A stretch of DNA of 64,000 bases, taken from NCBI GenBank assembly GCA_963805085.1, contig CAWDTA010000005.1, positions 352,001 to 416,000 on the forward strand. The letters run 5' to 3'. This DNA comes from an uncultured Veillonellaceae bacterium. GTDB taxonomy: Bacteria; Bacillota; Negativicutes; JARBTT01. Positions 1 to 64,000 of this stretch are shown in pieces (positions within the stretch are counted from its first letter, which is position 1; the number at the start of each line of letters is the position of its first letter). The notes beneath the pieces were generated by a model. The model made no database searches, had not been told where the DNA came from, and worked only from the letters and a program-made list of their open reading frames with translations. Made by a program: the position numbers and the translations under genes.

Positions 1-22
1 CATGAAATGAAAGTATTAGACA

Positions 23-1723
23 TCAAATTTTAAATTTAGTAGTAATTTCATTAAGCTCCGTAGCCATTTTTGCTAAAGATTCAGAGCTTGAGTTCACTTC
101 ATGGAGACTGGCACTTTGTTCTTCGGCAGAGGCAGCTACTGTTTGGGCGCTTGCGCCGGTTTCTTCTGCTACGGTGTTGATGTTGTGAACGTTATTGATA
201 ACAGACTGCATACCATGAGCGGTTTCTTCTACAGCTTTACTAATCTGCTCTATTCCTGATTTCACTTCGGATAACTTGCTTATAATTGTCTGGAAGCCTT
301 GTTGTGTTTCGTCAGTGGCTGTTTTACCTGACACTACTTCCTTATTGGCTGTGGTTACAACGTCCACAGCGAACTGGATATCCGTCGTCATTTTACCGAT
401 GATTTCTTCAATCGTATTGGTAGCTAATGCACTTTGTTCAGCTAGTTTACGAACTTCTTCTGCTACCACAGCAAAGCCTCGTCCAGCTTCTCCGGCTCTA
501 GCTGCTTCAATAGCAGCATTCAAAGCCAAAAGGTTTGTTTGCCCAGCGATTGTACGAATGGTTGTGACAATTTGTTGAATGTCACCGGATCCTTTTACTA
601 GAGATTCAGAAACGTGGGTGATGTCTGACATTGATTTTTCAATGGTCTGATTTTGTGTTACCAGTTTATAAATGAGCTGCATCCCTTGATCAGCCTCGTT
701 AGCTGTATCTTGAGTCAGGTTATTGACATGGGAAGCACTGGCACTTATTTCTTCCGCACTGGCACCAACTTGTTGAATGACAGCGGAAATTTCTGTTATA
801 TTATTTATATTCCGATCCGATCCAGCGGCAACCTCGGTAATGGTTTTAGCGACGTTTTCTGATACTTGTAATTGTTCTTCGACGGATGAAGATAATTCTT
901 CACTGGAAGCTGCTAATGAGTCAGCGTTACTTCTAAGCAAACTAACAATAGTTTTTAGCGCTTTTTTTGTTTTAATGAGTGCTTCGGCCATATCACCAAT
1001 TTCGTCGTTACGAGTAGCATTCACATCTTTGTGTGATAAATCTAGATCACTTAGTGCTAAAATACTATTTTGTAAATTTTTGATTCTGCTTGATAGATTG
1101 CGGCTGTACCAGATTAGAATTGCGATAATAGCAATAATGCCTAATACACTAGCGATAAGTACCTTTCTAAATAGAGAGTCTTCCTCTTCAGTAAGTTTGC
1201 TGATAGTCTTTTTTAATGCGGTGTCTTGTGTTTGCATGGATTTTTCAAATAATGCGTTGATGGAATCGGTTTTTTTGCGTAGTTCTGCTAGCTTGCTGGT
1301 ATATGTAGGATTATTGGCTTTTTTTTGCTCAATCACTTGTTTCATATCTTCACTGTAAGATTGCAGTGCTTTTTGTAAATCTTCGGCGGCTTTCTTATTA
1401 CCTGAGCCTGTTTTATCTTCTATTTTTACGGCTACATCAGTTATCGTGTTGTAACTGTTGTTAAAAAATGTTAAAGTATCGGCGGCGTATTTTTCATCAT
1501 TATATGCAATGTAACCACGTAATTCACTTAAAGCGCTATGGAAATCATCTTGTGCTCCTTGTAACGCAAGGGTTCGTTGTACTGCGCCAGAGAGTATTGT
1601 TTGATAAGCAGAGCTACTTTCTCTTATTTGATAAAGTAATATTCCTACCGTAATGGTCATTAGTGTGATGGCAATCCCCATCAGGATAGCTAATTGGGTG
1701 CCAATCGGCATACGTTTTTTCAT
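23..1723 (-). CDS. methyl-accepting chemotaxis protein
   Basis: Two TM segments, HAMP, MCP signature [37 protein letters not shown]; RBS GGAGGA. Confidence 0.95.
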
Positions 1724-1895
1724 TCTTTCTTCCTCCTAATATATTTGTAATGATAAATGGTTAGTCCTTTGTTTTTTTTCATGATAGATTGTTGGTCAAG
1801 CGTTCGTTGTAACGGATAAAAGTCAATTGGTTTTTGTGAGAAAGTTTGCCTTGCATAAGCGAATGTTCGGTTGGCTGTTCATAAGACGATGATAA

Positions 1896-2003
1896 AATAA
1901 AAAATGCCAGGTTGCAATTTTAATGCAACCTGGCAATCGTAGATTTTAATCATCCTTAGATCCATAGCTTTGCGTCCCTTCTTTTCAGAAGGTTTGCCTT
2001 AGG
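1896..2003 (-). ncRNA. c-di-GMP-I (GEMM) riboswitch with overlapping intrinsic terminator
   Basis: Minus strand reads GGCAAACCTTCTGAAAAGAAGGGACGCAAAGCTATGGATCTAAGG...GATTGCCAGGTTGCA, then hairpin TGCCAGGTTGCA/TGCAACCTGGCA + T run, upstream of the MCP. Confidence 0.9.
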
Positions 2004-2343
2004 TATTCCTTTGTCTAATTACGTAATTCGACAAATTTTTTAAAAAATCCTGCATAGTTTTATTTCTGGAGGATTAATATTGATTTAGTATAAAAGCAGA
2101 GCAAAAGTATATAAAGTATTGGGTGATTTGTAATTTTTATCTTTTTATTCCTAATTGTTATATTCTACTTTGCATAAAATAAAAAAATGTTTATTATTTT
2201 ATGGGAGTAATCATGGTAAAATATATTGACAATACGCAATGAGTGTTTTACTCTGTTCATTATGCAATTCATTTATTTTAGGAAATAAATAGAATCATTA
2301 TTTAAGATAGCCGTTAGTTTTACAAAGGATAGGAGGGATTATT

Positions 2344-2748
2344 ATGGGACAAGTAAGGGTAAAAGTGAATTTTTTTGATACGGATGCTATGGCAGTCGTA
2401 CATCATGCCAATTATTTTCGCTGGTTTGAAATTGGTAGAGTAGAATTCTTGCGTGAAGCAGGGATTACATTAAATGAACTTATGGCGGATCATATCGTAT
2501 TCCCAATTACGGACGTCAGTTGTAAATATCGCGCATCCGCACGGTTTGATGATGTTGTGATTATTGAAACGATTGCGAAAGTGCTTACACCAGTCAAGCT
2601 GGTTTTTGATTACAAGGTCATACGTGAAGCGGATGGCGAACTTTTAGCAGAAGGTCATAGCCAAGGGGTATTTACTAGTATGGAAACAGGGAAGCTTATC
2701 AAGTTACCTAAAGAATATTTTGATAAATTAAAAGCAATTCAGCAATAA
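2344..2748 (+). CDS. acyl-CoA thioesterase (YbgC/4HBT family)
   Basis: DTDAMAVVHHANYFRWFEIGR hotdog-fold motif. Confidence 0.9.
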   Translation: MGQVRVKVNFFDTDAMAVVHHANYFRWFEIGRVEFLREAGITLNELMADHIVFPITDVSCKYRASARFDDVVIIETIAKVLTPVKLVFDYKVIREADGELLAEGHSQGVFTSMETGKLIKLPKEYFDKLKAIQQ

Positions 2749-2830
2749 AAAGCTGGATACTTATAAATATGCGAGTATAATAGATAATTGGTGAATAAAC
2801 AGAGTTAATAGTTTTTGAGGGGGTGGTGCA

Positions 2831-3640
2831 GTGAACGCGAGTGCACCAATCGGGATTTTTGATTCGGGAATCGGTGGTCTTACTGTGGTTAGAGAAGTGA
2901 GACGTCTGTTACCGAATGAAAATATTATTTATGTGGGGGATACAGCACGTGTTCCATATGGATCGCGTGATCCAGTTGAAATTTTAAAATTTATGCATCA
3001 GATATTACATTTTTTTGCAAAGCAAAAAGTGAAAATGGCAGTGTTTGCCTGTAATACGATGACGACATATGGCTTTCACGAGGCAAAAGAAAACTATCCC
3101 TATTTAGTTACGGCGATGAACAGTGGTGTTCCTGAAGCAATTAAAGGAAGTCATAATAAAAAAATTGGTGTTATTGCTACAAAAGGAACTGTTAACAATC
3201 AAATGCATAGTAAGGCCGCAGCGCAATTTGATCAAATGGTCAAAGTGTATGCAAAGGCTTGTCCAGATTTTGTGCCGTTGATCGAGAGTGGGAGAATTGC
3301 CGGGCGTGAAATGGAGCTTCTAGCCAAGAAATACTTGATGTTTTTTAGCGAAATTGATATTGATTCTCTAATTTTAGGATGTACCCATTATCCTTTGATT
3401 GATCGGGTGATTCAAAATGTTATTGGCAGTCACGTGAAACTTATCAATCCAGCGAGTGCAACGGCAAATGATGCAATTGCTTCATTAAAGAGAGTTAGTC
3501 AATTGAACATAAACCAGCATGCTGGTTCCTTAAAAATGTGCTTTTCAGCGAATCTTGATCAAGCACGCAAGATGACCAATTTGGTCTTGAGTACAAATAA
3601 GGCGGAGTTTAAACTAATAAATTTAGAAGATTATTGCTAA
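2831..3640 (+). CDS. murI: glutamate racemase
   Basis: PIGIFDSGIGGLTV, PYG, ACNT, LILGCTHYP motifs. Confidence 0.95.
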   Translation: MNASAPIGIFDSGIGGLTVVREVRRLLPNENIIYVGDTARVPYGSRDPVEILKFMHQILHFFAKQKVKMAVFACNTMTTYGFHEAKENYPYLVTAMNSGVPEAIKGSHNKKIGVIATKGTVNNQMHSKAAAQFDQMVKVYAKACPDFVPLIESGRIAGREMELLAKKYLMFFSEIDIDSLILGCTHYPLIDRVIQNVIGSHVKLINPASATANDAIASLKRVSQLNINQHAGSLKMCFSANLDQARKMTNLVLSTNKAEFKLINLEDYC

Positions 3641-3717
3641 TTTATAGTAGTTTATTCGTTTTTTTGATATAATAATAACAATTGTCAAATTTACTGAAAT
3701 AAATTTGAGCTTATGTA

Positions 3718-4275
3718 ATGATTAATGGAGGCGTAGTCGTGGGAATTTTATACGGCCTTATAGGCTTGGTTATACTTATTATTATTGTTTGCTGGGCATA
3801 TATTGTAAATAAAGGAAATGCTCATTTTGAATTGAAAGTAGCGGAGAGAACGCCGTTTGAATTAGTAGAGATCAAAGAGGATAGTATTACGCTAAATTGC
3901 CAAGTTGCTATGGTGAATAAGGGAGAGCAATTAGGAACGATTATGGATTGTTATACACGCCATCTTCTACCATATGAGCAATTTGATGGTGTACAAGTGT
4001 TTTCGAAAGTAGAGCTGGAAACAGCACGGCGTGAGGATGATTATTTCGAAGCATTAATTATTGAAAGAAACCGAAGAGTTAACTTAGTCGTGACCGTTAA
4101 GTTAACTGCACGGAAAAATAGTGATATTAAGTCTATGCTTGCCCAGATGGTCGATATGCCGATTGATATTGTTTATCAACAAGTGACACGTGCTGATTGG
4201 CATATAGAAAAAGCGCGTATAGAAATGAAAGCTAGTGAAGTTGCTAGTGTTGCAAATGTAACTTTGGCTGATTAA
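3718..4275 (+). CDS. hypothetical membrane-anchored protein (likely start GTG near 3739)
   Basis: Long ORF, N-terminal hydrophobic helix, GGAGG RBS upstream of the GTG. Confidence 0.7.
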
Positions 4276-4288
4276 GGGAGAGAATAAA

Positions 4289-4945
4289 ATGGCTGAAATT
4301 GAAATCATACCAGTGCCAACCCGTATTTTAACGGATAAAGATGACATTGTAGATATAATGGAAAAGTATGCAAAAGATAAAATTGGTCCAAACGACGTAA
4401 TCTCCGTCGCTGAGAGTGTCGTAGCAATTACGCAAGGACAAATCGTTAGACCAGAGGATTTAGAACTTTGTTTTTTAGCGCGTGTTTTATGTCGGTTTAT
4501 TCCTGAGGCCGGAAGCTTGGCTAGCCCTTATGGTATGCAAGCGTTAATGAATGTGGAAGGAAAATGGCGTGTGTTTTTTGCATTTATTGTTGGTATGATT
4601 GCCAAAGTATTTGGCAAAAGTGGCGTGTTTTATAAATTGGGCGGAGAGCAAACAGCATTGATTGATGATGTCACTGGTACGATGCCCCCATTTGATAAAC
4701 ATATTGTTTATGGTCCAGATAAACCGTTTGAGGTTGTCAAGCAGTTAAAAGAACGTTTGGATTGCTTTGGCGCAGTGATTGCCGATGTTAATGATTTAAA
4801 GCGGTCTCGTATCGTTGGTGTTACCGAAGGTACAGATGGCGAAAAAGTCGCTCATTTATTAATTGATAATCCATTTGGTAACGCTTCGCAAAAAACACCA
4901 ATCGTTATCATTAAAAATTTTTCGGAGTATCAAGCGAAATCATAA
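4289..4945 (+). CDS. CofE-like (coenzyme F420-0:gamma-glutamyl ligase family) protein
   Basis: [23 protein letters not shown] and NPFGN...QKTPIVII resemble the CofE-like family. Confidence 0.7.
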
Positions 4946-5103
4946 GGCTAAAGCAGATAAAAAGAGGATAGACTATATGCTATCCTCTTTCATTATTGCA
5001 ATGCGCCATGAATAGAGTCATTATTTATCGCTTTTTCATATTGCTACTTTGCCAAAGTAGTTATAAAATAATAAGAAGTACAAGTATATTTTAGGAGGCC
5101 GTT

Positions 5104-5853
5104 ATGGTTAGAAGAGATGGACGGAACAGTGTTGATCAAATGCGGAAGGTGAAAATCACAAGGCACTATTTGAAGCATCCCGCAGGATCAGTTTTAATAG
5201 AATTTGGCAATACAAAAGTAATTTGTGCGGCAACGATTGAAGAAAGAGTACCAGGGTTTTTAAAGGGAAGTGGAGAAGGGTGGATCACAGCAGAATATTC
5301 ACTACTACCTAGTTCTACCCAAACACGTAATCCACGCGAATCAATGCGTGGCAGGGTAACAGGACGTACGCATGAGATTCAACGATTGATTGGACGATCT
5401 CTTCGTAGTGTAATTGATTTAAAAGCACTTGGTGAAAAAACGATTATGATTGATTGCGACGTTATCCAAGCAGATGGTGGAACACGGACAGCGTCGATTA
5501 CTGGGGCATTTATTGCTTTGGTAGAGGCGCTAGATACCATTTATAATCCTGAAAGAGCATTTCCAATCAAAGATTTTCTAGCGGCCGTTAGTGTAGGAAT
5601 CTTGGAAGATGGTACACCAGTCGTGGATTTATGTTATGAAGAAGATTCTAAAGCAGTTGTAGATATGAATGTGGTCATGACTGGCAATGGAAAATTTGTT
5701 GAAGTACAAGGAACTGGAGAAGAAAGGCCATTTAGTAGAGAAGAGCTAGATGTTTTACTTGAAAAAGCAAGTAATGGTATTTCTGAATTGATTGATTATC
5801 AAAAAGATGTTTTGGGTAATCAATTGGTCTGGAAAGTAGGCCGCGAACCATGA
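5104..5853 (+). CDS. rph: ribonuclease PH
   Basis: [38 protein letters not shown]. Confidence 0.97.
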
Positions 5854-6446
5854 AAGAACTTGTTATTGCAAGTAAAAATAAAGGTAAAATAAAAGAAATC
5901 CAAGCGGCTTTTAAAAATATCGGGGTAAAAGTTATTTCACTTTCTGAATTTCTAGAAATTCCTGATGCAGTCGAAGATGGCAAAACCTTTGAAGAAAATG
6001 CTCTTATTAAAGCGCATTTTTATTCTAACTTAACGGGAAAAGCTTGTTTAGCCGATGACTCAGGACTAGAAGTGGATGCGCTGAATGGTGAGCCTGGGGT
6101 GTATTCTGCTCGCTATGCAGGTGAAGAAGCAACGGATGCTGATAATAATTCCAAATTAATCAAAGAACTTCAGAAAGTCAAGGTAATCGGTAGTAAAGCT
6201 CGTTTTCGGTGTGTGTTGGCTTTTGTGGATATGAATGGAGAAAATATCCTTTGTAATGGAAGTTGTGAAGGAATCATTTTAGAAAAAGAACGTGGTAATG
6301 GTGGCTTTGGCTATGATCCATTGTTTTACATAGAAGAGTTAAAAAAATCAATGGCAGAAATTACAGTCGAGGAAAAAAATCAAATTAGCCATCGAGGTGC
6401 TGCTTTAAGAGTGATGGCAGAAAAATTGGCGGAATATTTAAAATGA
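5850..6446 (+). CDS. rdgB: XTP/dITP diphosphatase (Ham1/RdgB)
   Basis: [32 protein letters not shown]; coupled to rph. Confidence 0.95.
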
Positions 6447-6919
6447 TAATAGGCGTAATGAGTGATAGTCATGGAGATGGGGTAGCAATTAAAAAAGCAG
6501 TAGATGTAATCGGTGAAGTTGATTTCTGGCTACACGCAGGTGATTTTTGCACGGATGCTGCTATATTAGCAGAGTATACTGGCAAAAAAGTTTATGCTGT
6601 TGCAGGTAATTGTGATGGATTGGCTACAAAAAATAAGGTGGACGAATTCCTTACTGTGGAAGGAAAGAAAATCTGGCTTACACATGGGCATCAGTCCAGT
6701 GTCAAATGTGGTACGGATGATTTGATTTGGAATGCCAAGCAGTATGGGGTTGATATTGTTATCTATGGTCATACACACATCAGTGAAATATCTCGTTATG
6801 AAGATTTATGCGTTATCAATCCTGGCAGTGTCGCAAGACCTTATCACGTTACAGCACCAACTTGTTTGAGACTTACTATTAATAAGCAAGAAATATTCAC
6901 GAATTTAATAGAATTATGA
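6443..6919 (+). CDS. metallophosphoesterase (YfcE/YsnB family)
   Basis: SDSHG, HAGD, GNCD, THGH, GHTH, NPGS motifs. Confidence 0.9.
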   Translation: MIIGVMSDSHGDGVAIKKAVDVIGEVDFWLHAGDFCTDAAILAEYTGKKVYAVAGNCDGLATKNKVDEFLTVEGKKIWLTHGHQSSVKCGTDDLIWNAKQYGVDIVIYGHTHISEISRYEDLCVINPGSVARPYHVTAPTCLRLTINKQEIFTNLIEL

Positions 6920-7221
6920 TATAAATTTAAAAATATTTAAAAAATATCTGCAATATAGCAGGAAAGTTCATTATAGCTAGCAAATACTTATTAATAATAC
7001 TAATTATAAAAAGAAAAATGATAAATAGTTATCATACAATAATTAAGAGTTATTGTGATTGTATATTTGAATACTTCTCATAGAATCATTCATTGAAATC
7101 GCATTTTAGCTCCTTCTCAAGGAATCTCATCTGGGCTGAGAATTTTGTTGAAAAGGCGTATTAAATGTGCTATTATGATGCCTATGAGTGTGTTATATAT
7201 TATATTTTGGGAGGGTTTACA

Positions 7222-8064
7222 TTGCGTACAATTCAAGTAAAAAAAGTTACTGAAGCCATCACTCAGATGTGTAAAGATGCTGCTTACTATTTGCCAGAAG
7301 ATGTTTATGAGGCTTTAAAAAAAGGTAGAGAGACTGAGGAATCTCCAGTAGGTAGAGATGTTCTTGATCAAATTATCAAAAATGCAGAAATTGCAAAAGC
7401 CGAAGATAGACCAATCTGTCAAGATACTGGTATGGCAGTTATTTTTATGGAAATTGGACAAGATGTTCATTTTGAAGGCGGTAATTTAGTTGATGCTGTT
7501 AACGCTGGTGTTGCTGCAGGATATACAGAAGGTTATCTTCGTAAATCTGTAGTTGGTGAACCGTTATTCAATCGTAAAAATACGACAAACAATACTCCTG
7601 CAATATTACATACAAGTATTGTAGATGGTGACAAAGTGAAAATTACCATTGCACCTAAAGGGTTTGGTAGTGAAAATAAATCAGGTGTTAAAATGCTAGT
7701 ACCAGCTGATGGTGTTGAAGGCGTGAAAGCGGCTGTTCTTGACATCATTCAACATGCTGGCCCTAATCCATGCCCTCCAATGGTAGTAGGTGTAGGTATT
7801 GGTGGCACGATGGAAAAATCTGCGCTTTTATCTAAAAAAGCTTTAGCACGTCCTATCAGTGTGCGCAACGAGCATCCTGAATATCAAAAATTAGAAGCTG
7901 AATTGCTTGAATTAATCAACAAAACTGGTATTGGTCCACAACTTGGCGGTACTACTACAGCTCTTGCTGTTAATGTTGAGTGGTTTGCAACTCATATTGC
8001 TGGTTTACCGGTATCTGTAAATATTTGCTGTCATGCAATGCGTCATGCAGAAGTTATCTTATAG
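7222..8064 (+). CDS. class I fumarate hydratase alpha subunit
   Basis: PICQDTG, KGFGSEN, PCPP, CHAMRH; TTG start at 7222 after GGGAGG. Confidence 0.9.
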   Translation: MRTIQVKKVTEAITQMCKDAAYYLPEDVYEALKKGRETEESPVGRDVLDQIIKNAEIAKAEDRPICQDTGMAVIFMEIGQDVHFEGGNLVDAVNAGVAAGYTEGYLRKSVVGEPLFNRKNTTNNTPAILHTSIVDGDKVKITIAPKGFGSENKSGVKMLVPADGVEGVKAAVLDIIQHAGPNPCPPMVVGVGIGGTMEKSALLSKKALARPISVRNEHPEYQKLEAELLELINKTGIGPQLGGTTTALAVNVEWFATHIAGLPVSVNICCHAMRHAEVIL

Positions 8065-8079
8065 GAGGGGAATGTAAAA

Positions 8080-8637
8080 ATGGCTGAAAAAATTCGTATT
8101 ACAACACCTTTAACGGAAGAAGTATCCCGTACTTTAAAAGCTGGTGACAGCGTACTAATTACTGGAACTATCATTAGCGCACGTGATGCAGCTCATAAAG
8201 TAATGACAGAAGCATTAGCACGTGGCGAAAAATTGCCAGTTGATTGGCAAAATCAAATCGTTTATTATCTTGGACCAACACCGGCAAAACCTGGTGATCC
8301 AATTGGTTCAGCTGGTCCTACGACTTCTGGTCGTATGGATGCATATACACCTACCATGCTTGCACAAGGCATCAAAGGTATGGTTGGTAAAGGCTATCGT
8401 AGTAAAGAAGTACTTGACGCAATGAAAGAACATGGTACTACTTATTTCGCAGCAGTAGGTGGCGCAGCTGCCTTAATTGCAAAATCAGTTAAAAAATATG
8501 AAGTATTGGCATATCCTGAACTTGGTCCTGAAGCAGTTGCTGCTTTGACGGTTGAAGATTTCCCAGCTATCGTAGTTATTGACTGTGAAGGTAATAACTT
8601 CTACGAACAGGGGCAAGCACCTTATCGTAAGTTATAA
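8080..8637 (+). CDS. class I fumarate hydratase beta subunit
   Basis: ARDAAH, GSAGPTTSGRMD, MVGKG motifs. Confidence 0.9.
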   Translation: MAEKIRITTPLTEEVSRTLKAGDSVLITGTIISARDAAHKVMTEALARGEKLPVDWQNQIVYYLGPTPAKPGDPIGSAGPTTSGRMDAYTPTMLAQGIKGMVGKGYRSKEVLDAMKEHGTTYFAAVGGAAALIAKSVKKYEVLAYPELGPEAVAALTVEDFPAIVVIDCEGNNFYEQGQAPYRKL

Positions 8638-8684
8638 TATTTTCCCCCATTGAGGGGAATTACAAAAATATAGGAGGTTTAAGC

Positions 8685-9302
8685 ATGAGTCACACAACTT
8701 TTTATGTTCGTCGTCTACATTCTTTATCTGGCATCGTGCCAGTCGGTTTCTTCTTGTTGGAGCACATTTTCACAATCTCATCAGTAATGGGGGGAGCAAG
8801 TAATTTTGATAGTTCGGTAGCAAAAATAGCTCTTATTCCTCATGATATCATGATTTTTATGGAAATTTTCTTCATTGGAATTCCATTTTTATTCCATGGT
8901 ATTTACGGTGCAATCATTGCTATGCAAGCAAAAAACAACCCACAACAATACGGTTATGCGCGTAACTGGCAATTCTATTTCCAAAGAATGACTGCTTGGT
9001 ACACAATCGTATTCTTACTATGGCATGTTGGTTACTTACGCTTTATGATGAAAGGTTCCGGAGTGGAAATTAATTATGCTCTTATGAATAATTATTTTAG
9101 CAATCCAATCGTATTCGTATTATATGCTGTTGGTATGGTTGCGGCAATCTATCATTTTACGAATGGATTATTCACTTTCACTATGACTTGGGGGATTGCT
9201 AAAGGTCCTCGTGCACAAGCTGTATTCAACAAGGCTACGTTGGCGTTATGTGCAGTATTGTCTGTTATTGCTTTAGTTTCATTAACGCGCTTCATTGCGT
9301 AA
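8685..9302 (+). CDS. sdhC: succinate dehydrogenase/fumarate reductase cytochrome b subunit
   Basis: RRLHSLSGIVP, conserved His heme ligands, TM helices, operon position. Confidence 0.9.
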   Translation: MSHTTFYVRRLHSLSGIVPVGFFLLEHIFTISSVMGGASNFDSSVAKIALIPHDIMIFMEIFFIGIPFLFHGIYGAIIAMQAKNNPQQYGYARNWQFYFQRMTAWYTIVFLLWHVGYLRFMMKGSGVEINYALMNNYFSNPIVFVLYAVGMVAAIYHFTNGLFTFTMTWGIAKGPRAQAVFNKATLALCAVLSVIALVSLTRFIA

Positions 9303-9362
9303 TCAAAACTGTGGTCTAGTAGACGTACTACTAGATAATCTTAGATTAAGGAGAGAACCTGC

Positions 9363-11117
9363 GTGAAAAAGAAAATTATAATTGTAGGTGGCGGCTTATC
9401 CGGTTTAATGGCTACAATGAAGGTTTGCGAAGCTGGTGGCGAAGTAGAATTGTTCTCTTATTGCCCGGTAAAACGTTCGCATTCCCTTTGTGCACAAGGC
9501 GGGATTAACGCTTGCATGAATACAAAAGGGCAAAACGATAGTATTTGGGAACATTATGATGATACTGTATATGGTGGGGATTTCTTAGGAGATCAAGCTG
9601 CGATCAAAGGTATGATTGATACTGCTCCAAAATTAATTAAAATGTTCGATCGTATGGGTGTTCCTTTCACTCGTACAGCTGAAGGTGTACTTGACCTTCG
9701 TAACTTTGGTGGTCAAAAGAATAAACGTACTTGCTTTGCTGGTGCTACTACTGGTCAACAATTACTTTATGCTTTAGATGAACAAGTTCGTATGTGGGAA
9801 ACAAAAGGCTTAGTGAAAAAATATGAATTCTGGGAATTCATTAGAATTGTTAAGAATAAAGAAGGCGTATGCCGTGGTATCGTAGCACAGAGCATGAATT
9901 CTATGGATATCGAAGTATTTGTTGGCGATGCTGTTATCTTAGCAACAGGTGGCCCTGGTATGGTATTCGGTAAGAGTACTAACTCCACAATTTGTAATGG
10001 TTCTGCTGTATCTGCTGTTTACCAACAAGGTGCTCACCTTGGTAATAGTGAATTCGTACAAATTCATCCAACAGCTATTCCTGGCGAAGACAAGAATCGT
10101 CTTATGTCAGAAGCGGCTCGTGGTGAAGGCGGACGTGTATGGACTTATAAAGATGGTAAACCTTGGTATTTCTTAGAAGAAATGTACCCTGCATATGGTA
10201 ACCTTGTACCTCGTGATATCGCTGCTCGTGCAATTCATAAAGTATGCGTAGACATGGGACTTGGTATTGATGGTGGTAATAAAGTATATCTTGATCTTTC
10301 TCATATTGATACTGATTACTTGAACCGTAAACTTGCTGGTATTATGGAAATTTATGAAGAATTCGTTGGTGACGATCCTCGTAAAGTTCCAATGCAAATT
10401 TTCCCATCGGTTCATTATTCTATGGGTGGAATCTGGGTAGACATTAAACATAACACAAACATCCCTGGACTTTTAGCTTCCGGCGAATGTGATTACCAAT
10501 ATCATGGAGCTAACCGTTTAGGTGCGAACTCCTTACTTTCTGCTGCATATTCTGGAACAGTATCTGGCCCAGAATCTATGCGTTGGGCTAAAGAAGGCGA
10601 AAAAGGCACAGAATTAACACAAGATGAAATTGCTAAAGCTAAGCAAGAAGCAATCGATGAATTTGAAAAAATTCTTGCGATGAATGGCACTGAAAATGCA
10701 TATAAATTACACCATGAACTTGGTGAATTGATGATGAAATACGTTACAATTGTTCGTGTAAACAGCGAATTGGACGTTTGTTATGAAGAACTTCAAAAAC
10801 TTCTTAAACGTTGGGACGATATTGGCGTAGCTGATAAAGGTCACTGGGCTAATCAAGAAGCTATGTTTGTAAGACAACTTCGTAACATGCTTATTTATGC
10901 ACTTGTTGTATGTAGAGCAGCTCGTCTTCGTGACGAAAGCCGCGGTGCTCACTATAAAGCTGAGTTCCCTAACCGTGATGATGAAAACTTCCTCAAAACT
11001 ACAATTGCTGAATTTGATGAAGCTACTTGCTGTCCAAGAATCAGCTATATTGATTTTGATCATTCGATTATTAAACCGCGTCCTCGTAACTACGCTGTCG
11101 CTAAGGGAGGCAAATAA
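9363..11117 (+). CDS. sdhA: succinate dehydrogenase/fumarate reductase flavoprotein
   Basis: GGGLSG, RSHSLCAQGG FAD-attachment motif, HGANRLGANSL, ESRGAH. Confidence 0.96.
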   Translation: MKKKIIIVGGGLSGLMATMKVCEAGGEVELFSYCPVKRSHSLCAQGGINACMNTKGQNDSIWEHYDDTVYGGDFLGDQAAIKGMIDTAPKLIKMFDRMGVPFTRTAEGVLDLRNFGGQKNKRTCFAGATTGQQLLYALDEQVRMWETKGLVKKYEFWEFIRIVKNKEGVCRGIVAQSMNSMDIEVFVGDAVILATGGPGMVFGKSTNSTICNGSAVSAVYQQGAHLGNSEFVQIHPTAIPGEDKNRLMSEAARGEGGRVWTYKDGKPWYFLEEMYPAYGNLVPRDIAARAIHKVCVDMGLGIDGGNKVYLDLSHIDTDYLNRKLAGIMEIYEEFVGDDPRKVPMQIFPSVHYSMGGIWVDIKHNTNIPGLLASGECDYQYHGANRLGANSLLSAAYSGTVSGPESMRWAKEGEKGTELTQDEIAKAKQEAIDEFEKILAMNGTENAYKLHHELGELMMKYVTIVRVNSELDVCYEELQKLLKRWDDIGVADKGHWANQEAMFVRQLRNMLIYALVVCRAARLRDESRGAHYKAEFPNRDDENFLKTTIAEFDEATCCPRISYIDFDHSIIKPRPRNYAVAKGGK

Positions 11118-11119
11118 TA

Positions 11120-11872
11120 ATGGCAGAACAAAAAACAGTTCATATTATCGTTGAAAGACAAGCATCTCCAACAAGCGCGCCTTATACAGAAGAATTTGAA
11201 ATCTCATATCGCCCAGCACTTAATGTTGTTGCAGCATTGATGGAAATTCAAAAGAACCCTGTTACTAAAGATGGCAAAAAGACTACTCCTGTAACTTGGG
11301 AATGTAACTGCTTGGAAAAAGTATGTGGTGCATGTATGATGGTTATTAACGGTCAAGCTCGTCAAGCCTGCTGCGCGTTAATTGATCAGTTAGAACAACC
11401 AATTCGTTTAGCTCCAGCTCGTACTTTCCCTGTAATTCGTGACCTTCTAATCGACCGTTCCGTAATGTTTGAAAGCTTGAAGAGAATTCAAGGTTGGGTT
11501 CGTGTTGATGGAAGTTGGGAAGTTAAAGATGCTCCAAGCCAAAACCCTAATGTTGCGGCTACAGCATATGAAATTTCTCACTGCATGACTTGCGGTTGTT
11601 GTATGGAAGCTTGCCCTAACGTTGGAACTCAATCCGATTTCATCGGACCTGCTCCAACTGTACAAGCTCATCTATTCAACTTACATCCATTCGGCGCTTA
11701 TGACAAAGAAATTCGTCTTAATGCTTTAATGGAAAAAGGCGGCATCACTAGTTGTGGTAACAGCCAAAACTGTGTACAAGCTTGCCCTAAACACATTAAA
11801 CTTACAGAACATCTTGCACAACTGAACAGAGATGTTAATAAACAATCCATTAAAAACTTATTCAACAAATAA
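11120..11872 (+). CDS. sdhB: succinate dehydrogenase/fumarate reductase iron-sulfur subunit
   Basis: CLEKVCGAC, CMTCGCCMEACP, CGNSQNCVQACP. Confidence 0.96.
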   Translation: MAEQKTVHIIVERQASPTSAPYTEEFEISYRPALNVVAALMEIQKNPVTKDGKKTTPVTWECNCLEKVCGACMMVINGQARQACCALIDQLEQPIRLAPARTFPVIRDLLIDRSVMFESLKRIQGWVRVDGSWEVKDAPSQNPNVAATAYEISHCMTCGCCMEACPNVGTQSDFIGPAPTVQAHLFNLHPFGAYDKEIRLNALMEKGGITSCGNSQNCVQACPKHIKLTEHLAQLNRDVNKQSIKNLFNK

Positions 11873-11885
11873 GTTTGGGATTTTG

Positions 11886-11927
11886 AAAACAGCTCTAGTA
11901 TCTTCGGATATTAGAGCTGTTTTTTTT
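11886..11927 (+). terminator. intrinsic terminator of fum-sdh operon
   Basis: AACAGCTCTAGTATC-TTCG-GATATTAGAGCTGTT + T run. Confidence 0.85.
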
Positions 11928-12141
11928 GATTAGAATTCTTCTGCATGAAGGCAACTAATTTTCTGAGGAGCTATTTATTCTATTTGGACTATGTGAAAGC
12001 CAATTTAATGCTATATTTTTGCAAAAAAATTTGAAATTTACTTAATTGTATATTTGCGCTTAGGAATGTAGTATAGTAAGATAAAATATGTAATGGAACC
12101 TTGTATGGGTTCAAAAAAGAAAACTAACTGGAGCGAATAAG

Positions 12142-12828
12142 ATGAATTTTGTCATTTCGAATAAAACCATATATGAGTCGACGCGTGAATATGCATATCG
12201 TGTGTTGAGTGAGAATATATTGAATCTAAATTTGATTCCTGGTACGGCCCTGTCGGAACAGGATATCGCAGTTTTATTGAACATAAGTCGTACACCGGTC
12301 CGCGAAGCCTTTATTCGTTTGGCACAGGAGAATTTATTGGATATTTTGCCACAAAAGGGAACCTATATAGCTCAAATTGATTTGCAGCAAGTTTCGGAAG
12401 CGAGATATTTGCGTGAAGTTATGGAACAAGCTATTATAAAGATTGCTTGTGTTAAATTTCCAACCAACGCATTGATAGAGTTAAATGCTTGTTTGAAAAA
12501 GCAGGAAGAATGTGTAGAAAAAGAAGACTATGATACATTTTTTCAACTTGATTGGGTCTTTCATGGCATTATTTTTAATGCTTGCGAAAAATCTCGTATA
12601 TGGCAATTGATTACGCAGATGAGCTTGAATTATACACGGGTTAGAATTTTGAACTTGAAGCATGGATATTATGAGTTGCCGAAGCTCTTTTCTCAGCATC
12701 AAAGTATTTTACAGGCGATTGCAAATAAAGAACCGATTCAAGGCGGAGAAATTGTTGAGTTGCATATTAATAAGGTTGTTGAGGATATAGAAGATTTAAA
12801 AAAAATATATGAAGGATATTTTAAATAA
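12142..12828 (+). CDS. GntR/FadR-family regulator
   Basis: wHTH ISRTPVREA, FCD domain. Confidence 0.9.
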   Translation: MNFVISNKTIYESTREYAYRVLSENILNLNLIPGTALSEQDIAVLLNISRTPVREAFIRLAQENLLDILPQKGTYIAQIDLQQVSEARYLREVMEQAIIKIACVKFPTNALIELNACLKKQEECVEKEDYDTFFQLDWVFHGIIFNACEKSRIWQLITQMSLNYTRVRILNLKHGYYELPKLFSQHQSILQAIANKEPIQGGEIVELHINKVVEDIEDLKKIYEGYFK

Positions 12829-12869
12829 GAGAAAGTCAGCATTAGAATTTGAACTGAAATAAAAAATAG

Positions 12870-12910
12870 TGGGCAGAAATAAAAGTACAATTGTATTTTA
12901 TTTCTGCCCA
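12870..12910. terminator. long hairpin after the GntR gene
   Basis: TGGGCAGAAATAAAA...TTTTATTTCTGCCCA inverted repeat. Confidence 0.6.
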
Positions 12911-13113
12911 TTTGAATTTGGGTAGATCAATCCTGGCATATAGATGTGTTCATGAAATTTACAAAATTCAAATAAATGAGAATTTCGATTTAAATCAGAG
13001 AATAAACGAGAATATAAAGTAAAATGTCAAAAAAATGGAGATTATCTCCATTTGCTGACATACTAGAATGGTAGTATATTAGCAAATGAAGATAGATATA
13101 TAGGGGGTATAGT

Positions 13114-14199
13114 ATGAAGATGACATTTCGCTGGTATGGGGAAAGAGATGACAAAATAACGTTGCAGCAGATTCAACAGATTCCTGGTATGCAAGGAATA
13201 GTAGGAGCTTTATTTGATATTCCTGTGGGGCAAGTATGGCCAATGGATAAAATTTTGCGTTTAAAATCGCAAATTGAAACGTATGGATTAGTCTTTGAGA
13301 CTGTTGAAAGTGTAAATGTACATGAAGATATCAAATTAGGACGCGTAAGCCGCGATCAATATATAGAAAATTATAATACGACTTTAAGAAATCTGGACAA
13401 AGCGGGTGTAAATGTTGTTTGTTATAATTTTATGCCGATTTTCGATTGGACGCGTACAGATTTGGCAAAACCTTTATATGATGGATCTACGGCATTGTCG
13501 TATGATTTTCATGTCATAAAAGATAAAGATCCAATTGCGCTGGCTAAAGAAATAGAAGAAAATAGTAATGGTTTTTTACTTCCGGGCTGGGAACCTGATC
13601 GGTTAAAAGAACTGAGACATTTATTTGAATTATACAGCGATGTGGATGAAGAAATGTTGTTTGCTAATCTAGCTTATTTTTTAAAGGCTGTAGTTCCAGT
13701 CGCTGAAGAATGTGGCATAAAGATGGCAATTCATCCAGATGACCCACCGTACTCTGTATTTGGCCTGCCGCGTATCGTAACGTCGAAAAAGAATTTGGAT
13801 AGAATTGTTTCTATGGTTGACAGTGCTAGTAATGCGTTGACGATTTGCAGTGGTTCTTTGGGAGCGAGCTTAGAAAATGATATCCCAGAAATTATCCGCT
13901 ATTTTGGCAAAAAAAATCGTGTAGCATTTGCGCATGTAAGAAATGTTCAAGTGCATGAACCTGGTGTTTTTAATGAAGTAGCGCATAAATCAAAGTATGG
14001 TTCTTTGGATATGTATGAAATTATGAAAGCTTTATATGATATAGATTTTAAAGGACCGATTCGTCCTGATCATGGTAGAATGATTTGGAATGAGGAAGGT
14101 CGTCCTGGGTATGGATTATATGATCGAGCTTTGGGGGCAAATTATTTAACTGGTTTATGGGATGCCATCTGTAGAGAAAATCATAGAACTGAATTTTAA
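13114..14199 (+). CDS. uxuA: mannonate dehydratase
   Basis: MKMTFRWYG, CYNFMP, AIHPDDPP, RPDHG, PGYGLYDRALG. Confidence 0.96.
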   Translation: MKMTFRWYGERDDKITLQQIQQIPGMQGIVGALFDIPVGQVWPMDKILRLKSQIETYGLVFETVESVNVHEDIKLGRVSRDQYIENYNTTLRNLDKAGVNVVCYNFMPIFDWTRTDLAKPLYDGSTALSYDFHVIKDKDPIALAKEIEENSNGFLLPGWEPDRLKELRHLFELYSDVDEEMLFANLAYFLKAVVPVAEECGIKMAIHPDDPPYSVFGLPRIVTSKKNLDRIVSMVDSASNALTICSGSLGASLENDIPEIIRYFGKKNRVAFAHVRNVQVHEPGVFNEVAHKSKYGSLDMYEIMKALYDIDFKGPIRPDHGRMIWNEEGRPGYGLYDRALGANYLTGLWDAICRENHRTEF

Positions 14200-14211
14200 G
14201 CAAAAGGAGAT

Positions 14212-15831
14212 GTGAGCATGTTATGTTTGAAAAGAGAACATTTGAAAGATAAAGAAGCCTGGAATCGTAGACATATTTCTTTATTTAGCTTCGATGATAA
14301 AAAAATGATAGCGAATAGTAAAAAACATCCACAGTGGATGCATTTTGGTCCAGGAAATATCTTTCGAGCGTTTATTGCTTCCTTACAGCAAGAACTTTTG
14401 GAAAAATGTGCAGTACAGACAGGGATTATAGCTGTCGCACCCTACGATGGCGAAGTCATTGAAAAAATATATCGTCCGCACGATAATTTGAGTCTGGTTG
14501 TTACAATGGAGCCTGATAATACTTTGGAGAAAAAAGTCATTGGCAGCATCAGTGAAAGTTTGATTTGCAGCCCGCAACAGAAAAAAGATTGGAAAAGACT
14601 GCAAGAAATATGGAGAAATCCTTCTTTACAAATTGTCAGTTTTACGATTACAGAAAAAGGTTATAAAATAACAGACTTCTTTGGCTATAAGCAAGAGGTC
14701 AAAGAAGATATTCAGAATGGATTGGAAATGCCGCAAAGTTTTCTTGGGAAAGTTACAGCCTTATTGTATGAACGTTATGTTGCTGGACAATTACCGATTG
14801 CATTGCTCAGTTTGGATAACTGTTCACATAATGGAGATAAATTGAAACAATCAATCCTTACTATAGCAAAGGCTTGTCAGGAAAAGGGCTTTTTAGAAGA
14901 GGAATTTATTGCGTATATTAATAATGTGAAGCAAGTTTCGTTTCCTTGCAGTATGATCGACAAAATTACGCCGCGTCCATCTAAAATGATACAGAAGATT
15001 TTGCAAGACGATGGCGTTACACAGATGGGGTTTATTTGCAGTCAGCATCAGAGTCATTATGCTCCTTTTGTCAATGCAGAAAAAACAGGCTATCTAGTGG
15101 TTGAAGACTGGTTCCCAAATGGACGCGGTCCTTTGGATACGGTTGGTGTTATACTTACGGATCGGCAAACAGTAGACCAGGTAGAACGCATGAAAGTCTG
15201 TACTTGCTTGAATCCGTTACATACAGCTTTAGCTGTTTTTGGCTGCTTGCTAGACTATGAATCTATTGCTTTGGAAATGCAAAATCCAATATTGAAAAAA
15301 CTGGTTGAAAAAATAGGGTATCAAGAAGGTATGCCGGTTGTGACGGATCCAGGGGTTATAAATCCACAAGACTTTTTGAAGGAAGTTATCGAAGTGCGTT
15401 TTCCAAATGCAAATATTCCTGATACTCCACAACGTATAGCAAGCGATACTTCTCAAAAGATAGGGATACGGTTTGGTGAAACATTAAAAGCTTATGCGAA
15501 AAGGCCTGATTTAGAGATTGGTGAGCTAATCTATATTCCGTTGACGATTGCCGGTTGGTGTCGCTATCTAATGGGTGTAGATGATAAAGGAAAAAACTTT
15601 GTAGTAAGCCCAGATCCTTTATTACTAGAGTTGCAAAAGAATATACAGAGCCTGCAGTTAGGAAATCCAGAGTCCTTGAAAAATCAATTGAAAGCTATTT
15701 TATCTAATCAAGAAATATTTGGAGTAGATTTATATAAAATTGGCTTAGGTAATAAAATCGAAGCATACGTAAAAGAAATGCTCGTAAGTGAGGGCGCTGT
15801 CGAAAGCGTGCTCATGAAATATCTAAGATGA
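14212..15831 (+). CDS. mannitol dehydrogenase-family protein (probable D-mannonate oxidoreductase, UxuB-like)
   Basis: HFGPGNIFRAF, TITEKGY, SLDNC, MIDKITP, LNPLHT; adjacent to uxuA. Confidence 0.85.
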   Translation: MSMLCLKREHLKDKEAWNRRHISLFSFDDKKMIANSKKHPQWMHFGPGNIFRAFIASLQQELLEKCAVQTGIIAVAPYDGEVIEKIYRPHDNLSLVVTMEPDNTLEKKVIGSISESLICSPQQKKDWKRLQEIWRNPSLQIVSFTITEKGYKITDFFGYKQEVKEDIQNGLEMPQSFLGKVTALLYERYVAGQLPIALLSLDNCSHNGDKLKQSILTIAKACQEKGFLEEEFIAYINNVKQVSFPCSMIDKITPRPSKMIQKILQDDGVTQMGFICSQHQSHYAPFVNAEKTGYLVVEDWFPNGRGPLDTVGVILTDRQTVDQVERMKVCTCLNPLHTALAVFGCLLDYESIALEMQNPILKKLVEKIGYQEGMPVVTDPGVINPQDFLKEVIEVRFPNANIPDTPQRIASDTSQKIGIRFGETLKAYAKRPDLEIGELIYIPLTIAGWCRYLMGVDDKGKNFVVSPDPLLLELQKNIQSLQLGNPESLKNQLKAILSNQEIFGVDLYKIGLGNKIEAYVKEMLVSEGAVESVLMKYLR

Positions 15832-15893
15832 GATACAGTAATGATAAATCAAGGTTAATAATATGTGTAAAAATATCGAGGGGAGAATAGGAA

Positions 15894-17441
15894 ATGTCAT
15901 TTTTGAATCGATTTATAGAAAATAAGAAAAAGAAAGTTACGTTATGGCGAGCTCTTAGTTATGGCGCTGCAGATATTATGGGTGGTAGCTCAAATATGTT
16001 AATTACAACATATTTAATGTTTTTTTATACAACATTTGTTGGCTTGACCCCAGTGGCAGCAGCATCAATTTTTGCTGGGGCAAAAATTATTGATGCGATA
16101 GCAAGTGTATGGATGGGAAGTCTTAGTGATACTTTCTATAATACGAAACTTGGAAAACTATTTGGACGTCGGCGCTTTTTCTTGCTCATTGGGTCTCCGC
16201 TTGTACTTACTTACGGATTATTATGGGTGAATGGACTCAATTATTGGTTTTATTTTTGTACTTATGTATTATTTGATATAGTAGCTACGGTTATTCTGAT
16301 TCCATTTGAAACTTTGCCGATGGAGATGACGACAGATTTTAATGAAAGAACATTGCTTTCAACTTGTAGAATGTTTATGTCAGGCGCTTTTAGTTCTATA
16401 TGTCCATTGATAGGTGCTGAAATTATTCATGTAATGGGAGAACATAATCCAAATGCTTATTTCGTTCTTGGTGGTAGCTTCGCAGTTTTCTATATGTGTT
16501 GCATATTTCTCACATATACATCTACATGGGAACGTAGCTATGAAGAATTTATGTCAACTAGAAAACTAGAACCACAAAAAATACAGCAATCCTTTTTTAG
16601 CTTTGAAGGGGTTAAGACACTGTGTCATATTGTTATTGACTATCTCTCTACCTTACGAGTGAGAGCTTTTAGACAACATTTAGCACTTTATTTATTAGGG
16701 GTTACTGCACAAGATATTTTTGTAACTGTGTTTATGTATTACGTTGTATTTGTAATTCATCAGACGACGTTATTTGGTGGATCGTTGCTGTCTATCAGTC
16801 TCATTAGTTTACCTTTGACGCCAATCAGTTATTGGTTATTCATTAGACTCGGACCGGCTAACTTATATAAAATTTGCTATACGATGGTTATTATGGGCTG
16901 CGTAGGCTATTATATTATGGCGATATCTCATGTAACAAATATTTTTTTATGGGCAATTATTATTTCAACGATTTATCAAATTGGTAAAGGATTTGTGTAT
17001 TCTAATCCATGGAATACATTCTCCTTTATTCCGGATGTGGATGAAATGATAACAACTAAGAGACGTGAAGGTTTGTTTGCTGCTATGATGACATTTTGCC
17101 GAAAACTGACGGGCTCAGTTGGTATGATAATTGTAGGAGCTGTCCTTGAATATGGCGGGTTTGTGAAACAAGCTAGTGAGCAACCTCCAACTGCTATTGA
17201 TAGTATTTTAAATATTCTACTTTTTGGTGTTGGTGGAATGACGTTTTTGGCATTGTTAGTAAGCTTTACTTTCACATTGAATAAAAAAAATCATGGGATT
17301 TTAATCGATGAAATACAACGGTTGAAGAATGGTGGATCGAAAGACGATGTTGATCCTAAAACAAAAAAAGTTGTCGAAAGCCTGACTGGTGTGGAATATC
17401 GTAAGCTTTATCCAACGCTCACTGATAAGCATAGCGCATAG
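15894..17441 (+). CDS. GPH/MFS oligosaccharide-uronide symporter
   Basis: Multiple TM helices, GRRRFFLL, PDVDEMITTKRREG. Confidence 0.85.
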   Translation: MSFLNRFIENKKKKVTLWRALSYGAADIMGGSSNMLITTYLMFFYTTFVGLTPVAAASIFAGAKIIDAIASVWMGSLSDTFYNTKLGKLFGRRRFFLLIGSPLVLTYGLLWVNGLNYWFYFCTYVLFDIVATVILIPFETLPMEMTTDFNERTLLSTCRMFMSGAFSSICPLIGAEIIHVMGEHNPNAYFVLGGSFAVFYMCCIFLTYTSTWERSYEEFMSTRKLEPQKIQQSFFSFEGVKTLCHIVIDYLSTLRVRAFRQHLALYLLGVTAQDIFVTVFMYYVVFVIHQTTLFGGSLLSISLISLPLTPISYWLFIRLGPANLYKICYTMVIMGCVGYYIMAISHVTNIFLWAIIISTIYQIGKGFVYSNPWNTFSFIPDVDEMITTKRREGLFAAMMTFCRKLTGSVGMIIVGAVLEYGGFVKQASEQPPTAIDSILNILLFGVGGMTFLALLVSFTFTLNKKNHGILIDEIQRLKNGGSKDDVDPKTKKVVESLTGVEYRKLYPTLTDKHSA

Positions 17442-17639
17442 CAGTATACACGAAGTATAAGAATTTGGAAAGTACGAAATAAGAGGTTCCTTTTCTGAAG
17501 GAGTTGTTACAAATATTTTTGATATTGAGAATATTCAGAATAATATGGATTCTAGTATCAATAATAAAGTAGATATCGTAAAGTATGTTGTCAAAATTGC
17601 CAAATAAATAGTGGATGAAATTATGAGGGGAGATTTATT

Positions 17640-19691
17640 ATGAGTAGTAGTTACGAATGCTGGTTTAAATATGATCGTGTTTTAAATGAGAAAATAAAAG
17701 ATGATTATCAAAAATATGCTGGGGTAATTTTTTTTAAGGAAGGCAATGCAGTTTTACAGACTGCGGTAGATGAGTTGGTGTTTGCTTTTGAAAAAATATT
17801 TGGTCATAGGCCAATGATTATTAACGAAAAACCGGACACTCCCCATGTTTTTGTGGGGACGGCAGCAGTTGCTGCTGATGAGTATGCAATTGAGGTTCCT
17901 CGTCCAATTAAACGTGAAGGTTTTAGTATAAAAAGCTATAAGCAAGATAATCATGCAGTATTACAGCTTATTGGCAATGATCCGAATGGTGTAATTTACA
18001 GTGTATTTCATCTCATAAAAGCCATTTTGTGTGAGAAGACGCTGTCGGAAGCTGTAATCGAATCGACGCCGAAAAATCAGTTGCGGATGATCAATCATTG
18101 GGACAATATTAGCGGGGACGTTGAGCGAGGTTATGCAGGTCAATCACTTTTCTTTGCGAACAATGCTATTCGCAAAGATTATTCTAGAGTTAAAGATTAT
18201 GCCAGAATACTTGCCTCCATTGGCATCAATGCATTGACGATTAACAATGTAAATGTACATCAGGAAGAAGCGTATTTTATAACCGATAAATATTTACCTG
18301 ATATTGCTCAATTTGCTAATATATTTAGAAAGTATGGTATTAAGCTCTTTTTAAGCGTGAATTTCGCGGCACCGATTCGAATTGGCCATTTACCAACAGC
18401 AGATCCAGGGGATGAAGAAGTAAAAAGCTGGTGGAAGAAAAGTGTTCAGAACATATATAAATATATTCCTGATTTTGGCGGATTTTTAATTAAAGCGGAT
18501 TCTGAGCATGAAGCTGGGCCGTTTTCCTATGGACGAAATCATGCTGAGGGTGCTAATGTATTAGCGGCCGCCCTTAAACCCTTTGATGGCCTAGTCATTT
18601 GGCGGGGGTTTGTTTATAATTGTGAACTCAATTGGCGTAATCGCGAATTTGATCGAGCAAGGGCTTCTTATGATAATTTCAAGCCACTTGATGGACAATT
18701 CATAGACAATGTAATCATTCAGGTGAAAAATGGCCCTGTTGATTTTCAGATCAGAGAACCCGTGCATCCACTCTTTGGCGCTATGGAAAAGACCAATGAA
18801 CTTTTAGAGGTACAGATTACTCAAGAATATACTGGGCAACAGAAAGATCTTTGTTATTTAGTGCCGATGTGGAAAGAATGCTTGGATTTTGATACGTATG
18901 CCAAAGGGGAAAATTCACCGGTGAAAGATGTAATCAGCGGTGAACTCTTTAAGAATACATATGGTGGTATGGTTGGCGTTTCCAATATTGGCGATGATAA
19001 GAGCTGGACGGGAAATCCGCTTGCTCAGGCAAATTTGTATGGATTTGGCATGCTCGCATGGAATCCAGATTTTACTTCTGAAGCAATTGCTGAGGAATGG
19101 ACAAAGCTTACTTTTGGTTTGACGGAAAAAGTAGCAAAGATTATTGTTAATATGCTTGTTTGCTCACGGCGTGTTTATGAAGATTATACCGTGCCATTAG
19201 GAATTGGCTGGATGGTTAATCCTAACCATCACTATGGACCTAGTGTAGATGGCTATGAATATGCGCGCTGGGGTACATATCATTATGCGGATTTTAAAGG
19301 GATTGGTGTAGATCGTACAGTTGCGACCGGGACTGGTTATGCTGGTCAATATAGATCGCCAATGGCTGAAATCTATGAAGCAGAGGAAACATGCCCCGAA
19401 GAATTGTTGCTGTTTTTCCACCATGTATCATATCAGTACAAATTAAAGAATGGTCAAACATTGCTTCAATATATATATAATACTCATTTTAAAGGGGTAG
19501 AAGCCGTAAAAGGATTTATTGATGATTGGCAATTATTACAAGATTATGTAGAGCCAGAAATTTTTGATGCTGTTGCAAAGAGGTTTATAGCGCAACTGAA
19601 CAATGCAGAAGAATGGCGAGATGTAGTTAATACTTATTTTTATAGAAAAACAGGCATTAAGGATGATTTGGGAAGAAAGATATATGAATAA
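17640..19691 (+). CDS. aguA: alpha-glucuronidase (GH67)
   Basis: RMINHWDN, ERGYAG, KADSE, KNGPVDFQIREP, QITQEYTGQQ. Confidence 0.93.
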   Translation: MSSSYECWFKYDRVLNEKIKDDYQKYAGVIFFKEGNAVLQTAVDELVFAFEKIFGHRPMIINEKPDTPHVFVGTAAVAADEYAIEVPRPIKREGFSIKSYKQDNHAVLQLIGNDPNGVIYSVFHLIKAILCEKTLSEAVIESTPKNQLRMINHWDNISGDVERGYAGQSLFFANNAIRKDYSRVKDYARILASIGINALTINNVNVHQEEAYFITDKYLPDIAQFANIFRKYGIKLFLSVNFAAPIRIGHLPTADPGDEEVKSWWKKSVQNIYKYIPDFGGFLIKADSEHEAGPFSYGRNHAEGANVLAAALKPFDGLVIWRGFVYNCELNWRNREFDRARASYDNFKPLDGQFIDNVIIQVKNGPVDFQIREPVHPLFGAMEKTNELLEVQITQEYTGQQKDLCYLVPMWKECLDFDTYAKGENSPVKDVISGELFKNTYGGMVGVSNIGDDKSWTGNPLAQANLYGFGMLAWNPDFTSEAIAEEWTKLTFGLTEKVAKIIVNMLVCSRRVYEDYTVPLGIGWMVNPNHHYGPSVDGYEYARWGTYHYADFKGIGVDRTVATGTGYAGQYRSPMAEIYEAEETCPEELLLFFHHVSYQYKLKNGQTLLQYIYNTHFKGVEAVKGFIDDWQLLQDYVEPEIFDAVAKRFIAQLNNAEEWRDVVNTYFYRKTGIKDDLGRKIYE

Positions 19692-19845
19692 AATGTAAAA
19701 TAATTAGGGGGAAATACTTTAAATTTAGCATTAATTTAGAAGAATATTATAGGAAGATAAAAGACTACATAATAATGATTATCAGTGACAAAGATACTTT
19801 GTCCGATATGTTTTTCATAATGAAAAATCATAAAAGGATGGATTT

Positions 19846-21204
19846 TTGATGAACATGATGATAAAAAATATGATTTATGGACTAATATCAGTGGTGATAT
19901 TTGGATTTTCTAGTACCGGATTTGCTCAGGCGAATCCATTTAGTGATGTTTCTAGAGGTAATTGGTCCTATGATGCTATAAAGCTCTTGATTCAGCAAAA
20001 CTTAGTTACGGGATATGATACTACAACGATAAAAGAAGATCAGATTTTGACAAGAGTTGAAATGGCGGTTATTGTAGCTAAGGCTATGTCCAAGGAAGAT
20101 ACGGCAAGCGACAATACAAAAAGGACTATTGATCAATTGGCAGTTGAATATGCAGAAGAATTAAAAGCTATTGGTGTAGTTCCAAAAGTTTCACAAAGTA
20201 AATTGGATAGGTTTACAGTAAATGGAATGGCTCGTGTTAGATTTGAAAAAGGAAAAACAAATGGTCCAACGGTAGATCAGGGGGGAATGGGAAAAAATTA
20301 TACACCCAATAGCCATATTAATCTAGATTTACTGTATAATTATCAACTTAATAAAGACTGGTCACTGTTTGGTGAATCTGAATTTGGTCGTCAGTTGAAT
20401 AGTGGTACGGAAAGTCAGACGTTGCAAAATTCTATATTTGAACAAATGTGTGTAATTGGCCCTGTAATCGGTATGAATGTAAAAATAGGTCGCTTTACCT
20501 CCGTTTCACCATATGGTATGGTATACGATGACAAAGTAACTGGTGTACAATTTACTTTCGGTAAAAAATTACAGACGATAATAGAATCAGGTAAAGCAAC
20601 TTCCACTGATGATGGGAATATTACTATTTATAGTGTTAATGATGGTACTGTTACTGCTACTAGTACTCCATACTCTTCTCAAATATATAATTCAGTTTTG
20701 CTTAAAACCCCCGTAAGTCCAGTGAGCAATGTGCAACTTGGTTATTATAAAATTGGTGCGTATTTAGGTCATGGGCAATCAGTGGTGCAAGATAAAAATA
20801 TAGGTTATGTTACAGGAGCATTTGATAGCAATTTTGCAAAAAATCTCAATTTACGTCTCGCTTTTAGTCATTCAAATGCAAGTGCCGTAAAAACGACTTG
20901 TTCTGATGGGACTACAATTGCAAGTAGCAAGACTTTGGGATATGTAGCTCGTATAGACTATAAAAAAGCAGATATTACTAAGATTGGAAGCTATGAGTGT
21001 TTTATTTTGTATAGAATGAGTCCACGATTATCCTGCTATAGCGATACTGATAACTGGCGGCAAAATGTAAAAGGTATTCGTGTTGGTTGCAAATATGTTA
21101 CTGATATCAATACAAAGCTTTACACCTGGTATACATTTGGTAAAGATGTCGACACAAATGCGAAGAATAACGAATACAGAGTAGAATATCAATTTTTTAT
21201 CTAA
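19846..21204 (+). CDS. SLH-domain outer-membrane porin (OmpM-like)
   Basis: Signal peptide then ANPFSDV..WSYDAI..TRVEMA SLH domain; beta-strand-rich C-terminus with aromatic end. Confidence 0.8.
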   Translation: MMNMMIKNMIYGLISVVIFGFSSTGFAQANPFSDVSRGNWSYDAIKLLIQQNLVTGYDTTTIKEDQILTRVEMAVIVAKAMSKEDTASDNTKRTIDQLAVEYAEELKAIGVVPKVSQSKLDRFTVNGMARVRFEKGKTNGPTVDQGGMGKNYTPNSHINLDLLYNYQLNKDWSLFGESEFGRQLNSGTESQTLQNSIFEQMCVIGPVIGMNVKIGRFTSVSPYGMVYDDKVTGVQFTFGKKLQTIIESGKATSTDDGNITIYSVNDGTVTATSTPYSSQIYNSVLLKTPVSPVSNVQLGYYKIGAYLGHGQSVVQDKNIGYVTGAFDSNFAKNLNLRLAFSHSNASAVKTTCSDGTTIASSKTLGYVARIDYKKADITKIGSYECFILYRMSPRLSCYSDTDNWRQNVKGIRVGCKYVTDINTKLYTWYTFGKDVDTNAKNNEYRVEYQFFI

Positions 21205-21373
21205 TTTGATCTTACTCCAAAGAATGATGTATTTTCCTTTATTTATGAAAAGACTTAGATACTTAAATGCCAATTTCGAGATAAATCGAGTAGACGGTTT
21301 AAATAACCGCCCGCTCAATAGAAATTAATGTATTAATGAATATCTTTCACTGATTTATACTTAAGCGAAAGGA

Positions 21374-22690
21374 ATGGTTATAAATATGAGAAAAAGTTGG
21401 TTAATAAGGTTTCTATTCTGCGGATTATTTTTGGTACAGATTTTTCAAAGTCCGGCTTTGTGTGCAGAGATGAATATTTCAAAGGATAAGTTTTTCATTT
21501 TTAATCCTCCAGCAAATACTATTAATGAAGTTATGAAAACAGAGTCTATTTCAACGCAGACAATAGTCGCAAATAAATGGGTTGGTACTTGGGCAACTTC
21601 ACCATACTTGGTTACAGAGTCTAATATACCGCCTAGTCCTGGACTTTCAAACAACACCTTACGCCAGATTATTCGTGTTTCAATTGGTGGAAATCAAATT
21701 CGATTAAAATTTTCTAATCAATATGGTAAATCTCCAATTACAATGAATTCGGTGCATTTGGCTGTATCAGATGGTAAAAGTTCAATTAAATCTGACACAG
21801 ATAAAGTATTAACCTTTGGTGGAAATGAATCTGTAACAATTCCAGCAGGCCAAACGATTACTTCAGATACGCTTAATTATGGTTTAGAAAAACTGGCTAA
21901 TATGGCTATTACAATATATTTTGGTAGTACCCCAACTGATCTAACTGGTCATCCGGGGTCTAGAACAACATCGTACTTGCAGTCTGATAATGCAGTTACT
22001 GAGTCAAGCCTGCCCACAGCAGTAACTACTGATCACTGGTACTTTATAACAGGAATGGATGTACTGGCCTCAGACAAGGCAGTGGTTGCTTTGGGCGATT
22101 CAATTACCGATGGGAGAGGTACAACAACAAACGCAAATAATAGATGGACTGATATTTTTGCTTCCTGTTTACAGAAAAATCCTGCTACATCTAACGTCGC
22201 AGTGCTTAATCAAGGAATTGGTGGGAATTCTGTACTGTCAGGTGGATTAGGTCCAGTAGCGGTTAAGAGATTTGACCGTGATGTGTTGGAACAAAGTGGT
22301 GTTCGTTATCTAATAATATTCGAGGGTATTAACGATATTGGATCAGAGAAATCTACCCTAAAATTATCAACAGATTTGATAAATAGCTATAAGAATTTCA
22401 TTAGTAAAGCACATGAGAAAAATATCCTTGTATATGGAGCGACAATTTTGCCGTGTGGCGGTTCAGGATATTATAGTGAGCTTCATGAACAAATAAGGCA
22501 GGCAGTAAATGATTGGATTAGGACAAGTCGTCAATTTGATGCAGTAATCGATTTTGATGCCGCATTAAGAGATTCAAACGTTGCAACAAGACTTTTGAGT
22601 ACTTATGATAGTGGTGATCATTTACATCCTAATCCAGAAGGATATAAAAGAATGGCAGAAGCAATAGATCTAAATTTATTTTCTAAATAG
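21374..22690 (+). CDS. secreted SGNH/GDSL hydrolase (probable carbohydrate esterase)
   Basis: GDSITDG, NQGIGGN, EGIND, DHLHP; signal peptide. Confidence 0.88.
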   Translation: MVINMRKSWLIRFLFCGLFLVQIFQSPALCAEMNISKDKFFIFNPPANTINEVMKTESISTQTIVANKWVGTWATSPYLVTESNIPPSPGLSNNTLRQIIRVSIGGNQIRLKFSNQYGKSPITMNSVHLAVSDGKSSIKSDTDKVLTFGGNESVTIPAGQTITSDTLNYGLEKLANMAITIYFGSTPTDLTGHPGSRTTSYLQSDNAVTESSLPTAVTTDHWYFITGMDVLASDKAVVALGDSITDGRGTTTNANNRWTDIFASCLQKNPATSNVAVLNQGIGGNSVLSGGLGPVAVKRFDRDVLEQSGVRYLIIFEGINDIGSEKSTLKLSTDLINSYKNFISKAHEKNILVYGATILPCGGSGYYSELHEQIRQAVNDWIRTSRQFDAVIDFDAALRDSNVATRLLSTYDSGDHLHPNPEGYKRMAEAIDLNLFSK

Positions 22691-22958
22691 AGGCAAGAAA
22701 GGGGCTGTAGTGCGCCCGGGTAAGGCATAACCCGCACCCCTGTGGCAAACGTTAAAAAGATGTTTTATGGGTATAACGGCAAAATAGCAGGCAGAAAGCT
22801 AAAGGTCTTCAATCTTCTATTGCTAAGTGCAAGAATCATAAAGAAAAGTATAAAATAAATAGCTTGTATATTAACGGATTTAATTGTATACTATAATTCG
22901 TGTCAGTAACAAATATGTTCGCCGCTTTTGATGTAAAAAGAATAAATAATTAAAAGTG

Positions 22959-22987
22959 TTGACATAATGATCTGCTACTGGTATAAT
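22959..22987 (+). promoter_or_regulatory. sigma-A promoter of tRNA pair
   Basis: Perfect TTGACA-N17-TATAAT just upstream of tRNA-Pro. Confidence 0.9.
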
Positions 22988-23002
22988 ATATTTTGTGGTT
23001 GA

Positions 23003-23079
23003 CGGGGCATGGCTCAGTTTGGTAGAGCACCTGGCTTGGGACCAGGGGGTCGCAGGTTCGAATCCTGCTGCTCCGACCA
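23003..23079 (+). tRNA. tRNA-Pro(TGG)
   Basis: Cloverleaf, anticodon loop CTTGGGA, GGTTCGAATCC, CCA end. Confidence 0.97.
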
Positions 23080-23085
23080 TTAATC

Positions 23086-23162
23086 GCGCCTGTAGCTCAG
23101 TTGGATAGAGCAACGGCCTTCTAAGCCGTGTGTCGAGCGTTCGAATCGCCCCAGGCGCACCA
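23086..23162 (+). tRNA. tRNA-Arg(TCT)
   Basis: Acceptor GCGCCTG/CAGGCGC, anticodon loop CTTCTAA, TTCGAAT, CCA end; one A-C mismatch in the T stem. Confidence 0.95.
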
Positions 23163-23426
23163 TTTGAAATCAAAGACTTTCAGTTTTTACTGAGAGCCTT
23201 TTTTGTTTTCGCGTGTCCAGCGGGACTGTGCTGGTGGGTGAAATCAAGGCGGGAAACTAGGTACATTTGTACTTGGTTTCCCGCCTTTTAGTTTCGAGAA
23301 TGGTTAAAAAACTTGCATTTTGATTGGTAAATATATTATGATATCATCATAATATAATAAAAAAATTATCAAAAAACAATCAAAACATTATCAAAAGTGA
23401 TGATGCTAAAAAAAGGAGAATTTATT

Positions 23427-23852
23427 ATGAAGTATGATAATAGTTGTCTTCATTGTACAAAAGATCAAAGGTTGCAGGATTTAATGATAGAAATAGCCGA
23501 ACTGGAGATATCAACTTTATATTTATTTAAGGAACAAACTTATAAAGGACGGTGTCTGTTATCATTCAAAGGTCATAAGAGTGAATTGTTTGAGCTTACT
23601 GATGAGGAATTAAAGCTGTATAGTCAAGATCTTGCTAAAGCATCCAAGGCTATCCAGCAGGCATGTAAGCCGGATAGAATCAACTATGGGGCTTATTCTG
23701 ACAATTTGCTGCATCTTCATTTTCACCTTGTTCCAAAGTACAAGGAAGGTTATTCTTGGGGCAGTACGTTTGAGATGATGCCTGCCAATAAGAAATTGCT
23801 CAGTGTTGTGGAATATGATCAGTTAATTCGTTTTATTAAAATTCATTTATAG
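23427..23852 (+). CDS. HIT-family hydrolase
   Basis: CLHC near N-terminus, HLHFHLVP histidine triad; start after AAGGAG. Confidence 0.9.
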   Translation: MKYDNSCLHCTKDQRLQDLMIEIAELEISTLYLFKEQTYKGRCLLSFKGHKSELFELTDEELKLYSQDLAKASKAIQQACKPDRINYGAYSDNLLHLHFHLVPKYKEGYSWGSTFEMMPANKKLLSVVEYDQLIRFIKIHL

Positions 23853-23889
23853 GATAAATGAAATGAACGTATTAAATTTTATATAAATT

Positions 23890-24172
23890 TAGAATAAAGG
23901 GCGTTGCTTAAATGGAAGTATAAAACAATTTAAGAAATCCAAGCAGATATCGCCACTTTGGTGGCAAGAGTAAGAAATACCCAAGGGATTGCGGCGGATA
24001 TTTTTAGTCAGGAAAAAGTTAAGCTTCAGAGGCTATGTGGATAGATGGTCATTTGAAACCTAAAATTCTTGCGCACCCTCTTCAGAGGATTGCACAAGAA
24101 GCTGGAATGAACATTCTAGAAGATTGTAAATTTATCATGGTAGAAGAGAATAAAATTGGTGCTGAAAAACTT
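23890..24172 (+). pseudogene. fragments of a CoA-acylating aldehyde dehydrogenase
   Basis: IATLVARVRNTQ...FSQEKV and MWIDGHL...IAQEAG...FIMVEE...EKL pieces; internally deleted, ends at att copy 1. Confidence 0.5.
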
Positions 24173-24256
24173 CTAAGCCGTGTGTTGAGCGTTCGGATCG
24201 TCTTAGGTGCAACATATGAAATCAAGGGTTCTAGCATTTTGCTAGAGCCTTTTTTG
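24170..24256 (+). repeat. tRNA-Arg 3'-half att copy 1 + hairpin
   Basis: CTTCTAAGCCGTGTGTTGAGCGTTCGGATCG...ATATGAAATCAAGGGTTCTAGCATTTTGCTAGAGCCTTTTTT. Confidence 0.92.
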
Positions 24257-24359
24257 TTTTTCTTATAATGAAGAATTTATATTTTTAATAAACCAATCGG
24301 GATAGGATTAGCAAAGTAGAAGTAGAATACTAACGATAGTAATATAATCTGGTATAGGT

Positions 24360-25358
24360 GTGAAAGAGAGGCGATATGTTATGGATAGGAAACAAAGCGA
24401 TAAAGAGATAAAAGAAATCTATTTGGCGGGAGGTTGTTTTTGGGGGACTGAGAAATATCTGTCTTTAGTCAAAGGAATCGAGTCTACCGAGGTTGGGTAT
24501 GCCAACGGCCGTACAGAAAATCCGAGTTATGAAGATGTCTGCACAGGGGAAAATGGTCATGCGGAAACGGTCAAGCTCCTCTACGATCCGGCGGTGATAA
24601 GTTTGGAATTCATTTTGAATCTTTTTTATAATGTGATCGATCCGGTGGCGAAGAACCAGCAGGGGAATGATATAGGAGTACAGTACCGTACCGGTATTTA
24701 TTATGTGGATGATAAGGATCAAGAGCGGATTTTGAATTCTTTACAGACCTTGCAAGAGGGATATGATAAGCCGATTGCCATCGAGGTCGAACCGCTGCGA
24801 AACTACTATGCCGCAGAAGAGTGGCATCAGAAATATCTAGATAAGAATCCGCAGGGATATTGCCATATTCCCAGTAGAAAATTTAGCCAGGCTGAGCAGG
24901 CGATAGATCCTTCGGTGCTCTATCAAGTAAAATCAAAGTCTGTATTAAAAAACACGCTCACGGAGATGCAATATGCGGTGACCCAAAAGAATGCCACTGA
25001 ACCGCCTTTTCAAAATCCGTTTTATAATAATTTTCGGAAAGGTATCTATGTTGATGTAACGACAGGAGAACCGCTTTTTGTTTCGACTGACAAATTTGAA
25101 TCCGGCTGTGGCTGGCCTAGCTTTTCTAGACCGATAAGATCGGAGAGTCTTCATGAAGTAATGGATCCGAGTCATGGCATGGAGCGGATAGAAGTGCGCA
25201 GCAAGACGGGAAATACCCATCTTGGCCATGTTTTTACGGACGGGCCAAAGGCTTCCGGTGGGTTAAGGTACTGCATCAACAGTGCAGCGCTAATGTTTAT
25301 TGGTAAGGAAGAAATGGAAGAAAAAAATTATGGATATTTGCTGCCACTGTTGGATTGA
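24360..25358 (+). CDS. msrAB: bifunctional methionine sulfoxide reductase (likely start 24381)
   Basis: AGGCFWG, GHAETV, YHQ-type WHQKY; [20 protein letters not shown]. Confidence 0.95.
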
Positions 25359-26782
25359 TCTATGGATTCATTTGGAGGAATAGTAGTTCTTAAACCTATT
25401 TGATTGCCTCGTGACCAGCAGACAATTGCCCCGATCGCTCCTATGATCGCTGCTACAAGATAGGTATCATGTAATGCAAGTGTAAAGCTCGCAGTAGTAT
25501 CGTTAAGAAGTGAATATCTAGCTAACTGATTGCTAAATACAGCACCACTAACAGCAACCCCCATCACTTGCCCAATATTTCGCATTAAAGCCAATGTACC
25601 AGATGCGACTCCAATATTATTTTTGATTACGCTCCCCATAATGGCATTATTGTTTGGTGCAAGAAATAATCCAGTACCAAGACCGACTAAGGCCAGGCCA
25701 AAGGCATTCATAACGTAGGTAAAGTTTTCAGTGTGACCGAGAAGTATGATGCCACTACAAATTATTACCATCCCAGCAGAAGTAAGTAATCGCGAACCAA
25801 AACGGTCGGATAGTGCCCCTGCCACCGGGGAAGCTAGCATCATCGCTCCAGGAAAAGTACTCATCAATAAACCAGCTGTTCTTGTTGATAGGGTTAAAAA
25901 GCCCACAAGGTAAAAAGGCATAAGAAAAGTTACGGTATACTGAGTCAAATAATTAATCAAAGCAGCAAGATTGCCTGCTAAAAAGGCTCGATTTTTGAAG
26001 AGCCCAAGGTTTAACATTGGGTGACCGCATTTGATTTCGATATAAATGAACATCGCAAATGAAATTAACGCGATAAAAAATAAACTTATAACAATAGACG
26101 AGTGCCAGCCCCATATATGTCCATGACTTACAGCTAGTAAAAACGTACTAAGACAGGTAAAAATAGTAACTGCTCCGCCAATATCGAACTTCTGAGGCTT
26201 TGTAATTTTTATCGGGAGTATTTTCCACGACCAAATTGTGCTAATGATGCCTATAGGAATGTTAATAATGAATATAGATTGCCAACCATAGGTTCCAACT
26301 AAAATCCCGCCAAGGGATGGACCGGCAGCAAGACCAAGCGAAACAAACATAGCGTTAATGCCAATAGCTTTTCCTCTCTCTGAAGGCTGGAAGGTATCAG
26401 TTATAATAGCTTGAACAACAGCCAAGATCGCCCCTGCGCCAATTGCCTGCAGTCCCCGCGAGGCGATAAGTACCCATATATTTGGTGATAAACTATTTAA
26501 TGCTGACGCTACGGTAAAGATGGCAAAACCACCGACAAAGACTGGGCGGTGACCGTACATATCACCAATTCTACCATAGGTTAAAAGTAGGCTGCTAATA
26601 AGTAGCAGATAAACTATTACTACCCACTCAGTATTGGTAACGGTTGTATGGAAATAGGTTGTAATTTCTGGTAAAGCAATGTTTACAATACTGGCATCAA
26701 GTGTGGACATAAAGACACCAAGTGCTGTCGTTGAATGGATGAGCCACTTACGAACTTCTGGAGTTTTCAATAAGTATAGCAT
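25328..26782 (-). CDS. DHA2-family MFS efflux transporter
   Basis: [31 protein letters not shown]; about 14 TM segments. Confidence 0.9.
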
Positions 26783-26912
26783 GTATTATTCCTCCAATTT
26801 GGTTAATGTAGCGCGTCATAGCACCGTATAATATATTAAACTCCTAATGGTAATGTTCCATATAGACAAGCGACTCAGCTATAAAATTAGCAAAGCTTCC
26901 ATACAAACGGCA

Positions 26913-26999
26913 CTTCAAGTCGTCGTGTGTCGAGCGTTCAAATCGGCTCAGGCGTGCCATATGAAATCAAGGGTTCTAGCTTTGCTAGAACCTTTTTTT
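26913..26999 (+). repeat. tRNA-Arg 3'-half att copy 2 + hairpin
   Basis: CGTGTGTCGAGCGTTCAAATCGGCTCAGGCGTGCCATATGAAATCAAGGGTTCTAGCTTTGCTAGAACCTTTTTTT. Confidence 0.9.
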
Positions 27000-27077
27000 G
27001 CTTATTAAACTAAGCTGTAATTATCTATACTTTGGTATATAATGATAAAGTAATTTAGTAGAATAGGAGCAATATGA

Positions 27078-28685
27078 ATGGAAGCACGGTCTATCTTAAA
27101 TAATAAATATTATTTGTACATGACAGAATTTTTTGCCGGAATGTCAGTAATGGCGGTGGAACTTGGAGCAAGCAGACTTTTAGCACCGTATTTTAGTTCT
27201 TCACAGATTGTATGGACAATTATTATCGGAACTATCATGATTGCAATGGCGCTGGGGAATATCTGGGGTGGTAGGAGTGCGGATAAGGATCCCAATCCGG
27301 ATAATTTGTATACGCGTATGATTATTGCTGCTCTATGGATTGCCGCAATACCGTTAGTGGGCAAATATGTAATTTTAGCCGTGTCAGCAGCACTTGTTTT
27401 AACCATAAACAATAGTTTTTTAATTTTAGCAGCCTTTTTATCCTGTATGATCATCTTTGTATTTCCGCTGTTCTTGTTGGGGACAGTTACCCCTTCTCTG
27501 GTGAAATATACGGTAGATAGCTTAGATGACAGTGGAAAGATCGTGGGTACACTGGTTGCGATTAATACAATTGGAAGCATCATTGGTACATTTTTACCTA
27601 CCTTTGTTACGATTCCGGCAGTTGGGACATCCATTACATTCTTAATATTCTCGGGGATTCTTTTGGCACTTGGTCTGATTTACTTTATAGACAAAAAAGC
27701 GAAGAAAGTGAAATGTATCATTGGTGTTATTTTATTCCTTGTTTGCAGTATATTTGGTTCTTCAGACAGTTTAGCTTTTTGGGAAAACAATCTCTTATAT
27801 GAAGGAGAATCTATTTATAATTATTTGCAGGTGAAGGAAATCGATAATAGTGTAATTCTTTCTACAAATGTACTTTTTGGCGTTCAATCTATTATGAAAA
27901 AAGATGATAGCTTGACGGGAATGTATTATGATTATGCACTTGCTGCACCTGTCATGTCTGGAATTGGGACGAAAGAAAATACAAAAATTTTAGTACTCGG
28001 TATGGGAACAGGGACTTATGCAAAACAATGTCAAAAATATTTTACCAATGCATCTATTGAAGGCGTAGAAATCGATCAGAAAATAACTGATTTGGCGAGT
28101 AAATATTTCGAGCTTCCCGATAACATAAAAGTGACTACTTATGATGGTCGGGCGTACTTGAATGCTACAGATAAAAAATATGATGTAATTATGGTAGACG
28201 CGTACCAGGACATAACGATACCTTTTCAGATGTCTTCCATAGAATTCTTTACTATGGTTAAGGAGCACTTAACAAAAGATGGCATTATGGTTGTCAATAT
28301 GAATATGCATACCGAAAAAGAGGGAAATATTAATCAGTATCTGTCAGACACAATCGCAAATGTTTTTAATGTGGTATATACAGTGAATGTAGATGGAACA
28401 ACCAACAGAGAATTGTTTGCAACACAGAATAGGGAGGTTGCTAAAAATTTTGAGCAGAATACTGTGGAATTAAGCAATTATAAATTAAAGGCATTAATGC
28501 ATAATGTTGCAGGCAATATGGATAGATACATAAAGGGAGAGTATCTCTTGACTGATGATAAAGCACCAGTAGAACTTTTAGGAATGCAGGTAATCGATGA
28601 ATTAATCCAGCATGAAATAAGTTATTACAAAGAAGTATTCAAAAAAGAAGGGATAAATGGATTACTAAAAAATATATTATTCTGA
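27078..28685 (+). CDS. membrane-domain/spermidine synthase-like methyltransferase fusion
   Basis: N-terminal TM domain (ELGASRLLAPYF), C-terminal LVLGMGTG, VEID, DGR, YDVIMVDAY. Confidence 0.88.
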   Translation: MEARSILNNKYYLYMTEFFAGMSVMAVELGASRLLAPYFSSSQIVWTIIIGTIMIAMALGNIWGGRSADKDPNPDNLYTRMIIAALWIAAIPLVGKYVILAVSAALVLTINNSFLILAAFLSCMIIFVFPLFLLGTVTPSLVKYTVDSLDDSGKIVGTLVAINTIGSIIGTFLPTFVTIPAVGTSITFLIFSGILLALGLIYFIDKKAKKVKCIIGVILFLVCSIFGSSDSLAFWENNLLYEGESIYNYLQVKEIDNSVILSTNVLFGVQSIMKKDDSLTGMYYDYALAAPVMSGIGTKENTKILVLGMGTGTYAKQCQKYFTNASIEGVEIDQKITDLASKYFELPDNIKVTTYDGRAYLNATDKKYDVIMVDAYQDITIPFQMSSIEFFTMVKEHLTKDGIMVVNMNMHTEKEGNINQYLSDTIANVFNVVYTVNVDGTTNRELFATQNREVAKNFEQNTVELSNYKLKALMHNVAGNMDRYIKGEYLLTDDKAPVELLGMQVIDELIQHEISYYKEVFKKEGINGLLKNILF

Positions 28686-28723
28686 ATGAAAAAAAGTGAA
28701 AAATAAGAAATTATTTACTCATG

Positions 28724-28820
28724 GCCTAAAATTTTCTGAGCTATGTGTCGAGCGTTCAGATTGCCAAAGCGCTCCATATGAAATCAAGGGTTCTAGCATT
28801 TTGCTAGAATCCTTTTTGTT
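28724..28820 (+). repeat. tRNA-Arg 3'-half att copy 3 + hairpin
   Basis: GCCTAAAATTTTCTGAGCTATGTGTCGAGCGTTCAGATTGCC...CCATATGAAATCAAGGGTTCTAGCATTTTGCTAGAATCCTTTTT. Confidence 0.9.
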
Positions 28821-29017
28821 AGAAAACAGAAGCGGCCATGTTTACATGCTTTCCGCATATTAGTTTAAATTGCCCTCTTACAAGGTTTTAGGTTTATTTT
28901 TCACGCTAACAACATATTAATTAACTTAAAATTAATATGTTGTTAACTAACTATTAAAAGCCCGGAAGTATAATATAGAGGATAATAGTTATTCGACAGA
29001 AATAGAGGGGAAGTAAA

Positions 29018-29389
29018 TTGAAAGTACTAATTGTCGACGATTCAAGTTTTGCTAGGCGAACACTAGAAAAATTTCTCAAAAAAAATTTTCCTAATATAGT
29101 AATTACTTTAGCTTGCAATGGGCGAGCAGGTTGTATTGCATTTGCCCGCGAAAAACCGGATATTATATTTACTGATCTCTTAATGCCTGAAATGGTTGGG
29201 CAGGAGATGATCAAACAAATACGAGAAATCGATGAACAGGTTCCGATTTTTGTTTTAACAGCTGATATTCAGCAGGTCACTAAATTTGAGCTGATTCAGT
29301 ACGGTATTACCGCATTTATCAATAAGCCGCTAACCAGCGAAAATGGTGAACTTATCAAGCAAAAGATAGGGGGGCGAATTGATGCTTAG
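29018..29389 (+). CDS. single-domain response regulator (CheY-like)
   Basis: LIVDDS, TDLLMP, LTAD, KP. Confidence 0.9.
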   Translation: MKVLIVDDSSFARRTLEKFLKKNFPNIVITLACNGRAGCIAFAREKPDIIFTDLLMPEMVGQEMIKQIREIDEQVPIFVLTADIQQVTKFELIQYGITAFINKPLTSENGELIKQKIGGRIDA

Positions 29390-30023
29390 TGAAATGCAAA
29401 AAGACGTGCTGACGGAAGTCGTGAATATAGCGATTGGTCGGAGCGCGGCTCTCCTATCTGAAATGACAAGACAAAAAGTGGAATTATCTGTTCCTTGTAT
29501 TGATCTTCTTACAATAAGGGATGCAGAATCCCCCATTTTTTCACAGATTTCCGTTGATAGGGGGCATATCATCTCTTCGTCGATCAAATTTGGAACTGAA
29601 TTTAAAGGAAAAGCGTTTTTACTATTTCCGGCTCGTCAGGCTAAGCTTTTAGTTGGTTTGTGCCTAGGCGATAGTGTCGATGAAACTAATATAAATGATA
29701 AGAATTTATTAGATACTGATTTTGATGTTTTAATGGAGATTAGTAATGTTATTTTGAACGCTATTATGGGGGGGATGGGGAACTTTCTTGAATCCAAGCT
29801 AGTATACTCGCTACCCGAGATAGAAATGATGTTCGTCTCCGCAGAGGGGCAAAGGGGATTGCTGCAGGGACAAATGTATGTACTGGTATTGCAAGCAAAA
29901 CTTGATTTAGCAGATAAGCAGTTTGAAGGCACGATTTTGATTGCCTTAAGCTTAGATTCGGTAGCGCAGTTAATCAGCCGAATTGATCGATTGGTGGGGA
30001 ATTTGCATGAATCAGGTATTTGA
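29382..30023 (+). CDS. CheC-family phosphatase-like protein
   Basis: Two ExxN motifs (EVVNIAIG, EISNVILN). Confidence 0.85.
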   Translation: MLSEMQKDVLTEVVNIAIGRSAALLSEMTRQKVELSVPCIDLLTIRDAESPIFSQISVDRGHIISSSIKFGTEFKGKAFLLFPARQAKLLVGLCLGDSVDETNINDKNLLDTDFDVLMEISNVILNAIMGGMGNFLESKLVYSLPEIEMMFVSAEGQRGLLQGQMYVLVLQAKLDLADKQFEGTILIALSLDSVAQLISRIDRLVGNLHESGI

Positions 30024-30969
30024 TCATATTTTGGATCATCTGAATTTGGGAGTCTTACTTGTTGACAATAACCACAGTGTGCTAGTCTGGAATAGCTGGC
30101 TGGAACGAGCAAGCGGCGTCCCAAAAGACGAAGTGATTGGCAGACCGCTTGGTGAGATTTGCCCATGCTTTCAAAAAAATAGCTTCAAAGATATGCTGAA
30201 CAATGCCATCGTCAATGGTGAGCATCGATTTTGCTCGGGCATGTTACATAATGGATTTATTTATCCCAAGGATAGGGAGGATATCACTGAAAAAGGTCGG
30301 CAAAACATGCAGATTGAGGCATTTTACCAAGACGGGGAAGTTTTCGCGTTGATCCAGATCAGCGACATTACCAGTCAGTATCGACGGATACACTGCTTGA
30401 AACACTTGGTCAAAGAGCTAGAAGTCGACTATGAATCTATTAAGGAATCGGAGGAGCATGCTAAACGCAATGCTTTGTATGATCCTTTGACGGGATTGTG
30501 CAATCGAACCTTATTTTACGATCGACTCAGGCATTCAATAGATCAGGCTGGTAGGAGTGGACGCCTTGTAGCTTTGCTATTTTTAGATTTAGATGGTTTT
30601 AAATCGGTGAATGATTCGATGGGGCATCTCAGCGGCGATTTATTGCTTAAAGAGGTTGCTAACCGCTTGAATACAGTTGTGCGAAAAACGGATACCGTCT
30701 GTCGATTAGGTGGCGACGAATATACAATTATTCTTCCTGACATAAAATCGAAAAATGATGTTGAAATGACTGCCAAAGATATCCGCAGGTTATTATCGGA
30801 CGAATTTAATCTGGGGGATAAAAACATATTTATTACTGTCAGTATTGGGATTAGCCTTTTTCCTGTAGATGGAGTCGATTCGGAAAATCTGGTAAAACAT
30901 GCTGATAGTGCTATGTATTCAGTAAAGAGCACTGGTAAAAACGGTTATCAGTTTTACTCGATCAAATAG
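30007..30969 (+). CDS. PAS-GGDEF diguanylate cyclase
   Basis: YDPLTGLCNR, DLDGFKSVNDSMGH, RLGGDEY; N-terminal PAS. Confidence 0.92.
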   Translation: MNQVFDHILDHLNLGVLLVDNNHSVLVWNSWLERASGVPKDEVIGRPLGEICPCFQKNSFKDMLNNAIVNGEHRFCSGMLHNGFIYPKDREDITEKGRQNMQIEAFYQDGEVFALIQISDITSQYRRIHCLKHLVKELEVDYESIKESEEHAKRNALYDPLTGLCNRTLFYDRLRHSIDQAGRSGRLVALLFLDLDGFKSVNDSMGHLSGDLLLKEVANRLNTVVRKTDTVCRLGGDEYTIILPDIKSKNDVEMTAKDIRRLLSDEFNLGDKNIFITVSIGISLFPVDGVDSENLVKHADSAMYSVKSTGKNGYQFYSIK

Positions 30970-31102
30970 CCTGTTCCCACGCCCATCCCTTAGTTGGTTT
31001 TAACTCCAAATTAATATTGCTATAATTAAAATTGATAATAATTATAGCAATATTAAGATGAAAATATAAATATAAATTCTGTTAGGTCAATAATATATAT
31101 TT

Positions 31103-31175
31103 GGCAGACTTACTGAAAAGTAAGGACGTAAAGTTGTGAGTCTGAGGACGATTGTCTATAATTGCTAGGTTTCCC
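31103..31175 (+). ncRNA. variant/degenerate c-di-GMP-I riboswitch
   Basis: GGCAGACTTACTGAAAAGTAAGGACGTAAAGTTGTGAGTCTGAGGAC...ATTGCTAGGTTTCC aligns with the GEMM at 1896-2003; upstream of an MCP. Confidence 0.7.
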
Positions 31176-31315
31176 TTGGAAGAGGTACTGAAACCAAGGT
31201 ATTTATCTGGGCTTTTGGTGTTTACATTCGGGGGAAAAAAATTTAGGGGAGTTTGTTCATTAAATCAGTTACAAACAAACTCTTGTCTAATTTTTAATAA
31301 AGGAGAATAATACTA

Positions 31316-33283
31316 ATGACTATTAAAGTTAAAACAATTATATTGCTGTTAATCGCTCTTTTTGTAACAGGTTTAATTGTCGGTGGGTCAGGTATGTATG
31401 TTATCTATAAAAAAACATTGAAAAACACTCAAGTAAGTATGTACGGACAGGCGTCTCAGCTTGCTGGCGGGGTCAATGAATTAGTTTCTACCTTTGCGAA
31501 AAGTGGAAAATTTTTTGGTGAAGATACCGATCTTAAGTTAGGAGATACTGCTCGCATACAAGGAAAGCTCAATACCTATTTTGCCACGTCCTGGGGAGTC
31601 GATCGTCTCGTGTTTATCAATACAGCGGGTGAGAGAGTTGCCTCAGCTCCACACGATGCTAAAAGTCTGGGAGGTAGTGTGGCTGACCGCGCTTTCTTTA
31701 AAGACACAATGACGGATCAGAAGTCGCATATCAGCGATGTGATAGTAAACAGGGTAAATGGAATGCCTTCCGTCATTGTTACACATCCCATAAAGGCGGA
31801 AGACGGCAAAATGGCAGGAATTGTTGTGCAGTCAGTCTCTTTGGACATCCTGCAAAATCTCTTGGCACCAGTTAAAGTTGGCGAAGGCGGAGTGGCCGGC
31901 ATAGTTGCCCAAGATGGATCGATACTAGCTCATACGGACAAAGATTTAATCAAAGAACAAAAAAAACTTCCTGAAGATATATTACAAACGCTGAAGGAAA
32001 ATCAAGGAAAAATGATTTCATATATGGATACTACTGGTAGAGATTCACTAGCTTTAGCTATACCAATAAAGGATACCCCGTGGGTGGTTATTGTTAGTAT
32101 GCCTAGGAGTGAGATTACCAGCGATTTTTATGCCAGTCTTACTAGTATGGTTGTTTCGCTGCTAGGGGTTTTTATTGTTGTTGGGGTTATTGCTTGGTTT
32201 TTTCTTCTCAGATTGCTGCGCCCCATCGAAAAAATTTGCGAGAAAGTTGCAAAGATTGGTGAGGGCGATCTGTCGGTGGATATTACTTCTACAGCCAAGG
32301 ATGAGATTGGAATATTGACGAGAGCCTTGTCGACAACAATAGAAAATTTTAGAAAAATGATTGTCAAGGTTCAGGAGGCAAGCGAGACGGTATCTACATC
32401 TTCTGAAGAACTTACGGCTAGCACAGAACAAGTGTCTCAGGCCGCAGATCAAGTAGTAACGACAATAACCGATGTGACCAACGGAATGTCACACCAAATG
32501 CAGGCTGTGAATGACACCATGAACATAGTTGAACAAATGTCGGCTGGCCTTCAGCAGATTGCAGCAAATACGGGTAGTGTTTCTGCGACAGCCGAGAAAA
32601 CATCAAATACTGCCTTAGCAGGTCGGGAAGCTGTTCAAAAAGTTGCAAATCAGATGGCTAACATTGAAACATCGGTAACCAATTCAGCGCAAGTAGTAGC
32701 TAAGCTCGGTGAGCGTTCTAAGGAAATTGGGCAAATTGTCGATACTATCGCGGGAATATCCAGTCAAACCAATCTATTAGCTTTAAATGCTGCCATTGAA
32801 GCTGCTCGAGCTGGCGAACAAGGTCGCGGATTTGCTGTGGTAGCTGAGGAGGTCAGAAAACTAGCAGAGCAGTCGCAGGATGCTACCAAAGAGATTGCCA
32901 CTTTAATTGGCGATATTCAGCAGGATACTACTAAGGCTGTGCTGGCTATGAACGAAGGTGCTGGTGAAGTAAAAATAGGTACTGAAGTGGCCAATGATGC
33001 AGGGCAGTCATTTAGCGAGATTGCTTCACTGATTACTGAAGTATCTGAGCAAATTCGTGATATTTCTGCGGCTATTGAACAGATGGCAAGTGGTAGTAAG
33101 CAAATTGTATCTTCGGTAAAGGATATTGCACAGATCAGCAATGATGTTACAAGTGAAACACAAATTGTATCTGCTGCCACCCAAGAGCAAACCGCATCTA
33201 TTCAGGAGATTGCCTCGTCCAGTACGGATCTTTCGCAAATGGCGGGAAATCTGCAGGCCGTTGTATCTAAGTTTAAAATTTAG
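31316..33283 (+). CDS. methyl-accepting chemotaxis protein (dCache sensor)
   Basis: TM-dCache-TM-HAMP-MA; [27 protein letters not shown]. Confidence 0.95.
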
Positions 33284-33307
33284 ATCAATTCTAGAAATAG
33301 TAGGAGG

Positions 33308-33430
33308 ATGTCAAATGTAGGGTTGCGTATTTTTCCGAATATTAATCGACGGCCTAAAGTGTTAATGGAAGGATTTGCCGGAATACCAGTGGCCAACATA
33401 GCAGATAACATGAACCGCATGTCTTGCTTC
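33308..33430 (+). pseudogene. N-terminal fragment of RraA/HMG-aldolase-family protein
   Basis: AGGAGG RBS; MSNVGLRIF...FAGIPVANIADNMNR, then similarity appears to stop. Confidence 0.65.
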
Positions 33431-33539
33431 GTACCTAAGTTGTCCTGTATCAGGATAATAAATCATGACATTTTTATTGCCTTTTATCTGCGAAACCGTG
33501 CCACGCCTAAGTTCATTTCTAATGGGGTTAGAAGCTCTA

Positions 33540-33722
33540 TCTAGGTTATTCCCAAGGAAATAATAGCCTAAAAACTTCTGAGCCATATGTCGAGCATTCG
33601 AATTGCCCTAGGCGCACCACTAGAAGACAAGGGTTCTAGAATTTTGCTAGTGCCTTTTTTGTTGTTGGTGGACAACAAAAATCATGAAAAAATGTTTGAA
33701 AAACAGAAGAGTCCCCGTTTTC
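33540..33722 (+). repeat. tRNA-Arg 3'-half att copy 4 with left and right arms
   Basis: GCCTAAAAACTTCTGAGCCATATGTCGAGCATTCGAATTGCCCTAGGCGCACCA + hairpin + TTGGTGGACAA. Confidence 0.9.
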
Positions 33723-34070
33723 TTCATTAATTAATAGATATTTTCTTCATTTATGGTGTTTAAGATTAATCGGGGGGAACAGTATCATCTCTAATGACGA
33801 AAAAACTGCCATCAAATTTTGCATAAATTTGGTGGCAGTTCTTGTGTTATATGGTAAATGCAGTTCATGTGAAGGATGATTGATCCTGCTACAGAGCCCC
33901 CTAACTAACAGGCTGAATAAAAGGGATATTGTGTAATGTCAAAAGACATTGATTGTGCATTTATAAATAAAACTTGAAGGCTGCAAAGGGCTGTGTTATA
34001 TTAATAGGAAAAAAAGGTAATTAACGAGAACAGCTCTCGTCTTTTAACAGATGGGAGTTGTTGAATTTTT

Positions 34071-35183
34071 ATGAATCATAGACAATTGGGAATGGGGTAC
34101 GGTGGTAATTTATTGCTTGGTAGTGATATGGGGAGGCAAAGGACAATGCGTAGAAAAGTAGGTAAAGCAATATTGTTGATCTTAGTAGGTTTATTATTGG
34201 TAGCAGTTTCGTTGACTGGTTGTAGTAAGTCAAAGGAGGTTGCGAAAATCAATGTTGGCTTGTTGAAACTTACGAGCTCGGCTCCAATTTTCATTGGTAT
34301 TGAAAAAGGATTTTTTAAAGAAGAAGGCTTGGATCTAGACATTGAGTGGTTTGAAGCTGCTCAACCAATTGCTGTCGCTACAGCATCTAACAAAGTTGAC
34401 ATTGGTGCGACGGGTATCACAGCTAGCTTGTTTAATATGGTTGGCACTGGTCAGTCATTAATGATTGTGGCCGACAAGGGGCGTGAGCATACTGGATATT
34501 CTTCCTCGGCTCTTTTAGTGAGAAAAGATCTGTGGGAACAAGGTATACGAAAAATTGAAGACCTAAAAGGTAAGCGCATTGGTATTACCCAGACGGGATC
34601 AACTTTTCATTATATGATAGGACGACTGTTGGAGGAAAAGGGCTTAACCTTGAATGATGTGGAAATTGTTTCCCTTGGAAAAATTGGTGCTCTAATGGCC
34701 AGCTTACAAAGTGGGCAGGTAGATGCGGTTATTTTGAATGAACCTAATATAAGTAAAGTGGAATCAGCTGGTTATGGTAAAATTCTATCTCAAGTAGGGG
34801 ATGTTATGGATTATCAGACCTCAGCCATATTTTTTTCACCCAAGTTCGTTAAGGATACAAGCGTAGGTATAAAATTTCTAAAAGGATATATTAAATCTAC
34901 TCGTTACTATTATGATGCTGTACTAAATTCGAAAGAGGGTAAAGTTGTGCCTGGTACAAACTATGATGAAGTCATCAATATTATTGCTAAGTATACAGGA
35001 GTTCCTTTGGAGGACGTAAAATCTGGATTACCATACCTTGATCGTGACGGGAAACTGTTAAGTCAGGATATCCAAACCCAGATTGATTGGTATGTAAGCC
35101 ACAAAATGATTGATAAGCCGATCAGTAGTTCTCAGGTCGTGAATGGGGATATGTGGGAAACGGCATTGAAAGAACTTAAATAG
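34071..35183 (+). CDS. ABC transporter substrate-binding lipoprotein (NitT/TauT/SsuA type; true start likely ~34146)
   Basis: Lipobox LTGC, KGFFKEEGLD, DLKGKRIG. Confidence 0.88.
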   Translation: MNHRQLGMGYGGNLLLGSDMGRQRTMRRKVGKAILLILVGLLLVAVSLTGCSKSKEVAKINVGLLKLTSSAPIFIGIEKGFFKEEGLDLDIEWFEAAQPIAVATASNKVDIGATGITASLFNMVGTGQSLMIVADKGREHTGYSSSALLVRKDLWEQGIRKIEDLKGKRIGITQTGSTFHYMIGRLLEEKGLTLNDVEIVSLGKIGALMASLQSGQVDAVILNEPNISKVESAGYGKILSQVGDVMDYQTSAIFFSPKFVKDTSVGIKFLKGYIKSTRYYYDAVLNSKEGKVVPGTNYDEVINIIAKYTGVPLEDVKSGLPYLDRDGKLLSQDIQTQIDWYVSHKMIDKPISSSQVVNGDMWETALKELK

Positions 35184-35206
35184 GGCTTCTCGGGAGGATA
35201 TATATA

Positions 35207-35986
35207 ATGAAAGTAATCATTGAAGATATTCATAAAAAATTCTGCGTTCGAGATCAAGAAACCATTGCACTTGAGGATATTAACTTTACTATTGACGAAA
35301 AAGAGTTTGTCGTCTTAGTTGGTCCTAGCGGTTGTGGCAAATCTACACTTTTAAATATGGTGGGGGGGTTACTGAGTCCTACTTCAGGGAAAATCTATGT
35401 AGAAGGATTGAAGGTGGATCGGGATCCTTCTATTGGCATGGTATTTCAAGAAATAGGACTTTTCCCATGGCGGACTGTTAGGGAGAATATAGCGTTCGGG
35501 TTGGAAGCAATGGGACTGTCAAAAGGGGAACAGGTAGAGCGGGTACAATATTATACCGAGCTTGTAGGGTTAACGAATTTTAGTCATTCTTTTCCTCATC
35601 AACTTTCTGGAGGTATGCGTCAGAGAGTTGGAATCGCAAGGGCACTCGCTATTCAGCCTGACATATTACTCATGGATGAACCATTCTCGGCCCTTGATGC
35701 GCAATCGCGGACACTTATGCAGGAAGAATTGCTGAGAATTTGGAATCAGACCCAGCTGAGCACTCTATATGTGACACATAATATTCAAGAAGCGGTCTAC
35801 TTAGCTGACCGTGTTATTGTTTTGTCCCGACGTCCTGGCCGCATTAGCAGTATTATATCGATTGATTTACCTAAATTCGGACGAGATGACAGTAAATATG
35901 TAACTGAATTTAATAACTATGCCGAAGCGATTTGGCAGATGATACGCAAAGATGCGCAAGATGCCTTGCAGGAGGGGGACGAATAA
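35207..35986 (+). CDS. ABC transporter ATP-binding protein (TauB/SsuB type)
   Basis: GPSGCGKST, LSGGMRQR, LLMDEPF. Confidence 0.93.
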   Translation: MKVIIEDIHKKFCVRDQETIALEDINFTIDEKEFVVLVGPSGCGKSTLLNMVGGLLSPTSGKIYVEGLKVDRDPSIGMVFQEIGLFPWRTVRENIAFGLEAMGLSKGEQVERVQYYTELVGLTNFSHSFPHQLSGGMRQRVGIARALAIQPDILLMDEPFSALDAQSRTLMQEELLRIWNQTQLSTLYVTHNIQEAVYLADRVIVLSRRPGRISSIISIDLPKFGRDDSKYVTEFNNYAEAIWQMIRKDAQDALQEGDE

Positions 35987-36777
35987 TGACTTATCAGCGA
36001 GAAGTTGTCAATCGTTTAGCTTCTATTGAGAAAGAAGCATCCAAATGGGTCTCTGTAATGACGGTGCTTTTGCTATTAATAATATGGGAATTGGTGTGCC
36101 GTAGCGGATTTGTATCAGAATTGTTCCTGCCTGCGCCGACGAGGATTTTGCTTACTGGTTGGGATATGGTGATGAGTGGAGAATTACTTGTGAATGGCAA
36201 AGCTAGTTTAATACGTATACTGATTGGCTTTTTGAGTGGTAGTATTGCGGGCATTTTTCTTGGTCTATTTTTGGGATTTTCTAAATTAGCAGATGCCATG
36301 GGTAATCCCGTAATTTATGCTCTTTACCCCATTCCTAAGCTTGCCTTATTACCGTTAATTATACTCTGGTTGGGCATAGGCGAGTTATCAAAGATTTCGA
36401 TTATTGCATTGGGGGTATTTTTCCCAGTAGTGATAAATACCTATTCAGGAGTAAAAAATCTTGATCCACTACTGATAAAGGTAGCGGCTAGTTTTAAAAC
36501 GACTAAGTATAATATGATTCGGAAGGTAATTCTGCCAGGGGCAATGCCAATTATTTTTGCCGGATTAAAGCTTGCAGCTGGGACGGCACTGTTATTGTTA
36601 GTTGCCGCTGAGATGATTGCGGCGAAAGAGGGCATCGGAGCCATGATTTTACACTATGGTGATCTTATGCTTACAACTAAACTAATGGTAGGGATACTGA
36701 CGTTATCCCTGCTGGGAGTTATTTTTAATCATTTTCTGCAATGGGTAGAACGGCGTGTAATTCCATGGAAAAATTAA
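35986..36777 (+). CDS. ABC transporter permease (TauC/SsuC type)
   Basis: LPAP, PIPKLALLP, LVAAEM; ATG overlaps the previous stop. Confidence 0.9.
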   Translation: MTYQREVVNRLASIEKEASKWVSVMTVLLLLIIWELVCRSGFVSELFLPAPTRILLTGWDMVMSGELLVNGKASLIRILIGFLSGSIAGIFLGLFLGFSKLADAMGNPVIYALYPIPKLALLPLIILWLGIGELSKISIIALGVFFPVVINTYSGVKNLDPLLIKVAASFKTTKYNMIRKVILPGAMPIIFAGLKLAAGTALLLLVAAEMIAAKEGIGAMILHYGDLMLTTKLMVGILTLSLLGVIFNHFLQWVERRVIPWKN

Positions 36778-36789
36778 CTGTTACGACGA

Positions 36790-37229
36790 TGTATGTAGCA
36801 AAGGGATAGACCATTATACCCTGTCAAGGCTGTTTAGTTTGTCGTAAGACAGGACACTGCGTCATGCAAGACGATTTTCAGAACATGTTTAAACATGTTA
36901 TCAATGCCGATGTTGTGGTTTTCGGCTCGCTCGTATACATTTGGCAGGTTACAGCTCAAATGAAGCTGTTGTGGGATAGATTTTGCGGCTTGTTCGATGA
37001 AAACTACAAGCCTAGGTATGCCGCTAAAAGCCTGATCATGGTATATTCTCAAGGAAATCCAAATGCACAGGCTTTTCAAACATCCTTTCAAACCAATGAA
37101 GCTGTGCCTAAGATGTTTGGTTTACATGTAGTCGATACTATTTTGCTAACGGGCGGCGGAGACCCCAACACCGCAGCTAGTAATAAAGAACTTTTATTAA
37201 AAGCTTATGAAGCAGGGAAAGCAATTTAG
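36790..37229 (+). pseudogene. 5'-truncated iron-sulfur flavoprotein/flavodoxin-family gene
   Basis: PCQGCLVCRKTGHCVMQDDF in frame upstream of the called ORF; N-terminal strand missing. Confidence 0.7.
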
Positions 37230-37449
37230 CCGACCTGCAATAGTACGCTTCACGAAGTAACCGACCAACCGGGCTGGGCTCCCCAATTTCGGGCCCGTAG
37301 GTTCTGCTTCTTAATGGCATCTCTTGGAACCGAGTAGAATATTTTCATCAGGGTTTTGTCGCCGGGTAAATGCAATTAGTGTTGAGACATGGGAATAGAC
37401 AGGGGCTTGATTTTCCTCAGCGAACCGAAGCCCTATCCACCTTTATAAT

Positions 37450-37503
37450 AAATTCGCCGTTAGACCTGATGCGCAGAACCGTATCACTTATAATGGCTAA
37501 AAA
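37450..37503 (+). repeat. palindromic SCC/rlmH-like att site A
   Basis: AATTCGCCGTTAGACCTGATGCGCAGAACCGTATCACTTATAATGGCTAAAAT. Confidence 0.8.
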
Positions 37504-37669
37504 TGGCATGAGCCCTTATTTAATAGGGGAGCATGCCATTTTGTGGTAGCCTGAATTATATGAATAATCAATATGTAAAACATGTAGTGGCTTATTTATG
37601 GAATAATTCAGAAAGACATAGGAACGGTGGTACTTTAGTGGCCTTGTCGGGGTTCCATTGACATCCTTG

Positions 37670-38554
37670 TTATGGTGATTTATTTAATTTTGATGCTGCC
37701 ATCATATTATAAAATTGCTTAGGGGTAACACCGTATTCATTCTTAAAAGATCTGAAGAAATTTGAATAATCACCAAATCCAGATTGTTTGTAAACGCTAT
37801 TTATTGGATAGTCATTAAGAATTAGCTCTTTAGCAACAATTAATTTTTTCTGTACAATATACCTGTGAATTGTAGTACCTGTATGCTTAGAAAATTCCCT
37901 GGACAGATGGAATTTACTAAGATAAAACTCTTTAGAAAGTTCATCAAGGGTAATGTCTTCATCGATATGATTATTAATATACTCAATTATTCCTTCAATT
38001 AGATGGTTCTTCTGTACAGTAATATCTATGTCAGATTTATCGTTTAAAACGAGATTGTTTAAGTGTATGGCAATCTCTGTAATATAAGCTTTATAGAGCA
38101 AGTCTTTGCCGAAACCTTTGTAGTTATCAAGACTCAGAAGTTTATTGAGCTGTGTCCTTATGTTTTGGCGAAATTCAATGTCAGCTCTTATTACATTTTT
38201 TTTTACTAAGCTTTCAAAGCATAGGGGAAGATCAATTTCTGGTGTTGACAATTCCTGTAGAAAGGATTTGTTTATCCAAAGCACGATACGCTCATAGGGA
38301 GTCTTCATGCTATTAACAATTGCGTGATGAAGTTCTCTTGTATTAATTAATATAATGTCCCCTAATTGTAGATTATAGGATTTGCCTTCGATTAAAAACG
38401 TTACATCTCCAGACATATATAGATAAAGCTCATAAAAATCATGATGGTGTAAATATAGAAAAGGAAGATCAGCATTTAAAAAGTGAAAGACTTCATAATC
38501 ACGGGGAAGCATATGCTTTCGTGTCAAAAATTCATGGATGCCTTTTTTTTTCAT
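37670..38554 (-). CDS. AraC-family regulator
   Basis: Cupin HHHDFYEL, C-terminal HTH GFGDYSNFFRSFK..GVTP. Confidence 0.93.
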   Translation of the reverse strand: MKKKGIHEFLTRKHMLPRDYEVFHFLNADLPFLYLHHHDFYELYLYMSGDVTFLIEGKSYNLQLGDIILINTRELHHAIVNSMKTPYERIVLWINKSFLQELSTPEIDLPLCFESLVKKNVIRADIEFRQNIRTQLNKLLSLDNYKGFGKDLLYKAYITEIAIHLNNLVLNDKSDIDITVQKNHLIEGIIEYINNHIDEDITLDELSKEFYLSKFHLSREFSKHTGTTIHRYIVQKKLIVAKELILNDYPINSVYKQSGFGDYSNFFRSFKNEYGVTPKQFYNMMAASKLNKSP

Positions 38555-39156
38555 TATTATCTCCTCCTAATCAATTTGTATAAATTGATTTTAAATTTTC
38601 TGAATTATTCCATTACTGAATGGGTTTAATAGTGAAAAATAACTGTAATTAGTAGTGAGTGTTAGCGAAGCTTATCTATATTATATTTTGTAGAGCAATT
38701 TTTGCAAGTTTTTGAGCAATCAAAACATATTTTTTATATCTTTATACAGCTATGATTTAATTGTAATGTTTAAACTAAAATGAGTAAGAAGATTTACTTA
38801 ACATCACCTTGCCAGTTTAATGCAATGGAAGAAAAATTAAAAGAGCTATTATTAGTGTAGGTTATTATTGGGATGATATGTTTTTATGTGGATTCATCAG
38901 TAAGTAGCTTAGCAGATGAAAAACAGTAACTGTTTTTTAATTTTGATTTTTTGCTTAGAATATTCGAAATATAAAGAATGTTCGAATAAACAAGCAAGGG
39001 AAAAGTGCTAAATATATGCCATAAAATTTTTTTTCTGGTGGTGTCACTAGCTCTGGCGGGTACCGGAGTTTTCTTGAAACCGGGGATAATAAAGGACACT
39101 TACTGAAAGATAGATAATAATCAACCGAATAAAATGTGTTTACGAGGAGGGGTAAT

Positions 39157-41637
39157 ATGAATTTATTACAGATTGATGTTAATGATGATTTTATTGAAAT
39201 GCATACTGATGAAGCTTGGGTGCGAATGATATTTCTTAGCGCCGACATCTTTCGGGTACGGGTTTCTTGGAATGAAAAGTTTCTGCCCGATCGTTCGTAT
39301 ATTCTGGTAAAAACAGCATGGGAAGACGAATTAGACGAATTTATGAGCAGTGAAAGGATAAAAGTAAAACCATATGTAGCCCACCAGGAAGAAACAGCAG
39401 AAAATGTAATTTTTCATACTGACTCGTTAGAAGTCAGAATAAAGAAAGCACCATTTGCTATTTCTGTATATAACAAAAGCGGCGTGTGTCTACATGAAGA
39501 TGTTCCGGAAATTGCTTATGGCAAAGATCATTTGGGGCGTGTTTATCACTATAGTGTGAAACCACTTAATAATTGTTATTACGGTTACGGGGAAAAAACG
39601 GGATTTCTTAATAAAGATAAACGGCGTTTGCGTATGAGCAACAAAGATACGATTGGCTATGATCCACGTCAAGCTGATCCGCTTTACAAGCATATTCCGT
39701 TTTATATGGTGCTAAATAAAGAGAGTAAAACCGCTCATGGCATTTTCTATCATAATGCGTACGATTCTATTTTTGATATTGGCGCAGAACGTAGCGGCTA
39801 TTGGGCCCCTTATACTTATTTTGTGGCTGACGGAGGGGAAATGGATTGGTTTTTCTTTAACGGACCTACGGTTAAAGATGTTGTTGCCAATTATACAGAT
39901 ATTAGTGGAAAAACAGTGCTTCCTCCACGCTACAGCCTAGGGTATATGGGGTCAACGATGTATTATACCGAACTGCCGAAGAAATCTGATGAAGCAGTAC
40001 TTGGCTTTATTGCGCAAGCTAAAGAAGAAGATATTCCCTGTGAAGGATTCTTTTTGTCTTCCGGTTATACCAGCGGTAAGGATGGCAAACGATATGTATT
40101 TGAATGGAATGAAGCACGTTTTCCCAATCCAGCCGAATTTATTAGGCAGCTACAGCAAAATGGTGCAGAGCTATGTCCTAATGTTAAGCCAGGTATGCTG
40201 CTATCGCATCCGCAATACAAAAAATTTGCCGATGCGTCAGCATATATAAAGGATTCTAAGAAAGAGCGGCCGAGAATTGATCGTTTCTGGGGTGGGCCTG
40301 CATCCTTTATTGATTTTACTAATCCAAATGGACGTCAATTATGGAAGGAGGGGTTAAAAAATGCGCTCATCTCTAACGGAGTAGTGGCTATCTGGAATGA
40401 TAACTGCGAGTATGAGACGCAAGATGTAATGGCGGTATGTTATGGTGACGGCAAGCAAGAACCATTAGGAGGATTGCGTCCAATCATGTCAACGCTGATG
40501 GCGCGTATGGCGCACGAAGCAATGGCGGAATCCAGACCTGGTATTCGTCCTTATGTTTTGAACCGTGCTGGTTTTGCTGGGATTCAGCGGTATGCTTCGA
40601 CTTGGTGTGGTGATAACTGGACAAGTTGGGACAGTTTTAAATTTAATATCCCGACTATTTTAGGGATGGGCTTGTCTGGTGTAGCGAATCAAGGCAGTGA
40701 TATTTGTGGCTTTGCTGGACCGCGCCCTGAGCCTGAACTTTTAGTTAGGTGGATTCAGCAAGGAATTTTTCAGCCGCGATTTTGTATTCACTCTTGTAAC
40801 GATGACAACACAGTGACTGAACCCTGGATGTATCCGGACTATACTTCGTATGTAAGAGAAGCCCTTAAACTTCGTTATACCTTAATTCCATATTTATATT
40901 CCTTAATGTATCAAGCTTCAATTGAAGGAACGCCAATTATGCGCCCAATGTTGTACGAATTCCAAAATGACAGCAAGGTATATGAGGAAAGCTTTGATTA
41001 TATGTTTGGACCGAGCCTGTTGGTTGCCAACGTGCTGGAAAAGGGAGCGATCACACGGGATGTTTATTTGCCAGAAGGTACAATCTGGCGGGAATGGGGA
41101 ACTTGGCAGGTGTTTGCTGGTGGACAAGTCATTACTGTGGATGCACCGCTTGACAAAATACCGTTATTTATCAAAGTCGGTAGCATTATACCAATAACAG
41201 AAGGTATTACGAATTTAAGAACGCAGGAAATTACTAGGATTAAATACCTGATTGAACCAAGCGCTGATGGCGAGTTTACTATGTATGAAGACGATGGTTA
41301 TACTCAGAAATATAAAGATAAAGAATATCGTACAACACAGATTATTTGTACTGCTAAACAAGAAGTCTGCAATGTAGAAATTTCTCGTAGTGGTAATTAT
41401 CAAAGTCCTATAAATAGTGAAGAAATTCAAATGATTTGTCCTGAGAAAGCACCACTAGAAGTCCGAGTAAATGGACAGTTGTTGCAAAAAATTATGAATA
41501 TTGCTCATGGAAAACAAAACGAAAATGCTTGGTATTATGATACGCAAGCAGGTATTGCTTTTATTTCTTTACCTGAACAGCAAGAAAAGATAAGTGTAGA
41601 AGTATTGTTTGCAAGCAAAGATTTGATTTCGATTTAA
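39157..41637 (+). CDS. GH31 glycoside hydrolase (alpha-glucosidase/xylosidase family)
   Basis: LYKHIPF, IWNDNCE nucleophile, WCGDN acid/base, GSDICGF. Confidence 0.92.
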   Translation: MNLLQIDVNDDFIEMHTDEAWVRMIFLSADIFRVRVSWNEKFLPDRSYILVKTAWEDELDEFMSSERIKVKPYVAHQEETAENVIFHTDSLEVRIKKAPFAISVYNKSGVCLHEDVPEIAYGKDHLGRVYHYSVKPLNNCYYGYGEKTGFLNKDKRRLRMSNKDTIGYDPRQADPLYKHIPFYMVLNKESKTAHGIFYHNAYDSIFDIGAERSGYWAPYTYFVADGGEMDWFFFNGPTVKDVVANYTDISGKTVLPPRYSLGYMGSTMYYTELPKKSDEAVLGFIAQAKEEDIPCEGFFLSSGYTSGKDGKRYVFEWNEARFPNPAEFIRQLQQNGAELCPNVKPGMLLSHPQYKKFADASAYIKDSKKERPRIDRFWGGPASFIDFTNPNGRQLWKEGLKNALISNGVVAIWNDNCEYETQDVMAVCYGDGKQEPLGGLRPIMSTLMARMAHEAMAESRPGIRPYVLNRAGFAGIQRYASTWCGDNWTSWDSFKFNIPTILGMGLSGVANQGSDICGFAGPRPEPELLVRWIQQGIFQPRFCIHSCNDDNTVTEPWMYPDYTSYVREALKLRYTLIPYLYSLMYQASIEGTPIMRPMLYEFQNDSKVYEESFDYMFGPSLLVANVLEKGAITRDVYLPEGTIWREWGTWQVFAGGQVITVDAPLDKIPLFIKVGSIIPITEGITNLRTQEITRIKYLIEPSADGEFTMYEDDGYTQKYKDKEYRTTQIICTAKQEVCNVEISRSGNYQSPINSEEIQMICPEKAPLEVRVNGQLLQKIMNIAHGKQNENAWYYDTQAGIAFISLPEQQEKISVEVLFASKDLISI

Positions 41638-41682
41638 TAGCATTTAAATGGACTCAAAAATAAGTTGCGGGGGAGATAAAAA

Positions 41683-42960
41683 ATGGCTAAATTTAAACAA
41701 TTGCGTTGGTCAATGCTGGTCTTATTTATTACAGGCGTAACGATAAATTATATTACAAGGAACTCATTAGGTATATTGGCGCCCGAACTGGAACGTATTT
41801 TACATATGTCTACTCAAGAATATTCCTGGGTTGTTGCTGCGTTTCAAGCTGCGTATGCAATCTCTCAACCAATTTGTGGATGGGTGCTGGATTTTATTGG
41901 GTTGAAGGTCGGTTTCCTGTTTTTTGCTCTGGCCTGGTCGGTGGTTTGTATGCTTCATTCCCTGGTTACCAGTTGGGAAGCACTAGCCGGTTTGAGATTT
42001 CTCATGGGGGTTACTGAGTCTATTGCAGTACCTGCTAACTTGAAGATCTTAACCGATTGGTTTCCGTCTAAAGAAAGAGGAGTTGCTGCCGGATGGGCAG
42101 GTGTTGGATTTTCCTTCGGTGCCATGTTGGCACCTCCGTTAGTTGTTGCTATTAGCCTACAATATGGCTGGCAGGCGGCGTTTTTTGTAACTGGTTTTAT
42201 GGGATTAATCTGGGCAGGCATTTGGAAGATTTATTATAATAGCCCCAAGGATCACAAGTTGATTTCGCAAGAAGAAAAGGATTATATTTTAGATGAAGCG
42301 ACTGTAAGATCAAGAGAGCCATTAAAAACTAACCTTTGGACCAGTTTTAAAGAGATTTGCAAAGTGAAAAAATTCTATGGAATTGCTATACCTGCTTTTT
42401 TGGCTGAACCAGCATGGCAGACAATGAGTTTCTTTGTTCCTTTATATTTGTCGACAGAAAGAGGTATGAATTTAAAAGAAATTGCTTTATTTGCTTGGCT
42501 GCCGTTTTTAGCAGCCGACATTGGAAGTGCTGTTAGCGGCTATTTGGCAAAGATGTATCGTGGAAAATTTACTTTATCTAACAACAATGCTGCAATTTGG
42601 AGTTCCATATCAGGAGCCTGTCTTATGATTTCACTGACTTTCGTTCCTTTTGTGCATAGACCTTATGCAGCCATTGGTCTAATAGCGATTGGCGGGTTTG
42701 GGCACGCAGCGATTTCTGCAATGCTTGGTGTTTTGATTATGGAGAATTTCGAATCGAATCAGGTTGCTTCAGTCAACGGTATACGTGGCTTTTCAGCATG
42801 GACAAGCGCCTTTTTATTCTCCCTTTTGATTGGTGTAGTTGTACCGAAATTTGGATATAATCCTATATTTATTAGCATGGGTTTTTTTGATATAATTGGT
42901 GCGGGTTTTATGTTGTGGTTTATTTATGATAAAGGGGTAAAAGCCTTAAAGTCCAAGTGA
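41683..42960 (+). CDS. MFS transporter (ExuT/ACS-like)
   Basis: INYITRNSL, WFPSKERG; about 12 TM segments. Confidence 0.88.
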   Translation: MAKFKQLRWSMLVLFITGVTINYITRNSLGILAPELERILHMSTQEYSWVVAAFQAAYAISQPICGWVLDFIGLKVGFLFFALAWSVVCMLHSLVTSWEALAGLRFLMGVTESIAVPANLKILTDWFPSKERGVAAGWAGVGFSFGAMLAPPLVVAISLQYGWQAAFFVTGFMGLIWAGIWKIYYNSPKDHKLISQEEKDYILDEATVRSREPLKTNLWTSFKEICKVKKFYGIAIPAFLAEPAWQTMSFFVPLYLSTERGMNLKEIALFAWLPFLAADIGSAVSGYLAKMYRGKFTLSNNNAAIWSSISGACLMISLTFVPFVHRPYAAIGLIAIGGFGHAAISAMLGVLIMENFESNQVASVNGIRGFSAWTSAFLFSLLIGVVVPKFGYNPIFISMGFFDIIGAGFMLWFIYDKGVKALKSK

Positions 42961-43045
42961 TTTTTGCTAAATGGGTGTCTTAGAAATGGGGGTTCATCCT
43001 GTCTAGACATCCTTTTTTCAAAGACATGGGTCAAGACATTCAATA

Positions 43046-43103
43046 CATGGGGACGGAGGTATTGTCAGAAGGACTCTAAATGACAGTTCCACCGTCCCCG
43101 CTG
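43046..43103. repeat. REP-like GGGGACGG...CCGTCCCC palindrome
   Basis: GGGGACGGAGGTATTGTCA-N12-TGACAGTTCCACCGTCCCC; related halves at ~37617 and ~45800. Confidence 0.55.
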
Positions 43104-43249
43104 CTTGAGTGACTGACGTAAGCAAAGGAATTGTTGAGAAAAGCTAAGGAAGCACTATCTCCATCCCTATGTACTCTGTATTTCCTATTCGTGTATTTGT
43201 ATCATCTCACGATCACAACACAGTATGTCAGTGGGAACATATTAAGAAA

Positions 43250-43303
43250 AAATTCGCCGTTTGACCCGATACGCAGAACCGTATCATTTATAATAGCGAA
43301 ATA
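43250..43303 (+). repeat. palindromic SCC/rlmH-like att site B
   Basis: AATTCGCCGTTTGACCCGATACGCAGAACCGTATCATTTATAATAGCGAAAT; 5800 bp from site A. Confidence 0.8.
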
Positions 43304-43665
43304 GTTCCTGTTAACTTTTGTTAAAATTGGCAGGAACTATTGTGTTGTATGGCAAATATAGATATTATAATAAATAAATCGAAACTATTAAAATGAACAA
43401 TTGGTAAGATGTGACTCGGAAGAGTTTTAAGGCACAAAGGAAAAGAGCAATGTCTTAGGACAACAAAGCTGGTGTGTATTGCAGGGCCAACGGGGACAAA
43501 TTGATTGCCTCGAAGAATCAAGGATGCTATGGTATTAATCCTCTTAATAGGCATGATGAATGAAAAATTCCATGTGCTTATTAAGAGGTTTTCGCTTGCT
43601 TCCTTCGCCTATTATCGATTTGTATTAGCAGGAGTCTCGTACAATTATTTTTTTTTAGGTAATTA

Positions 43666-45093
43666 TTATACTGTAAGTTGTTTTTCTAAAGAAAGTGGAA
43701 TATGCAGTCTAATTGTAGTACCTTCGCCTGGTATACTTGTCAAGTCAATGACACTATCATGCTGCTCGGCAATATATTGTGCAATAGATAGACCGAGACC
43801 GGTTCCGACTGTGAGTTTTGAACGGGATGTATCAACCCAGTAAAAACGGTCAAAAATCTTAGATTGGCATTCTTGTGGTATGCCAATTCCGGTGTCTTGA
43901 GCCGTAATATCTAAGTAAATGCTAGTTCGGTATGAGACGATAGAAATTGTTCCACCGATAGGCGTATATTTGATACTATTTTCGATAAAAATTCGTAACA
44001 GTTGCTTGATAGAGGCAGAATTGGCATAAATAACAGCAGTATCATTTTTACTTAGAAGTATGCAGTGACTTGGGGCGATGAGGCGAGTTTCCTGTACGAC
44101 TTCTTCAATTAGGTTCTTTATATTAAAGTTGACCTTATTCTGAACCTGCTTACTCCGGTCGGCTCGTGCAAAAAAAAGTAACTTTTCAATAAGTTCATGC
44201 ATATTGGCTGCTTCAGATTTTATTGCACTAATTCCTTCATCTAATATATCTGGGTCTTGTTTACCCCAACGGTCTAGCATATTTGCATAGCCAATGATAA
44301 CAGTGACGGGAGTACGAAGTTCATGGGAAGCATCTGCAGCAAAACGTCGCTGTTGTTCAAAGCCTGTCTGAAGCCGATCTAACATATGATTTGTTTTCGC
44401 CAATTTGTGCAGTTCATTATTGTTATTGCTGACATCAATGCGCTTTCCAAGGTCATTAATATCAATCGCTTTAGCAAGGAAAGTTATATCGCGAATGGGT
44501 CGCAAAATGTTGCGGATGATAAATAGGCCTGACAAGATGATAATCAATAGTCCGAGGAGGCTGCTTATTTTCATGATAGTAGATAAACTTTCTAGAAAAT
44601 CTTCTTTTTCCGAGATTATTTTGAGAAAATGCAATTGGTATGTATGTTCATTGTGTTGTACCAATTGTTTTAGGTAATAAAAATGAGTATGGTTCACCGC
44701 GAAGGCTGGTGCTACTTCTTCACGGAGCAAAGTGTTTTCAAGTAGATGAACACCTTCCTGATCGTTCATCTGAAGTTGGTGAGTACTGAGTGTAGAAGGG
44801 GCATTGTCTAGTACCAATGTATTTTGCTCGTCGAAAACCCTGAGGATAATATCGGGTACAAGAATATTTTCATTTAATAAATGTTCATCCAGGGGATGAT
44901 CGGCTACTATGTAACTCATTACATTATTGGCACTCATTTTAAGGTCGTTTGACGCCTGGGAATACAAGATATATTGTACCCACCAGACTGAAATGAAACT
45001 GGTGATGAATAGAATACACAATGAAACTGCTATATAGAGTATTGATAATTTAATCGAATTTGGTAAGGTAATACTCTTAATCTTTGACCACAT
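43666..45093 (-). CDS. HAMP sensor histidine kinase (possibly decaying)
   Basis: ADASHELRTP H-box, ENSIKY, DTGIGI, GTGLGL. Confidence 0.88.
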   Translation of the reverse strand: MWSKIKSITLPNSIKLSILYIAVSLCILFITSFISVWWVQYILYSQASNDLKMSANNVMSYIVADHPLDEHLLNENILVPDIILRVFDEQNTLVLDNAPSTLSTHQLQMNDQEGVHLLENTLLREEVAPAFAVNHTHFYYLKQLVQHNEHTYQLHFLKIISEKEDFLESLSTIMKISSLLGLLIIILSGLFIIRNILRPIRDITFLAKAIDINDLGKRIDVSNNNNELHKLAKTNHMLDRLQTGFEQQRRFAADASHELRTPVTVIIGYANMLDRWGKQDPDILDEGISAIKSEAANMHELIEKLLFFARADRSKQVQNKVNFNIKNLIEEVVQETRLIAPSHCILLSKNDTAVIYANSASIKQLLRIFIENSIKYTPIGGTISIVSYRTSIYLDITAQDTGIGIPQECQSKIFDRFYWVDTSRSKLTVGTGLGLSIAQYIAEQHDSVIDLTSIPGEGTTIRLHIPLSLEKQLTV

Positions 45094-45472
45094 AGCCTAC
45101 TCCTCTGACCGTATGAATATAATTTTCTTCAAACTGCTCGTCTAGTTTGCTGCGCAAATAGCGAACATAGACATCTACTACATTTGTATTTCCTGTATAT
45201 TCATAACCCCAGGCCTCTTGTAGAATGTGTTCGCGATTGAGCACGATGTGCTAATTGCGGACCAGATATTCGAGGAGGCCATATTCTTTTTTTGTCAATT
45301 CCACGGGCTGTCCGCTGACCTGCGCTTCGTAACGGTTTGGAAATAGGACAAGATTTTTTACGTGTAATTTTCCTTCGTCGGCTATTTGGTGCTTACTCAT
45401 ATTTTTACGAAGTGTTGCACGGATTCGGGCTAGAAGTTCTTGAATGGCGAATGGTTTGGTTAGATAGTCATA
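45077..45472 (-). pseudogene. OmpR-family response regulator remnant
   Basis: DYLTKPFAIQELLARIR...NVVDVYVRYLRSKL...TVRGVGY; most of the receiver domain missing and an in-frame TAG. Confidence 0.85.
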
Positions 45473-45832
45473 AGCTTTTTTTAATCTAATTCTAATCTTG
45501 AACTAATAATCTTGCAAAAAATAGTGAGGTAATAATAATGCCAAATTTTGTTATCCAGGGACAGATTTTCATATTAGCGTGAATAAAATTGAGGAGAAAA
45601 TGTTGAATATAAAACCTAAAAAATATTTTAAAAATAAGCATTCAGTAAAGGTTAACGTGAAATTATTTCCACTAAAACAACCAATACTAGTGACAACAGG
45701 TTTATTGGCTTCTGAAGTAACTATGCTGGAAGCTTACATGATATTGGAGAAGTGGGGATATAGCATAAAGTTCCATAGATAAATATTTTGCAGGAATCAC
45801 GGGACGGTTCTTCACTTAAATACGATTAGAAT

Positions 45833-45887
45833 AATTCGCCGTTAGAGAGGTGATACGCAGAACCATATCATTGGTAACGACGAAAAT
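45833..45887 (+). repeat. palindromic SCC/rlmH-like att site C
   Basis: AATTCGCCGTTAGAGAGGTGATACGCAGAACCATATCATTGGTAACGACGAAAAT. Confidence 0.75.
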
Positions 45888-46508
45888 GCTGAGGCAGTTG
45901 CAAAACTTGTTGCAGAAAACTATGGAGTTGAAACTGATAGTTTTCAAATAGATGTTACTTCTGAAAACTCTGTTAAAGATGTAGTGAGTGCAATTATTAA
46001 AAAATTTGGCAGAATAGATATACTTATAAATAATGCAGGAATTACAAGAGATGCTAGAATAATGATGATGAAAGCAGCAGATTGGGAAGCTATATTAAAG
46101 ACAAACTTAACAGGTGCATTTAATTGTACAAAATTAGTTTCTAAACATATGCTTAAACAAAGATATGGAAAAATTATAAATATGACAAGTGTGGTAGGAA
46201 TCATGGGGAACATTGGACAAGCTAATTATTCAGCTTCAAAAGCAGGTCTTATAGGGTTAACAAAAACAACAGCGAAAGAACTAGCAGCACGGGGAATCAC
46301 AGTCAATGCAATAGCACCCGTATATATAAAATCCGATATGACGGAGGTACTTTCTGATGAAGTATCTAGAAAAATGCTATCATTAATACCGATGGAGGAA
46401 TATGGGACTCCTGAAGATATTGCAAATACAGTATTATTTTTAGTGTCAGATAAAGCAGGATACATTACTGGGCAAGTGATTAATGTAGATGGCGGAATGC
46501 TTATGTAA
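45870..46508 (+). pseudogene. fabG: 5'-truncated 3-oxoacyl-ACP reductase (FabG-like SDR)
   Basis: NNAGITRD, YSASKAG, ITGQVINVDGG present; Rossmann TGxxxGIG N-terminus absent, open frame begins at att site C. Confidence 0.8.
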
Positions 46509-46637
46509 ATACTGATTTTATTAGATTAACCTTCCGTTATTCGCAATTTTTGTCCACCAATAAAAGATAATATGAAATGAATTTGAAGCTGTTACATGGA
46601 AGATAGCTGTTTGAATTAATGCTAATTTGCTATGTGG

Positions 46638-46760
46638 AGACCTAGTATTCTCAATAAAATCAAAGCCTAAAAAGTCTAAGCCCTGTTTCAAGCGTTCGAA
46701 TCGCCCCAGACACACTATTTATCAATCAAGGGGTCTAGCATTTTACTAGAGCCTTTTCTG
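46638..46760 (+). repeat. tRNA-Arg 3'-half att copy 5 with left arm
   Basis: GCCTAAAAAGTCTAAGCCCTGTTTCAAGCGTTCGAATCGCCCCAGACACAC...CAAGGGGTCTAGCATTTTACTAGAGCCTTTT. Confidence 0.88.
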
Positions 46761-46822
46761 TTTAAAAAAATAAAAAAAACATGATTTTTGTAATAAAAAA
46801 ACATGTTTCGATTTACTTTCGC

Positions 46823-47116
46823 TTGCAATCCCCAAGAAATGGATTATAATTAATAATAGGTGGAAATTAAAAAAATCGCCGTGTCCTGAGAGTGTTAGAG
46901 CACTCTCAGGCACGAGCAGGTGTTATGGGCACCTACACGTAACAGCTAGCTGTCTACGACGACAATTTATTATACCGTGCTTTTCTCTTGATTACAAGGG
47001 AGCTGGCTCATTCGGCATAATACGATTGAAGCTTTGGCAGAGGCTTAGCGTCTGCATGCAATCAAAATGAAGCAAAGCGCATGTGTAGGTAGGATAACCT
47101 CGCATGCGTTTTTTTT
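46823..47116. ncRNA. putative sense/antisense RNA pair
   Basis: + promoter TTGCAA-N16-TATAAT (46823-46850); - promoter TTGTAA-N17-TATAAT (~46996-46968); hairpin GTCCTGAGAGTG/CACTCTCAGGCAC; + terminator ~47077-47116. Confidence 0.4.
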
Positions 47117-47919
47117 AGCTTCCCCTGAAACAAACTGTATGTTGGTTTCTTCTATCTGCATTAGTGGATAGAAGAAACCACGTGCAGGATGATGACGGGG
47201 GGAATATAAATTGTATCAGTACAGGGTAGTAAAAAGTTGTGGTCAAGGCAGCGGAGCAGCATGTGGCGGGGAGCCATCCTCGCCACAACCAATGGGAGAA
47301 TTTCGTTCTATTTACAAGGGACAAGATTTGTTTTCTTGGGAAATAGAGGTTCTGTAAATGTATAAAATCTATAAAATGACAAAAGACCTAATTGTGGCTG
47401 AGGAAGTAGAGAACGCTGATTTTACAGTTAAATTGCTTTTAGATATGGATAAGAAAGAATATGTGATGGTCAAGCGGAAGTTAATATATATAATCTATTA
47501 CTAGTTGGTCAAGTCAATGAAATAGCTGACGACATTTCATTCGAAGAGTATAGAGACATTATCTATGCGAAATTGGACCAGGAATTATTAGATATGGGAA
47601 TAAAACCAAGGAGGATGGCCGATAAGTATTGATGGAGTTTAATGGTAAAATTAATAGATAGACTATAAATCATAAAAGGCAAATGCCTGCTAAATTTTGT
47701 GTGAATTTGGCAGGCATTTGCCTTTTATGAGAATTGATGAATATTTATTGGAATTTGTGAAAAATATTATATGGTATCGAATCTCGTGGCTTTCGTGATC
47801 TTGATTTTTATAATTAATGCATGACATTGCATGGAGTGGAGAACATAAACGTTGATTATTAGTAGCGGTATAGTATAAAATAAATGTATTATAAAGTTTG
47901 TTATAAGGGGTATTTGTTT

Positions 47920-50900
47920 ATGATTCAAACTACGAATCGTCAAGTGACAATTCAATCGTTAAAGGGGAAGCTTTTAGCTGCTTATGAATATTTAATAGAA
48001 CATAGTGATCAAGAAAATGCTGAAAAAGTTAAGCAATTAGCAGGTAAATTAGTAAATGAGGAATTTACTATTGCCTTTTGTGGACATTTTTCTGCAGGAA
48101 AATCGAAGATGATCAATCGCTTGGTGGGGGAGAATTTACTGCCGTCAAGTCCGATTCCAACGAGTGCTAATCTTGTAAAAGTTAAAGCGGGAGAAGAGTA
48201 TGCAAAGGTGGTTTTTAAAAGTGGAAAACCTCGCTTATATCTCGCTCCCTATGATTATAAAATGGTAAAAAACTATTGCAAAGATGGGGATCAAATCAAG
48301 GAAATTGAGCTTAGCCATGCAGATTCCCAGTTGCCAAGTCAGACTGTTATTATGGATACGCCCGGTATTGATTCTGCCGATGATGCGCATCGTATTGCCA
48401 CGGAATCCGCGATTCACCTTGCTGATTTGATTTTTTATGTAATGGACTACAACCATGTGCAATCAGAACTCAATTTTATGTTTACAAAAGAGTTAACAGA
48501 GGCCGGCAAAGAAGTTTATCTTGTGATTAACCAAATTGATAAGCATTCTGAGCAGGAGCTTTCTTTTGCAAAATTTAAAACAAGTGTGGTTGAATCCTTC
48601 TCCTCATGGGGCGTTAAACCGGCTAATGTTTTTTATACTTCTTTAAAAATAGATGATCACGAATATAATCAATTTCCAGAGCTGCAGGACTTTTTGGCAG
48701 AAAGGTTAAAGGAAAAAGATAGCTTACTCCTTCAATCTATTTTTCATTCCCTGCAAAAAATTATCAAAGATCATTTGGCTTTAACAAAGAAAAAATGTGA
48801 ATTCGAACTGGAACCTTTCAAGGATATTTTGAATGAATTATCGATTAAGGAGCAGGAAGCGCTAGCAGATACTTATAGCAGTCTGAGTGAAGAGAAAAAC
48901 GCTTTAGTCGAAGGTAGCGAAAAGGCAGAAAAGGAATTTGATTCCGAGGTCAATAAAATCATGTCGAATGCCTATTTATTGCCTTTTGAAATCAGGGCGT
49001 TAGCGGAGTCTTATCTTGCATCCTGTCAGCCTAAATTTAAGGTTGGACTCTTATTTACAAAACAAAAAACTTTAGCAGAGAGACAGGAAAGACTGAATCT
49101 CTTTTACCAGCCTATGCTCGAAAAAACAAAATCACAGCTAGAGTGGCATCTTCGTGATTTTCTGATAAGATTTTTGAAAGAGAAGCGGGTCGAAAGTAAA
49201 GAGCTGCTTGCCAAAATCCAGAGCTTTAATGTGAATTTTTCAAGCGAATTATTAGAAGCCGCTTTAAAAACGGGAGCACATTTATCAGGCGAGTATGTTT
49301 TAAATTATACTGCTGATGTGGCAAATGAAATTAAACGCCTTGCGCAAAGTATTTTAGCTGGGCTTAAGATCGAAATACTACATGCTATACATGATAAAAA
49401 TACAGCTATCCAAGCAAGAATAGCACAAAAATCAGAAGGCTTAAAGCGCTATATCATCGCACTTGAGCAGGTGAAAAAATATGAATTGGGCGCCAGTCTT
49501 GCGCAAACGAAGCTCGAAACGCTGATTAGTGAAACAAATGGAGTGACAGATGACCGCTTTCATTTGTTTGAACTAGAAGAAGAGGAAGTTGAGATAGTTT
49601 ACGGGGAGAACGGGCATGTAGCGCAGGTACAGAAAAAAACAATCGCGCCACGGAACGAGCCGATCTTAAAAGAAAGAAATCCATTAGCCGTAGAATCTTC
49701 AGACCGGATGAAACATACAGCTGAAAAATTGAAGAAGACCGCACAGCTTGTTCAGGGCTTGCCAGGCTTTAAAAAGCTTGCAAGCGAACTGAAGGAAAAA
49801 GCGGAAAGATTAGATCATAAAGGTTTTTCTGTTGCATTATTTGGGGCGTTTAGTGCCGGTAAATCTTCTTTTGCTAATGCGTTACTCGGAGAAAGGGTTT
49901 TACCTGTTTCACCTAACCCAATGACAGCGGCGATCAACAAAATTAGACCGATCAATGCATCGTATCAGCATGGGACTGTTATCGTTAAGGTTAAAGAGGA
50001 ACGGGCGATGCTCGAAGATGTAAATAATGCCTTAAAAATATTTGAGTTTGATGCGGAGAGCTTAGTCGATGCAATCGCAAAAGTAGAAAAATTGAGTGGT
50101 GATTTGGGACAACAAGGTGCAATCGAAAAGACAAATTATACTTTTTTACAGGCGTTTACACGCGGATATGTTGCCTTTAGCCAACAGTTAGGTAAAACAC
50201 TCCAAACAACGATTGCTGAGTTTAGTGATTATGTTGCGCTGGAAGAAAAGTCTTGTTTTGTCGAATGGATTGATCTTTATTATGATTGCCCGTTAACCCG
50301 TAAAGGAATTACGCTAGTCGATACCCCGGGGGCGGATTCAATTAATGCCCGTCATACCGGAGTAGCCTTTGACTTTATTAAAAATTCGGATGCTATTTTG
50401 TTTGTGACCTACTATAATCATGCATTTTCAAAGGCAGATCGGGAGTTTCTAATTCAATTGGGGCGTGTAAAGGATTCATTTCAATTAGATAAAATGTTTT
50501 TTATTATCAATGCAATTGATTTAGCCGATAACGAGGAAGAAAAGGAAACCGTTGTTTCATATGTCCATGAGCATCTAATAAAATACGGAGTCAAAAATCC
50601 GCATTTATATTCACTGTCAAGCTTACATGCACTGAAAGAAAAGGAGGAAAAGATAGCATTTCCTGTTTCAGGTATGCTATCTTTTGAGGAGTCTTTTTAT
50701 CATTTTATTACCAATGATTTGGCGAATATGGCGGCTCAAGCATCCGAAAATGAACTGAACCGTGTTTCTCACTTAGTAGACAAGCTCGTTGATAGTACTA
50801 GAGAAGATGCTACGGTTAAGCAGCAAAAACGGGCAAACATCGAGGCAGAGAAAGCAAGTATAAACGCAATTCTTATGCAGCAGACAGCACAAAATTTAAA

Positions 50901-51576
50901 AAATCACTTAAATCAGGAAACAGAAGAATTAATTTATTATATAAAACAGCGGGTTTTCCTGCGTTTTAATGATTTCTTTAAAGAAGCATTCAATCCTACC
51001 GTGTTACGCGAGGATGGTCGTAACCTGAAAAAAGTTTTGCAGCATGCACTGAGCGAATTACTCGAACAAATCGGGTTTGACTTTGCGCAGGAAATGAGAG
51101 CAACGACGGTGAGGCTAGATCGCTTTGCTGAAAAAGTAACAGCAGAGTATCAGATAGCGCTTGTCGAAATGCTTCGTGAGATGAATCAGGATTTATCTTT
51201 TTCTGTTTTTGAATTTAAGGATAAAGAGCAAATTGATTTTGAAGTAGCTTTTAAAGATATTCAGTATGGATTATTTGCTAAAGCGATGGCTTATTTTAAA
51301 AATCCAAAAGCATTTTTTGAAAAAAATGAAAGTAAGTTAATGAGTGATGAGCTTCGTCGTGTGTTTAACACATTAGCAGATGTGTATTTACAGAATGAAC
51401 AAAAACGGATAGAGGCTTTATATGAAAATGTCATGGAGGGCGAGTTTGGCGAGCTTATTTTGCAAATGACGGAGCAGACGGATGACTTTTATTTAAGTTT
51501 ACTCTCAGCCTTAGATGGTGGGGTTCCAGCTGAAAAGTTAATGGAGATCCAGCAAAGCTTAGCAGAAATGATATAA
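47920..51576 (+). CDS. tandem bacterial dynamin-like protein (DynA/YpbR type)
   Basis: Two GTPase modules: GHFSAGKS/DTPG/NQID and GAFSAGKS/DTPG/NAID in one ~1200-aa chain. Confidence 0.9.
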   Translation: MIQTTNRQVTIQSLKGKLLAAYEYLIEHSDQENAEKVKQLAGKLVNEEFTIAFCGHFSAGKSKMINRLVGENLLPSSPIPTSANLVKVKAGEEYAKVVFKSGKPRLYLAPYDYKMVKNYCKDGDQIKEIELSHADSQLPSQTVIMDTPGIDSADDAHRIATESAIHLADLIFYVMDYNHVQSELNFMFTKELTEAGKEVYLVINQIDKHSEQELSFAKFKTSVVESFSSWGVKPANVFYTSLKIDDHEYNQFPELQDFLAERLKEKDSLLLQSIFHSLQKIIKDHLALTKKKCEFELEPFKDILNELSIKEQEALADTYSSLSEEKNALVEGSEKAEKEFDSEVNKIMSNAYLLPFEIRALAESYLASCQPKFKVGLLFTKQKTLAERQERLNLFYQPMLEKTKSQLEWHLRDFLIRFLKEKRVESKELLAKIQSFNVNFSSELLEAALKTGAHLSGEYVLNYTADVANEIKRLAQSILAGLKIEILHAIHDKNTAIQARIAQKSEGLKRYIIALEQVKKYELGASLAQTKLETLISETNGVTDDRFHLFELEEEEVEIVYGENGHVAQVQKKTIAPRNEPILKERNPLAVESSDRMKHTAEKLKKTAQLVQGLPGFKKLASELKEKAERLDHKGFSVALFGAFSAGKSSFANALLGERVLPVSPNPMTAAINKIRPINASYQHGTVIVKVKEERAMLEDVNNALKIFEFDAESLVDAIAKVEKLSGDLGQQGAIEKTNYTFLQAFTRGYVAFSQQLGKTLQTTIAEFSDYVALEEKSCFVEWIDLYYDCPLTRKGITLVDTPGADSINARHTGVAFDFIKNSDAILFVTYYNHAFSKADREFLIQLGRVKDSFQLDKMFFIINAIDLADNEEEKETVVSYVHEHLIKYGVKNPHLYSLSSLHALKEKEEKIAFPVSGMLSFEESFYHFITNDLANMAAQASENELNRVSHLVDKLVDSTREDATVKQQKRANIEAEKASINAILMQQTAQNLKNHLNQETEELIYYIKQRVFLRFNDFFKEAFNPTVLREDGRNLKKVLQHALSELLEQIGFDFAQEMRATTVRLDRFAEKVTAEYQIALVEMLREMNQDLSFSVFEFKDKEQIDFEVAFKDIQYGLFAKAMAYFKNPKAFFEKNESKLMSDELRRVFNTLADVYLQNEQKRIEALYENVMEGEFGELILQMTEQTDDFYLSLLSALDGGVPAEKLMEIQQSLAEMI

Positions 51577-51618
51577 AAGATGAAAGCGGGAATGACCGAT
51601 TTTGCCAAGATTTTTATT

Positions 51619-51760
51619 CTTCTAAGCAGTGTGTCGAGTATTCAAATCACCTCAAGCGAACCATTTGAAATCAAGGGTTCAGCATCTTGCTAGAACCTTT
51701 TTGTTATTGGTGGACAAAAAATAAAGAAAAATGTTGGAACACAGAGGCAGCCCCCTTTTT
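51619..51760 (+). repeat. tRNA-Arg 3'-half att copy 6 with right arm
   Basis: CTTCTAAGCAGTGTGTCGAGTATTCAAATCACCTCAAGCGAACCATTTGAAATCAAGGGTTC...CTAGAACCTTTTT-GTTATTGGTGGACAAAAA. Confidence 0.88.
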
Positions 51761-51901
51761 TGTTTATTTCATTTAAGATGGGATAGAAAGGCTGAGGGAT
51801 TGGAAAACAAAACATCTGCTTCGTGATGATTATGGTTATGTTGGGTCCTGTAACAAGATTTGGACAATTAACATAAAATAATCTGAAGAGATGTAAGAGA
51901 G

Positions 51902-53239
51902 GTGAATACTTTGAATTGTCAAGGGCTAACAGGGAAGGTGATATTACCTTGCGACGCTGAATATAATAGGGCGAGACAAGTATACAATGAGGCAATAAAT
52001 AAATGTCCCTTAGCCATTTGTTATTGTTGTGATGTACAGGATATAGTCAATGCGTTATTATGTTCAGAAAGACAGGGAGTACAAGTGAGGATTCGTTCAG
52101 GCGGGCATAATTACGAGGGCTACTCTGTCGGTAACGATAAACTGGTTATAGATACTTCTTTCATGAATGATATCAAGATCAATTCTGAGGATGATATCGT
52201 TGAAGTACAAGCTGGAACGCGACTCATGCATTTGTATGAAACCCTCTATGATTCGGGATATACTTTTCCCGGTGGAACTTGTCCGACAGTAGCGATTTCT
52301 GGGTTGGTACTAGGGGGCGGTATAGGCTTATCTACACGATATCTGGGGCTTACGACTGATAATCTTATTGAAGCCCAAATGGTAGATGCTAATGGAAACC
52401 TGTTAACAGCAAACAATTGTCATAATGAGAATCTATTTTGGGCGTTGAGGGGAGCGGGAGGTGGGAATTTCGGGGTCGTGACCTCATACAAATTCCATCT
52501 GAAGAAGATAAACAAAATTACGCTCATTCAGTTAAGATGGGATAATAAGTCTGCTAGGCTTGAATTTTTGCGAGTCTGGCAAGAGTGGTTAAGAAATTTA
52601 GATCCGAGGATTAGTGCCTTCGGTAGAATATATAAGCCAGGCCCTCAGCTTTTTGGATTCTTTTACGGATATCCCGAGGAGGCTAGGCAGATTTTAGAGC
52701 CCTTGCTAAGTATACCGGGAATAACTTTTGAGAATATTGAGTATGTAGACTTTATTGAGGCTGTAAAGATAATAGGACAAATCTATCCGAAGCGGGAGGC
52801 TTTTAAATCTACAGGAAGATTTATCGAGCGACAGCTTTCACAGTGTGAAATGGAGAAAGTTATCGATATTGTTGAGGCCGCACCTACTGAGACCAATTCA
52901 TTTATTGGGTTGTATTCACTAGGCGGAGCCGTCAGCGATATGAAAACAGATAGTACCGCTTTCTTTTACAGGCAGGCTAACTATATAATGGGAATTACGT
53001 CTAGCTGGGAGATTGAAGCCACAGCGCCGATCCATAAAGAATGGGTAGTAGCAGGATTTAGGTATATTTATACTATATCTGTGGGTTCATATGTAAACTT
53101 CCCCTACAATAATTTGCCAAACTATGAGTGTGCCTATTATGGAGAACATGTACGAGAATTGTGGAGGATCAAGAAAGAGTATGATCCTCATAATGTGTTT
53201 GAGTTTCCGCAAAGTATTAAAACTGTCTACTGTGAATAG
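51902..53239 (+). CDS. FAD-linked oxidoreductase (berberine-bridge-like)
   Basis: RSGGHNYEG covalent FAD His, GTCPTV, LFWALRGAGGGNFGVVT, YVN, KKEYDP. Confidence 0.92.
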   Translation: MNTLNCQGLTGKVILPCDAEYNRARQVYNEAINKCPLAICYCCDVQDIVNALLCSERQGVQVRIRSGGHNYEGYSVGNDKLVIDTSFMNDIKINSEDDIVEVQAGTRLMHLYETLYDSGYTFPGGTCPTVAISGLVLGGGIGLSTRYLGLTTDNLIEAQMVDANGNLLTANNCHNENLFWALRGAGGGNFGVVTSYKFHLKKINKITLIQLRWDNKSARLEFLRVWQEWLRNLDPRISAFGRIYKPGPQLFGFFYGYPEEARQILEPLLSIPGITFENIEYVDFIEAVKIIGQIYPKREAFKSTGRFIERQLSQCEMEKVIDIVEAAPTETNSFIGLYSLGGAVSDMKTDSTAFFYRQANYIMGITSSWEIEATAPIHKEWVVAGFRYIYTISVGSYVNFPYNNLPNYECAYYGEHVRELWRIKKEYDPHNVFEFPQSIKTVYCE

Positions 53240-53439
53240 TTCTGCTCGCTCTCTTTTATATTGGTAAATACAAATGGGAAGCTTGCAAAGGGTCTCAATC
53301 TCTGCCAAATGCGAGGTTGAGGCTCTTTTGTATTGTTTAACCCGAAACCCTTTATTGACCTATAATATAAATCAGTATATTATTCATAATATGTATCAAT
53401 TTAAAATAAGATACTTTTTTTGTATCATACGGAGGATAT

Positions 53440-54336
53440 ATGGACATTCGATTAATTCAAAATTTCTTAATGATTGCTGAAGAAGGAAGCGTTACAAGAG
53501 CAGCGTTGAGATTAAATATGTCTCAGCCTCCACTGAGTAGGCAATTAAAGCAGTTGGAAGATGAGTTAGGCGTAATTTTATTTGAACGTGGAAAACGTAA
53601 AATGCAATTAACGGAGGAGGGATATTTTCTTAAAAATAGAGGAATAGAAATCTTAGAGTTAGTAAAAAAGACGAAAGATCAGATTAAAGAAAAGTGTGAT
53701 GGTGCAAGTGGCACAATTTCTATTGGAACAATAGAAACATCTGGAGCCAAGGTTTTACCACTGCTAATTGCTAGATATAAAAAGAAATTTCCTAAAGTTC
53801 ATTTTGATATATGGAATGGAAGTTCAGACGATATTATAGAACGCCTAGATAAGGAACTTTTAGATATAGGAATTGTTAGAGCGCCGTTTGATACTGAACG
53901 GTATAAAAGCATTTATTTACCTAAAGAGCCTTGGGTCATATTAATTCACAGAGACCATGTTTTAGCAAAAAATGAAGATGCTACGATTGAATTAACTTCT
54001 TTAGCAAATCAACCATTAATTATTCCTTCTACGGCAGCACTTGGAGTGGAAATAAATCACTGGTTTAAATCAGCTGGAATAACGCCAAACATTTTTTGTG
54101 TTTATAATGCATTGATGAGTGCTATAGTTTTAGTTAGAAATAATATGGGAGTCGTGGTATGTCCATCATCGGCCAAAAGTATTCTAACGGATGATAATCT
54201 GGTTTATAAACAAATAGTTAATCCAAGCGTAGAATCACAATCGGTAATTATATGGAAAAAATATAAATACTTATCTAGTATAGTTAATAATTTCCTTATT
54301 ACGGCACAAGAAGAAGCGGATATACTAATGAAATAA
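53440..54336 (+). CDS. LysR-family regulator
   Basis: AEEGSVTRAA..LNMSQPPLSRQLKQLE. Confidence 0.95.
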   Translation: MDIRLIQNFLMIAEEGSVTRAALRLNMSQPPLSRQLKQLEDELGVILFERGKRKMQLTEEGYFLKNRGIEILELVKKTKDQIKEKCDGASGTISIGTIETSGAKVLPLLIARYKKKFPKVHFDIWNGSSDDIIERLDKELLDIGIVRAPFDTERYKSIYLPKEPWVILIHRDHVLAKNEDATIELTSLANQPLIIPSTAALGVEINHWFKSAGITPNIFCVYNALMSAIVLVRNNMGVVVCPSSAKSILTDDNLVYKQIVNPSVESQSVIIWKKYKYLSSIVNNFLITAQEEADILMK

Positions 54337-54774
54337 TAAAAGTCTAACTCATATTTAAAAATTTTTGACTAAAATAATTTGTCTTATACAATTGGAGACA
54401 AACACTTATAGATGTGAAAATGAATGCAATAAATCATTGAGTTGGACTTCAAATAATAGTTAATGAAGAAAATCCCCAATCATAGGAAAATAAAACTATC
54501 CTATGATTGGGGATTTGTATGTCAGGTGAGAAAATATGAAACATTATGCCAATAGCTTAAAACTATAATACTTAAAGAATATGAAGATGGCGCATTGTTT
54601 TATGCGTTTTATTATACTTTAAAAGTATGATAAATGAAAAGTAATAGGTATTGGACATTGATCGTTATATTTGTTATCCTTTTCAAGGAATCAATATAAA
54701 ACATCATGCAGGAAAAACATTAAATACTTATAAGGCAGTAGATCATTAAGTAGAACTATAATTTAAAAGAAAGG

Positions 54775-55977
54775 ATGACTTTCATGGACTATTACATCCA
54801 AAAAGGCAGTAAGGGGTATTGGTCAACAATTGCAGCCCTTTTTCTTGGCAGTTTTGTAACGTTTGCGCTCTTATATTGCTTTCAGCCTCTTATTCCAGTA
54901 TTTTCTTCTTCATATGGCATTGCCCCATCAATAGCCAGTCTATCAATCTCACTTACGACTGCTAGTATGGCTATTGCGATGCTATTTATGTCATCTTTTT
55001 CTGACCTAAAAGGTCGTAAATCGCTTATGGTGATTTCATTAATTGGATCGACAGTATTGACATTGATTTTGCCTTTTATTGAGAATTTTTATCTGTTGCT
55101 ATTTTTGCGAGTGTTACAGGGAATTCTGATTGCTGGATATCCAGCAATTGCGATGACTTATATTCAGGAAGAATTTGATCCAGCGATTACTGGTACAGTT
55201 ATGGGAATTTTCGTGAGCGGAAACTCTATTGGTGGTTTGCTTGGACGGCTTATCGTTAGTACCGTATCTGATTTTTATTCTTGGCAAGTAGCCATTGGCT
55301 GTATAGGTATTATCTGCGGGGGGATTAGCCTTTGGTTTTTTATAAAGCTTCCAGTTTCTCAAAATTTTAAAGTTAAAAATACTTCATGGCAACAACTTAT
55401 TGCTAAGTTTCGCGAGAATTTACAATGTGGTGAACTAATTTGCTTTTATCTTATTGCGTTCTGTGTAATGGGTAGCTTTGTTGCTCTTTATAATTATGTA
55501 GAATATCCGCTTATTGCTCCTCCGTATTCGCTGAGTCAGACGGTTGTAGGATTTATCTTTGTTATCTATCTATGTGGAACATTTAGTTCTATTTTTTTAG
55601 GAAAGATTGCTGATAAACACGGGGCAGAGAGTGTACTCTTATTTTCGCTTTTTCTTATGCTAGTGGGTGTATTGATTACACTGCTTATGCCATTGATGAT
55701 GAAAATTTTCGGTATTGCTGTGTTCACCTTTGGATTTTTTGGTAGTCATTCTATTGCTAGCAGTTGCGTTGTAAAAGTTCTTCCTCACGGAAAAGTGCAG
55801 TCTTCTGCACTATATCTTCTTTTTTATTATGTAGGATCGAGTTTCCTGGGATCCTTGGGAGGGGAATTCCTACTTTGGTATGGCTGGGAAGGCGTAGTTT
55901 TTCTCATTAGTATAGCTATAAGTATTGCAATGGTAATATCGTTTCTATTGCTTTTGCATAAAAGAAGGAATAAGTAA
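54775..55977 (+). CDS. MFS transporter (YnfM-like)
   Basis: LYCFQPLIP, SDLKGRK, GNSIGGLLGR. Confidence 0.88.
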   Translation: MTFMDYYIQKGSKGYWSTIAALFLGSFVTFALLYCFQPLIPVFSSSYGIAPSIASLSISLTTASMAIAMLFMSSFSDLKGRKSLMVISLIGSTVLTLILPFIENFYLLLFLRVLQGILIAGYPAIAMTYIQEEFDPAITGTVMGIFVSGNSIGGLLGRLIVSTVSDFYSWQVAIGCIGIICGGISLWFFIKLPVSQNFKVKNTSWQQLIAKFRENLQCGELICFYLIAFCVMGSFVALYNYVEYPLIAPPYSLSQTVVGFIFVIYLCGTFSSIFLGKIADKHGAESVLLFSLFLMLVGVLITLLMPLMMKIFGIAVFTFGFFGSHSIASSCVVKVLPHGKVQSSALYLLFYYVGSSFLGSLGGEFLLWYGWEGVVFLISIAISIAMVISFLLLLHKRRNK

Positions 55978-56019
55978 ATTTGTAAAAGTAGTAGTATGCT
56001 ATTACTTTTACAAATTTAC

Positions 56020-56050
56020 TTGACTTAGAGTTGACTCCAGATGATATGAT
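56020..56050 (+). promoter_or_regulatory. MerR-type promoter/operator 1
   Basis: TTGACT-N19-TATGAT with dyad GAGTTGACTC in the spacer. Confidence 0.88.
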
Positions 56051-56088
56051 ACATTTATAAATTAGGAATCTTAAACTAAGGTCAGGAG

Positions 56089-56484
56089 GTGATTTTTATG
56101 TTGATTGCAGAAGTAAGTGCAAAATATGATCTTTCTGCCGACACGCTCCGCTATTATGAACGTATTGGACTTATTCCAGAGGTACATCGCAATAAGAGCG
56201 GTATCCGTGATTATACAGAAGAGAACTGCAGGTGGGTTGAGTTTATCAAATGCATGCGAGTTGCTGGATTACCAATCGAAGTATTGATCGATTATGTCGC
56301 AATGTTTCAGCAGGGCGATTCGACAATCGCGGAGAGAAAAGAACTGCTCATTGAGCAACGTAGAAAATTGGTTAAAAAATTGGAAGCTATGCAAGAAACG
56401 ATCAATCATCTGGATTACAAAATCAAGAGATATGATGATTTAGTTATAAAAAAAGAAAATCAAATGAAAATACCGAAATTTTAG
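56089..56484 (+). CDS. MerR-family regulator (AdhR-like)
   Basis: DTLRYYERIGLIP, WVEFIKCMR. Confidence 0.93.
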   Translation: MIFMLIAEVSAKYDLSADTLRYYERIGLIPEVHRNKSGIRDYTEENCRWVEFIKCMRVAGLPIEVLIDYVAMFQQGDSTIAERKELLIEQRRKLVKKLEAMQETINHLDYKIKRYDDLVIKKENQMKIPKF

Positions 56485-56665
56485 AATAGAGAAGCTTTTG
56501 GGCGATGCAGATGTCACATTGCCTCATAAAGTTTTGAATCTTAAAAGACAAAGTATTTTTATAATTTAATAAAGATTATAAAATGAATTTCATGAAATCC
56601 TTTTGGGATGTTGCAATATTAAGTAACATCCTATTTGTTTTTATCAAAAATTCCAACTGAAATGC

Positions 56666-56696
56666 TTGACTTAGAGTCAACTCCAGATGATATGAT
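56666..56696 (+). promoter_or_regulatory. MerR-type promoter/operator 2
   Basis: TTGACT-TAGAGTCAACTCCAGATGA-TATGAT (19-bp spacer). Confidence 0.88.
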
Positions 56697-56829
56697 GAGT
56701 GCAAGCTAAGCTATTCGTATAGTAGAAGGAGCTAAATACGTATTGAAGCCAGGAAAATATTTCATTTATTGATAACGATTTTTGAAACATATAAAATAGA
56801 AATAGTGGATAGAATTGGAGTGGGCGGAA

Positions 56830-58152
56830 ATGGACAAAAAAAATAAAAGGTTTTCCAGGCGAAAGTTTATAAAGATTGCTGGCGGAATCTTTGCAGGTTT
56901 CGCCGCGCTATATACATTCCTACCGGGGATGCGGTCATGGCCACAACAGGCGGCTAATTCGGCAAAAGAGATTGCTGAGCACTATCTGCCAATGGGTGAT
57001 GTGGATGCAGTAGCTGTCCGCCAGATTATCACGGAGGATAGTTCTAATTCGCGGACGATCATGTGGCAGTCAGAACTTACCGAAAAAGACGCTGTCGTAG
57101 AATATCGGAGAAGAGGTAAAGAGGATATAAAATCCAGCATGGCGACTGATGAGAAATTTACCGATGATAAAACGATAACCTATATACATACGACAATGTT
57201 GAAGGATTTAACCGCGGGTGCGCAATATGAATACCGTGTCGGCTATGAGGATAAACGCAGCGATTGGCACGAGTTGAATACCGATGATGGGGGCAACTTT
57301 AAGGCACTCATTTTCCCGGATTCTCAGTCCAATGATTATAGTGACTGGAAGAATCTTGCCCAGTTTGCCAGAAAGGAAAACCCTGATGCGGCTTTTTTTG
57401 TCAATATGGGCGATCTGGTCGATAATGGCGAGGATCACACCCAGTGGCGGGAATGGTTCGATTCCATTCATGGTATCATCGATACCATTCCTGTGGCACC
57501 GATCATGGGAAACCATGAAACCTATAATTTGGACTGGAAAGTGAGAATGCCGGAGGCTTATCTACACCTTTTTTCCCTACCACCTAATGGTGATGTCGAA
57601 CGCCAAAACCAGTTTTATTCCTTTAACTATGGCGCGGTTCATTTCATTGTTTTAAACACACAGTTCGATGAAATGGAGCAGTTCCAGCCAGGTCTTTTAG
57701 CAGCGGAAAAGGAATGGTTCGTAAATGACATTACGCAAACTCGGAAAAAGTGGAAAGTTGTTTTGATGCATAAAGATGTTTTGACCTATGCAAACAGGAG
57801 ACGAAGTGATCGTCAGGCGGGAATTTCTGATATCGGCAAAGAATGGATGCCGCTATTTGACCAATATGGCATCGATGTCGTACTTACGGGCCATCTTCAT
57901 ACTTACCGTCGCCGAGATCGTTTATATAATTTTCAGCCGGATACGCGTGGTCCGCTCTATATCGTCACTGGCGTCGCTGGAAATGTCCGTTATCCGAATC
58001 TTTGGATAGACCATCCCTTTGATAAAGCAGTAGCCCCGCAGCCGGAAACGGATAACTACATGACACTGGAAGTAGCGGAAAATACCCTAAAATTAGCGTC
58101 GTTTCTGCCATCAGGGGAACAGATCGATCAGGTGGAAATAGTTAAAAAATAG
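56830..58152 (+). CDS. purple-acid-phosphatase-like metallophosphoesterase with twin-arginine signal
   Basis: SRRKFIK + hydrophobic segment; FN3-like domain; DSQ, GDLVD, GNHE, GHLH. Confidence 0.88.
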   Translation: MDKKNKRFSRRKFIKIAGGIFAGFAALYTFLPGMRSWPQQAANSAKEIAEHYLPMGDVDAVAVRQIITEDSSNSRTIMWQSELTEKDAVVEYRRRGKEDIKSSMATDEKFTDDKTITYIHTTMLKDLTAGAQYEYRVGYEDKRSDWHELNTDDGGNFKALIFPDSQSNDYSDWKNLAQFARKENPDAAFFVNMGDLVDNGEDHTQWREWFDSIHGIIDTIPVAPIMGNHETYNLDWKVRMPEAYLHLFSLPPNGDVERQNQFYSFNYGAVHFIVLNTQFDEMEQFQPGLLAAEKEWFVNDITQTRKKWKVVLMHKDVLTYANRRRSDRQAGISDIGKEWMPLFDQYGIDVVLTGHLHTYRRRDRLYNFQPDTRGPLYIVTGVAGNVRYPNLWIDHPFDKAVAPQPETDNYMTLEVAENTLKLASFLPSGEQIDQVEIVKK

Positions 58153-58240
58153 AGATAGTAAGATACACGTTGATACGACCGGGGATGATAAAAATATATG
58201 TATCTGTGAACTTTTTATTGGTTTGCCTCTCAAATAGTAC

Positions 58241-58271
58241 TTGACTTGGAGTCAACTCCAAGTTGTACAAT
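58241..58271 (+). promoter_or_regulatory. MerR-type promoter/operator 3 (lar operon)
   Basis: TTGACT-N19-TACAAT with dyad CTTGGAGT-CA-ACTCCAAG. Confidence 0.9.
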
Positions 58272-58409
58272 GAATTTATCAGTAAAAAATTGCTGATTTT
58301 CAAAATAGAGTCTTTTGTATTCCATTTTAAAATAGCTAAAAGGTATTTAACTTAAAGTTAGTTACGAAGAATAAAGGTGAATAAAAATTATGATATGGAG
58401 AATTCAATA

Positions 58410-59681
58410 ATGAAAGTGTTATATTATGATTGTTTTTGTGGCATCAGCGGCGATATGAATCTAGGTGCATTGCTGGATTTGGGAGTGGATGAAGACTACC
58501 TAAGGCAGGAGTTGTCTAAGCTCAATCTGGATGTTGAATATGAGCTGCAGGTAAAAAAGGATAATAAAAGTGGAATAAGCGGAACTAGAGTGGATGTAGT
58601 CTTAAAAAACGCAATGCATGTTCATAAGCATGAACATGACCACCATGATAATGACCATCATCATGAAGAACCGACTGGAATGGAGTCTGACACTTTGCAT
58701 ACGCATCATGCGCATAGAAATTTTAAGGATATTGAAAATATAATAGTAAACAGTACTTTAAGTGATCGGGTAAAGAAGTTAAGCTTGGATATTTTTATGA
58801 AGGTAGCAGAAGCAGAAGCAAAGGTTCATGGAAAACCTCTATATGAAGTGCATTTCCATGAGGTTGGGGCCGTTGACTCAATTGTTGATATTGTGGGAGC
58901 TGCTGTGTGTTTAGATTATTTAAAGGTGGATAAGATTATGGCTTCATCGGTTCAAGTAGGCGGAGGGTTTGTAAAATGTGCGCATGGTATCATTCCAATT
59001 CCTGCTCCGGCAACTGTTGAAATTTTAAAAAACATTCCTATGAAATCAGGTATAGTGCAGTTTGAAACGACTACTCCTACCGGGGCGGCGATATTAGCGG
59101 CAAATGTAGGCTCATTTACAGACCACATGGACTTTACCGTAGAAAAGATTGGCTATGGAATAGGTCATAGAGATCTTGAGATTCCTAATGTTTTAAGGCT
59201 ATATCTTGGCTATAAAGATAGAAACGATAAAAAAGAAGAGCAATATATATTGGAGACCAATATTGATGATATGAATCCAGAACTCTACGGTTATATAGAA
59301 GAAAAACTTTTTAAACAAGGGGCTTTGGATGTATTTAAGACGGCAATTTACATGAAAAAAGGCAGGGCTGCGATAAAGCTCAGTATATTAGTTAATGAGA
59401 AAGAGGAAGAAAACGTACTTGACGTAATTTTCCGTGAGACGACTTCCATAGGTCTTAGAAAATACAAGGTTGAAAAAATTATGTTGTCGAGAGACTTCGT
59501 AAAGATCAGCACACAGTACGGAAATGTAACGGTCAAAAATGCATATTATCAAGGCGAAAAAGTGAAGTATAAACCAGAGTATGAAGATTGCAAACGAATA
59601 GCCAATGAAAAAAACATACCTATTTCCAGAGTATACCAAGAAGTTTATAAAATTATAGGGGACAATGAGAATGATAAATAA
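58410..59681 (+). CDS. larC: nickel-pincer cofactor nickel insertase
   Basis: DCFCGISGDM, His-rich insert, VHFHEVGAVDSIVDI, TTPTGAA, ETNIDD, KPEYED. Confidence 0.95.
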   Translation: MKVLYYDCFCGISGDMNLGALLDLGVDEDYLRQELSKLNLDVEYELQVKKDNKSGISGTRVDVVLKNAMHVHKHEHDHHDNDHHHEEPTGMESDTLHTHHAHRNFKDIENIIVNSTLSDRVKKLSLDIFMKVAEAEAKVHGKPLYEVHFHEVGAVDSIVDIVGAAVCLDYLKVDKIMASSVQVGGGFVKCAHGIIPIPAPATVEILKNIPMKSGIVQFETTTPTGAAILAANVGSFTDHMDFTVEKIGYGIGHRDLEIPNVLRLYLGYKDRNDKKEEQYILETNIDDMNPELYGYIEEKLFKQGALDVFKTAIYMKKGRAAIKLSILVNEKEEENVLDVIFRETTSIGLRKYKVEKIMLSRDFVKISTQYGNVTVKNAYYQGEKVKYKPEYEDCKRIANEKNIPISRVYQEVYKIIGDNENDK

Positions 59682-60477
59682 TGAAAAATATCTAAACTTA
59701 ATTAATTCTTTAAAAAATATGGGGAAAGTCATCTTAGCTTTCTCTGGAGGCGTAGACAGTACTTTTTTACTAAAAGTAGCTAAAGAGACATTAGGCAATA
59801 ACGTTAAAGCAGTAACAATACAATCTCCTTATATTCCAAAATGGGAAATTGAAGAAGCAAAACAGTTAGTAGCCGAACTTGGGGTAGAGTTTGAAATCTT
59901 AGAGGCACCTATTATTGATGAAATTAGAAACAACCCTGAAAATAGATGTTATTTATGTAAAACGGCAGTCTTTAGTCAGATAAAAGCAATTGCAAAAAAG
60001 GAAGGGTATCCTTACGTTATTGATGGTACAAATTTTGATGATATTGGTGATTACAGGCCTGGCTTAAAAGCACTGAGTGAACTGAATATAAAAAGTCCTT
60101 TATTAGAGTGTCAATTGACCAAACAAGAAATAAGAAATTTATCTAAAGAGTTAGGACTTGCCACTTGGGATAAACCACCATATGCATGTCTGCTTACAAG
60201 AATACCCTACGGTAATAAACTGAAAGAAGAAGACTTTATCAAGATAGAAAAAGCCGAAAGATATATGATGGAGAGGGGCTTTCGAGCAATTCGTGTGCGG
60301 TGCCATGAAGATTTGGCGAGAATTGAAGTGGATAAAAAGGATAGAAGTAAATTATTTAATGAGGTACTTTTTGACGAAATTTCTGGTAAGTTTAAAGAAT
60401 TTGGCTTTAAGTATGTAACTTTAGATTTAGAAGGATATAGGGTCGGGAGTTTTAATGAGACAATAGAAATTAAATAG
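59665..60477 (+). CDS. larE: ATP-dependent sulfur transferase
   Basis: PP-loop SGGVDS, RCYLCK, DYRPG, ACLLTRIPYG. Confidence 0.95.
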   Translation: MRMINNEKYLNLINSLKNMGKVILAFSGGVDSTFLLKVAKETLGNNVKAVTIQSPYIPKWEIEEAKQLVAELGVEFEILEAPIIDEIRNNPENRCYLCKTAVFSQIKAIAKKEGYPYVIDGTNFDDIGDYRPGLKALSELNIKSPLLECQLTKQEIRNLSKELGLATWDKPPYACLLTRIPYGNKLKEEDFIKIEKAERYMMERGFRAIRVRCHEDLARIEVDKKDRSKLFNEVLFDEISGKFKEFGFKYVTLDLEGYRVGSFNETIEIK

Positions 60478-60512
60478 CCCGATCTAATCTCAAAATATTT
60501 CGGGAGGAAATA

Positions 60513-61259
60513 ATGAATAAGTTGGATATAAAAAAACTCTTGCAAAGCGTAAAAGACAATGAAACAGAAATCGAAACAGCGATGAAAATTATTGAAGATT
60601 TACCTTATACGGAATTGGGATTTGCCAAGATTGATAATCATCGTGAAGTACGGGTAGGATATCCAGAAGTGATCTATTGTGAAGGAAAAACAGTCGAGCA
60701 AGTGAAGAGTATCATAGAGGTTATGCTGAGTAAGGATAATAATATATTAGCAACCCGCGCGAGCGAAGAGATGTATGAGGCAGTAAAAGCTATCTGTACA
60801 GAAGCGCAATATAATCCTATGGGAAGAACGATCACCATTCGAAAGCGAGAAGAACAGCTTACTGACAGTTATATTGCCATTATTTCGGCTGGAACTTCTG
60901 ATTTACCAGTCGTCGAGGAGGCAGCGGAAACAGCTATCATTTTAGGAAATCGCGTGGAAAAAATCGTGGATGTGGGAGTTGCTGGGATACATAGGCTTTT
61001 CTCGAAGATGGAGGTCATTCGTGGTGCAAAGGTAGTGATTGTAATTGCAGGTATGGAAGGAGCACTTGCCAGCGTTATAGGTGGTCTTGTAGATAAGCCA
61101 GTGATTGCTGTCCCTACAAGTGTTGGCTATGGGGCAAATTTTGGCGGTCTTTCGGCTCTATTATCCATGCTCAACAGTTGTGCAAGCGGTGTTAGTGTAG
61201 TTAATATCGATAATGGTTTTGGCGCAGGTTATAATGCCAGTATAATTAATAAATTGTGA
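60513..61259 (+). CDS. larB: NaAD carboxylase/hydrolase
   Basis: FAKIDNHRE, AGTSDLPV, DVGVAGIHRL, VPTSVGYG, VVNIDNGFGA. Confidence 0.95.
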   Translation: MNKLDIKKLLQSVKDNETEIETAMKIIEDLPYTELGFAKIDNHREVRVGYPEVIYCEGKTVEQVKSIIEVMLSKDNNILATRASEEMYEAVKAICTEAQYNPMGRTITIRKREEQLTDSYIAIISAGTSDLPVVEEAAETAIILGNRVEKIVDVGVAGIHRLFSKMEVIRGAKVVIVIAGMEGALASVIGGLVDKPVIAVPTSVGYGANFGGLSALLSMLNSCASGVSVVNIDNGFGAGYNASIINKL

Positions 61260-61319
61260 GATAACTGATGCCTGTAAAAATGATATCAAAACAAATTAAA
61301 ATAAAAGGGGCCTAAAGAT

Positions 61320-62441
61320 ATGGAAAAGAAAAAATTAGGATTTGGCTTTATGCGTTTACCTTTGAAAAGTAAGAATGATCCAGAAAGTATTGATAAGGAT
61401 GCATTAAATCAAATGGTAGATACTTTTTTGGAAAGAGGGTTTACCTATTTTGATACAGCGTATATGTACCATTCAGGGAAAAGTGAGGCAGCAATAAGAG
61501 AAGCTTTGGTTAAGCGGCATAAAAGAGACAGCTTTACTTTAGCAACAAAATTGCCAACAATGTTTTTAAAAACAAAGCAAGATCAGGAAAGAATATTTAA
61601 CGAACAATTAGAAAAGTGTGGCGTAGAGTACTTCGACTACTATCTGTTACACAACCTTGGTATAACAAATTATGAGACAGCACAGAAGCTTGATAGTTTT
61701 ACCTTTATTCAAAAAAAGAAAAAAGAAGGAAAGATCAGACAGATTGGATTTTCTTTTCATGATACTGCCGAGTTATTAGACGAAATATTAACAGCACATC
61801 CGGAAGCCGAGTTTGTTCAATTACAGATTAATTATCTAGATTGGGACAATGAAAGCATTCAGTCAAGGAAATGCTATGAAGTAGCAAGAAAACATAATAA
61901 ACCGGTTATTGTTATGGAACCTGTCAAAGGTGGTATGCTGGCAAGACTGCCTGAAAAAGCAGAAGAGTTATTAAAAAAATATCATCCAGATATGTCGATA
62001 CCATCATGGGCTATACGTTATGTGACAAGTCATGAGGGCGTCATGATGGTATTAAGTGGGATGTCTGATATAAAGCAGTTACGGGATAATACAGGTTATA
62101 TGCAGGACTTCAAGCCGTTTGTGCAGGAGGAATATGAACTTGTTAAAAATGCAGTTAAGATTATTAACGAGTCTATTGCGATTCAATGTACAGCCTGTCA
62201 GTACTGTGTAGATGACTGTCCAAAAAATATAGCAATTCCGAAGTATTTTGCATTATACAATACAGAAAAACAATCCCCGCCATCCCAATTTTCCATACAA
62301 CGAGTATATTATGACAATTACACAAAAAAGCATGGTAAGGCGTCAGACTGTATCGGATGCAAACAATGTGAAAAAAGCTGCCCACAGCATATTGAGATTA
62401 TAAAACATCTAAAGGATGTAGCTGCTGTTTTTGAAGCATAA
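61320..62441 (+). CDS. aldo/keto reductase with C-terminal 2x[4Fe-4S] domain
   Basis: [21 protein letters not shown]; CTACQYC..CP and [12 protein letters not shown]. Confidence 0.92.
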
Positions 62442-62493
62442 TTTTCTTAGATAGGAGCTAGAAAAATTTTAAGAAGGAAGGCGCAATCGCTAT

Positions 62494-63501
62494 ATGCAGA
62501 CTGTAACACTAGGAAGAACAGGACTGATCGTAAGTAAAAATGGATTTGGAGCACTCCCTATCCAGCGTGTTGAAAAAAAAGATGCTGTGTATTTATTGCA
62601 GAAAGCATTTTATAACGGAATCAATTATTTTGACTCGGCAAGATGGTATTCAGACAGCGAGGAAAAACTTGGTGCAGCCTTTTCTTATACAAGAGATAAG
62701 ATTATTATCAGCACCAAAACGGGAGCGCAGACAGCTGAAGGTTTCTGGAAAGATTTAGAGCAAAGCCTTAACAATCTGCAGTCGGAATATATTGACATCT
62801 ACCAGTTCCATAATCCTGCCTTCTGCCCAAAGCCAGATGATGAATCTGGTCTTTATGAGGCAATGTTAGAGGCAAAGAAACAAGGAAAAATTCGTTTTAT
62901 CGGAATTACAAATCATAGATTATCTGTGGCAAAAGAAGCAATAGCATCGAATTTATATGATACGATGCAGTTTCCATTTTCTTATCTTGCAAGTGATGCA
63001 GATGTAGAAATCGTGGAATCATGTAAGAATAAGAATATGGGATTCATTGCAATGAAAGCTTTATCCGGAGGATTGATTACAGACTCTGCCGTGGCATATG
63101 CATATTTTGCACAATATGAACGTGTTGCTCCAATCTGGGGCATACAGCGTGAAAATGAATTAGATGAATTTTTATCCTATCATGATAATCCGCCAATTTT
63201 GACAGATGGGATGAAAAAACAGATTGAACACGATAGAAAAGAATTATTAGGTGATTTCTGCCGAGGCTGTGGTTATTGTATGCCATGCCCTGCTGGAATT
63301 GAAATCAATAATTGTGCAAGAATGAGCCTTCTCCTACGTCGTGCTCCGCAGGATACGTATCTGTCGAAAGATTGGCAGGAGAAAATGAAGAAAATTGAGA
63401 ATTGTCTTCATTGCAATAAGTGCATGAGCAAATGTCCATATAAACTGAATACGCCAGAACTATTAAACAAGAACTACGAGGACTATAAGAGCTTTTTATA
63501 G
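62494..63501 (+). CDS. aldo/keto reductase with C-terminal 2x[4Fe-4S] domain
   Basis: GFGALPIQR, FDSARWY, STK, QFH; CRGCGYCMPCP and CLHCNKCMSKCP. Confidence 0.92.
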   Translation: MQTVTLGRTGLIVSKNGFGALPIQRVEKKDAVYLLQKAFYNGINYFDSARWYSDSEEKLGAAFSYTRDKIIISTKTGAQTAEGFWKDLEQSLNNLQSEYIDIYQFHNPAFCPKPDDESGLYEAMLEAKKQGKIRFIGITNHRLSVAKEAIASNLYDTMQFPFSYLASDADVEIVESCKNKNMGFIAMKALSGGLITDSAVAYAYFAQYERVAPIWGIQRENELDEFLSYHDNPPILTDGMKKQIEHDRKELLGDFCRGCGYCMPCPAGIEINNCARMSLLLRRAPQDTYLSKDWQEKMKKIENCLHCNKCMSKCPYKLNTPELLNKNYEDYKSFL

Positions 63502-63709
63502 TACATAATAAAGGATTAACTATAAAAGTACTTCAGCTTTTTTAGTTATCAATGAAGTTGTCCTGAAAAGTGATCAAGGCTTAAAAAAATACAAAAAAAT
63601 TATTGAACAAATGCCATCAGATTGCATAAAACCTGGTGGCATTTTTACTGCCGTTTATGATAAAACAGTGTAACTAAAAACGATTGTTTCAGATACTATT
63701 TAAAAATAC

Positions 63710-63740
63710 TTGACTTGGAGTTAACTCTAAATGATATGCT
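63710..63740 (+). promoter_or_regulatory. MerR-type promoter/operator 4
   Basis: TTGACT-TGGAGTTAACTCTAAATGA-TATGCT (19-bp spacer). Confidence 0.85.
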
Positions 63741-63760
63741 GTTCTAAGAGGTGAAATTTT

Positions 63761-64000
63761 ATGACAATTACAGAAGTGAGTAGAAAATTTGATGTTTCTC
63801 AAGATACAATCTGCTATTATGAACGTATTGGACTGCTTCCTCATGTGAACCGCAATAAAAACGGAATCAGAAATTTTACGGAGGAAGACTGCAGGTAGGT
63901 TGAATTTATCAGATGTATGCGAAGTGCAGGTCTTCCGATTGAAGTATTGATTGACTATGTTGCACTTTTTCAACAGAGCGATGAAACAATTGGTTTGTTA
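63761..64000 (+). pseudogene. second MerR paralog with premature stop (runs off window)
   Basis: MTITEVSRKF...YYERIGLLP...EEDCR*VEFIRCMR; TAG at 63896-63898 where the paralog has TGG. Confidence 0.85.

Follow-up and report, generated by a model that had tools for sequence, protein, structure and literature searches.

A row of decayed tRNA-Arg(UCU) halves in a Veillonellaceae genome, probably the remnant of repeated site-specific integration

Chromosomal integrons possess an integrase gene (intI) and an attI site with a Pc promoter that drives promoterless cassettes, whose attC sites are imperfect inverted repeats recombined as folded single strands. CIMEs are att-flanked segments without integration or transfer genes, thought to be deletion derivatives of larger elements, which lie in tandem with related ones and are defined by att sites still usable by the integrase of a resident ICE or IME; Pavlovic and colleagues reportedly described CIMEs and the tandem accretion of ICESt1-type elements in streptococci in 2004. 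According to McMurdie et al. (2011, PMC3146451), tandem islands of Dehalococcoides with adaptive cargo genes lie downstream of the tmRNA gene (ssrA); direct repeats of the 3' end of this gene delimit them, and a conserved motif adjoins the repeat. Of these islands, 15 are described there as lacking an integration module and proposed to be cis-mobilisable or fixed. The tycheposon-shaped islands of Prochlorococcus, as presented by Hackl et al. (bioRxiv 10.1101/2020.12.28.424599), have partial tRNAs and degenerated elements scattered through the island. The Islander catalogue, which accepts only islands of 2 kb or more that contain an integrase, is reported to include 2083 of 3919 islands with an anticodon-centred crossover and only four tandems of three or more in 2168 genomes (Hudson et al. 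2015, PMC4383910).

The locus described here lies in the window, as the whole analysed stretch of 64,000 nucleotides is called throughout (C5:352001-416000 of a 4.21-Mb Veillonellaceae assembly that is 83% complete, with an estimated contamination of 5.98%). With chromosomal integrons it shares a one-sided array, short gene units and a recurring repeat derived from a recombination site; it differs from them in having no intI and no attI/Pc, in units with their own regulators insulated by terminators, and in repeats that are direct tRNA halves and not attC-type palindromes (by inspection, against attC features as commonly described). The units are att-flanked and devoid of integration and transfer genes as in CIMEs, whereas decay has affected both their cores (6–11 changes in 42 nt) and their arms, and the assembly yielded no cognate integrase. 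As far as the Dehalococcoides islands are described (PMC3146451), the tandem arrangement at one small-RNA gene, the 3'-end direct repeats and the presence of units without an integration module are common to both; here, however, the anticodon loop of tRNA-Arg(UCU) is targeted, a repeat of ~95 nt with the operon terminator takes the place of the 20-bp ssrA repeat, relatives use tyrosine integrases where Dehalococcoides has a large serine recombinase, and an integration module is missing from all six units. The likeness to Prochlorococcus stops at the integrases, reported there as fragmented (10.1101/2020.12.28.424599) and here not even detectable, and the host phylum and element family differ. 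An intact tDNA with a displaced, co-oriented 3' fragment starting at the anticodon loop is also what Islander-type islands present, but no unit here contains the integrase that is found at the same site in two relatives (G018, and units 1 and 2 of G019). The locus is best read as a genome scar of a kind already known, rather than as a new integron-like machine for gene capture, and it opens no new mechanism. Island finders that demand an integrase and set a lower size limit overlook arrays of this kind; since the Islander filters, as reported, exclude them by design, their rarity in catalogues says little (PMC4383910).

The anatomy of the repeats can be read directly from the window, where ARAGORN found tRNA-Pro(tgg) and tRNA-Arg(tct) and no further tRNA. 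The tRNA operon and the seven copies are as follows.

23003 to 23079, forward strand: tRNA-Pro(UGG), first gene of the tRNA operon (ARAGORN), with a 12/12 sigma-70-like promoter at 22959-22987
23086 to 23209, forward strand: copy c0, the intact tRNA-Arg(UCU) (23086-23162) with its terminator hairpin, an attL-type junction
24165 to 24261, forward strand: copy c1, tRNA 3' half (35/42) and terminator
26910 to 27006, forward strand: copy c2 (31/42)
28728 to 28824, forward strand: copy c3 (32/42), terminator intact
33570 to 33666, forward strand: copy c4 (36/42)
46668 to 46764, forward strand: copy c5 (36/42)
51614 to 51717, forward strand: copy c6 (34/42), then a left-end arm site (51706-51717, reverse strand)

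The repeat search returned a direct repeat family of seven members, the tRNA and all six partial copies of its 3' half that the sequence-only reading had named. The partial copies begin at about 24170, 26917, 28735, 33577, 46675 and 51621, with spacings along the family of 1052, 2745, 1818, 4842, 13098 and 4946 nt, and each spans the tRNA from the anticodon loop to its 3' end, followed by the terminator hairpin; two wider repeat families take in the hairpin as well and reach about 97 nt. They are 63–87% identical to the tRNA copy over 46 nt, and 74–86% over the 42-nt tRNA part (fractions given above). When a profile of the seven copies was run against the whole assembly, as had been suggested for the consensus, exactly seven strong matches were obtained, none of them away from this locus (E 1e-22 to 1e-26); the next-best match (C2:632919, E 2.5e-9) is a tRNA half without terminator. 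Five of the six partial copies match the tRNA from the 5' side of the anticodon loop onwards. In c2 the match begins about 8 nt before this point, so that c2 derives from another type of element. Substitutions differ from copy to copy, the exact string CTTCTAAGCC being present only in the tRNA and c1, and the decay is seen directly by comparison with relatives, where the tRNA part is retained in full (42/42, 100%) in four of six partial copies. No decay gradient was seen along the array, and decay was rejected as a clock for this reason; simple insertion at the tRNA alone would predict such a gradient.

The terminator that accompanies every copy is the native one of the tRNA-Pro-(Gly)-Arg operon. 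It is directly visible after the tRNA in six relatives (G318, G276, G062, G043, G038 and G015), in which no second copy is present within the stretch fetched from each; the terminator thus belongs to the att identity block and is no cassette feature. All seven copies still form a hairpin followed by a T-run (predicted folding, -11.4 to -20.2 kcal/mol), the stem of c0 being unlike the one common to c1–c6. The earlier claim that each junction supplies a terminator holds in so far as a working-looking one is kept at every junction. The copies are more diverged than that reading implied, as the quoted 36-nt hairpin string is found with three or fewer mismatches only at 24219 and 28781. Over all copies, the terminator parts match the reference at 227 of 265 positions versus 204 of 252 for the tRNA parts. 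The terminator part is the more identical of the two for c1–c3 only and equal for c4–c6, and it does not appear to be clearly better kept; selection on the terminator against drift in the tRNA part is claimed no further than the fact that all hairpins still fold.

The segments between the copies hold the following units, whose cargo agrees with that noted from the sequence alone.

23210 to 24164, forward strand: unit 1 (1.05 kb), strong hairpin (23246-23287), HIT-domain gene (23397-23852), non-coding DNA and an ORF (24035-24268) reaching into c1
24262 to 26909, forward strand: unit 2 (2.7 kb), msrA-msrB fusion (24360-25358, forward) and MFS transporter (25328-26782, reverse)
27007 to 28727, forward strand: unit 3 (1.8 kb), a single 535-aa gene (27078-28685) with a spermine/spermidine-synthase-like methyltransferase domain
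28825 to 33569, forward strand: unit 4 (4.8 kb), CheY-like receiver, CheC/CheX, PAS-GGDEF, c-di-GMP-I riboswitch (31093-31177), dCache-HAMP-MCP and a 78-aa ORF without Pfam match
33667 to 46667, forward strand: unit 5 (13 kb, mixed), NMT1-type ABC transporter, flavodoxin-like ORF, AraC, GH31, MFS, histidine kinase and SDR
46765 to 51613, forward strand: unit 6 (4.9 kb), dispersed-repeat copy of about 850 nt (46763-47619) and a 1230-aa double-GTPase dynamin-like gene (47884-51576)

Compact in build, the units run mostly in the direction of the tRNA and have regulatory elements of their own, namely the riboswitch and regulators of the AraC and LysR types. For five of the six partial copies, the cargo genes begin only 70–400 bp past the copy. 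Unit 5, whose flavodoxin-like and SDR ORFs are both 5'-truncated, is probably a composite.

A closer inspection of the unit ends revealed attP-derived arms with arm-type sites, complete for unit 5 and also seen at the start of the DNA to the right of c6. The P arm, conserved over about 130 nt and containing the arm site TTGTCCACCAAT, is found on the left side of c5, of the copy in G027 and of two copies in G019, and the same 12-mer is found inverted just to the right of c4 and c6; it has three matches in the window, a number reached in 0 of 100 shuffles. The arm features of unit 5 are placed as follows.

33664 to 33675, reverse strand: left-end arm site
33749 to 33805, 37448 to 37503, 43249 to 43304 and 45831 to 45888: 55-nt left-arm motif with a variable hairpin
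46535 to 46674: full P arm of about 130 nt, with the arm site at 46550-46561

Elsewhere the arms are reduced, with P-arm stubs to the left of c1 (about 33 nt) and c4 (about 48 nt) and none seen to the left of c2, c3 and c6. The arm site after c6 and the ~60 nt there that are homologous to the DNA right of c4 show that another element remnant begins there, so that c6 is not the chromosomal end of the original site. Neither the 55-nt motif nor the 850-nt repeat of unit 6 matched an Rfam family.

The earlier statement that the window holds no integrase was confirmed in three ways. Domain scans of 30 ORFs between 21374 and 63501 revealed no recombinase domain, a six-frame search of the whole assembly with PF00589, PF00239 and PF07508 gave no match inside the window (the three PF00589 matches all lie outside it), and five integrases used as tblastn queries found nothing better than E 0.17. 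No mobility gene or integrase remnant was found in the window, not even a fragment in any of the six units. The two full-length tyrosine integrases of the assembly are in islands at tRNA-Arg(ccg) and tRNA-Gly(ccc), the former island having different flanking repeats as read by eye, and none tied to TTGTCCACCAAT-type arms was found; such a cognate enzyme could sit in the missing part, since the assembly is only 83% complete. If every unit once had an integrase beside its left end, six or more clean losses would be needed, because no unit retains a fragment and the cargo stands so close to five of the copies.

The same site was found both empty and occupied within one genus. In G038, the empty site is seen directly as tRNA-Pro-Gly-Arg(tct), the terminator, 1.9 kb and tRNA-Arg(acg), and in its congener G018 the site is occupied by 46.8 kb of inserted DNA, in which a 433-aa integrase adjoins the tRNA and a copy of the 3' half plus terminator forms the end; the flanks of both are 95.6% identical over 3125 nt and 89.4% over 2152 nt, and their overlap is the duplicated 49 nt. 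Three partial copies are found in G019, together with two integrase-bearing units of 26.6 and 8.9 kb, unit 1 with a 400-aa integrase placed 136 nt from the terminator and unit 2 with HTH, Xis-like, Rep-like, 416-aa integrase and TrbL genes, and a unit 3 that has no integrase and an intact P arm. A 4-kb unit of G126 contains an integrase fragment only (131-aa tblastn match, E 8.9e-10), at a place where the two ORFs lack a Pfam match. In G004, a member of another family, a 1.6-kb integrase-less unit (DUF3990) lies between two repeats differing only in T-run length. The repeat block is distributed across families of the class, being found in 15 of 401 genomes, the present one included, at E 1e-8 or better with only two candidates scored per genome. 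In the same-genus G001, fragmentary (280 contigs, 84% complete) and without a tRNA-Arg(tct) that could be found, no array unit was seen at the DNA level, the matches being paralogous MCP domains, tRNAs and the dispersed repeat only, and this genome is therefore uninformative. Two short strings were also scanned in a contig collection that lacks G019 and G027 and is silent on distribution: a 21-mer at the element-arm/core junction gave no match and a 20-mer at the spacer and start of the terminator hairpin gave one record.

With respect to the empty site, the distance between the two tRNA clusters (tRNA-Arg(tct) to tRNA-Arg(acg)) increases from 1.9 kb in G038 to 53.9 kb here, and synteny with G038 resumes only past tRNA-Arg(acg). 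The original right-hand flank was not located; the 1.9-kb gene that follows the tRNA in G038 was tried as its marker and rejected, its homologue here being on a different contig.

Contigs of close strains (about 95–97% identical in X1–X5) and metagenome contigs were compared with the array; joints between copies are ambiguous in them since the copies are mutual repeats. The contig G092:C193 is 96.2% identical to unit 2 over 2658 nt and contains an extra 810 bp, comprising the left-arm motif and a GNAT-like gene, between c1 and msrAB, placed between the T-tails of two terminators. This shows what appears to be a loss of 810 bp next to c1 in the present genome through a deletion that lies between terminator tails, away from the att core, although the difference could instead be a recent gain. 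Beside c1 the present genome has no additional DNA, G092:C193 has 0.8 kb and the X2 and X3 contigs have about 3.5 kb that includes a second c1-like copy; the fossil reading accounts for only part of this turnover among close strains. At positions 24196 and 24212 the close-strain contigs keep the tRNA-like base and the present genome does not. Much of the segment from 28.8 to 32.2 kb is without contig cover in X2, X3 and X5, which was not read as absence. Four joints (23164>24217, 24257>27002, 33617>24213 and 37502>24250), considered as unit excisions or rearrangements, were set aside because their sides are of 30–48 nt, the likeness threshold was 88 and the copies repeat one another; the plain tRNA and terminator of a relative would look alike.

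The junctions of the array are real, as metagenome contigs bridge c2 (X1 record 5, X5 records 25 and 26) and c3 (X1 record 6). An artefact of assembly from repeated sequence, to which the estimated contamination and the capacity of repeats to mis-join contigs might point, is therefore barely conceivable: these contigs are independent, come from other studies and have the same flanks, G092:C193 has c1 followed by msrAB and MFS, and every copy has distinct substitutions.

The array is probably a fossil tandem of reduced islands that arose by repeated site-specific integration at the anticodon loop of tRNA-Arg(UCU), in agreement with the sequence-only reading in so far as this saw serial scars of recombination at one tRNA. 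Each incoming element would have brought an attP with an identity block, about 95 nt long, that comprises the tRNA 3' half together with the native terminator of the operon; on integration, the copy of the element would have restored the tRNA and pushed the older copy downstream, so that successive integrations would have stacked units with displaced copies between them. The present units would be reduced remnants with truncated arms, some truncated cargo genes and drifting tRNA parts, their integration modules having been deleted or, in some cases, perhaps never present, as the perfect or near-perfect repeats around integrase-less units in G004 and G019 (unit 3) suggest that some units may never have had an integrase. 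The units with an integrase or integrase fragment seen at the same site in relatives suggest that units of this array, too, may once have had integrases; the possibility raised earlier, that each block is a decayed integrase-bearing island, agrees with the data in part, namely in the decay itself, the former integrase being deduced from relatives. The order of events, and the present immobility of the array, we likewise infer.

The same units might instead be CIME-like non-autonomous cassettes that never encoded an integrase and were inserted, excised and stacked in trans by that of a co-resident or visiting element. In this scenario the compact, mostly co-directional units without integrase or remnant would be expected, as would the G004 unit with repeats identical bar T-run length, the full P arm of G019 unit 3, the c1-side content that varies among close strains with a second c1-like copy in the X2 and X3 contigs, and the 15 Dehalococcoides islands without integration modules, for which cis-mobilisation is the proposal reported (PMC3146451). 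However, the cores are mutated at 6–11 of 42 positions, arm sites are absent to the left of c1, c2, c3, c4 and c6, and with those of c1 and c4 cut to stubs a trans-acting integrase would lack its sites; moreover, the only sequence-resolved indel is a deletion between terminator tails without core crossover, the two full-length integrases of the assembly sit in islands at other tRNAs, and there is no attI or Pc logic, because each junction is predicted to terminate transcription (hairpin and T-run). We consider this alternative, which is the integron-like platform proposed from the sequence alone, unlikely. A dedicated platform for capturing non-autonomous cassettes finds no support, since the terminator is native to the operon, the islands of relatives own their integrases, decay has reached cores and arms, no cognate integrase is found in the 83%-complete assembly and the 810-bp difference from G092:C193 appears to be a deletion outside the att core. 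A spread without any integrase, in which the 95-nt tRNA-half/terminator modules undergo homologous recombination or gene conversion, for instance with DNA taken up from relatives, and so shuffle and stack the units, would be in keeping with a segment that is long for att identity and common to families across the class, and with some strain differences that adjoin repeats. It is very improbable given that the left identity edge is sharp at the anticodon loop in unrelated genomes, that the conserved arms with arm-type sites are a hallmark of attP × attB recombination by tyrosine integrases, that copies 63–87% identical over 46 nt are a poor substrate for homologous recombination, and that integrases stand at the same junctions in G018 and G019. 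A combined form, an integrase-free cassette dock at which short units are added, removed and exchanged between strains through trans integrases or module recombination, with the terminator kept as insulator, seems to us rather doubtful; if true, the c1-side strain differences (nothing, 0.8 kb, about 3.5 kb) would be current turnover.

Under the preferred explanation, the fossil tandem of islands, integration at a tRNA hot spot can give rise to a variable region that is rich in genes and tens of kilobases long and finally leaves no trace but a row of decayed tRNA halves, and part of the 'core-like' accessory DNA may originate in this way. In related genomes, similar regions could be annotated by their anticodon-loop core, the identity block of 95 nt that includes the native terminator, the TTGTCCACCAAT arm sites, the conserved P arm and the left-arm motif. 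The junction of scar and msrAB is also present in G004, where a more decayed c1-type copy lies upstream of the msrAB homologue. There msrAB adjoins a phosphoesterase gene, the same gene being 31 kb away here; if the order in G004 is ancestral, units 3–6 would have entered at internal copies.

The tRNA-Arg(UCU) gene is followed downstream by six co-oriented partial copies (c1–c6; c0 is the intact gene with its terminator), each spanning the tRNA from its anticodon loop through its 3' end, with a hairpin and a T-run behind it. The tRNA genes lie at

23003-23079, tRNA-Pro(UGG)
23086-23162, tRNA-Arg(UCU)

and the copies start at 24172, 26917, 28735, 33577, 46675 and 51621, at copy-to-copy spacings of 1052, 2745, 1818, 4842, 13098 and 4946 nt (units 1–6). 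Over 46 nt they share 63–87% identity with the tRNA. A seven-copy profile searched against the 4.21-Mb assembly matched strongly at exactly these seven places (E 1e-22 to 1e-26), the next-best match being an isolated tRNA half on a different contig (E 2.5e-9). The repeat positions and this search confirm the six direct 3'-half-plus-hairpin repeats described in the sequence-only reading and confine all strong matches to the locus; the cargo of the intervals was also as listed there. The repeat family is real, but the exact strings quoted for it recur just twice each, because the copies have diverged.

In six relatives from within the class (G318, G276, G062, G043, G038 and G015), tRNA-Arg(UCU) is followed by a similar terminator, with no second copy of the repeat within the stretch fetched. 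The hairpin therefore belongs to the tRNA-Pro-(Gly)-Arg operon as its native terminator and is not contributed by cassettes. Two genomes of one genus, G038 and G018, form an empty/occupied pair at this gene. The order in G038 is tRNAs, terminator, 1.9 kb and tRNA-Arg(acg); in G018 a 46.8-kb insert separates the tRNA from a displaced 3'-half-plus-terminator copy and encodes a 433-aa tyrosine integrase close to the tRNA. The flanks aligned (95.6% and 89.4%) with an overlap equal to the duplicated 49 nt, the standard attP × attB outcome at a tDNA. The identity block in the window is unusually long (~95 nt) because the attP of these elements includes the terminator besides the tRNA half.

The tRNA-Arg(UCU) gene is an integration hot spot used by at least three integrase lineages, the integrases found there in G019 (two) and G018 (one) sharing 23–27% mutual identity. 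The extended repeat was matched (E 1e-8 or better) in 15 of 401 class genomes, the source genome counted, with two candidates scored per genome in this sample. Three displaced copies are present at the gene in G019.

Units at tRNA-Arg(UCU) in relatives
G019 unit 1: 26.6 kb; integrase 136 nt from the terminator
G019 unit 2: 8.9 kb; HTH, Xis-like, Rep-like, integrase and TrbL genes
G019 unit 3: 7.6 kb; kinase-helicase and PLD-like genes, without integrase
G126 unit: 4 kb; integrase present only as a fragment, beside the tRNA
G004 unit: 1.6 kb; DUF3990, without integrase; flanking repeats identical except for T-run length

The absence of an integrase from the window was borne out by three approaches: Pfam scans of 30 ORFs showed no tyrosine or serine recombinase, a six-frame search of the whole assembly with recombinase families gave no match inside the window, and neither the five integrases nor the nine ORFs from a related mobility module used as tblastn queries revealed a recombinase there. 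The array does not qualify as an integron, since it lacks intI, attC and any attI/Pc logic. The interpretation first proposed is partly supported: serial integration at tRNA-Arg(UCU) stands, whereas an integron-like platform is not supported.

In our judgement the array quite probably records, in fossil form, successive integrations at tRNA-Arg(UCU), and has since been reduced through deletion and drift. The tRNA parts of c1–c6 match the tRNA at 35, 31, 32, 36, 36 and 34 of 42 positions; among six partial copies from relatives, four are identical (42/42), and one of the other two carries the T-stem variant of another genome's tRNA, not decay. Positions 24196 and 24212 hold the tRNA-like base in close strains and are changed in the source genome. 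The P arm (conserved element DNA left of a copy) is shortened at c1 (~33 nt) and c4 (~48 nt), and two unit 5 ORFs match only the later part of their Pfam profiles (flavodoxin-like from position 72, SDR from 63). The near-identical contig G092:C193 (96.2% identity to window 24250-26903) has an extra 810 bp between the c1 copy and msrAB, made up of the left-arm motif, an ORF identified by eye as GNAT-like and a terminator; this difference sits between two terminator T-tails and not at the core. A more decayed c1 scar with the same left flank lies upstream of an msrAB homologue (76% amino-acid identity) in G004, a member of another family, and the scar–msrAB junction is either old or was moved as a block.

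That the units are trans-mobilised cassettes seems unlikely to us, although several misfits keep alive the idea that some of them perhaps moved in trans. None of the six units bears an integrase trace, genes begin shortly after the copies, no decay gradient runs along the array, and integrase-less units with good repeats are present in G004 and G019. Moreover, msrAB adjoins a phosphoesterase gene in G004 that lies 31 kb downstream in the window; should the G004 arrangement be the ancestral one, internal copies were the entry points of later units. Two soil-metagenome contigs of close strains (X2 record 9, X3 record 16) hold ~3.5 kb and a second c1-like copy, versus 50 nt here. At Dehalococcoides ssrA, islands stand in tandem between 3' repeats of that small-RNA gene, many of them lacking an integration module, and CIME and accretion are explicitly raised there (PMC3146451). 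For Prochlorococcus islands, integrations stacked on one another have been described together with partial tRNAs and degenerate elements (bioRxiv 10.1101/2020.12.28.424599). Islander, as presented in PMC4383910, requires a tDNA, a fragment of it and an integrase to call an island; it counts only four tandems of at least three islands in 2168 genomes, but discards candidates without integrase or below 2 kb. The array is thus a long, wholly integrase-free example of an already known kind.

The c2 copy retains ~8 nt more of the tRNA than the others, and a different type of arm is found left of c6 and of the G004 copy; the array therefore mixes element families. A conserved arm of ~130 nt, with core-side end ...ATAGCCTAAAAAC and including TTGTCCACCAAT, borders c5 on its left, as it does two copies in G019 and the orphan copy of G027. 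This 12-mer is inverted immediately right of c4 and c6, and occurs twice, overlapping, right of the G019 copy preceding integrase-bearing unit 2; its three occurrences in the window were reached in 0 of 100 shuffles. A 55-nt motif with a variable-sequence hairpin stands 70–100 nt past the c4 terminator, three times more inside unit 5, after the c1-like copy in G092:C193 and, weakly, after one G019 copy.

55-nt conserved motif, each with a differing hairpin next
33749-33805, past c4
37448-37503, unit 5
43249-43304, unit 5
45831-45888, unit 5
L062 93-147

Elsewhere in the genome it has a single moderate match (C2:1703266). We read it as a piece of the elements' left arm; an unrecognised cis-regulatory leader would also fit, the layout of conserved motif plus variable terminator being compatible with one, and no Rfam family matched. 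We likewise read unit 5 as a bona fide member of this element family, both arms present, and as probably composite, built from several members that have lost their tRNA halves. The DNA right of c6 starts another member, so that c6 is not the original chromosomal end.

Other displaced tRNA halves occur outside the window in the source assembly (G000). A second array, at tRNA-Arg(ccg) (C5:297504-336605), has displaced 3' halves with terminators at 316690 and 336568, a tRNA-Ser(cga) half at 298772 and an Xis-like/integrase pair (312412-313931; 39% identity to the G019 unit-2 integrase). On C2, a Gly(ccc) half bounds a 30-kb island (937923-967965; integrase 942085-943287), three displaced Thr(cgt) halves lie at 1141532, 1195557 and 1735011, two Ser(cga) halves distant from their tRNA at 200813 and 1722781, one adjoining a 518-aa large serine recombinase (199559-200383), and an orphan Arg(tct) half at 632913, followed by repeated TGGTCAC motifs.

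A dispersed repeat of ~850–900 nt with sharp ends (window copy 46763-47619) has 13 full copies, including the window's 100% self-match, the others being 80–87% identical to it, plus fragments; it also occurs in the same-genus G001 (85–86%). Neighbouring genes vary from copy to copy.

Full-length copies outside the window, examples
G000 C5:19649-20494
G000 C2:247362-248206
G000 C1:348557-349416

About 550 nt lack an ORF; their consensus has a strong predicted fold of −155 kcal/mol with 1.6% non-canonical cells, but double changes in just 4 of 163 pairs. The 3' ORF is conserved (91–120 aa in the 11 copies printed) and broken in the window copy. The ORF matched no Pfam or PHROG entry, and the repeat no Rfam family. 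Nearby, ~90 nt including a perfect hairpin (47654-47747) recur in >25 repeats (74–85% identity) clustered at G000 C2:1.39-1.52 Mb.

A 19-bp-stem hairpin directly after the tRNA terminator (23246-23287) has a 44-nt match (91%) in G001:C264, 2.8 kb from tRNA-Arg(ccg) of that genome. The tRNA-Pro gene lies ~180–300 nt past the homologue of gene 11120-11872 in G018, G023, G038, G043 and G062, versus 11 kb here (11872-23003) and 7.6 kb in G318, so variability extends to the DNA upstream of the tRNA cluster as well. Two c-di-GMP-I riboswitches are present, at 31093-31177 (+) and 1921-2008 (−). The former stands inside unit 4, flanked by genes for a PAS-GGDEF cyclase and an MCP, so this unit combines a c-di-GMP maker with a leader that senses c-di-GMP. 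Three adjacent ORFs at 58377-61259 match Pfam Ni_insertion, a PP-loop ATPase family (best hit QueC) and AIRC; we take them to be a LarC-LarE-LarB-like cluster, ordinary in appearance, and two aldo/keto reductases with 4Fe-4S domains follow.

Follow-up and report, generated by a model that had tools for sequence, protein, structure and literature searches.

Putative SCC-family attachment sites bound a row of cassettes within a tRNA-Arg repeat array of a Negativicute

SCC (cassette chromosome) elements matter as carriers of methicillin resistance. In this system, the 3'-terminal codons of rlmH are the target into which CcrAB- or CcrC-type large serine recombinases (LSRs) integrate circular elements. 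To our knowledge, nearly all of what is known of SCC biology comes from staphylococci, apart from a single experimental extension (in Enterococcus) and brief mentions for other Bacillota.

As described for staphylococci, an SCC att site has a central GA that is 6 bp upstream of TATCATAA, and degenerate inverted half-sites, of which three are alike and the fourth lies in the rlmH frame; the same study counted 450 att pairs without ccr (PMC13739063). SCC-like islands behind rlmH have already been reported in Enterococcus (PMC6222049) and in other Bacillota (PMC10061031). The SCC-like Enterococcus cassette chromosome (ECC) of E. faecium is reported to carry ccrAB and to lie at the 3' end of rlmH; its att repeats of ~50 bp contain inverted repeats, its cargo varies widely, and one case of ccrAB and att sites away from rlmH is given there (PMC6222049). 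The Rice laboratory described islands behind rlmH in Paenibacillus pinistramenti, Niallia, Listeria, Trichococcus, and Bacillus, which carry one or two LSRs between repeats of the rlmH end and are in some cases tandem composites (PMC10061031). In the main text of that paper, Sporomusa, Pelosinus, Negativicutes, Selenomonad, and Veillonell have 0 occurrences.

We analyzed a stretch of 64,000 nucleotides from an uncultured Veillonellaceae bacterium (C5:352001-416000 of genome G000; hereafter, the window). We think it very likely that four sites in the window are att sites of the SCC family, and that the array they form was assembled behind rlmH and displaced into a putative tRNA-Arg island. If so, the window holds a recombinase-less row of three cassettes that moved from rlmH into a tRNA-linked island, and the cassette system would extend to a bacterial group for which the literature that we searched has no such report.

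Sites and cassettes in the window

An initial annotation had proposed that the window contains a piece of an SCC-like, rlmH-type cassette array, with three direct copies of a ~53-bp sequence as its att sites. We recovered all three copies (sites 1-3 in Table 1), both by matching the core TGATRCGCAGAACCRTATCA, to which each has 1 mismatch, and by a repeat search (families D6 and D7). In shuffled versions of the window, the mean number of core matches was 0.01, and 0 of 100 shuffles gave three. The copies are imperfect nested palindromes, as had been noted: an outer box (ATTCGCCGTTA / TAAYRRCGAAA) and an inner box (TGATACG / CGTATCA) are arranged around CAGAAC. The right half of sites 1 and 2 is GAA CCG TAT CAC/CAT TTA TAA, which reads EPYHL-stop, and the right half of site 3 is GAA CCA TAT CAT TGG TAA, or EPYHW-stop. 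The core continues as ...TTTATAA or ...TTGGTAA, instead of ...TAA. As in SCC, the two half-sites of each att site are degenerate and inverted about a central GA, which is 6 bp before TATCA, and the sites are direct repeats at both ends of each unit. The staphylococcal core given in the initial annotation agrees with the published architecture (PMC13739063).

The initial annotation missed a fourth site (site 0). The left arm of site 0 (GTTTAAGATTAATCGGGGG) is the remnant of an rlmH 3' end, rather than a palindromic arm, and reads VFKINRGEQYHL-stop; its right arm is ACAGTATCATCTCTAATGACGAAAAAA. We aligned this site with the rlmH ends of four relatives. The claim that rlmH is missing from the window holds for an intact gene but not for this 3' remnant of ~45 nt. 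A search of the source genome for more copies found site 0 and weak half-sites. A terminator-like hairpin directly follows site 0, and similar hairpins then follow sites 1 and 2 (as read directly from the sequence). Folded as single-stranded DNA, the sites themselves form weak structures (-5.4 to -6.6 kcal/mol, z of -0.7 to -2.2).

Counting site 0, the array is three units. The two units that had been described, with AraC, GH31, and MFS genes and with a decayed two-component system, are both supported by Pfam, and site 0 adds a third.

Table 1. Positions of sites, genes, and repeats in and around the array (window coordinates)
Feature	Position	Strand	Evidence or detail
tRNA-Arg(TCT) 3' half and terminator, left border of the enclosing interval	33570..33666	+	families D1-D3, 77-83% identity to reference copies
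Site 0, rlmH-proximal type att site	33758..33805	+	central GA 33777-33778; whole-genome nhmmer E = 0.0034
Terminator-like hairpin directly after site 0	33804..33840	+	16-pair stem
Unit 0 cargo: ABC transporter (NMT1-like binding protein, ATPase, permease)	34071..36777	+	Pfam
Flavodoxin-like / FMN-reductase ORF, 5'-truncated, at the end of unit 0	36810..37229	+	match begins at profile position 58-72
Site 1, palindromic (element-type) att site	37450..37503	+	central GA 37476-37477; whole-genome nhmmer E = 7e-17
Unit 1 cargo, whole	37670..42960	mixed	Pfam
Unit 1 AraC regulator	37670-38554	-	Pfam
Unit 1 GH31 glycosidase	39136-41637	+	Pfam
Unit 1 MFS transporter	41683-42960	+	Pfam
Site 2, palindromic att site	43250..43302	+	central GA 43276-43277; E = 1e-17
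Unit 2 cargo, whole	43666..45502	-	Pfam
Unit 2 histidine kinase	43666-45093	-	Pfam
Unit 2 response regulator, split between two reading frames	45077-45250 and 45251-45502	-	total span 45077-45502
Site 3, palindromic att site	45832..45886	+	central GA 45860-45861; EPYHW-stop right arm; E = 1.5e-13
SDR (FabG-like) gene, 5'-truncated, continuous with the site 3 right arm	45876..46508	+	Pfam
tRNA-Arg 3' half and terminator, right border of the enclosing interval	46675..46762	+	families D2 and D3

The cassettes of the window recur at 86-90% identity in another family. The cargo of unit 0 has 88% nucleotide identity to G121:C17:28236-30530, on a contig that bears an array. The cargo of unit 1 is 89% identical to G068:C4:331023-336363 and 86-90% identical to G027:C1:779154-784378, and in both genomes the counterpart has att-type sites on its flanks. 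The cargo of unit 2 is 87% identical to G098:C77:7820-9626, and an att site lies ~600 bp beyond. On either side, a gap of 100-420 bp separates the end of the shared cargo homology from the site, which implies that the cassettes did not simply move as site-to-site units between these genomes. No site was found within 1.5 kb of the unit 0 homologue in G121, or within 1.5 kb on the upstream side of the unit 2 homologue in G098. Some genes are truncated: metagenome contigs have other sequence upstream of 36818, in the flavodoxin-like ORF, and intact homologues of the SDR gene read ...KVIITGTNEEKAKAV, while the window instead joins the att arm to NDENAEAV. We did not find the array in G001, the sole congeneric genome compared (84% complete). 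Of the words sampled from the stretch, public sequencing runs contained no more than a fraction of 0.11, on contigs that belong to other organisms. No look-alike DNA was present in the sequence index that we searched.

ARAGORN identified just two tRNA genes in the window, tRNA-Pro and tRNA-Arg(TCT), at 23003-23162. Besides the tRNA-Arg gene, there are six direct copies of its 3' half and terminator (at 24165, 26910, 28735, 33570, 46675, and 51614), and the cassette array lies between the fourth and fifth of these. The initial annotation was correct that the cassettes are nested in another array, but what is repeated in that array is the tRNA-Arg 3' half with its terminator, not whole tRNA genes. 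Integrative islands that target tRNA genes have direct repeats of the gene's 3' end around each unit and a tyrosine integrase; the window has the repeats and no integrase. Genome-wide searches for Resolvase (PF00239) and Phage_integrase (PF00589) found no match within the window, as the initial annotation had it; the closest match to Phage_integrase lies 38 kb ahead of the window, at C5:313363. In the G000 assembly (83% complete), we found no strong match to CcrB, and the best hit (166 bits) is a generic LSR. Because of these results for Resolvase and CcrB, we file the array with the ccr-less (pseudo-SCC or SCI) elements. None of the SCC core genes (Cch/DUF927-type helicase, DUF960, DUF1643) was found among the 10 ORFs of the window that we scanned with Pfam.

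The rlmH gene of G000 (C2:21522-21995) is on a separate contig from the array. It ends in GEKYHW-stop (DNA GAGAAGTATCACTGGTGA), which matches the window repeat loosely. This rlmH has a 6.1-kb insert, which is bounded by a duplication of more than 70 nt of the gene's end and not by a palindromic site.

rlmH loci and recombinases of relatives

The match to rlmH is much clearer in the relatives than in the host itself. We fetched the rlmH loci of nine relatives (G053, G027, G068, G116, G006, G044, G086, G040, and G164). In 9 of 9, the 3' end of rlmH is an rlmH-type att site: the gene ends ...TTTAAGATTAATCGGGGAGAACCGTATCA(T/C)nnnTAA(C/T)GGCGAAAA, which is identical to the right half of the window repeat. 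Palindromic sites lie downstream of rlmH on the same strand in 8 of the 9 relatives; the exception is G086 (within the 27 kb fetched).

Sites are present in many genomes of the class. The core matched, with at most 2 mismatches, in 101 of 401 genomes of a class sample. A reversed control pattern had matches in 18 genomes (counted by eye from a table), and many of the single core matches among the 101 genomes are probably due to chance. In the relatives, several arrays are scattered over the chromosome (G027 has 24 sites), and all site copies within an array share one orientation. In G027 and G068, remnants of the rlmH left arm head several arrays away from rlmH. The initial annotation had suggested checking whether the 5.8-kb unit (unit 1) lies behind rlmH in relatives. 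In these two genomes it is not behind a working rlmH; a site with a decayed rlmH 3' remnant immediately precedes it, and a palindromic site follows it. Some sites are split, and these end exactly at the centre. For example, in G121:C17, a palindromic left half runs to ...CAGA and is followed by foreign DNA, with the reciprocal right half ~250 bp further on. A left-half junction of this kind is also present in a second record (L109).

The Ccr-like LSRs that the initial annotation had suggested looking for, which G000 lacks as assembled, were found in relatives. Against NCBIfam NF047343, their CcrB-like proteins reach 392-427 bits, and the other LSRs of the same genomes score at most 198 bits (excluding the adjacent partner LSRs, at 160-257 bits). 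The CcrB-like scores are under half of the NCBIfam equivalog cut-off (900 bits), so by that rule the proteins are relatives of CcrB and not orthologues. A strong CcrB-like gene was found in 6 of 24 site-rich genomes, and in 8 of the 401 genomes in the class sample (E cut-off of 1e-90). The genes occur as ccrA/ccrB-like pairs or as a single ccrB-like gene.

Of the six ccrB-bearing loci that we fetched, five have the ccrB-like gene in the first element after rlmH. Four of these elements lie between an rlmH-type site and a palindromic site, and are ~21 kb (G044), ~29 kb (G040), ~26.5 kb (G164), and ~16.5 kb (G006) long; for G086, the far end is beyond the stretch fetched. In G043, a palindromic site is 4.4 kb beyond ccrB, and there is no rlmH on the stretch fetched. 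The distance from the ccrB-like gene to the next downstream site is 4.4-11 kb in G043, G044, and G006. In the one element that we scanned for SCC core genes (G044), the ccr-like genes are accompanied by a DUF927 and Cch HTH_56 helicase, DUF960, and DUF1643. The presence of ccr-like and core genes within site-bounded elements, and the rlmH ends of all nine relatives, argue that the array in the window is indeed of the SCC type.

Other explanations for the sites

The sites could be recombination sites and yet the arrays might have been built or shuffled mainly by an agent that is not Ccr-like, either another LSR or homologous recombination between the ~50-bp sites and copies of the rlmH end. The sites are far more common than ccr-like genes (101 versus 8 of 401 genomes), and other candidates are at hand, as each of four relatives searched has 8-11 matches to the Resolvase domain. 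Cargo homology that ends 100-420 bp from the sites fits this explanation too, as do the rlmH left-arm remnants that head distant arrays, which would not be expected from conservative site-specific excision, and the insert in the rlmH of G000, with its long duplication. We nevertheless consider it improbable. Where a site was reached, the strong CcrB-like genes were 4.4-11 kb from it, and they are usually in the first element after rlmH. In contrast, the LSRs near other arrays in G027 (at 2468568 and 2783455) are outside of the site-bounded units and face the opposite way. The split sites break at the centre of dyad symmetry, as should happen if a serine recombinase cuts at the central dinucleotide. 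Also, finding ccr-less elements beside a few ccr-bearing ones is the rule in staphylococci, for which PMC13739063 counted 450 att pairs lacking ccr.

Two further explanations would do without a serine recombinase. The sites resemble the attC sites of integrons, which a tyrosine recombinase acts on as folded single strands and in which the cassette boundary falls within an outer box: each arm of an imperfect palindrome has two boxes, the outer boxes include GTT...AAC, the sites are at the junctions of short cassettes, and no recombinase is nearby. But the consensus order of the attC boxes is RYYYAAC...GTTRRRY, and the order here is GTTA...TAAC. The weak single-strand fold, the conservation across families of the sequence and not just of the fold, and the multi-gene cassettes, which face either direction and have their own regulators, also argue against attC. 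We rejected membership in the integrons because there is no Phage_integrase match in the window and because split sites break at the palindrome's centre instead of in the outer box; this explanation is extremely unlikely. Alternatively, the copies might be ordinary dispersed palindromic repeats (REP-like elements, terminators, or an operator) that do not move DNA, with the EPYH reading arising by chance. They are intergenic palindromes with many copies in many genomes, and the inner palindrome of site 2 was scored as a weak terminator-like hairpin. However, much stronger and separate terminator hairpins follow the sites, whose own fold is weak; the copies within an array have a single orientation; in all nine relatives fetched, the right arm serves as the actual end of the rlmH reading frame; and ccr-like and SCC core genes are found inside the site-bounded elements. 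We view dispersed repeats as very unlikely.

Proposed mechanism and comparison to known systems

If the sites are SCC-type att sites, then each half-site would comprise the inner box (TGATACG) and the outer box (ATTCGCCGTTA), with two half-sites inverted around the central GA. A recombinase dimer would bind at each site, and two sites would be synapsed and cut at GA. A circular cassette could then insert either at rlmH or at any of the palindromic sites that the array already contains, with the coding end of rlmH forming the odd fourth half-site. Repeated insertion would yield a head-to-tail row of cassettes, most of them lacking a recombinase and relying on supply in trans. The row in the window, which would begin with the ~45-nt remnant of a foreign rlmH end, was most likely built behind the rlmH of a Sporomusa- or Pelosinus-like donor, and then moved, together with the remnant, to one interval of the tRNA-Arg repeat array. 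The simple model does not explain the travel of the rlmH left arm, because this arm stays in the chromosome at excision. The array is probably an immobile relic, because the assembly has no ccr-like gene and several of the cargo genes are broken. The sites do appear to be intact enough for use if a Ccr enzyme were supplied.

The closest parallel is with the composite SCC and SCCmec islands of staphylococci, including the ccr-less pseudo-SCC or SCI elements, which also target the last codons of rlmH, stack head to tail, and often lack ccr. Staphylococcal SCC and the elements of the relatives both combine genes for CcrB-like and partner LSRs with DUF927/Cch, DUF960, and DUF1643. Unlike in staphylococci, the core is TATCA(T/C)T(T/G)(A/G)TAA and not TATCATAA, because the last residues of RlmH here are HL or HW; the outer box reads TTCGCCGTTA; the relatives' recombinases are below half of the CcrB cut-off; the array in the window is away from rlmH, lacks ccr, and is inside a tRNA-Arg repeat array; and the relatives have several arrays, scattered around the chromosome. 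The ECC shares the SCC-like organization at the rlmH 3' end, the ~50-bp att sites with inverted repeats, and the variable cargo, but as described in PMC6222049 it retains the TATCATAA core and has been demonstrated experimentally to transfer, whereas our array is known from sequence and is in another class of hosts. For the islands in PMC10061031, we found no account of att sites or of arrays located away from rlmH. Integron arrays are similar in outcome, as a row of promiscuously exchanged cassettes with imperfect palindromes between them and mostly without a recombinase of their own. They differ in that the enzyme here would be a serine rather than a tyrosine recombinase, the crossover would be at the centre of the palindrome, the cassettes have multiple genes and their own promoters, and there is no attI/intI platform.

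More broadly, the locus and its relatives place the same att logic, along with ccr-like genes, in diderm, environmental Firmicutes, and the arrays there are richer and more scattered than those of staphylococci. Arrays without ccr may be able to leave rlmH and to travel inside other islands. We offer only tentatively the broader idea that, in spore-forming Negativicutes (Sporomusa- or Pelosinus-like), the SCC system has expanded into an integron-like network of cassettes that spans the genome. There would be dozens of sites per genome, in several arrays that are each headed by a remnant of the rlmH end; families would have cassettes in common at 86-90% identity; and whole arrays could be exported inside other mobile DNA (here, the tRNA-Arg island). 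As a ccrAB-like enzyme would be present in only about 1 in 10 site-bearing genomes, most cassettes would depend on a recombinase in trans.

The diverged att sites and enzymes form a natural set for learning how Ccr recombinases read half-sites, and the ~53-bp site is a simple marker for annotating horizontally acquired cassettes in these genomes. Similar sites are present in other bacteria as well. The inner core, with the continuation TATCA(T/C)AA(G/A)T, is found in named records from Paenibacillus, Clostridium, Enterococcus, Carnobacterium, and Romboutsia, and the Paenibacillus records also share the outer box (TTCGCCGTTA / TAACGGCGAAA) with the sites of the window.

Attachment-like sites and their probable crossover point

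We confirmed the ~53-bp direct repeat reported in the initial annotation: its three copies (sites 1-3) were all found, all on the + strand, and a profile search of the host genome added one more (site 0). Because of this fourth site, the array has three units: unit 0 (sites 0-1), unit 1 (sites 1-2), and unit 2 (sites 2-3). Three matches to the 20-nt core TGATRCGCAGAACCRTATCA lie in the window, with one mismatch apiece, and this number was reached in 0 of 100 dinucleotide-preserving shuffles. As had been described, the site is a nested imperfect palindrome, with outer boxes ATTCGCCGTTA / TAAYRRCGAAA and inner boxes TGATACG / CGTATCA around CAGAAC, and its right half reads EPYHL-stop at sites 1 and 2 and EPYHW-stop at site 3. 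The dyad centre is the GA within CA-GA-AC. These central GAs lie at 33777, 37476, 43276, and 45860, so they are 3699, 5800, and 2584 bp apart.

Site 0 combines the usual right arm of the repeat with a different left arm (GTTTAAGATTAATCGGGGG), and the two arms together translate to VFKINRGEQYHL-stop. In an alignment to rlmH ends from four relatives, site 0 is plainly what is left of the final ~45 nt of an rlmH gene. The initial annotation had stated that there is no rlmH in the window, which is true of an intact gene (the host's rlmH is on another contig) but not of this 3' remnant.

Coordinates of the att-like sites, repeats, and riboswitch matches (positions in the window unless a contig is named)
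Feature	Position	Strand	Description
Site 0	33758-33805		found with a profile built from sites 1-3
Site 1	37450-37503	+	direct copy of the ~53-bp repeat
Site 2	43250-43302	+	direct copy of the ~53-bp repeat
Site 3	45832-45886	+	direct copy of the ~53-bp repeat
tRNA-Arg(TCT) gene	23086-23162		
tRNA-Arg(TCT) 3' half and terminator	23113-23209		the gene itself; first of 7 direct copies
tRNA-Arg(TCT) 3' half and terminator	24165-24261, 26910-27006, 28735-28820, 33570-33666, 46675-46762, 51614-51710		six copies downstream of the gene
Host rlmH-end duplication	G000:C2:15376-15399 and 21506-21528 (locus L052 7350-7435 and 13480-13565)	-	
c-di-GMP-I riboswitch match	1921-2008	-	77 bits
c-di-GMP-I riboswitch match	31093-31177	+	42.5 bits
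32-nt direct repeat	56019-56050, 56665-56696, 58240-58271, 63709-63740		4 copies ahead of ORFs
234-nt pair	56094-56327, 63757-63990		76% alike

Staphylococcal SCC elements are well described. According to the available text of the SCCmecExtractor paper (PMC13739063), their att half-sites are degenerate inverted repeats around a central GA, three of them alike and the fourth within the rlmH frame, and the core TATCATAA is 6 bp downstream of the GA. All four of these published properties are present at the window's sites, where the GA precedes ACCG and then TATCA. The SCC-type core given in the initial annotation agrees with that text.

Split sites in other genomes bear on where exchange occurs. 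In G121:C17 (L041 1195-1510), a palindromic left half continues up to ...CGCAGA and is followed by foreign DNA, which ~250 bp on runs into ...GAACCGTATCA and then the normal right arm. A second record, L109 (3700-4240, - strand), has the same left junction. Such split sites independently support exchange at the centre. In both of these unrelated records, what follows the left half-site from the central GA on is a conserved foreign arm of ~45 nt (GAACGAAATCGCT..GCGATGGCTTAT..CAGTTC), and this arm may belong to the att site of another element that targets these sites.

We also considered whether the sites might be structural or might be caught recombining. A hairpin reading was dropped because the single-stranded DNA of the sites folds weakly, and a search of Rfam found no RNA family at the sites. 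The left and right arms match at 8.75 of 19 positions (7.06 of 19 for shuffled partners), and a perfect 4-nt spacer complement occurs in 10 of 136 cases (mean of 1.5 for shuffled partners), but because subfamilies are mixed with chance hits in this set, we concluded nothing from it. In public reads, only metagenome contigs from peat, bog, and sediment matched, with 0.03-0.11 of the sampled words, and the contigs placed on 33000-47000 come from other organisms, at 90-99% identity. Three apparent joints (33803>37453, 37502>43253, and 43301>45851) were rejected as excision products; their short sides span just 22-33 letters. The best reading of such site-to-site joints is that a single att site from another genome was placed on two copies of the repeat.

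Relation to rlmH and to Ccr-like recombinases

The host's rlmH (G000:C2:21522-21995) ends with GEKYHW-stop, and its DNA resembles the repeat only loosely. We compared the rlmH loci of nine relatives (G053, G027, G068, G116, G006, G044, G086, G040, and G164). In all nine, rlmH ends with ...FKI(N/S)RGEPYH(L/W)-stop, and from the Glu codon on, its DNA forms the right arm of the repeat seen in the window. In other words, the proposed match between the repeat and the 3' end of rlmH holds for the relatives but not, beyond a loose resemblance, for the host. Palindromic sites like those in the window lie downstream of rlmH in 8 of the 9 loci, on the same strand and 0.4-29 kb off, and often several are in a row; in G086, there was no palindromic site within the 27 kb fetched. 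Site 0 is closer to the rlmH of genomes from family f6 than to the host's. The array was probably assembled behind a foreign rlmH and then imported together with the last codons of that gene.

The last ~75 nt of the host's working rlmH also recur, in decayed form, 6.1 kb downstream. The 6.1-kb insert contains a fragment of an IS3-type transposase (identified by eye) and three further ORFs. This is an island at rlmH bounded by the long duplication and not by a palindromic site.

As stated in the initial annotation, the window contains no recombinase: there was no match to the Resolvase or Phage_integrase domains. The host genome has two large serine recombinases (LSRs), both generic, with 61 and 168 bits against the NCBIfam CcrB model. 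We rejected these, and the LSRs nearest to the arrays in G027, as the cognate enzyme, given scores of 61-168 bits. The search for a Ccr-like LSR found nothing strong in the host, whose assembly is 83% complete, but among 24 site-rich genomes, six have a clearly separate CcrB-like class, at 392-427 bits, while the other LSRs of those genomes reach at most 198 bits. In 5 of the 6, a second LSR gene is beside the CcrB-like gene. One ccrA/ccrB-like pair from a relative's element is at L058:13913-17180, and another such gene, which also has a partner, is at L063:17963-19630.

The CcrB-like gene or pair lies within the first element after rlmH in 5 of 6 mapped genomes. In four of these, the element is bounded by an rlmH-type site and a palindromic site, and spans ~21 kb in G044, ~29 kb in G040, ~26.5 kb in G164, and ~16.5 kb in G006. 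In G086, the far end of the ccrB-bearing element is beyond the stretch fetched. In G043, a palindromic site is 4.4 kb beyond ccrB, with no rlmH on the 14 kb fetched. The element in G044 also encodes a DUF927 helicase with a Cch HTH_56 domain, a DUF960 protein, and a DUF1643 protein, all families of the SCC core locus. Across the sample of 401 genomes from the class, 8 have a CcrB-like gene (E of 1e-90 or better), and none of these genes reaches the 900-bit equivalog cut-off. According to the main text of PMC10061031, the helicase and, separately, the operon of the recombinase count as core.

Cargo of the array and its homologues

Pfam matches confirmed that unit 1 encodes AraC, GH31, and MFS proteins and that unit 2 is a decayed two-component system, with a histidine kinase and a response regulator that is split between two reading frames. 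Unit 0 carries an ABC transporter and a 5'-truncated flavodoxin-like ORF. The G+C content of the array is not distinct (0.385 vs. 0.374 for the genome). The SDR gene 3' of site 3 is missing its first ~50 codons and is fused to the att arm at GAAAA, which is common to both. That the right arm of site 3 is native SDR coding sequence was rejected: the intact homologues have a different sequence at this place, with two more codons. The junction can be read as a deletion that ended in the GAAAA of the att arm.

In one contig from a peat metagenome, 24 other letters separate 34069 from 36742, so in a relative the ABC transporter genes are missing from this neighbourhood. In other metagenome contigs, the flavodoxin-like gene extends upstream of 36818.

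All three units have homologues elsewhere. Unit 1 is found in two genomes from another family than the host's: G068:C4:331023-336363 is 89% identical to it, and G027:C1:779154-784378 is 86-90% identical. The initial annotation had asked whether this 5.8-kb unit sits behind rlmH in relatives. In both genomes, it lies behind a decayed rlmH-remnant site and not behind the working rlmH; this site is 350-420 bp upstream of the unit, and 95-160 bp downstream there is a palindromic or degenerate site. A 9.6-kb metagenome contig (X3, record 23) has unit 1 and then a site resembling site 2, which is one more case of unit 1 adjoining a site and nothing beyond. Unit 2 is found at 87% identity in G098:C77, with a site ~600 bp beyond, and unit 0 at 88% identity on an array-bearing contig of G121. 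The homology ends abruptly 100-420 bp before the sites, and on one side of the matches in G098 and G121 there is no site within 1.5 kb, which counts against simple site-to-site transfer. The array was not found in the single congeneric genome that we compared (G001, 84% complete).

Genomic setting and distribution

A tRNA-Arg(TCT) gene and six downstream copies of its 3' half and terminator delimit units of 1-13 kb; the window has no integrase. The arrangement suggests that islands accreted in tandem at tRNA-Arg, and it is the first of the two systems to which the initial annotation alluded. From site 0 through the truncated SDR gene, the rlmH-type array occupies the interval 33666-46675 between two of these repeats, so the earlier description of it as nested is right. 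At the loci that we examined in other genomes, there were no tRNA-Arg repeats beside the arrays. Overall, sequence comparisons support the view that the window's locus is a ccr-less and partly decayed composite array of the SCC family, displaced from rlmH and lying in an array of tRNA-Arg repeats.

The broader picture in the relatives, with apparently many scattered arrays and few ccr genes, may be more interesting. The core (with up to 2 mismatches) is present in 101 of the 401 genomes of the class, vs. 18 genomes for a reversed control pattern (counted by eye). Genomes with multiple copies are concentrated in families f6 (14/15), f25 (14/20), and f10 (3/4). The complete genome G027 has 24 sites by the right-arm pattern (control: 0). 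All 18 of its forward-strand sites are at 87 kb-2.30 Mb and all 6 reverse-strand sites are at 2.42-2.78 Mb (C1). This polarity could follow the replication arms.

In a wider scan for the core, we estimated that some tens of matches would be expected by chance in such a collection, so we counted only matches that the profile extended beyond the core. Among named records, full sites are present in, for example, Sporomusa ovata, S. silvacetica, Sporomusa sp. KB1, Pelosinus baikalensis, and Pelosinus MAGs. The inner core with TATCA(T/C)AA(G/A)T is found, among the matches listed, in Paenibacillus, Cohnella, Clostridium, Romboutsia, Enterococcus, and Carnobacterium, and the listed Paenibacillus sites also share the outer box with the window's sites. 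The host genome has two weak or half sites on one strand, 10 kb apart (C2:1693286-1693317 and C2:1703277-1703308), and a decayed palindromic-type site (C2:218113-218151) that reads AELHHW-stop and is present in G001 too.

An Enterococcus cassette chromosome has been reported (available text of PMC6222049), and PMC10061031 describes SCC-like islands, including tandem composites, that lie behind rlmH in several other Bacillota; its main text names no Negativicute. We found no paper that links rlmH or "cassette chromosome" with Negativicutes, and on rlmH and large serine recombinases in Bacillota, the search yielded PMC10061031 only, though supplements may hold more. The supplements of PMC10061031, PMC6222049, and PMC13739063 may already include sites with the TTCGCCGTTA outer box.

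Two other features of the window were noticed. The second of two c-di-GMP-I riboswitch matches is directly upstream of a dCache/HAMP methyl-accepting chemotaxis gene (31316-33283). Also, a 32-nt direct repeat (CTTGACTTAGAGT..ACTCCAGATGATATGAT) and a 234-nt pair look like common promoter or operator regions of paralogous genes.
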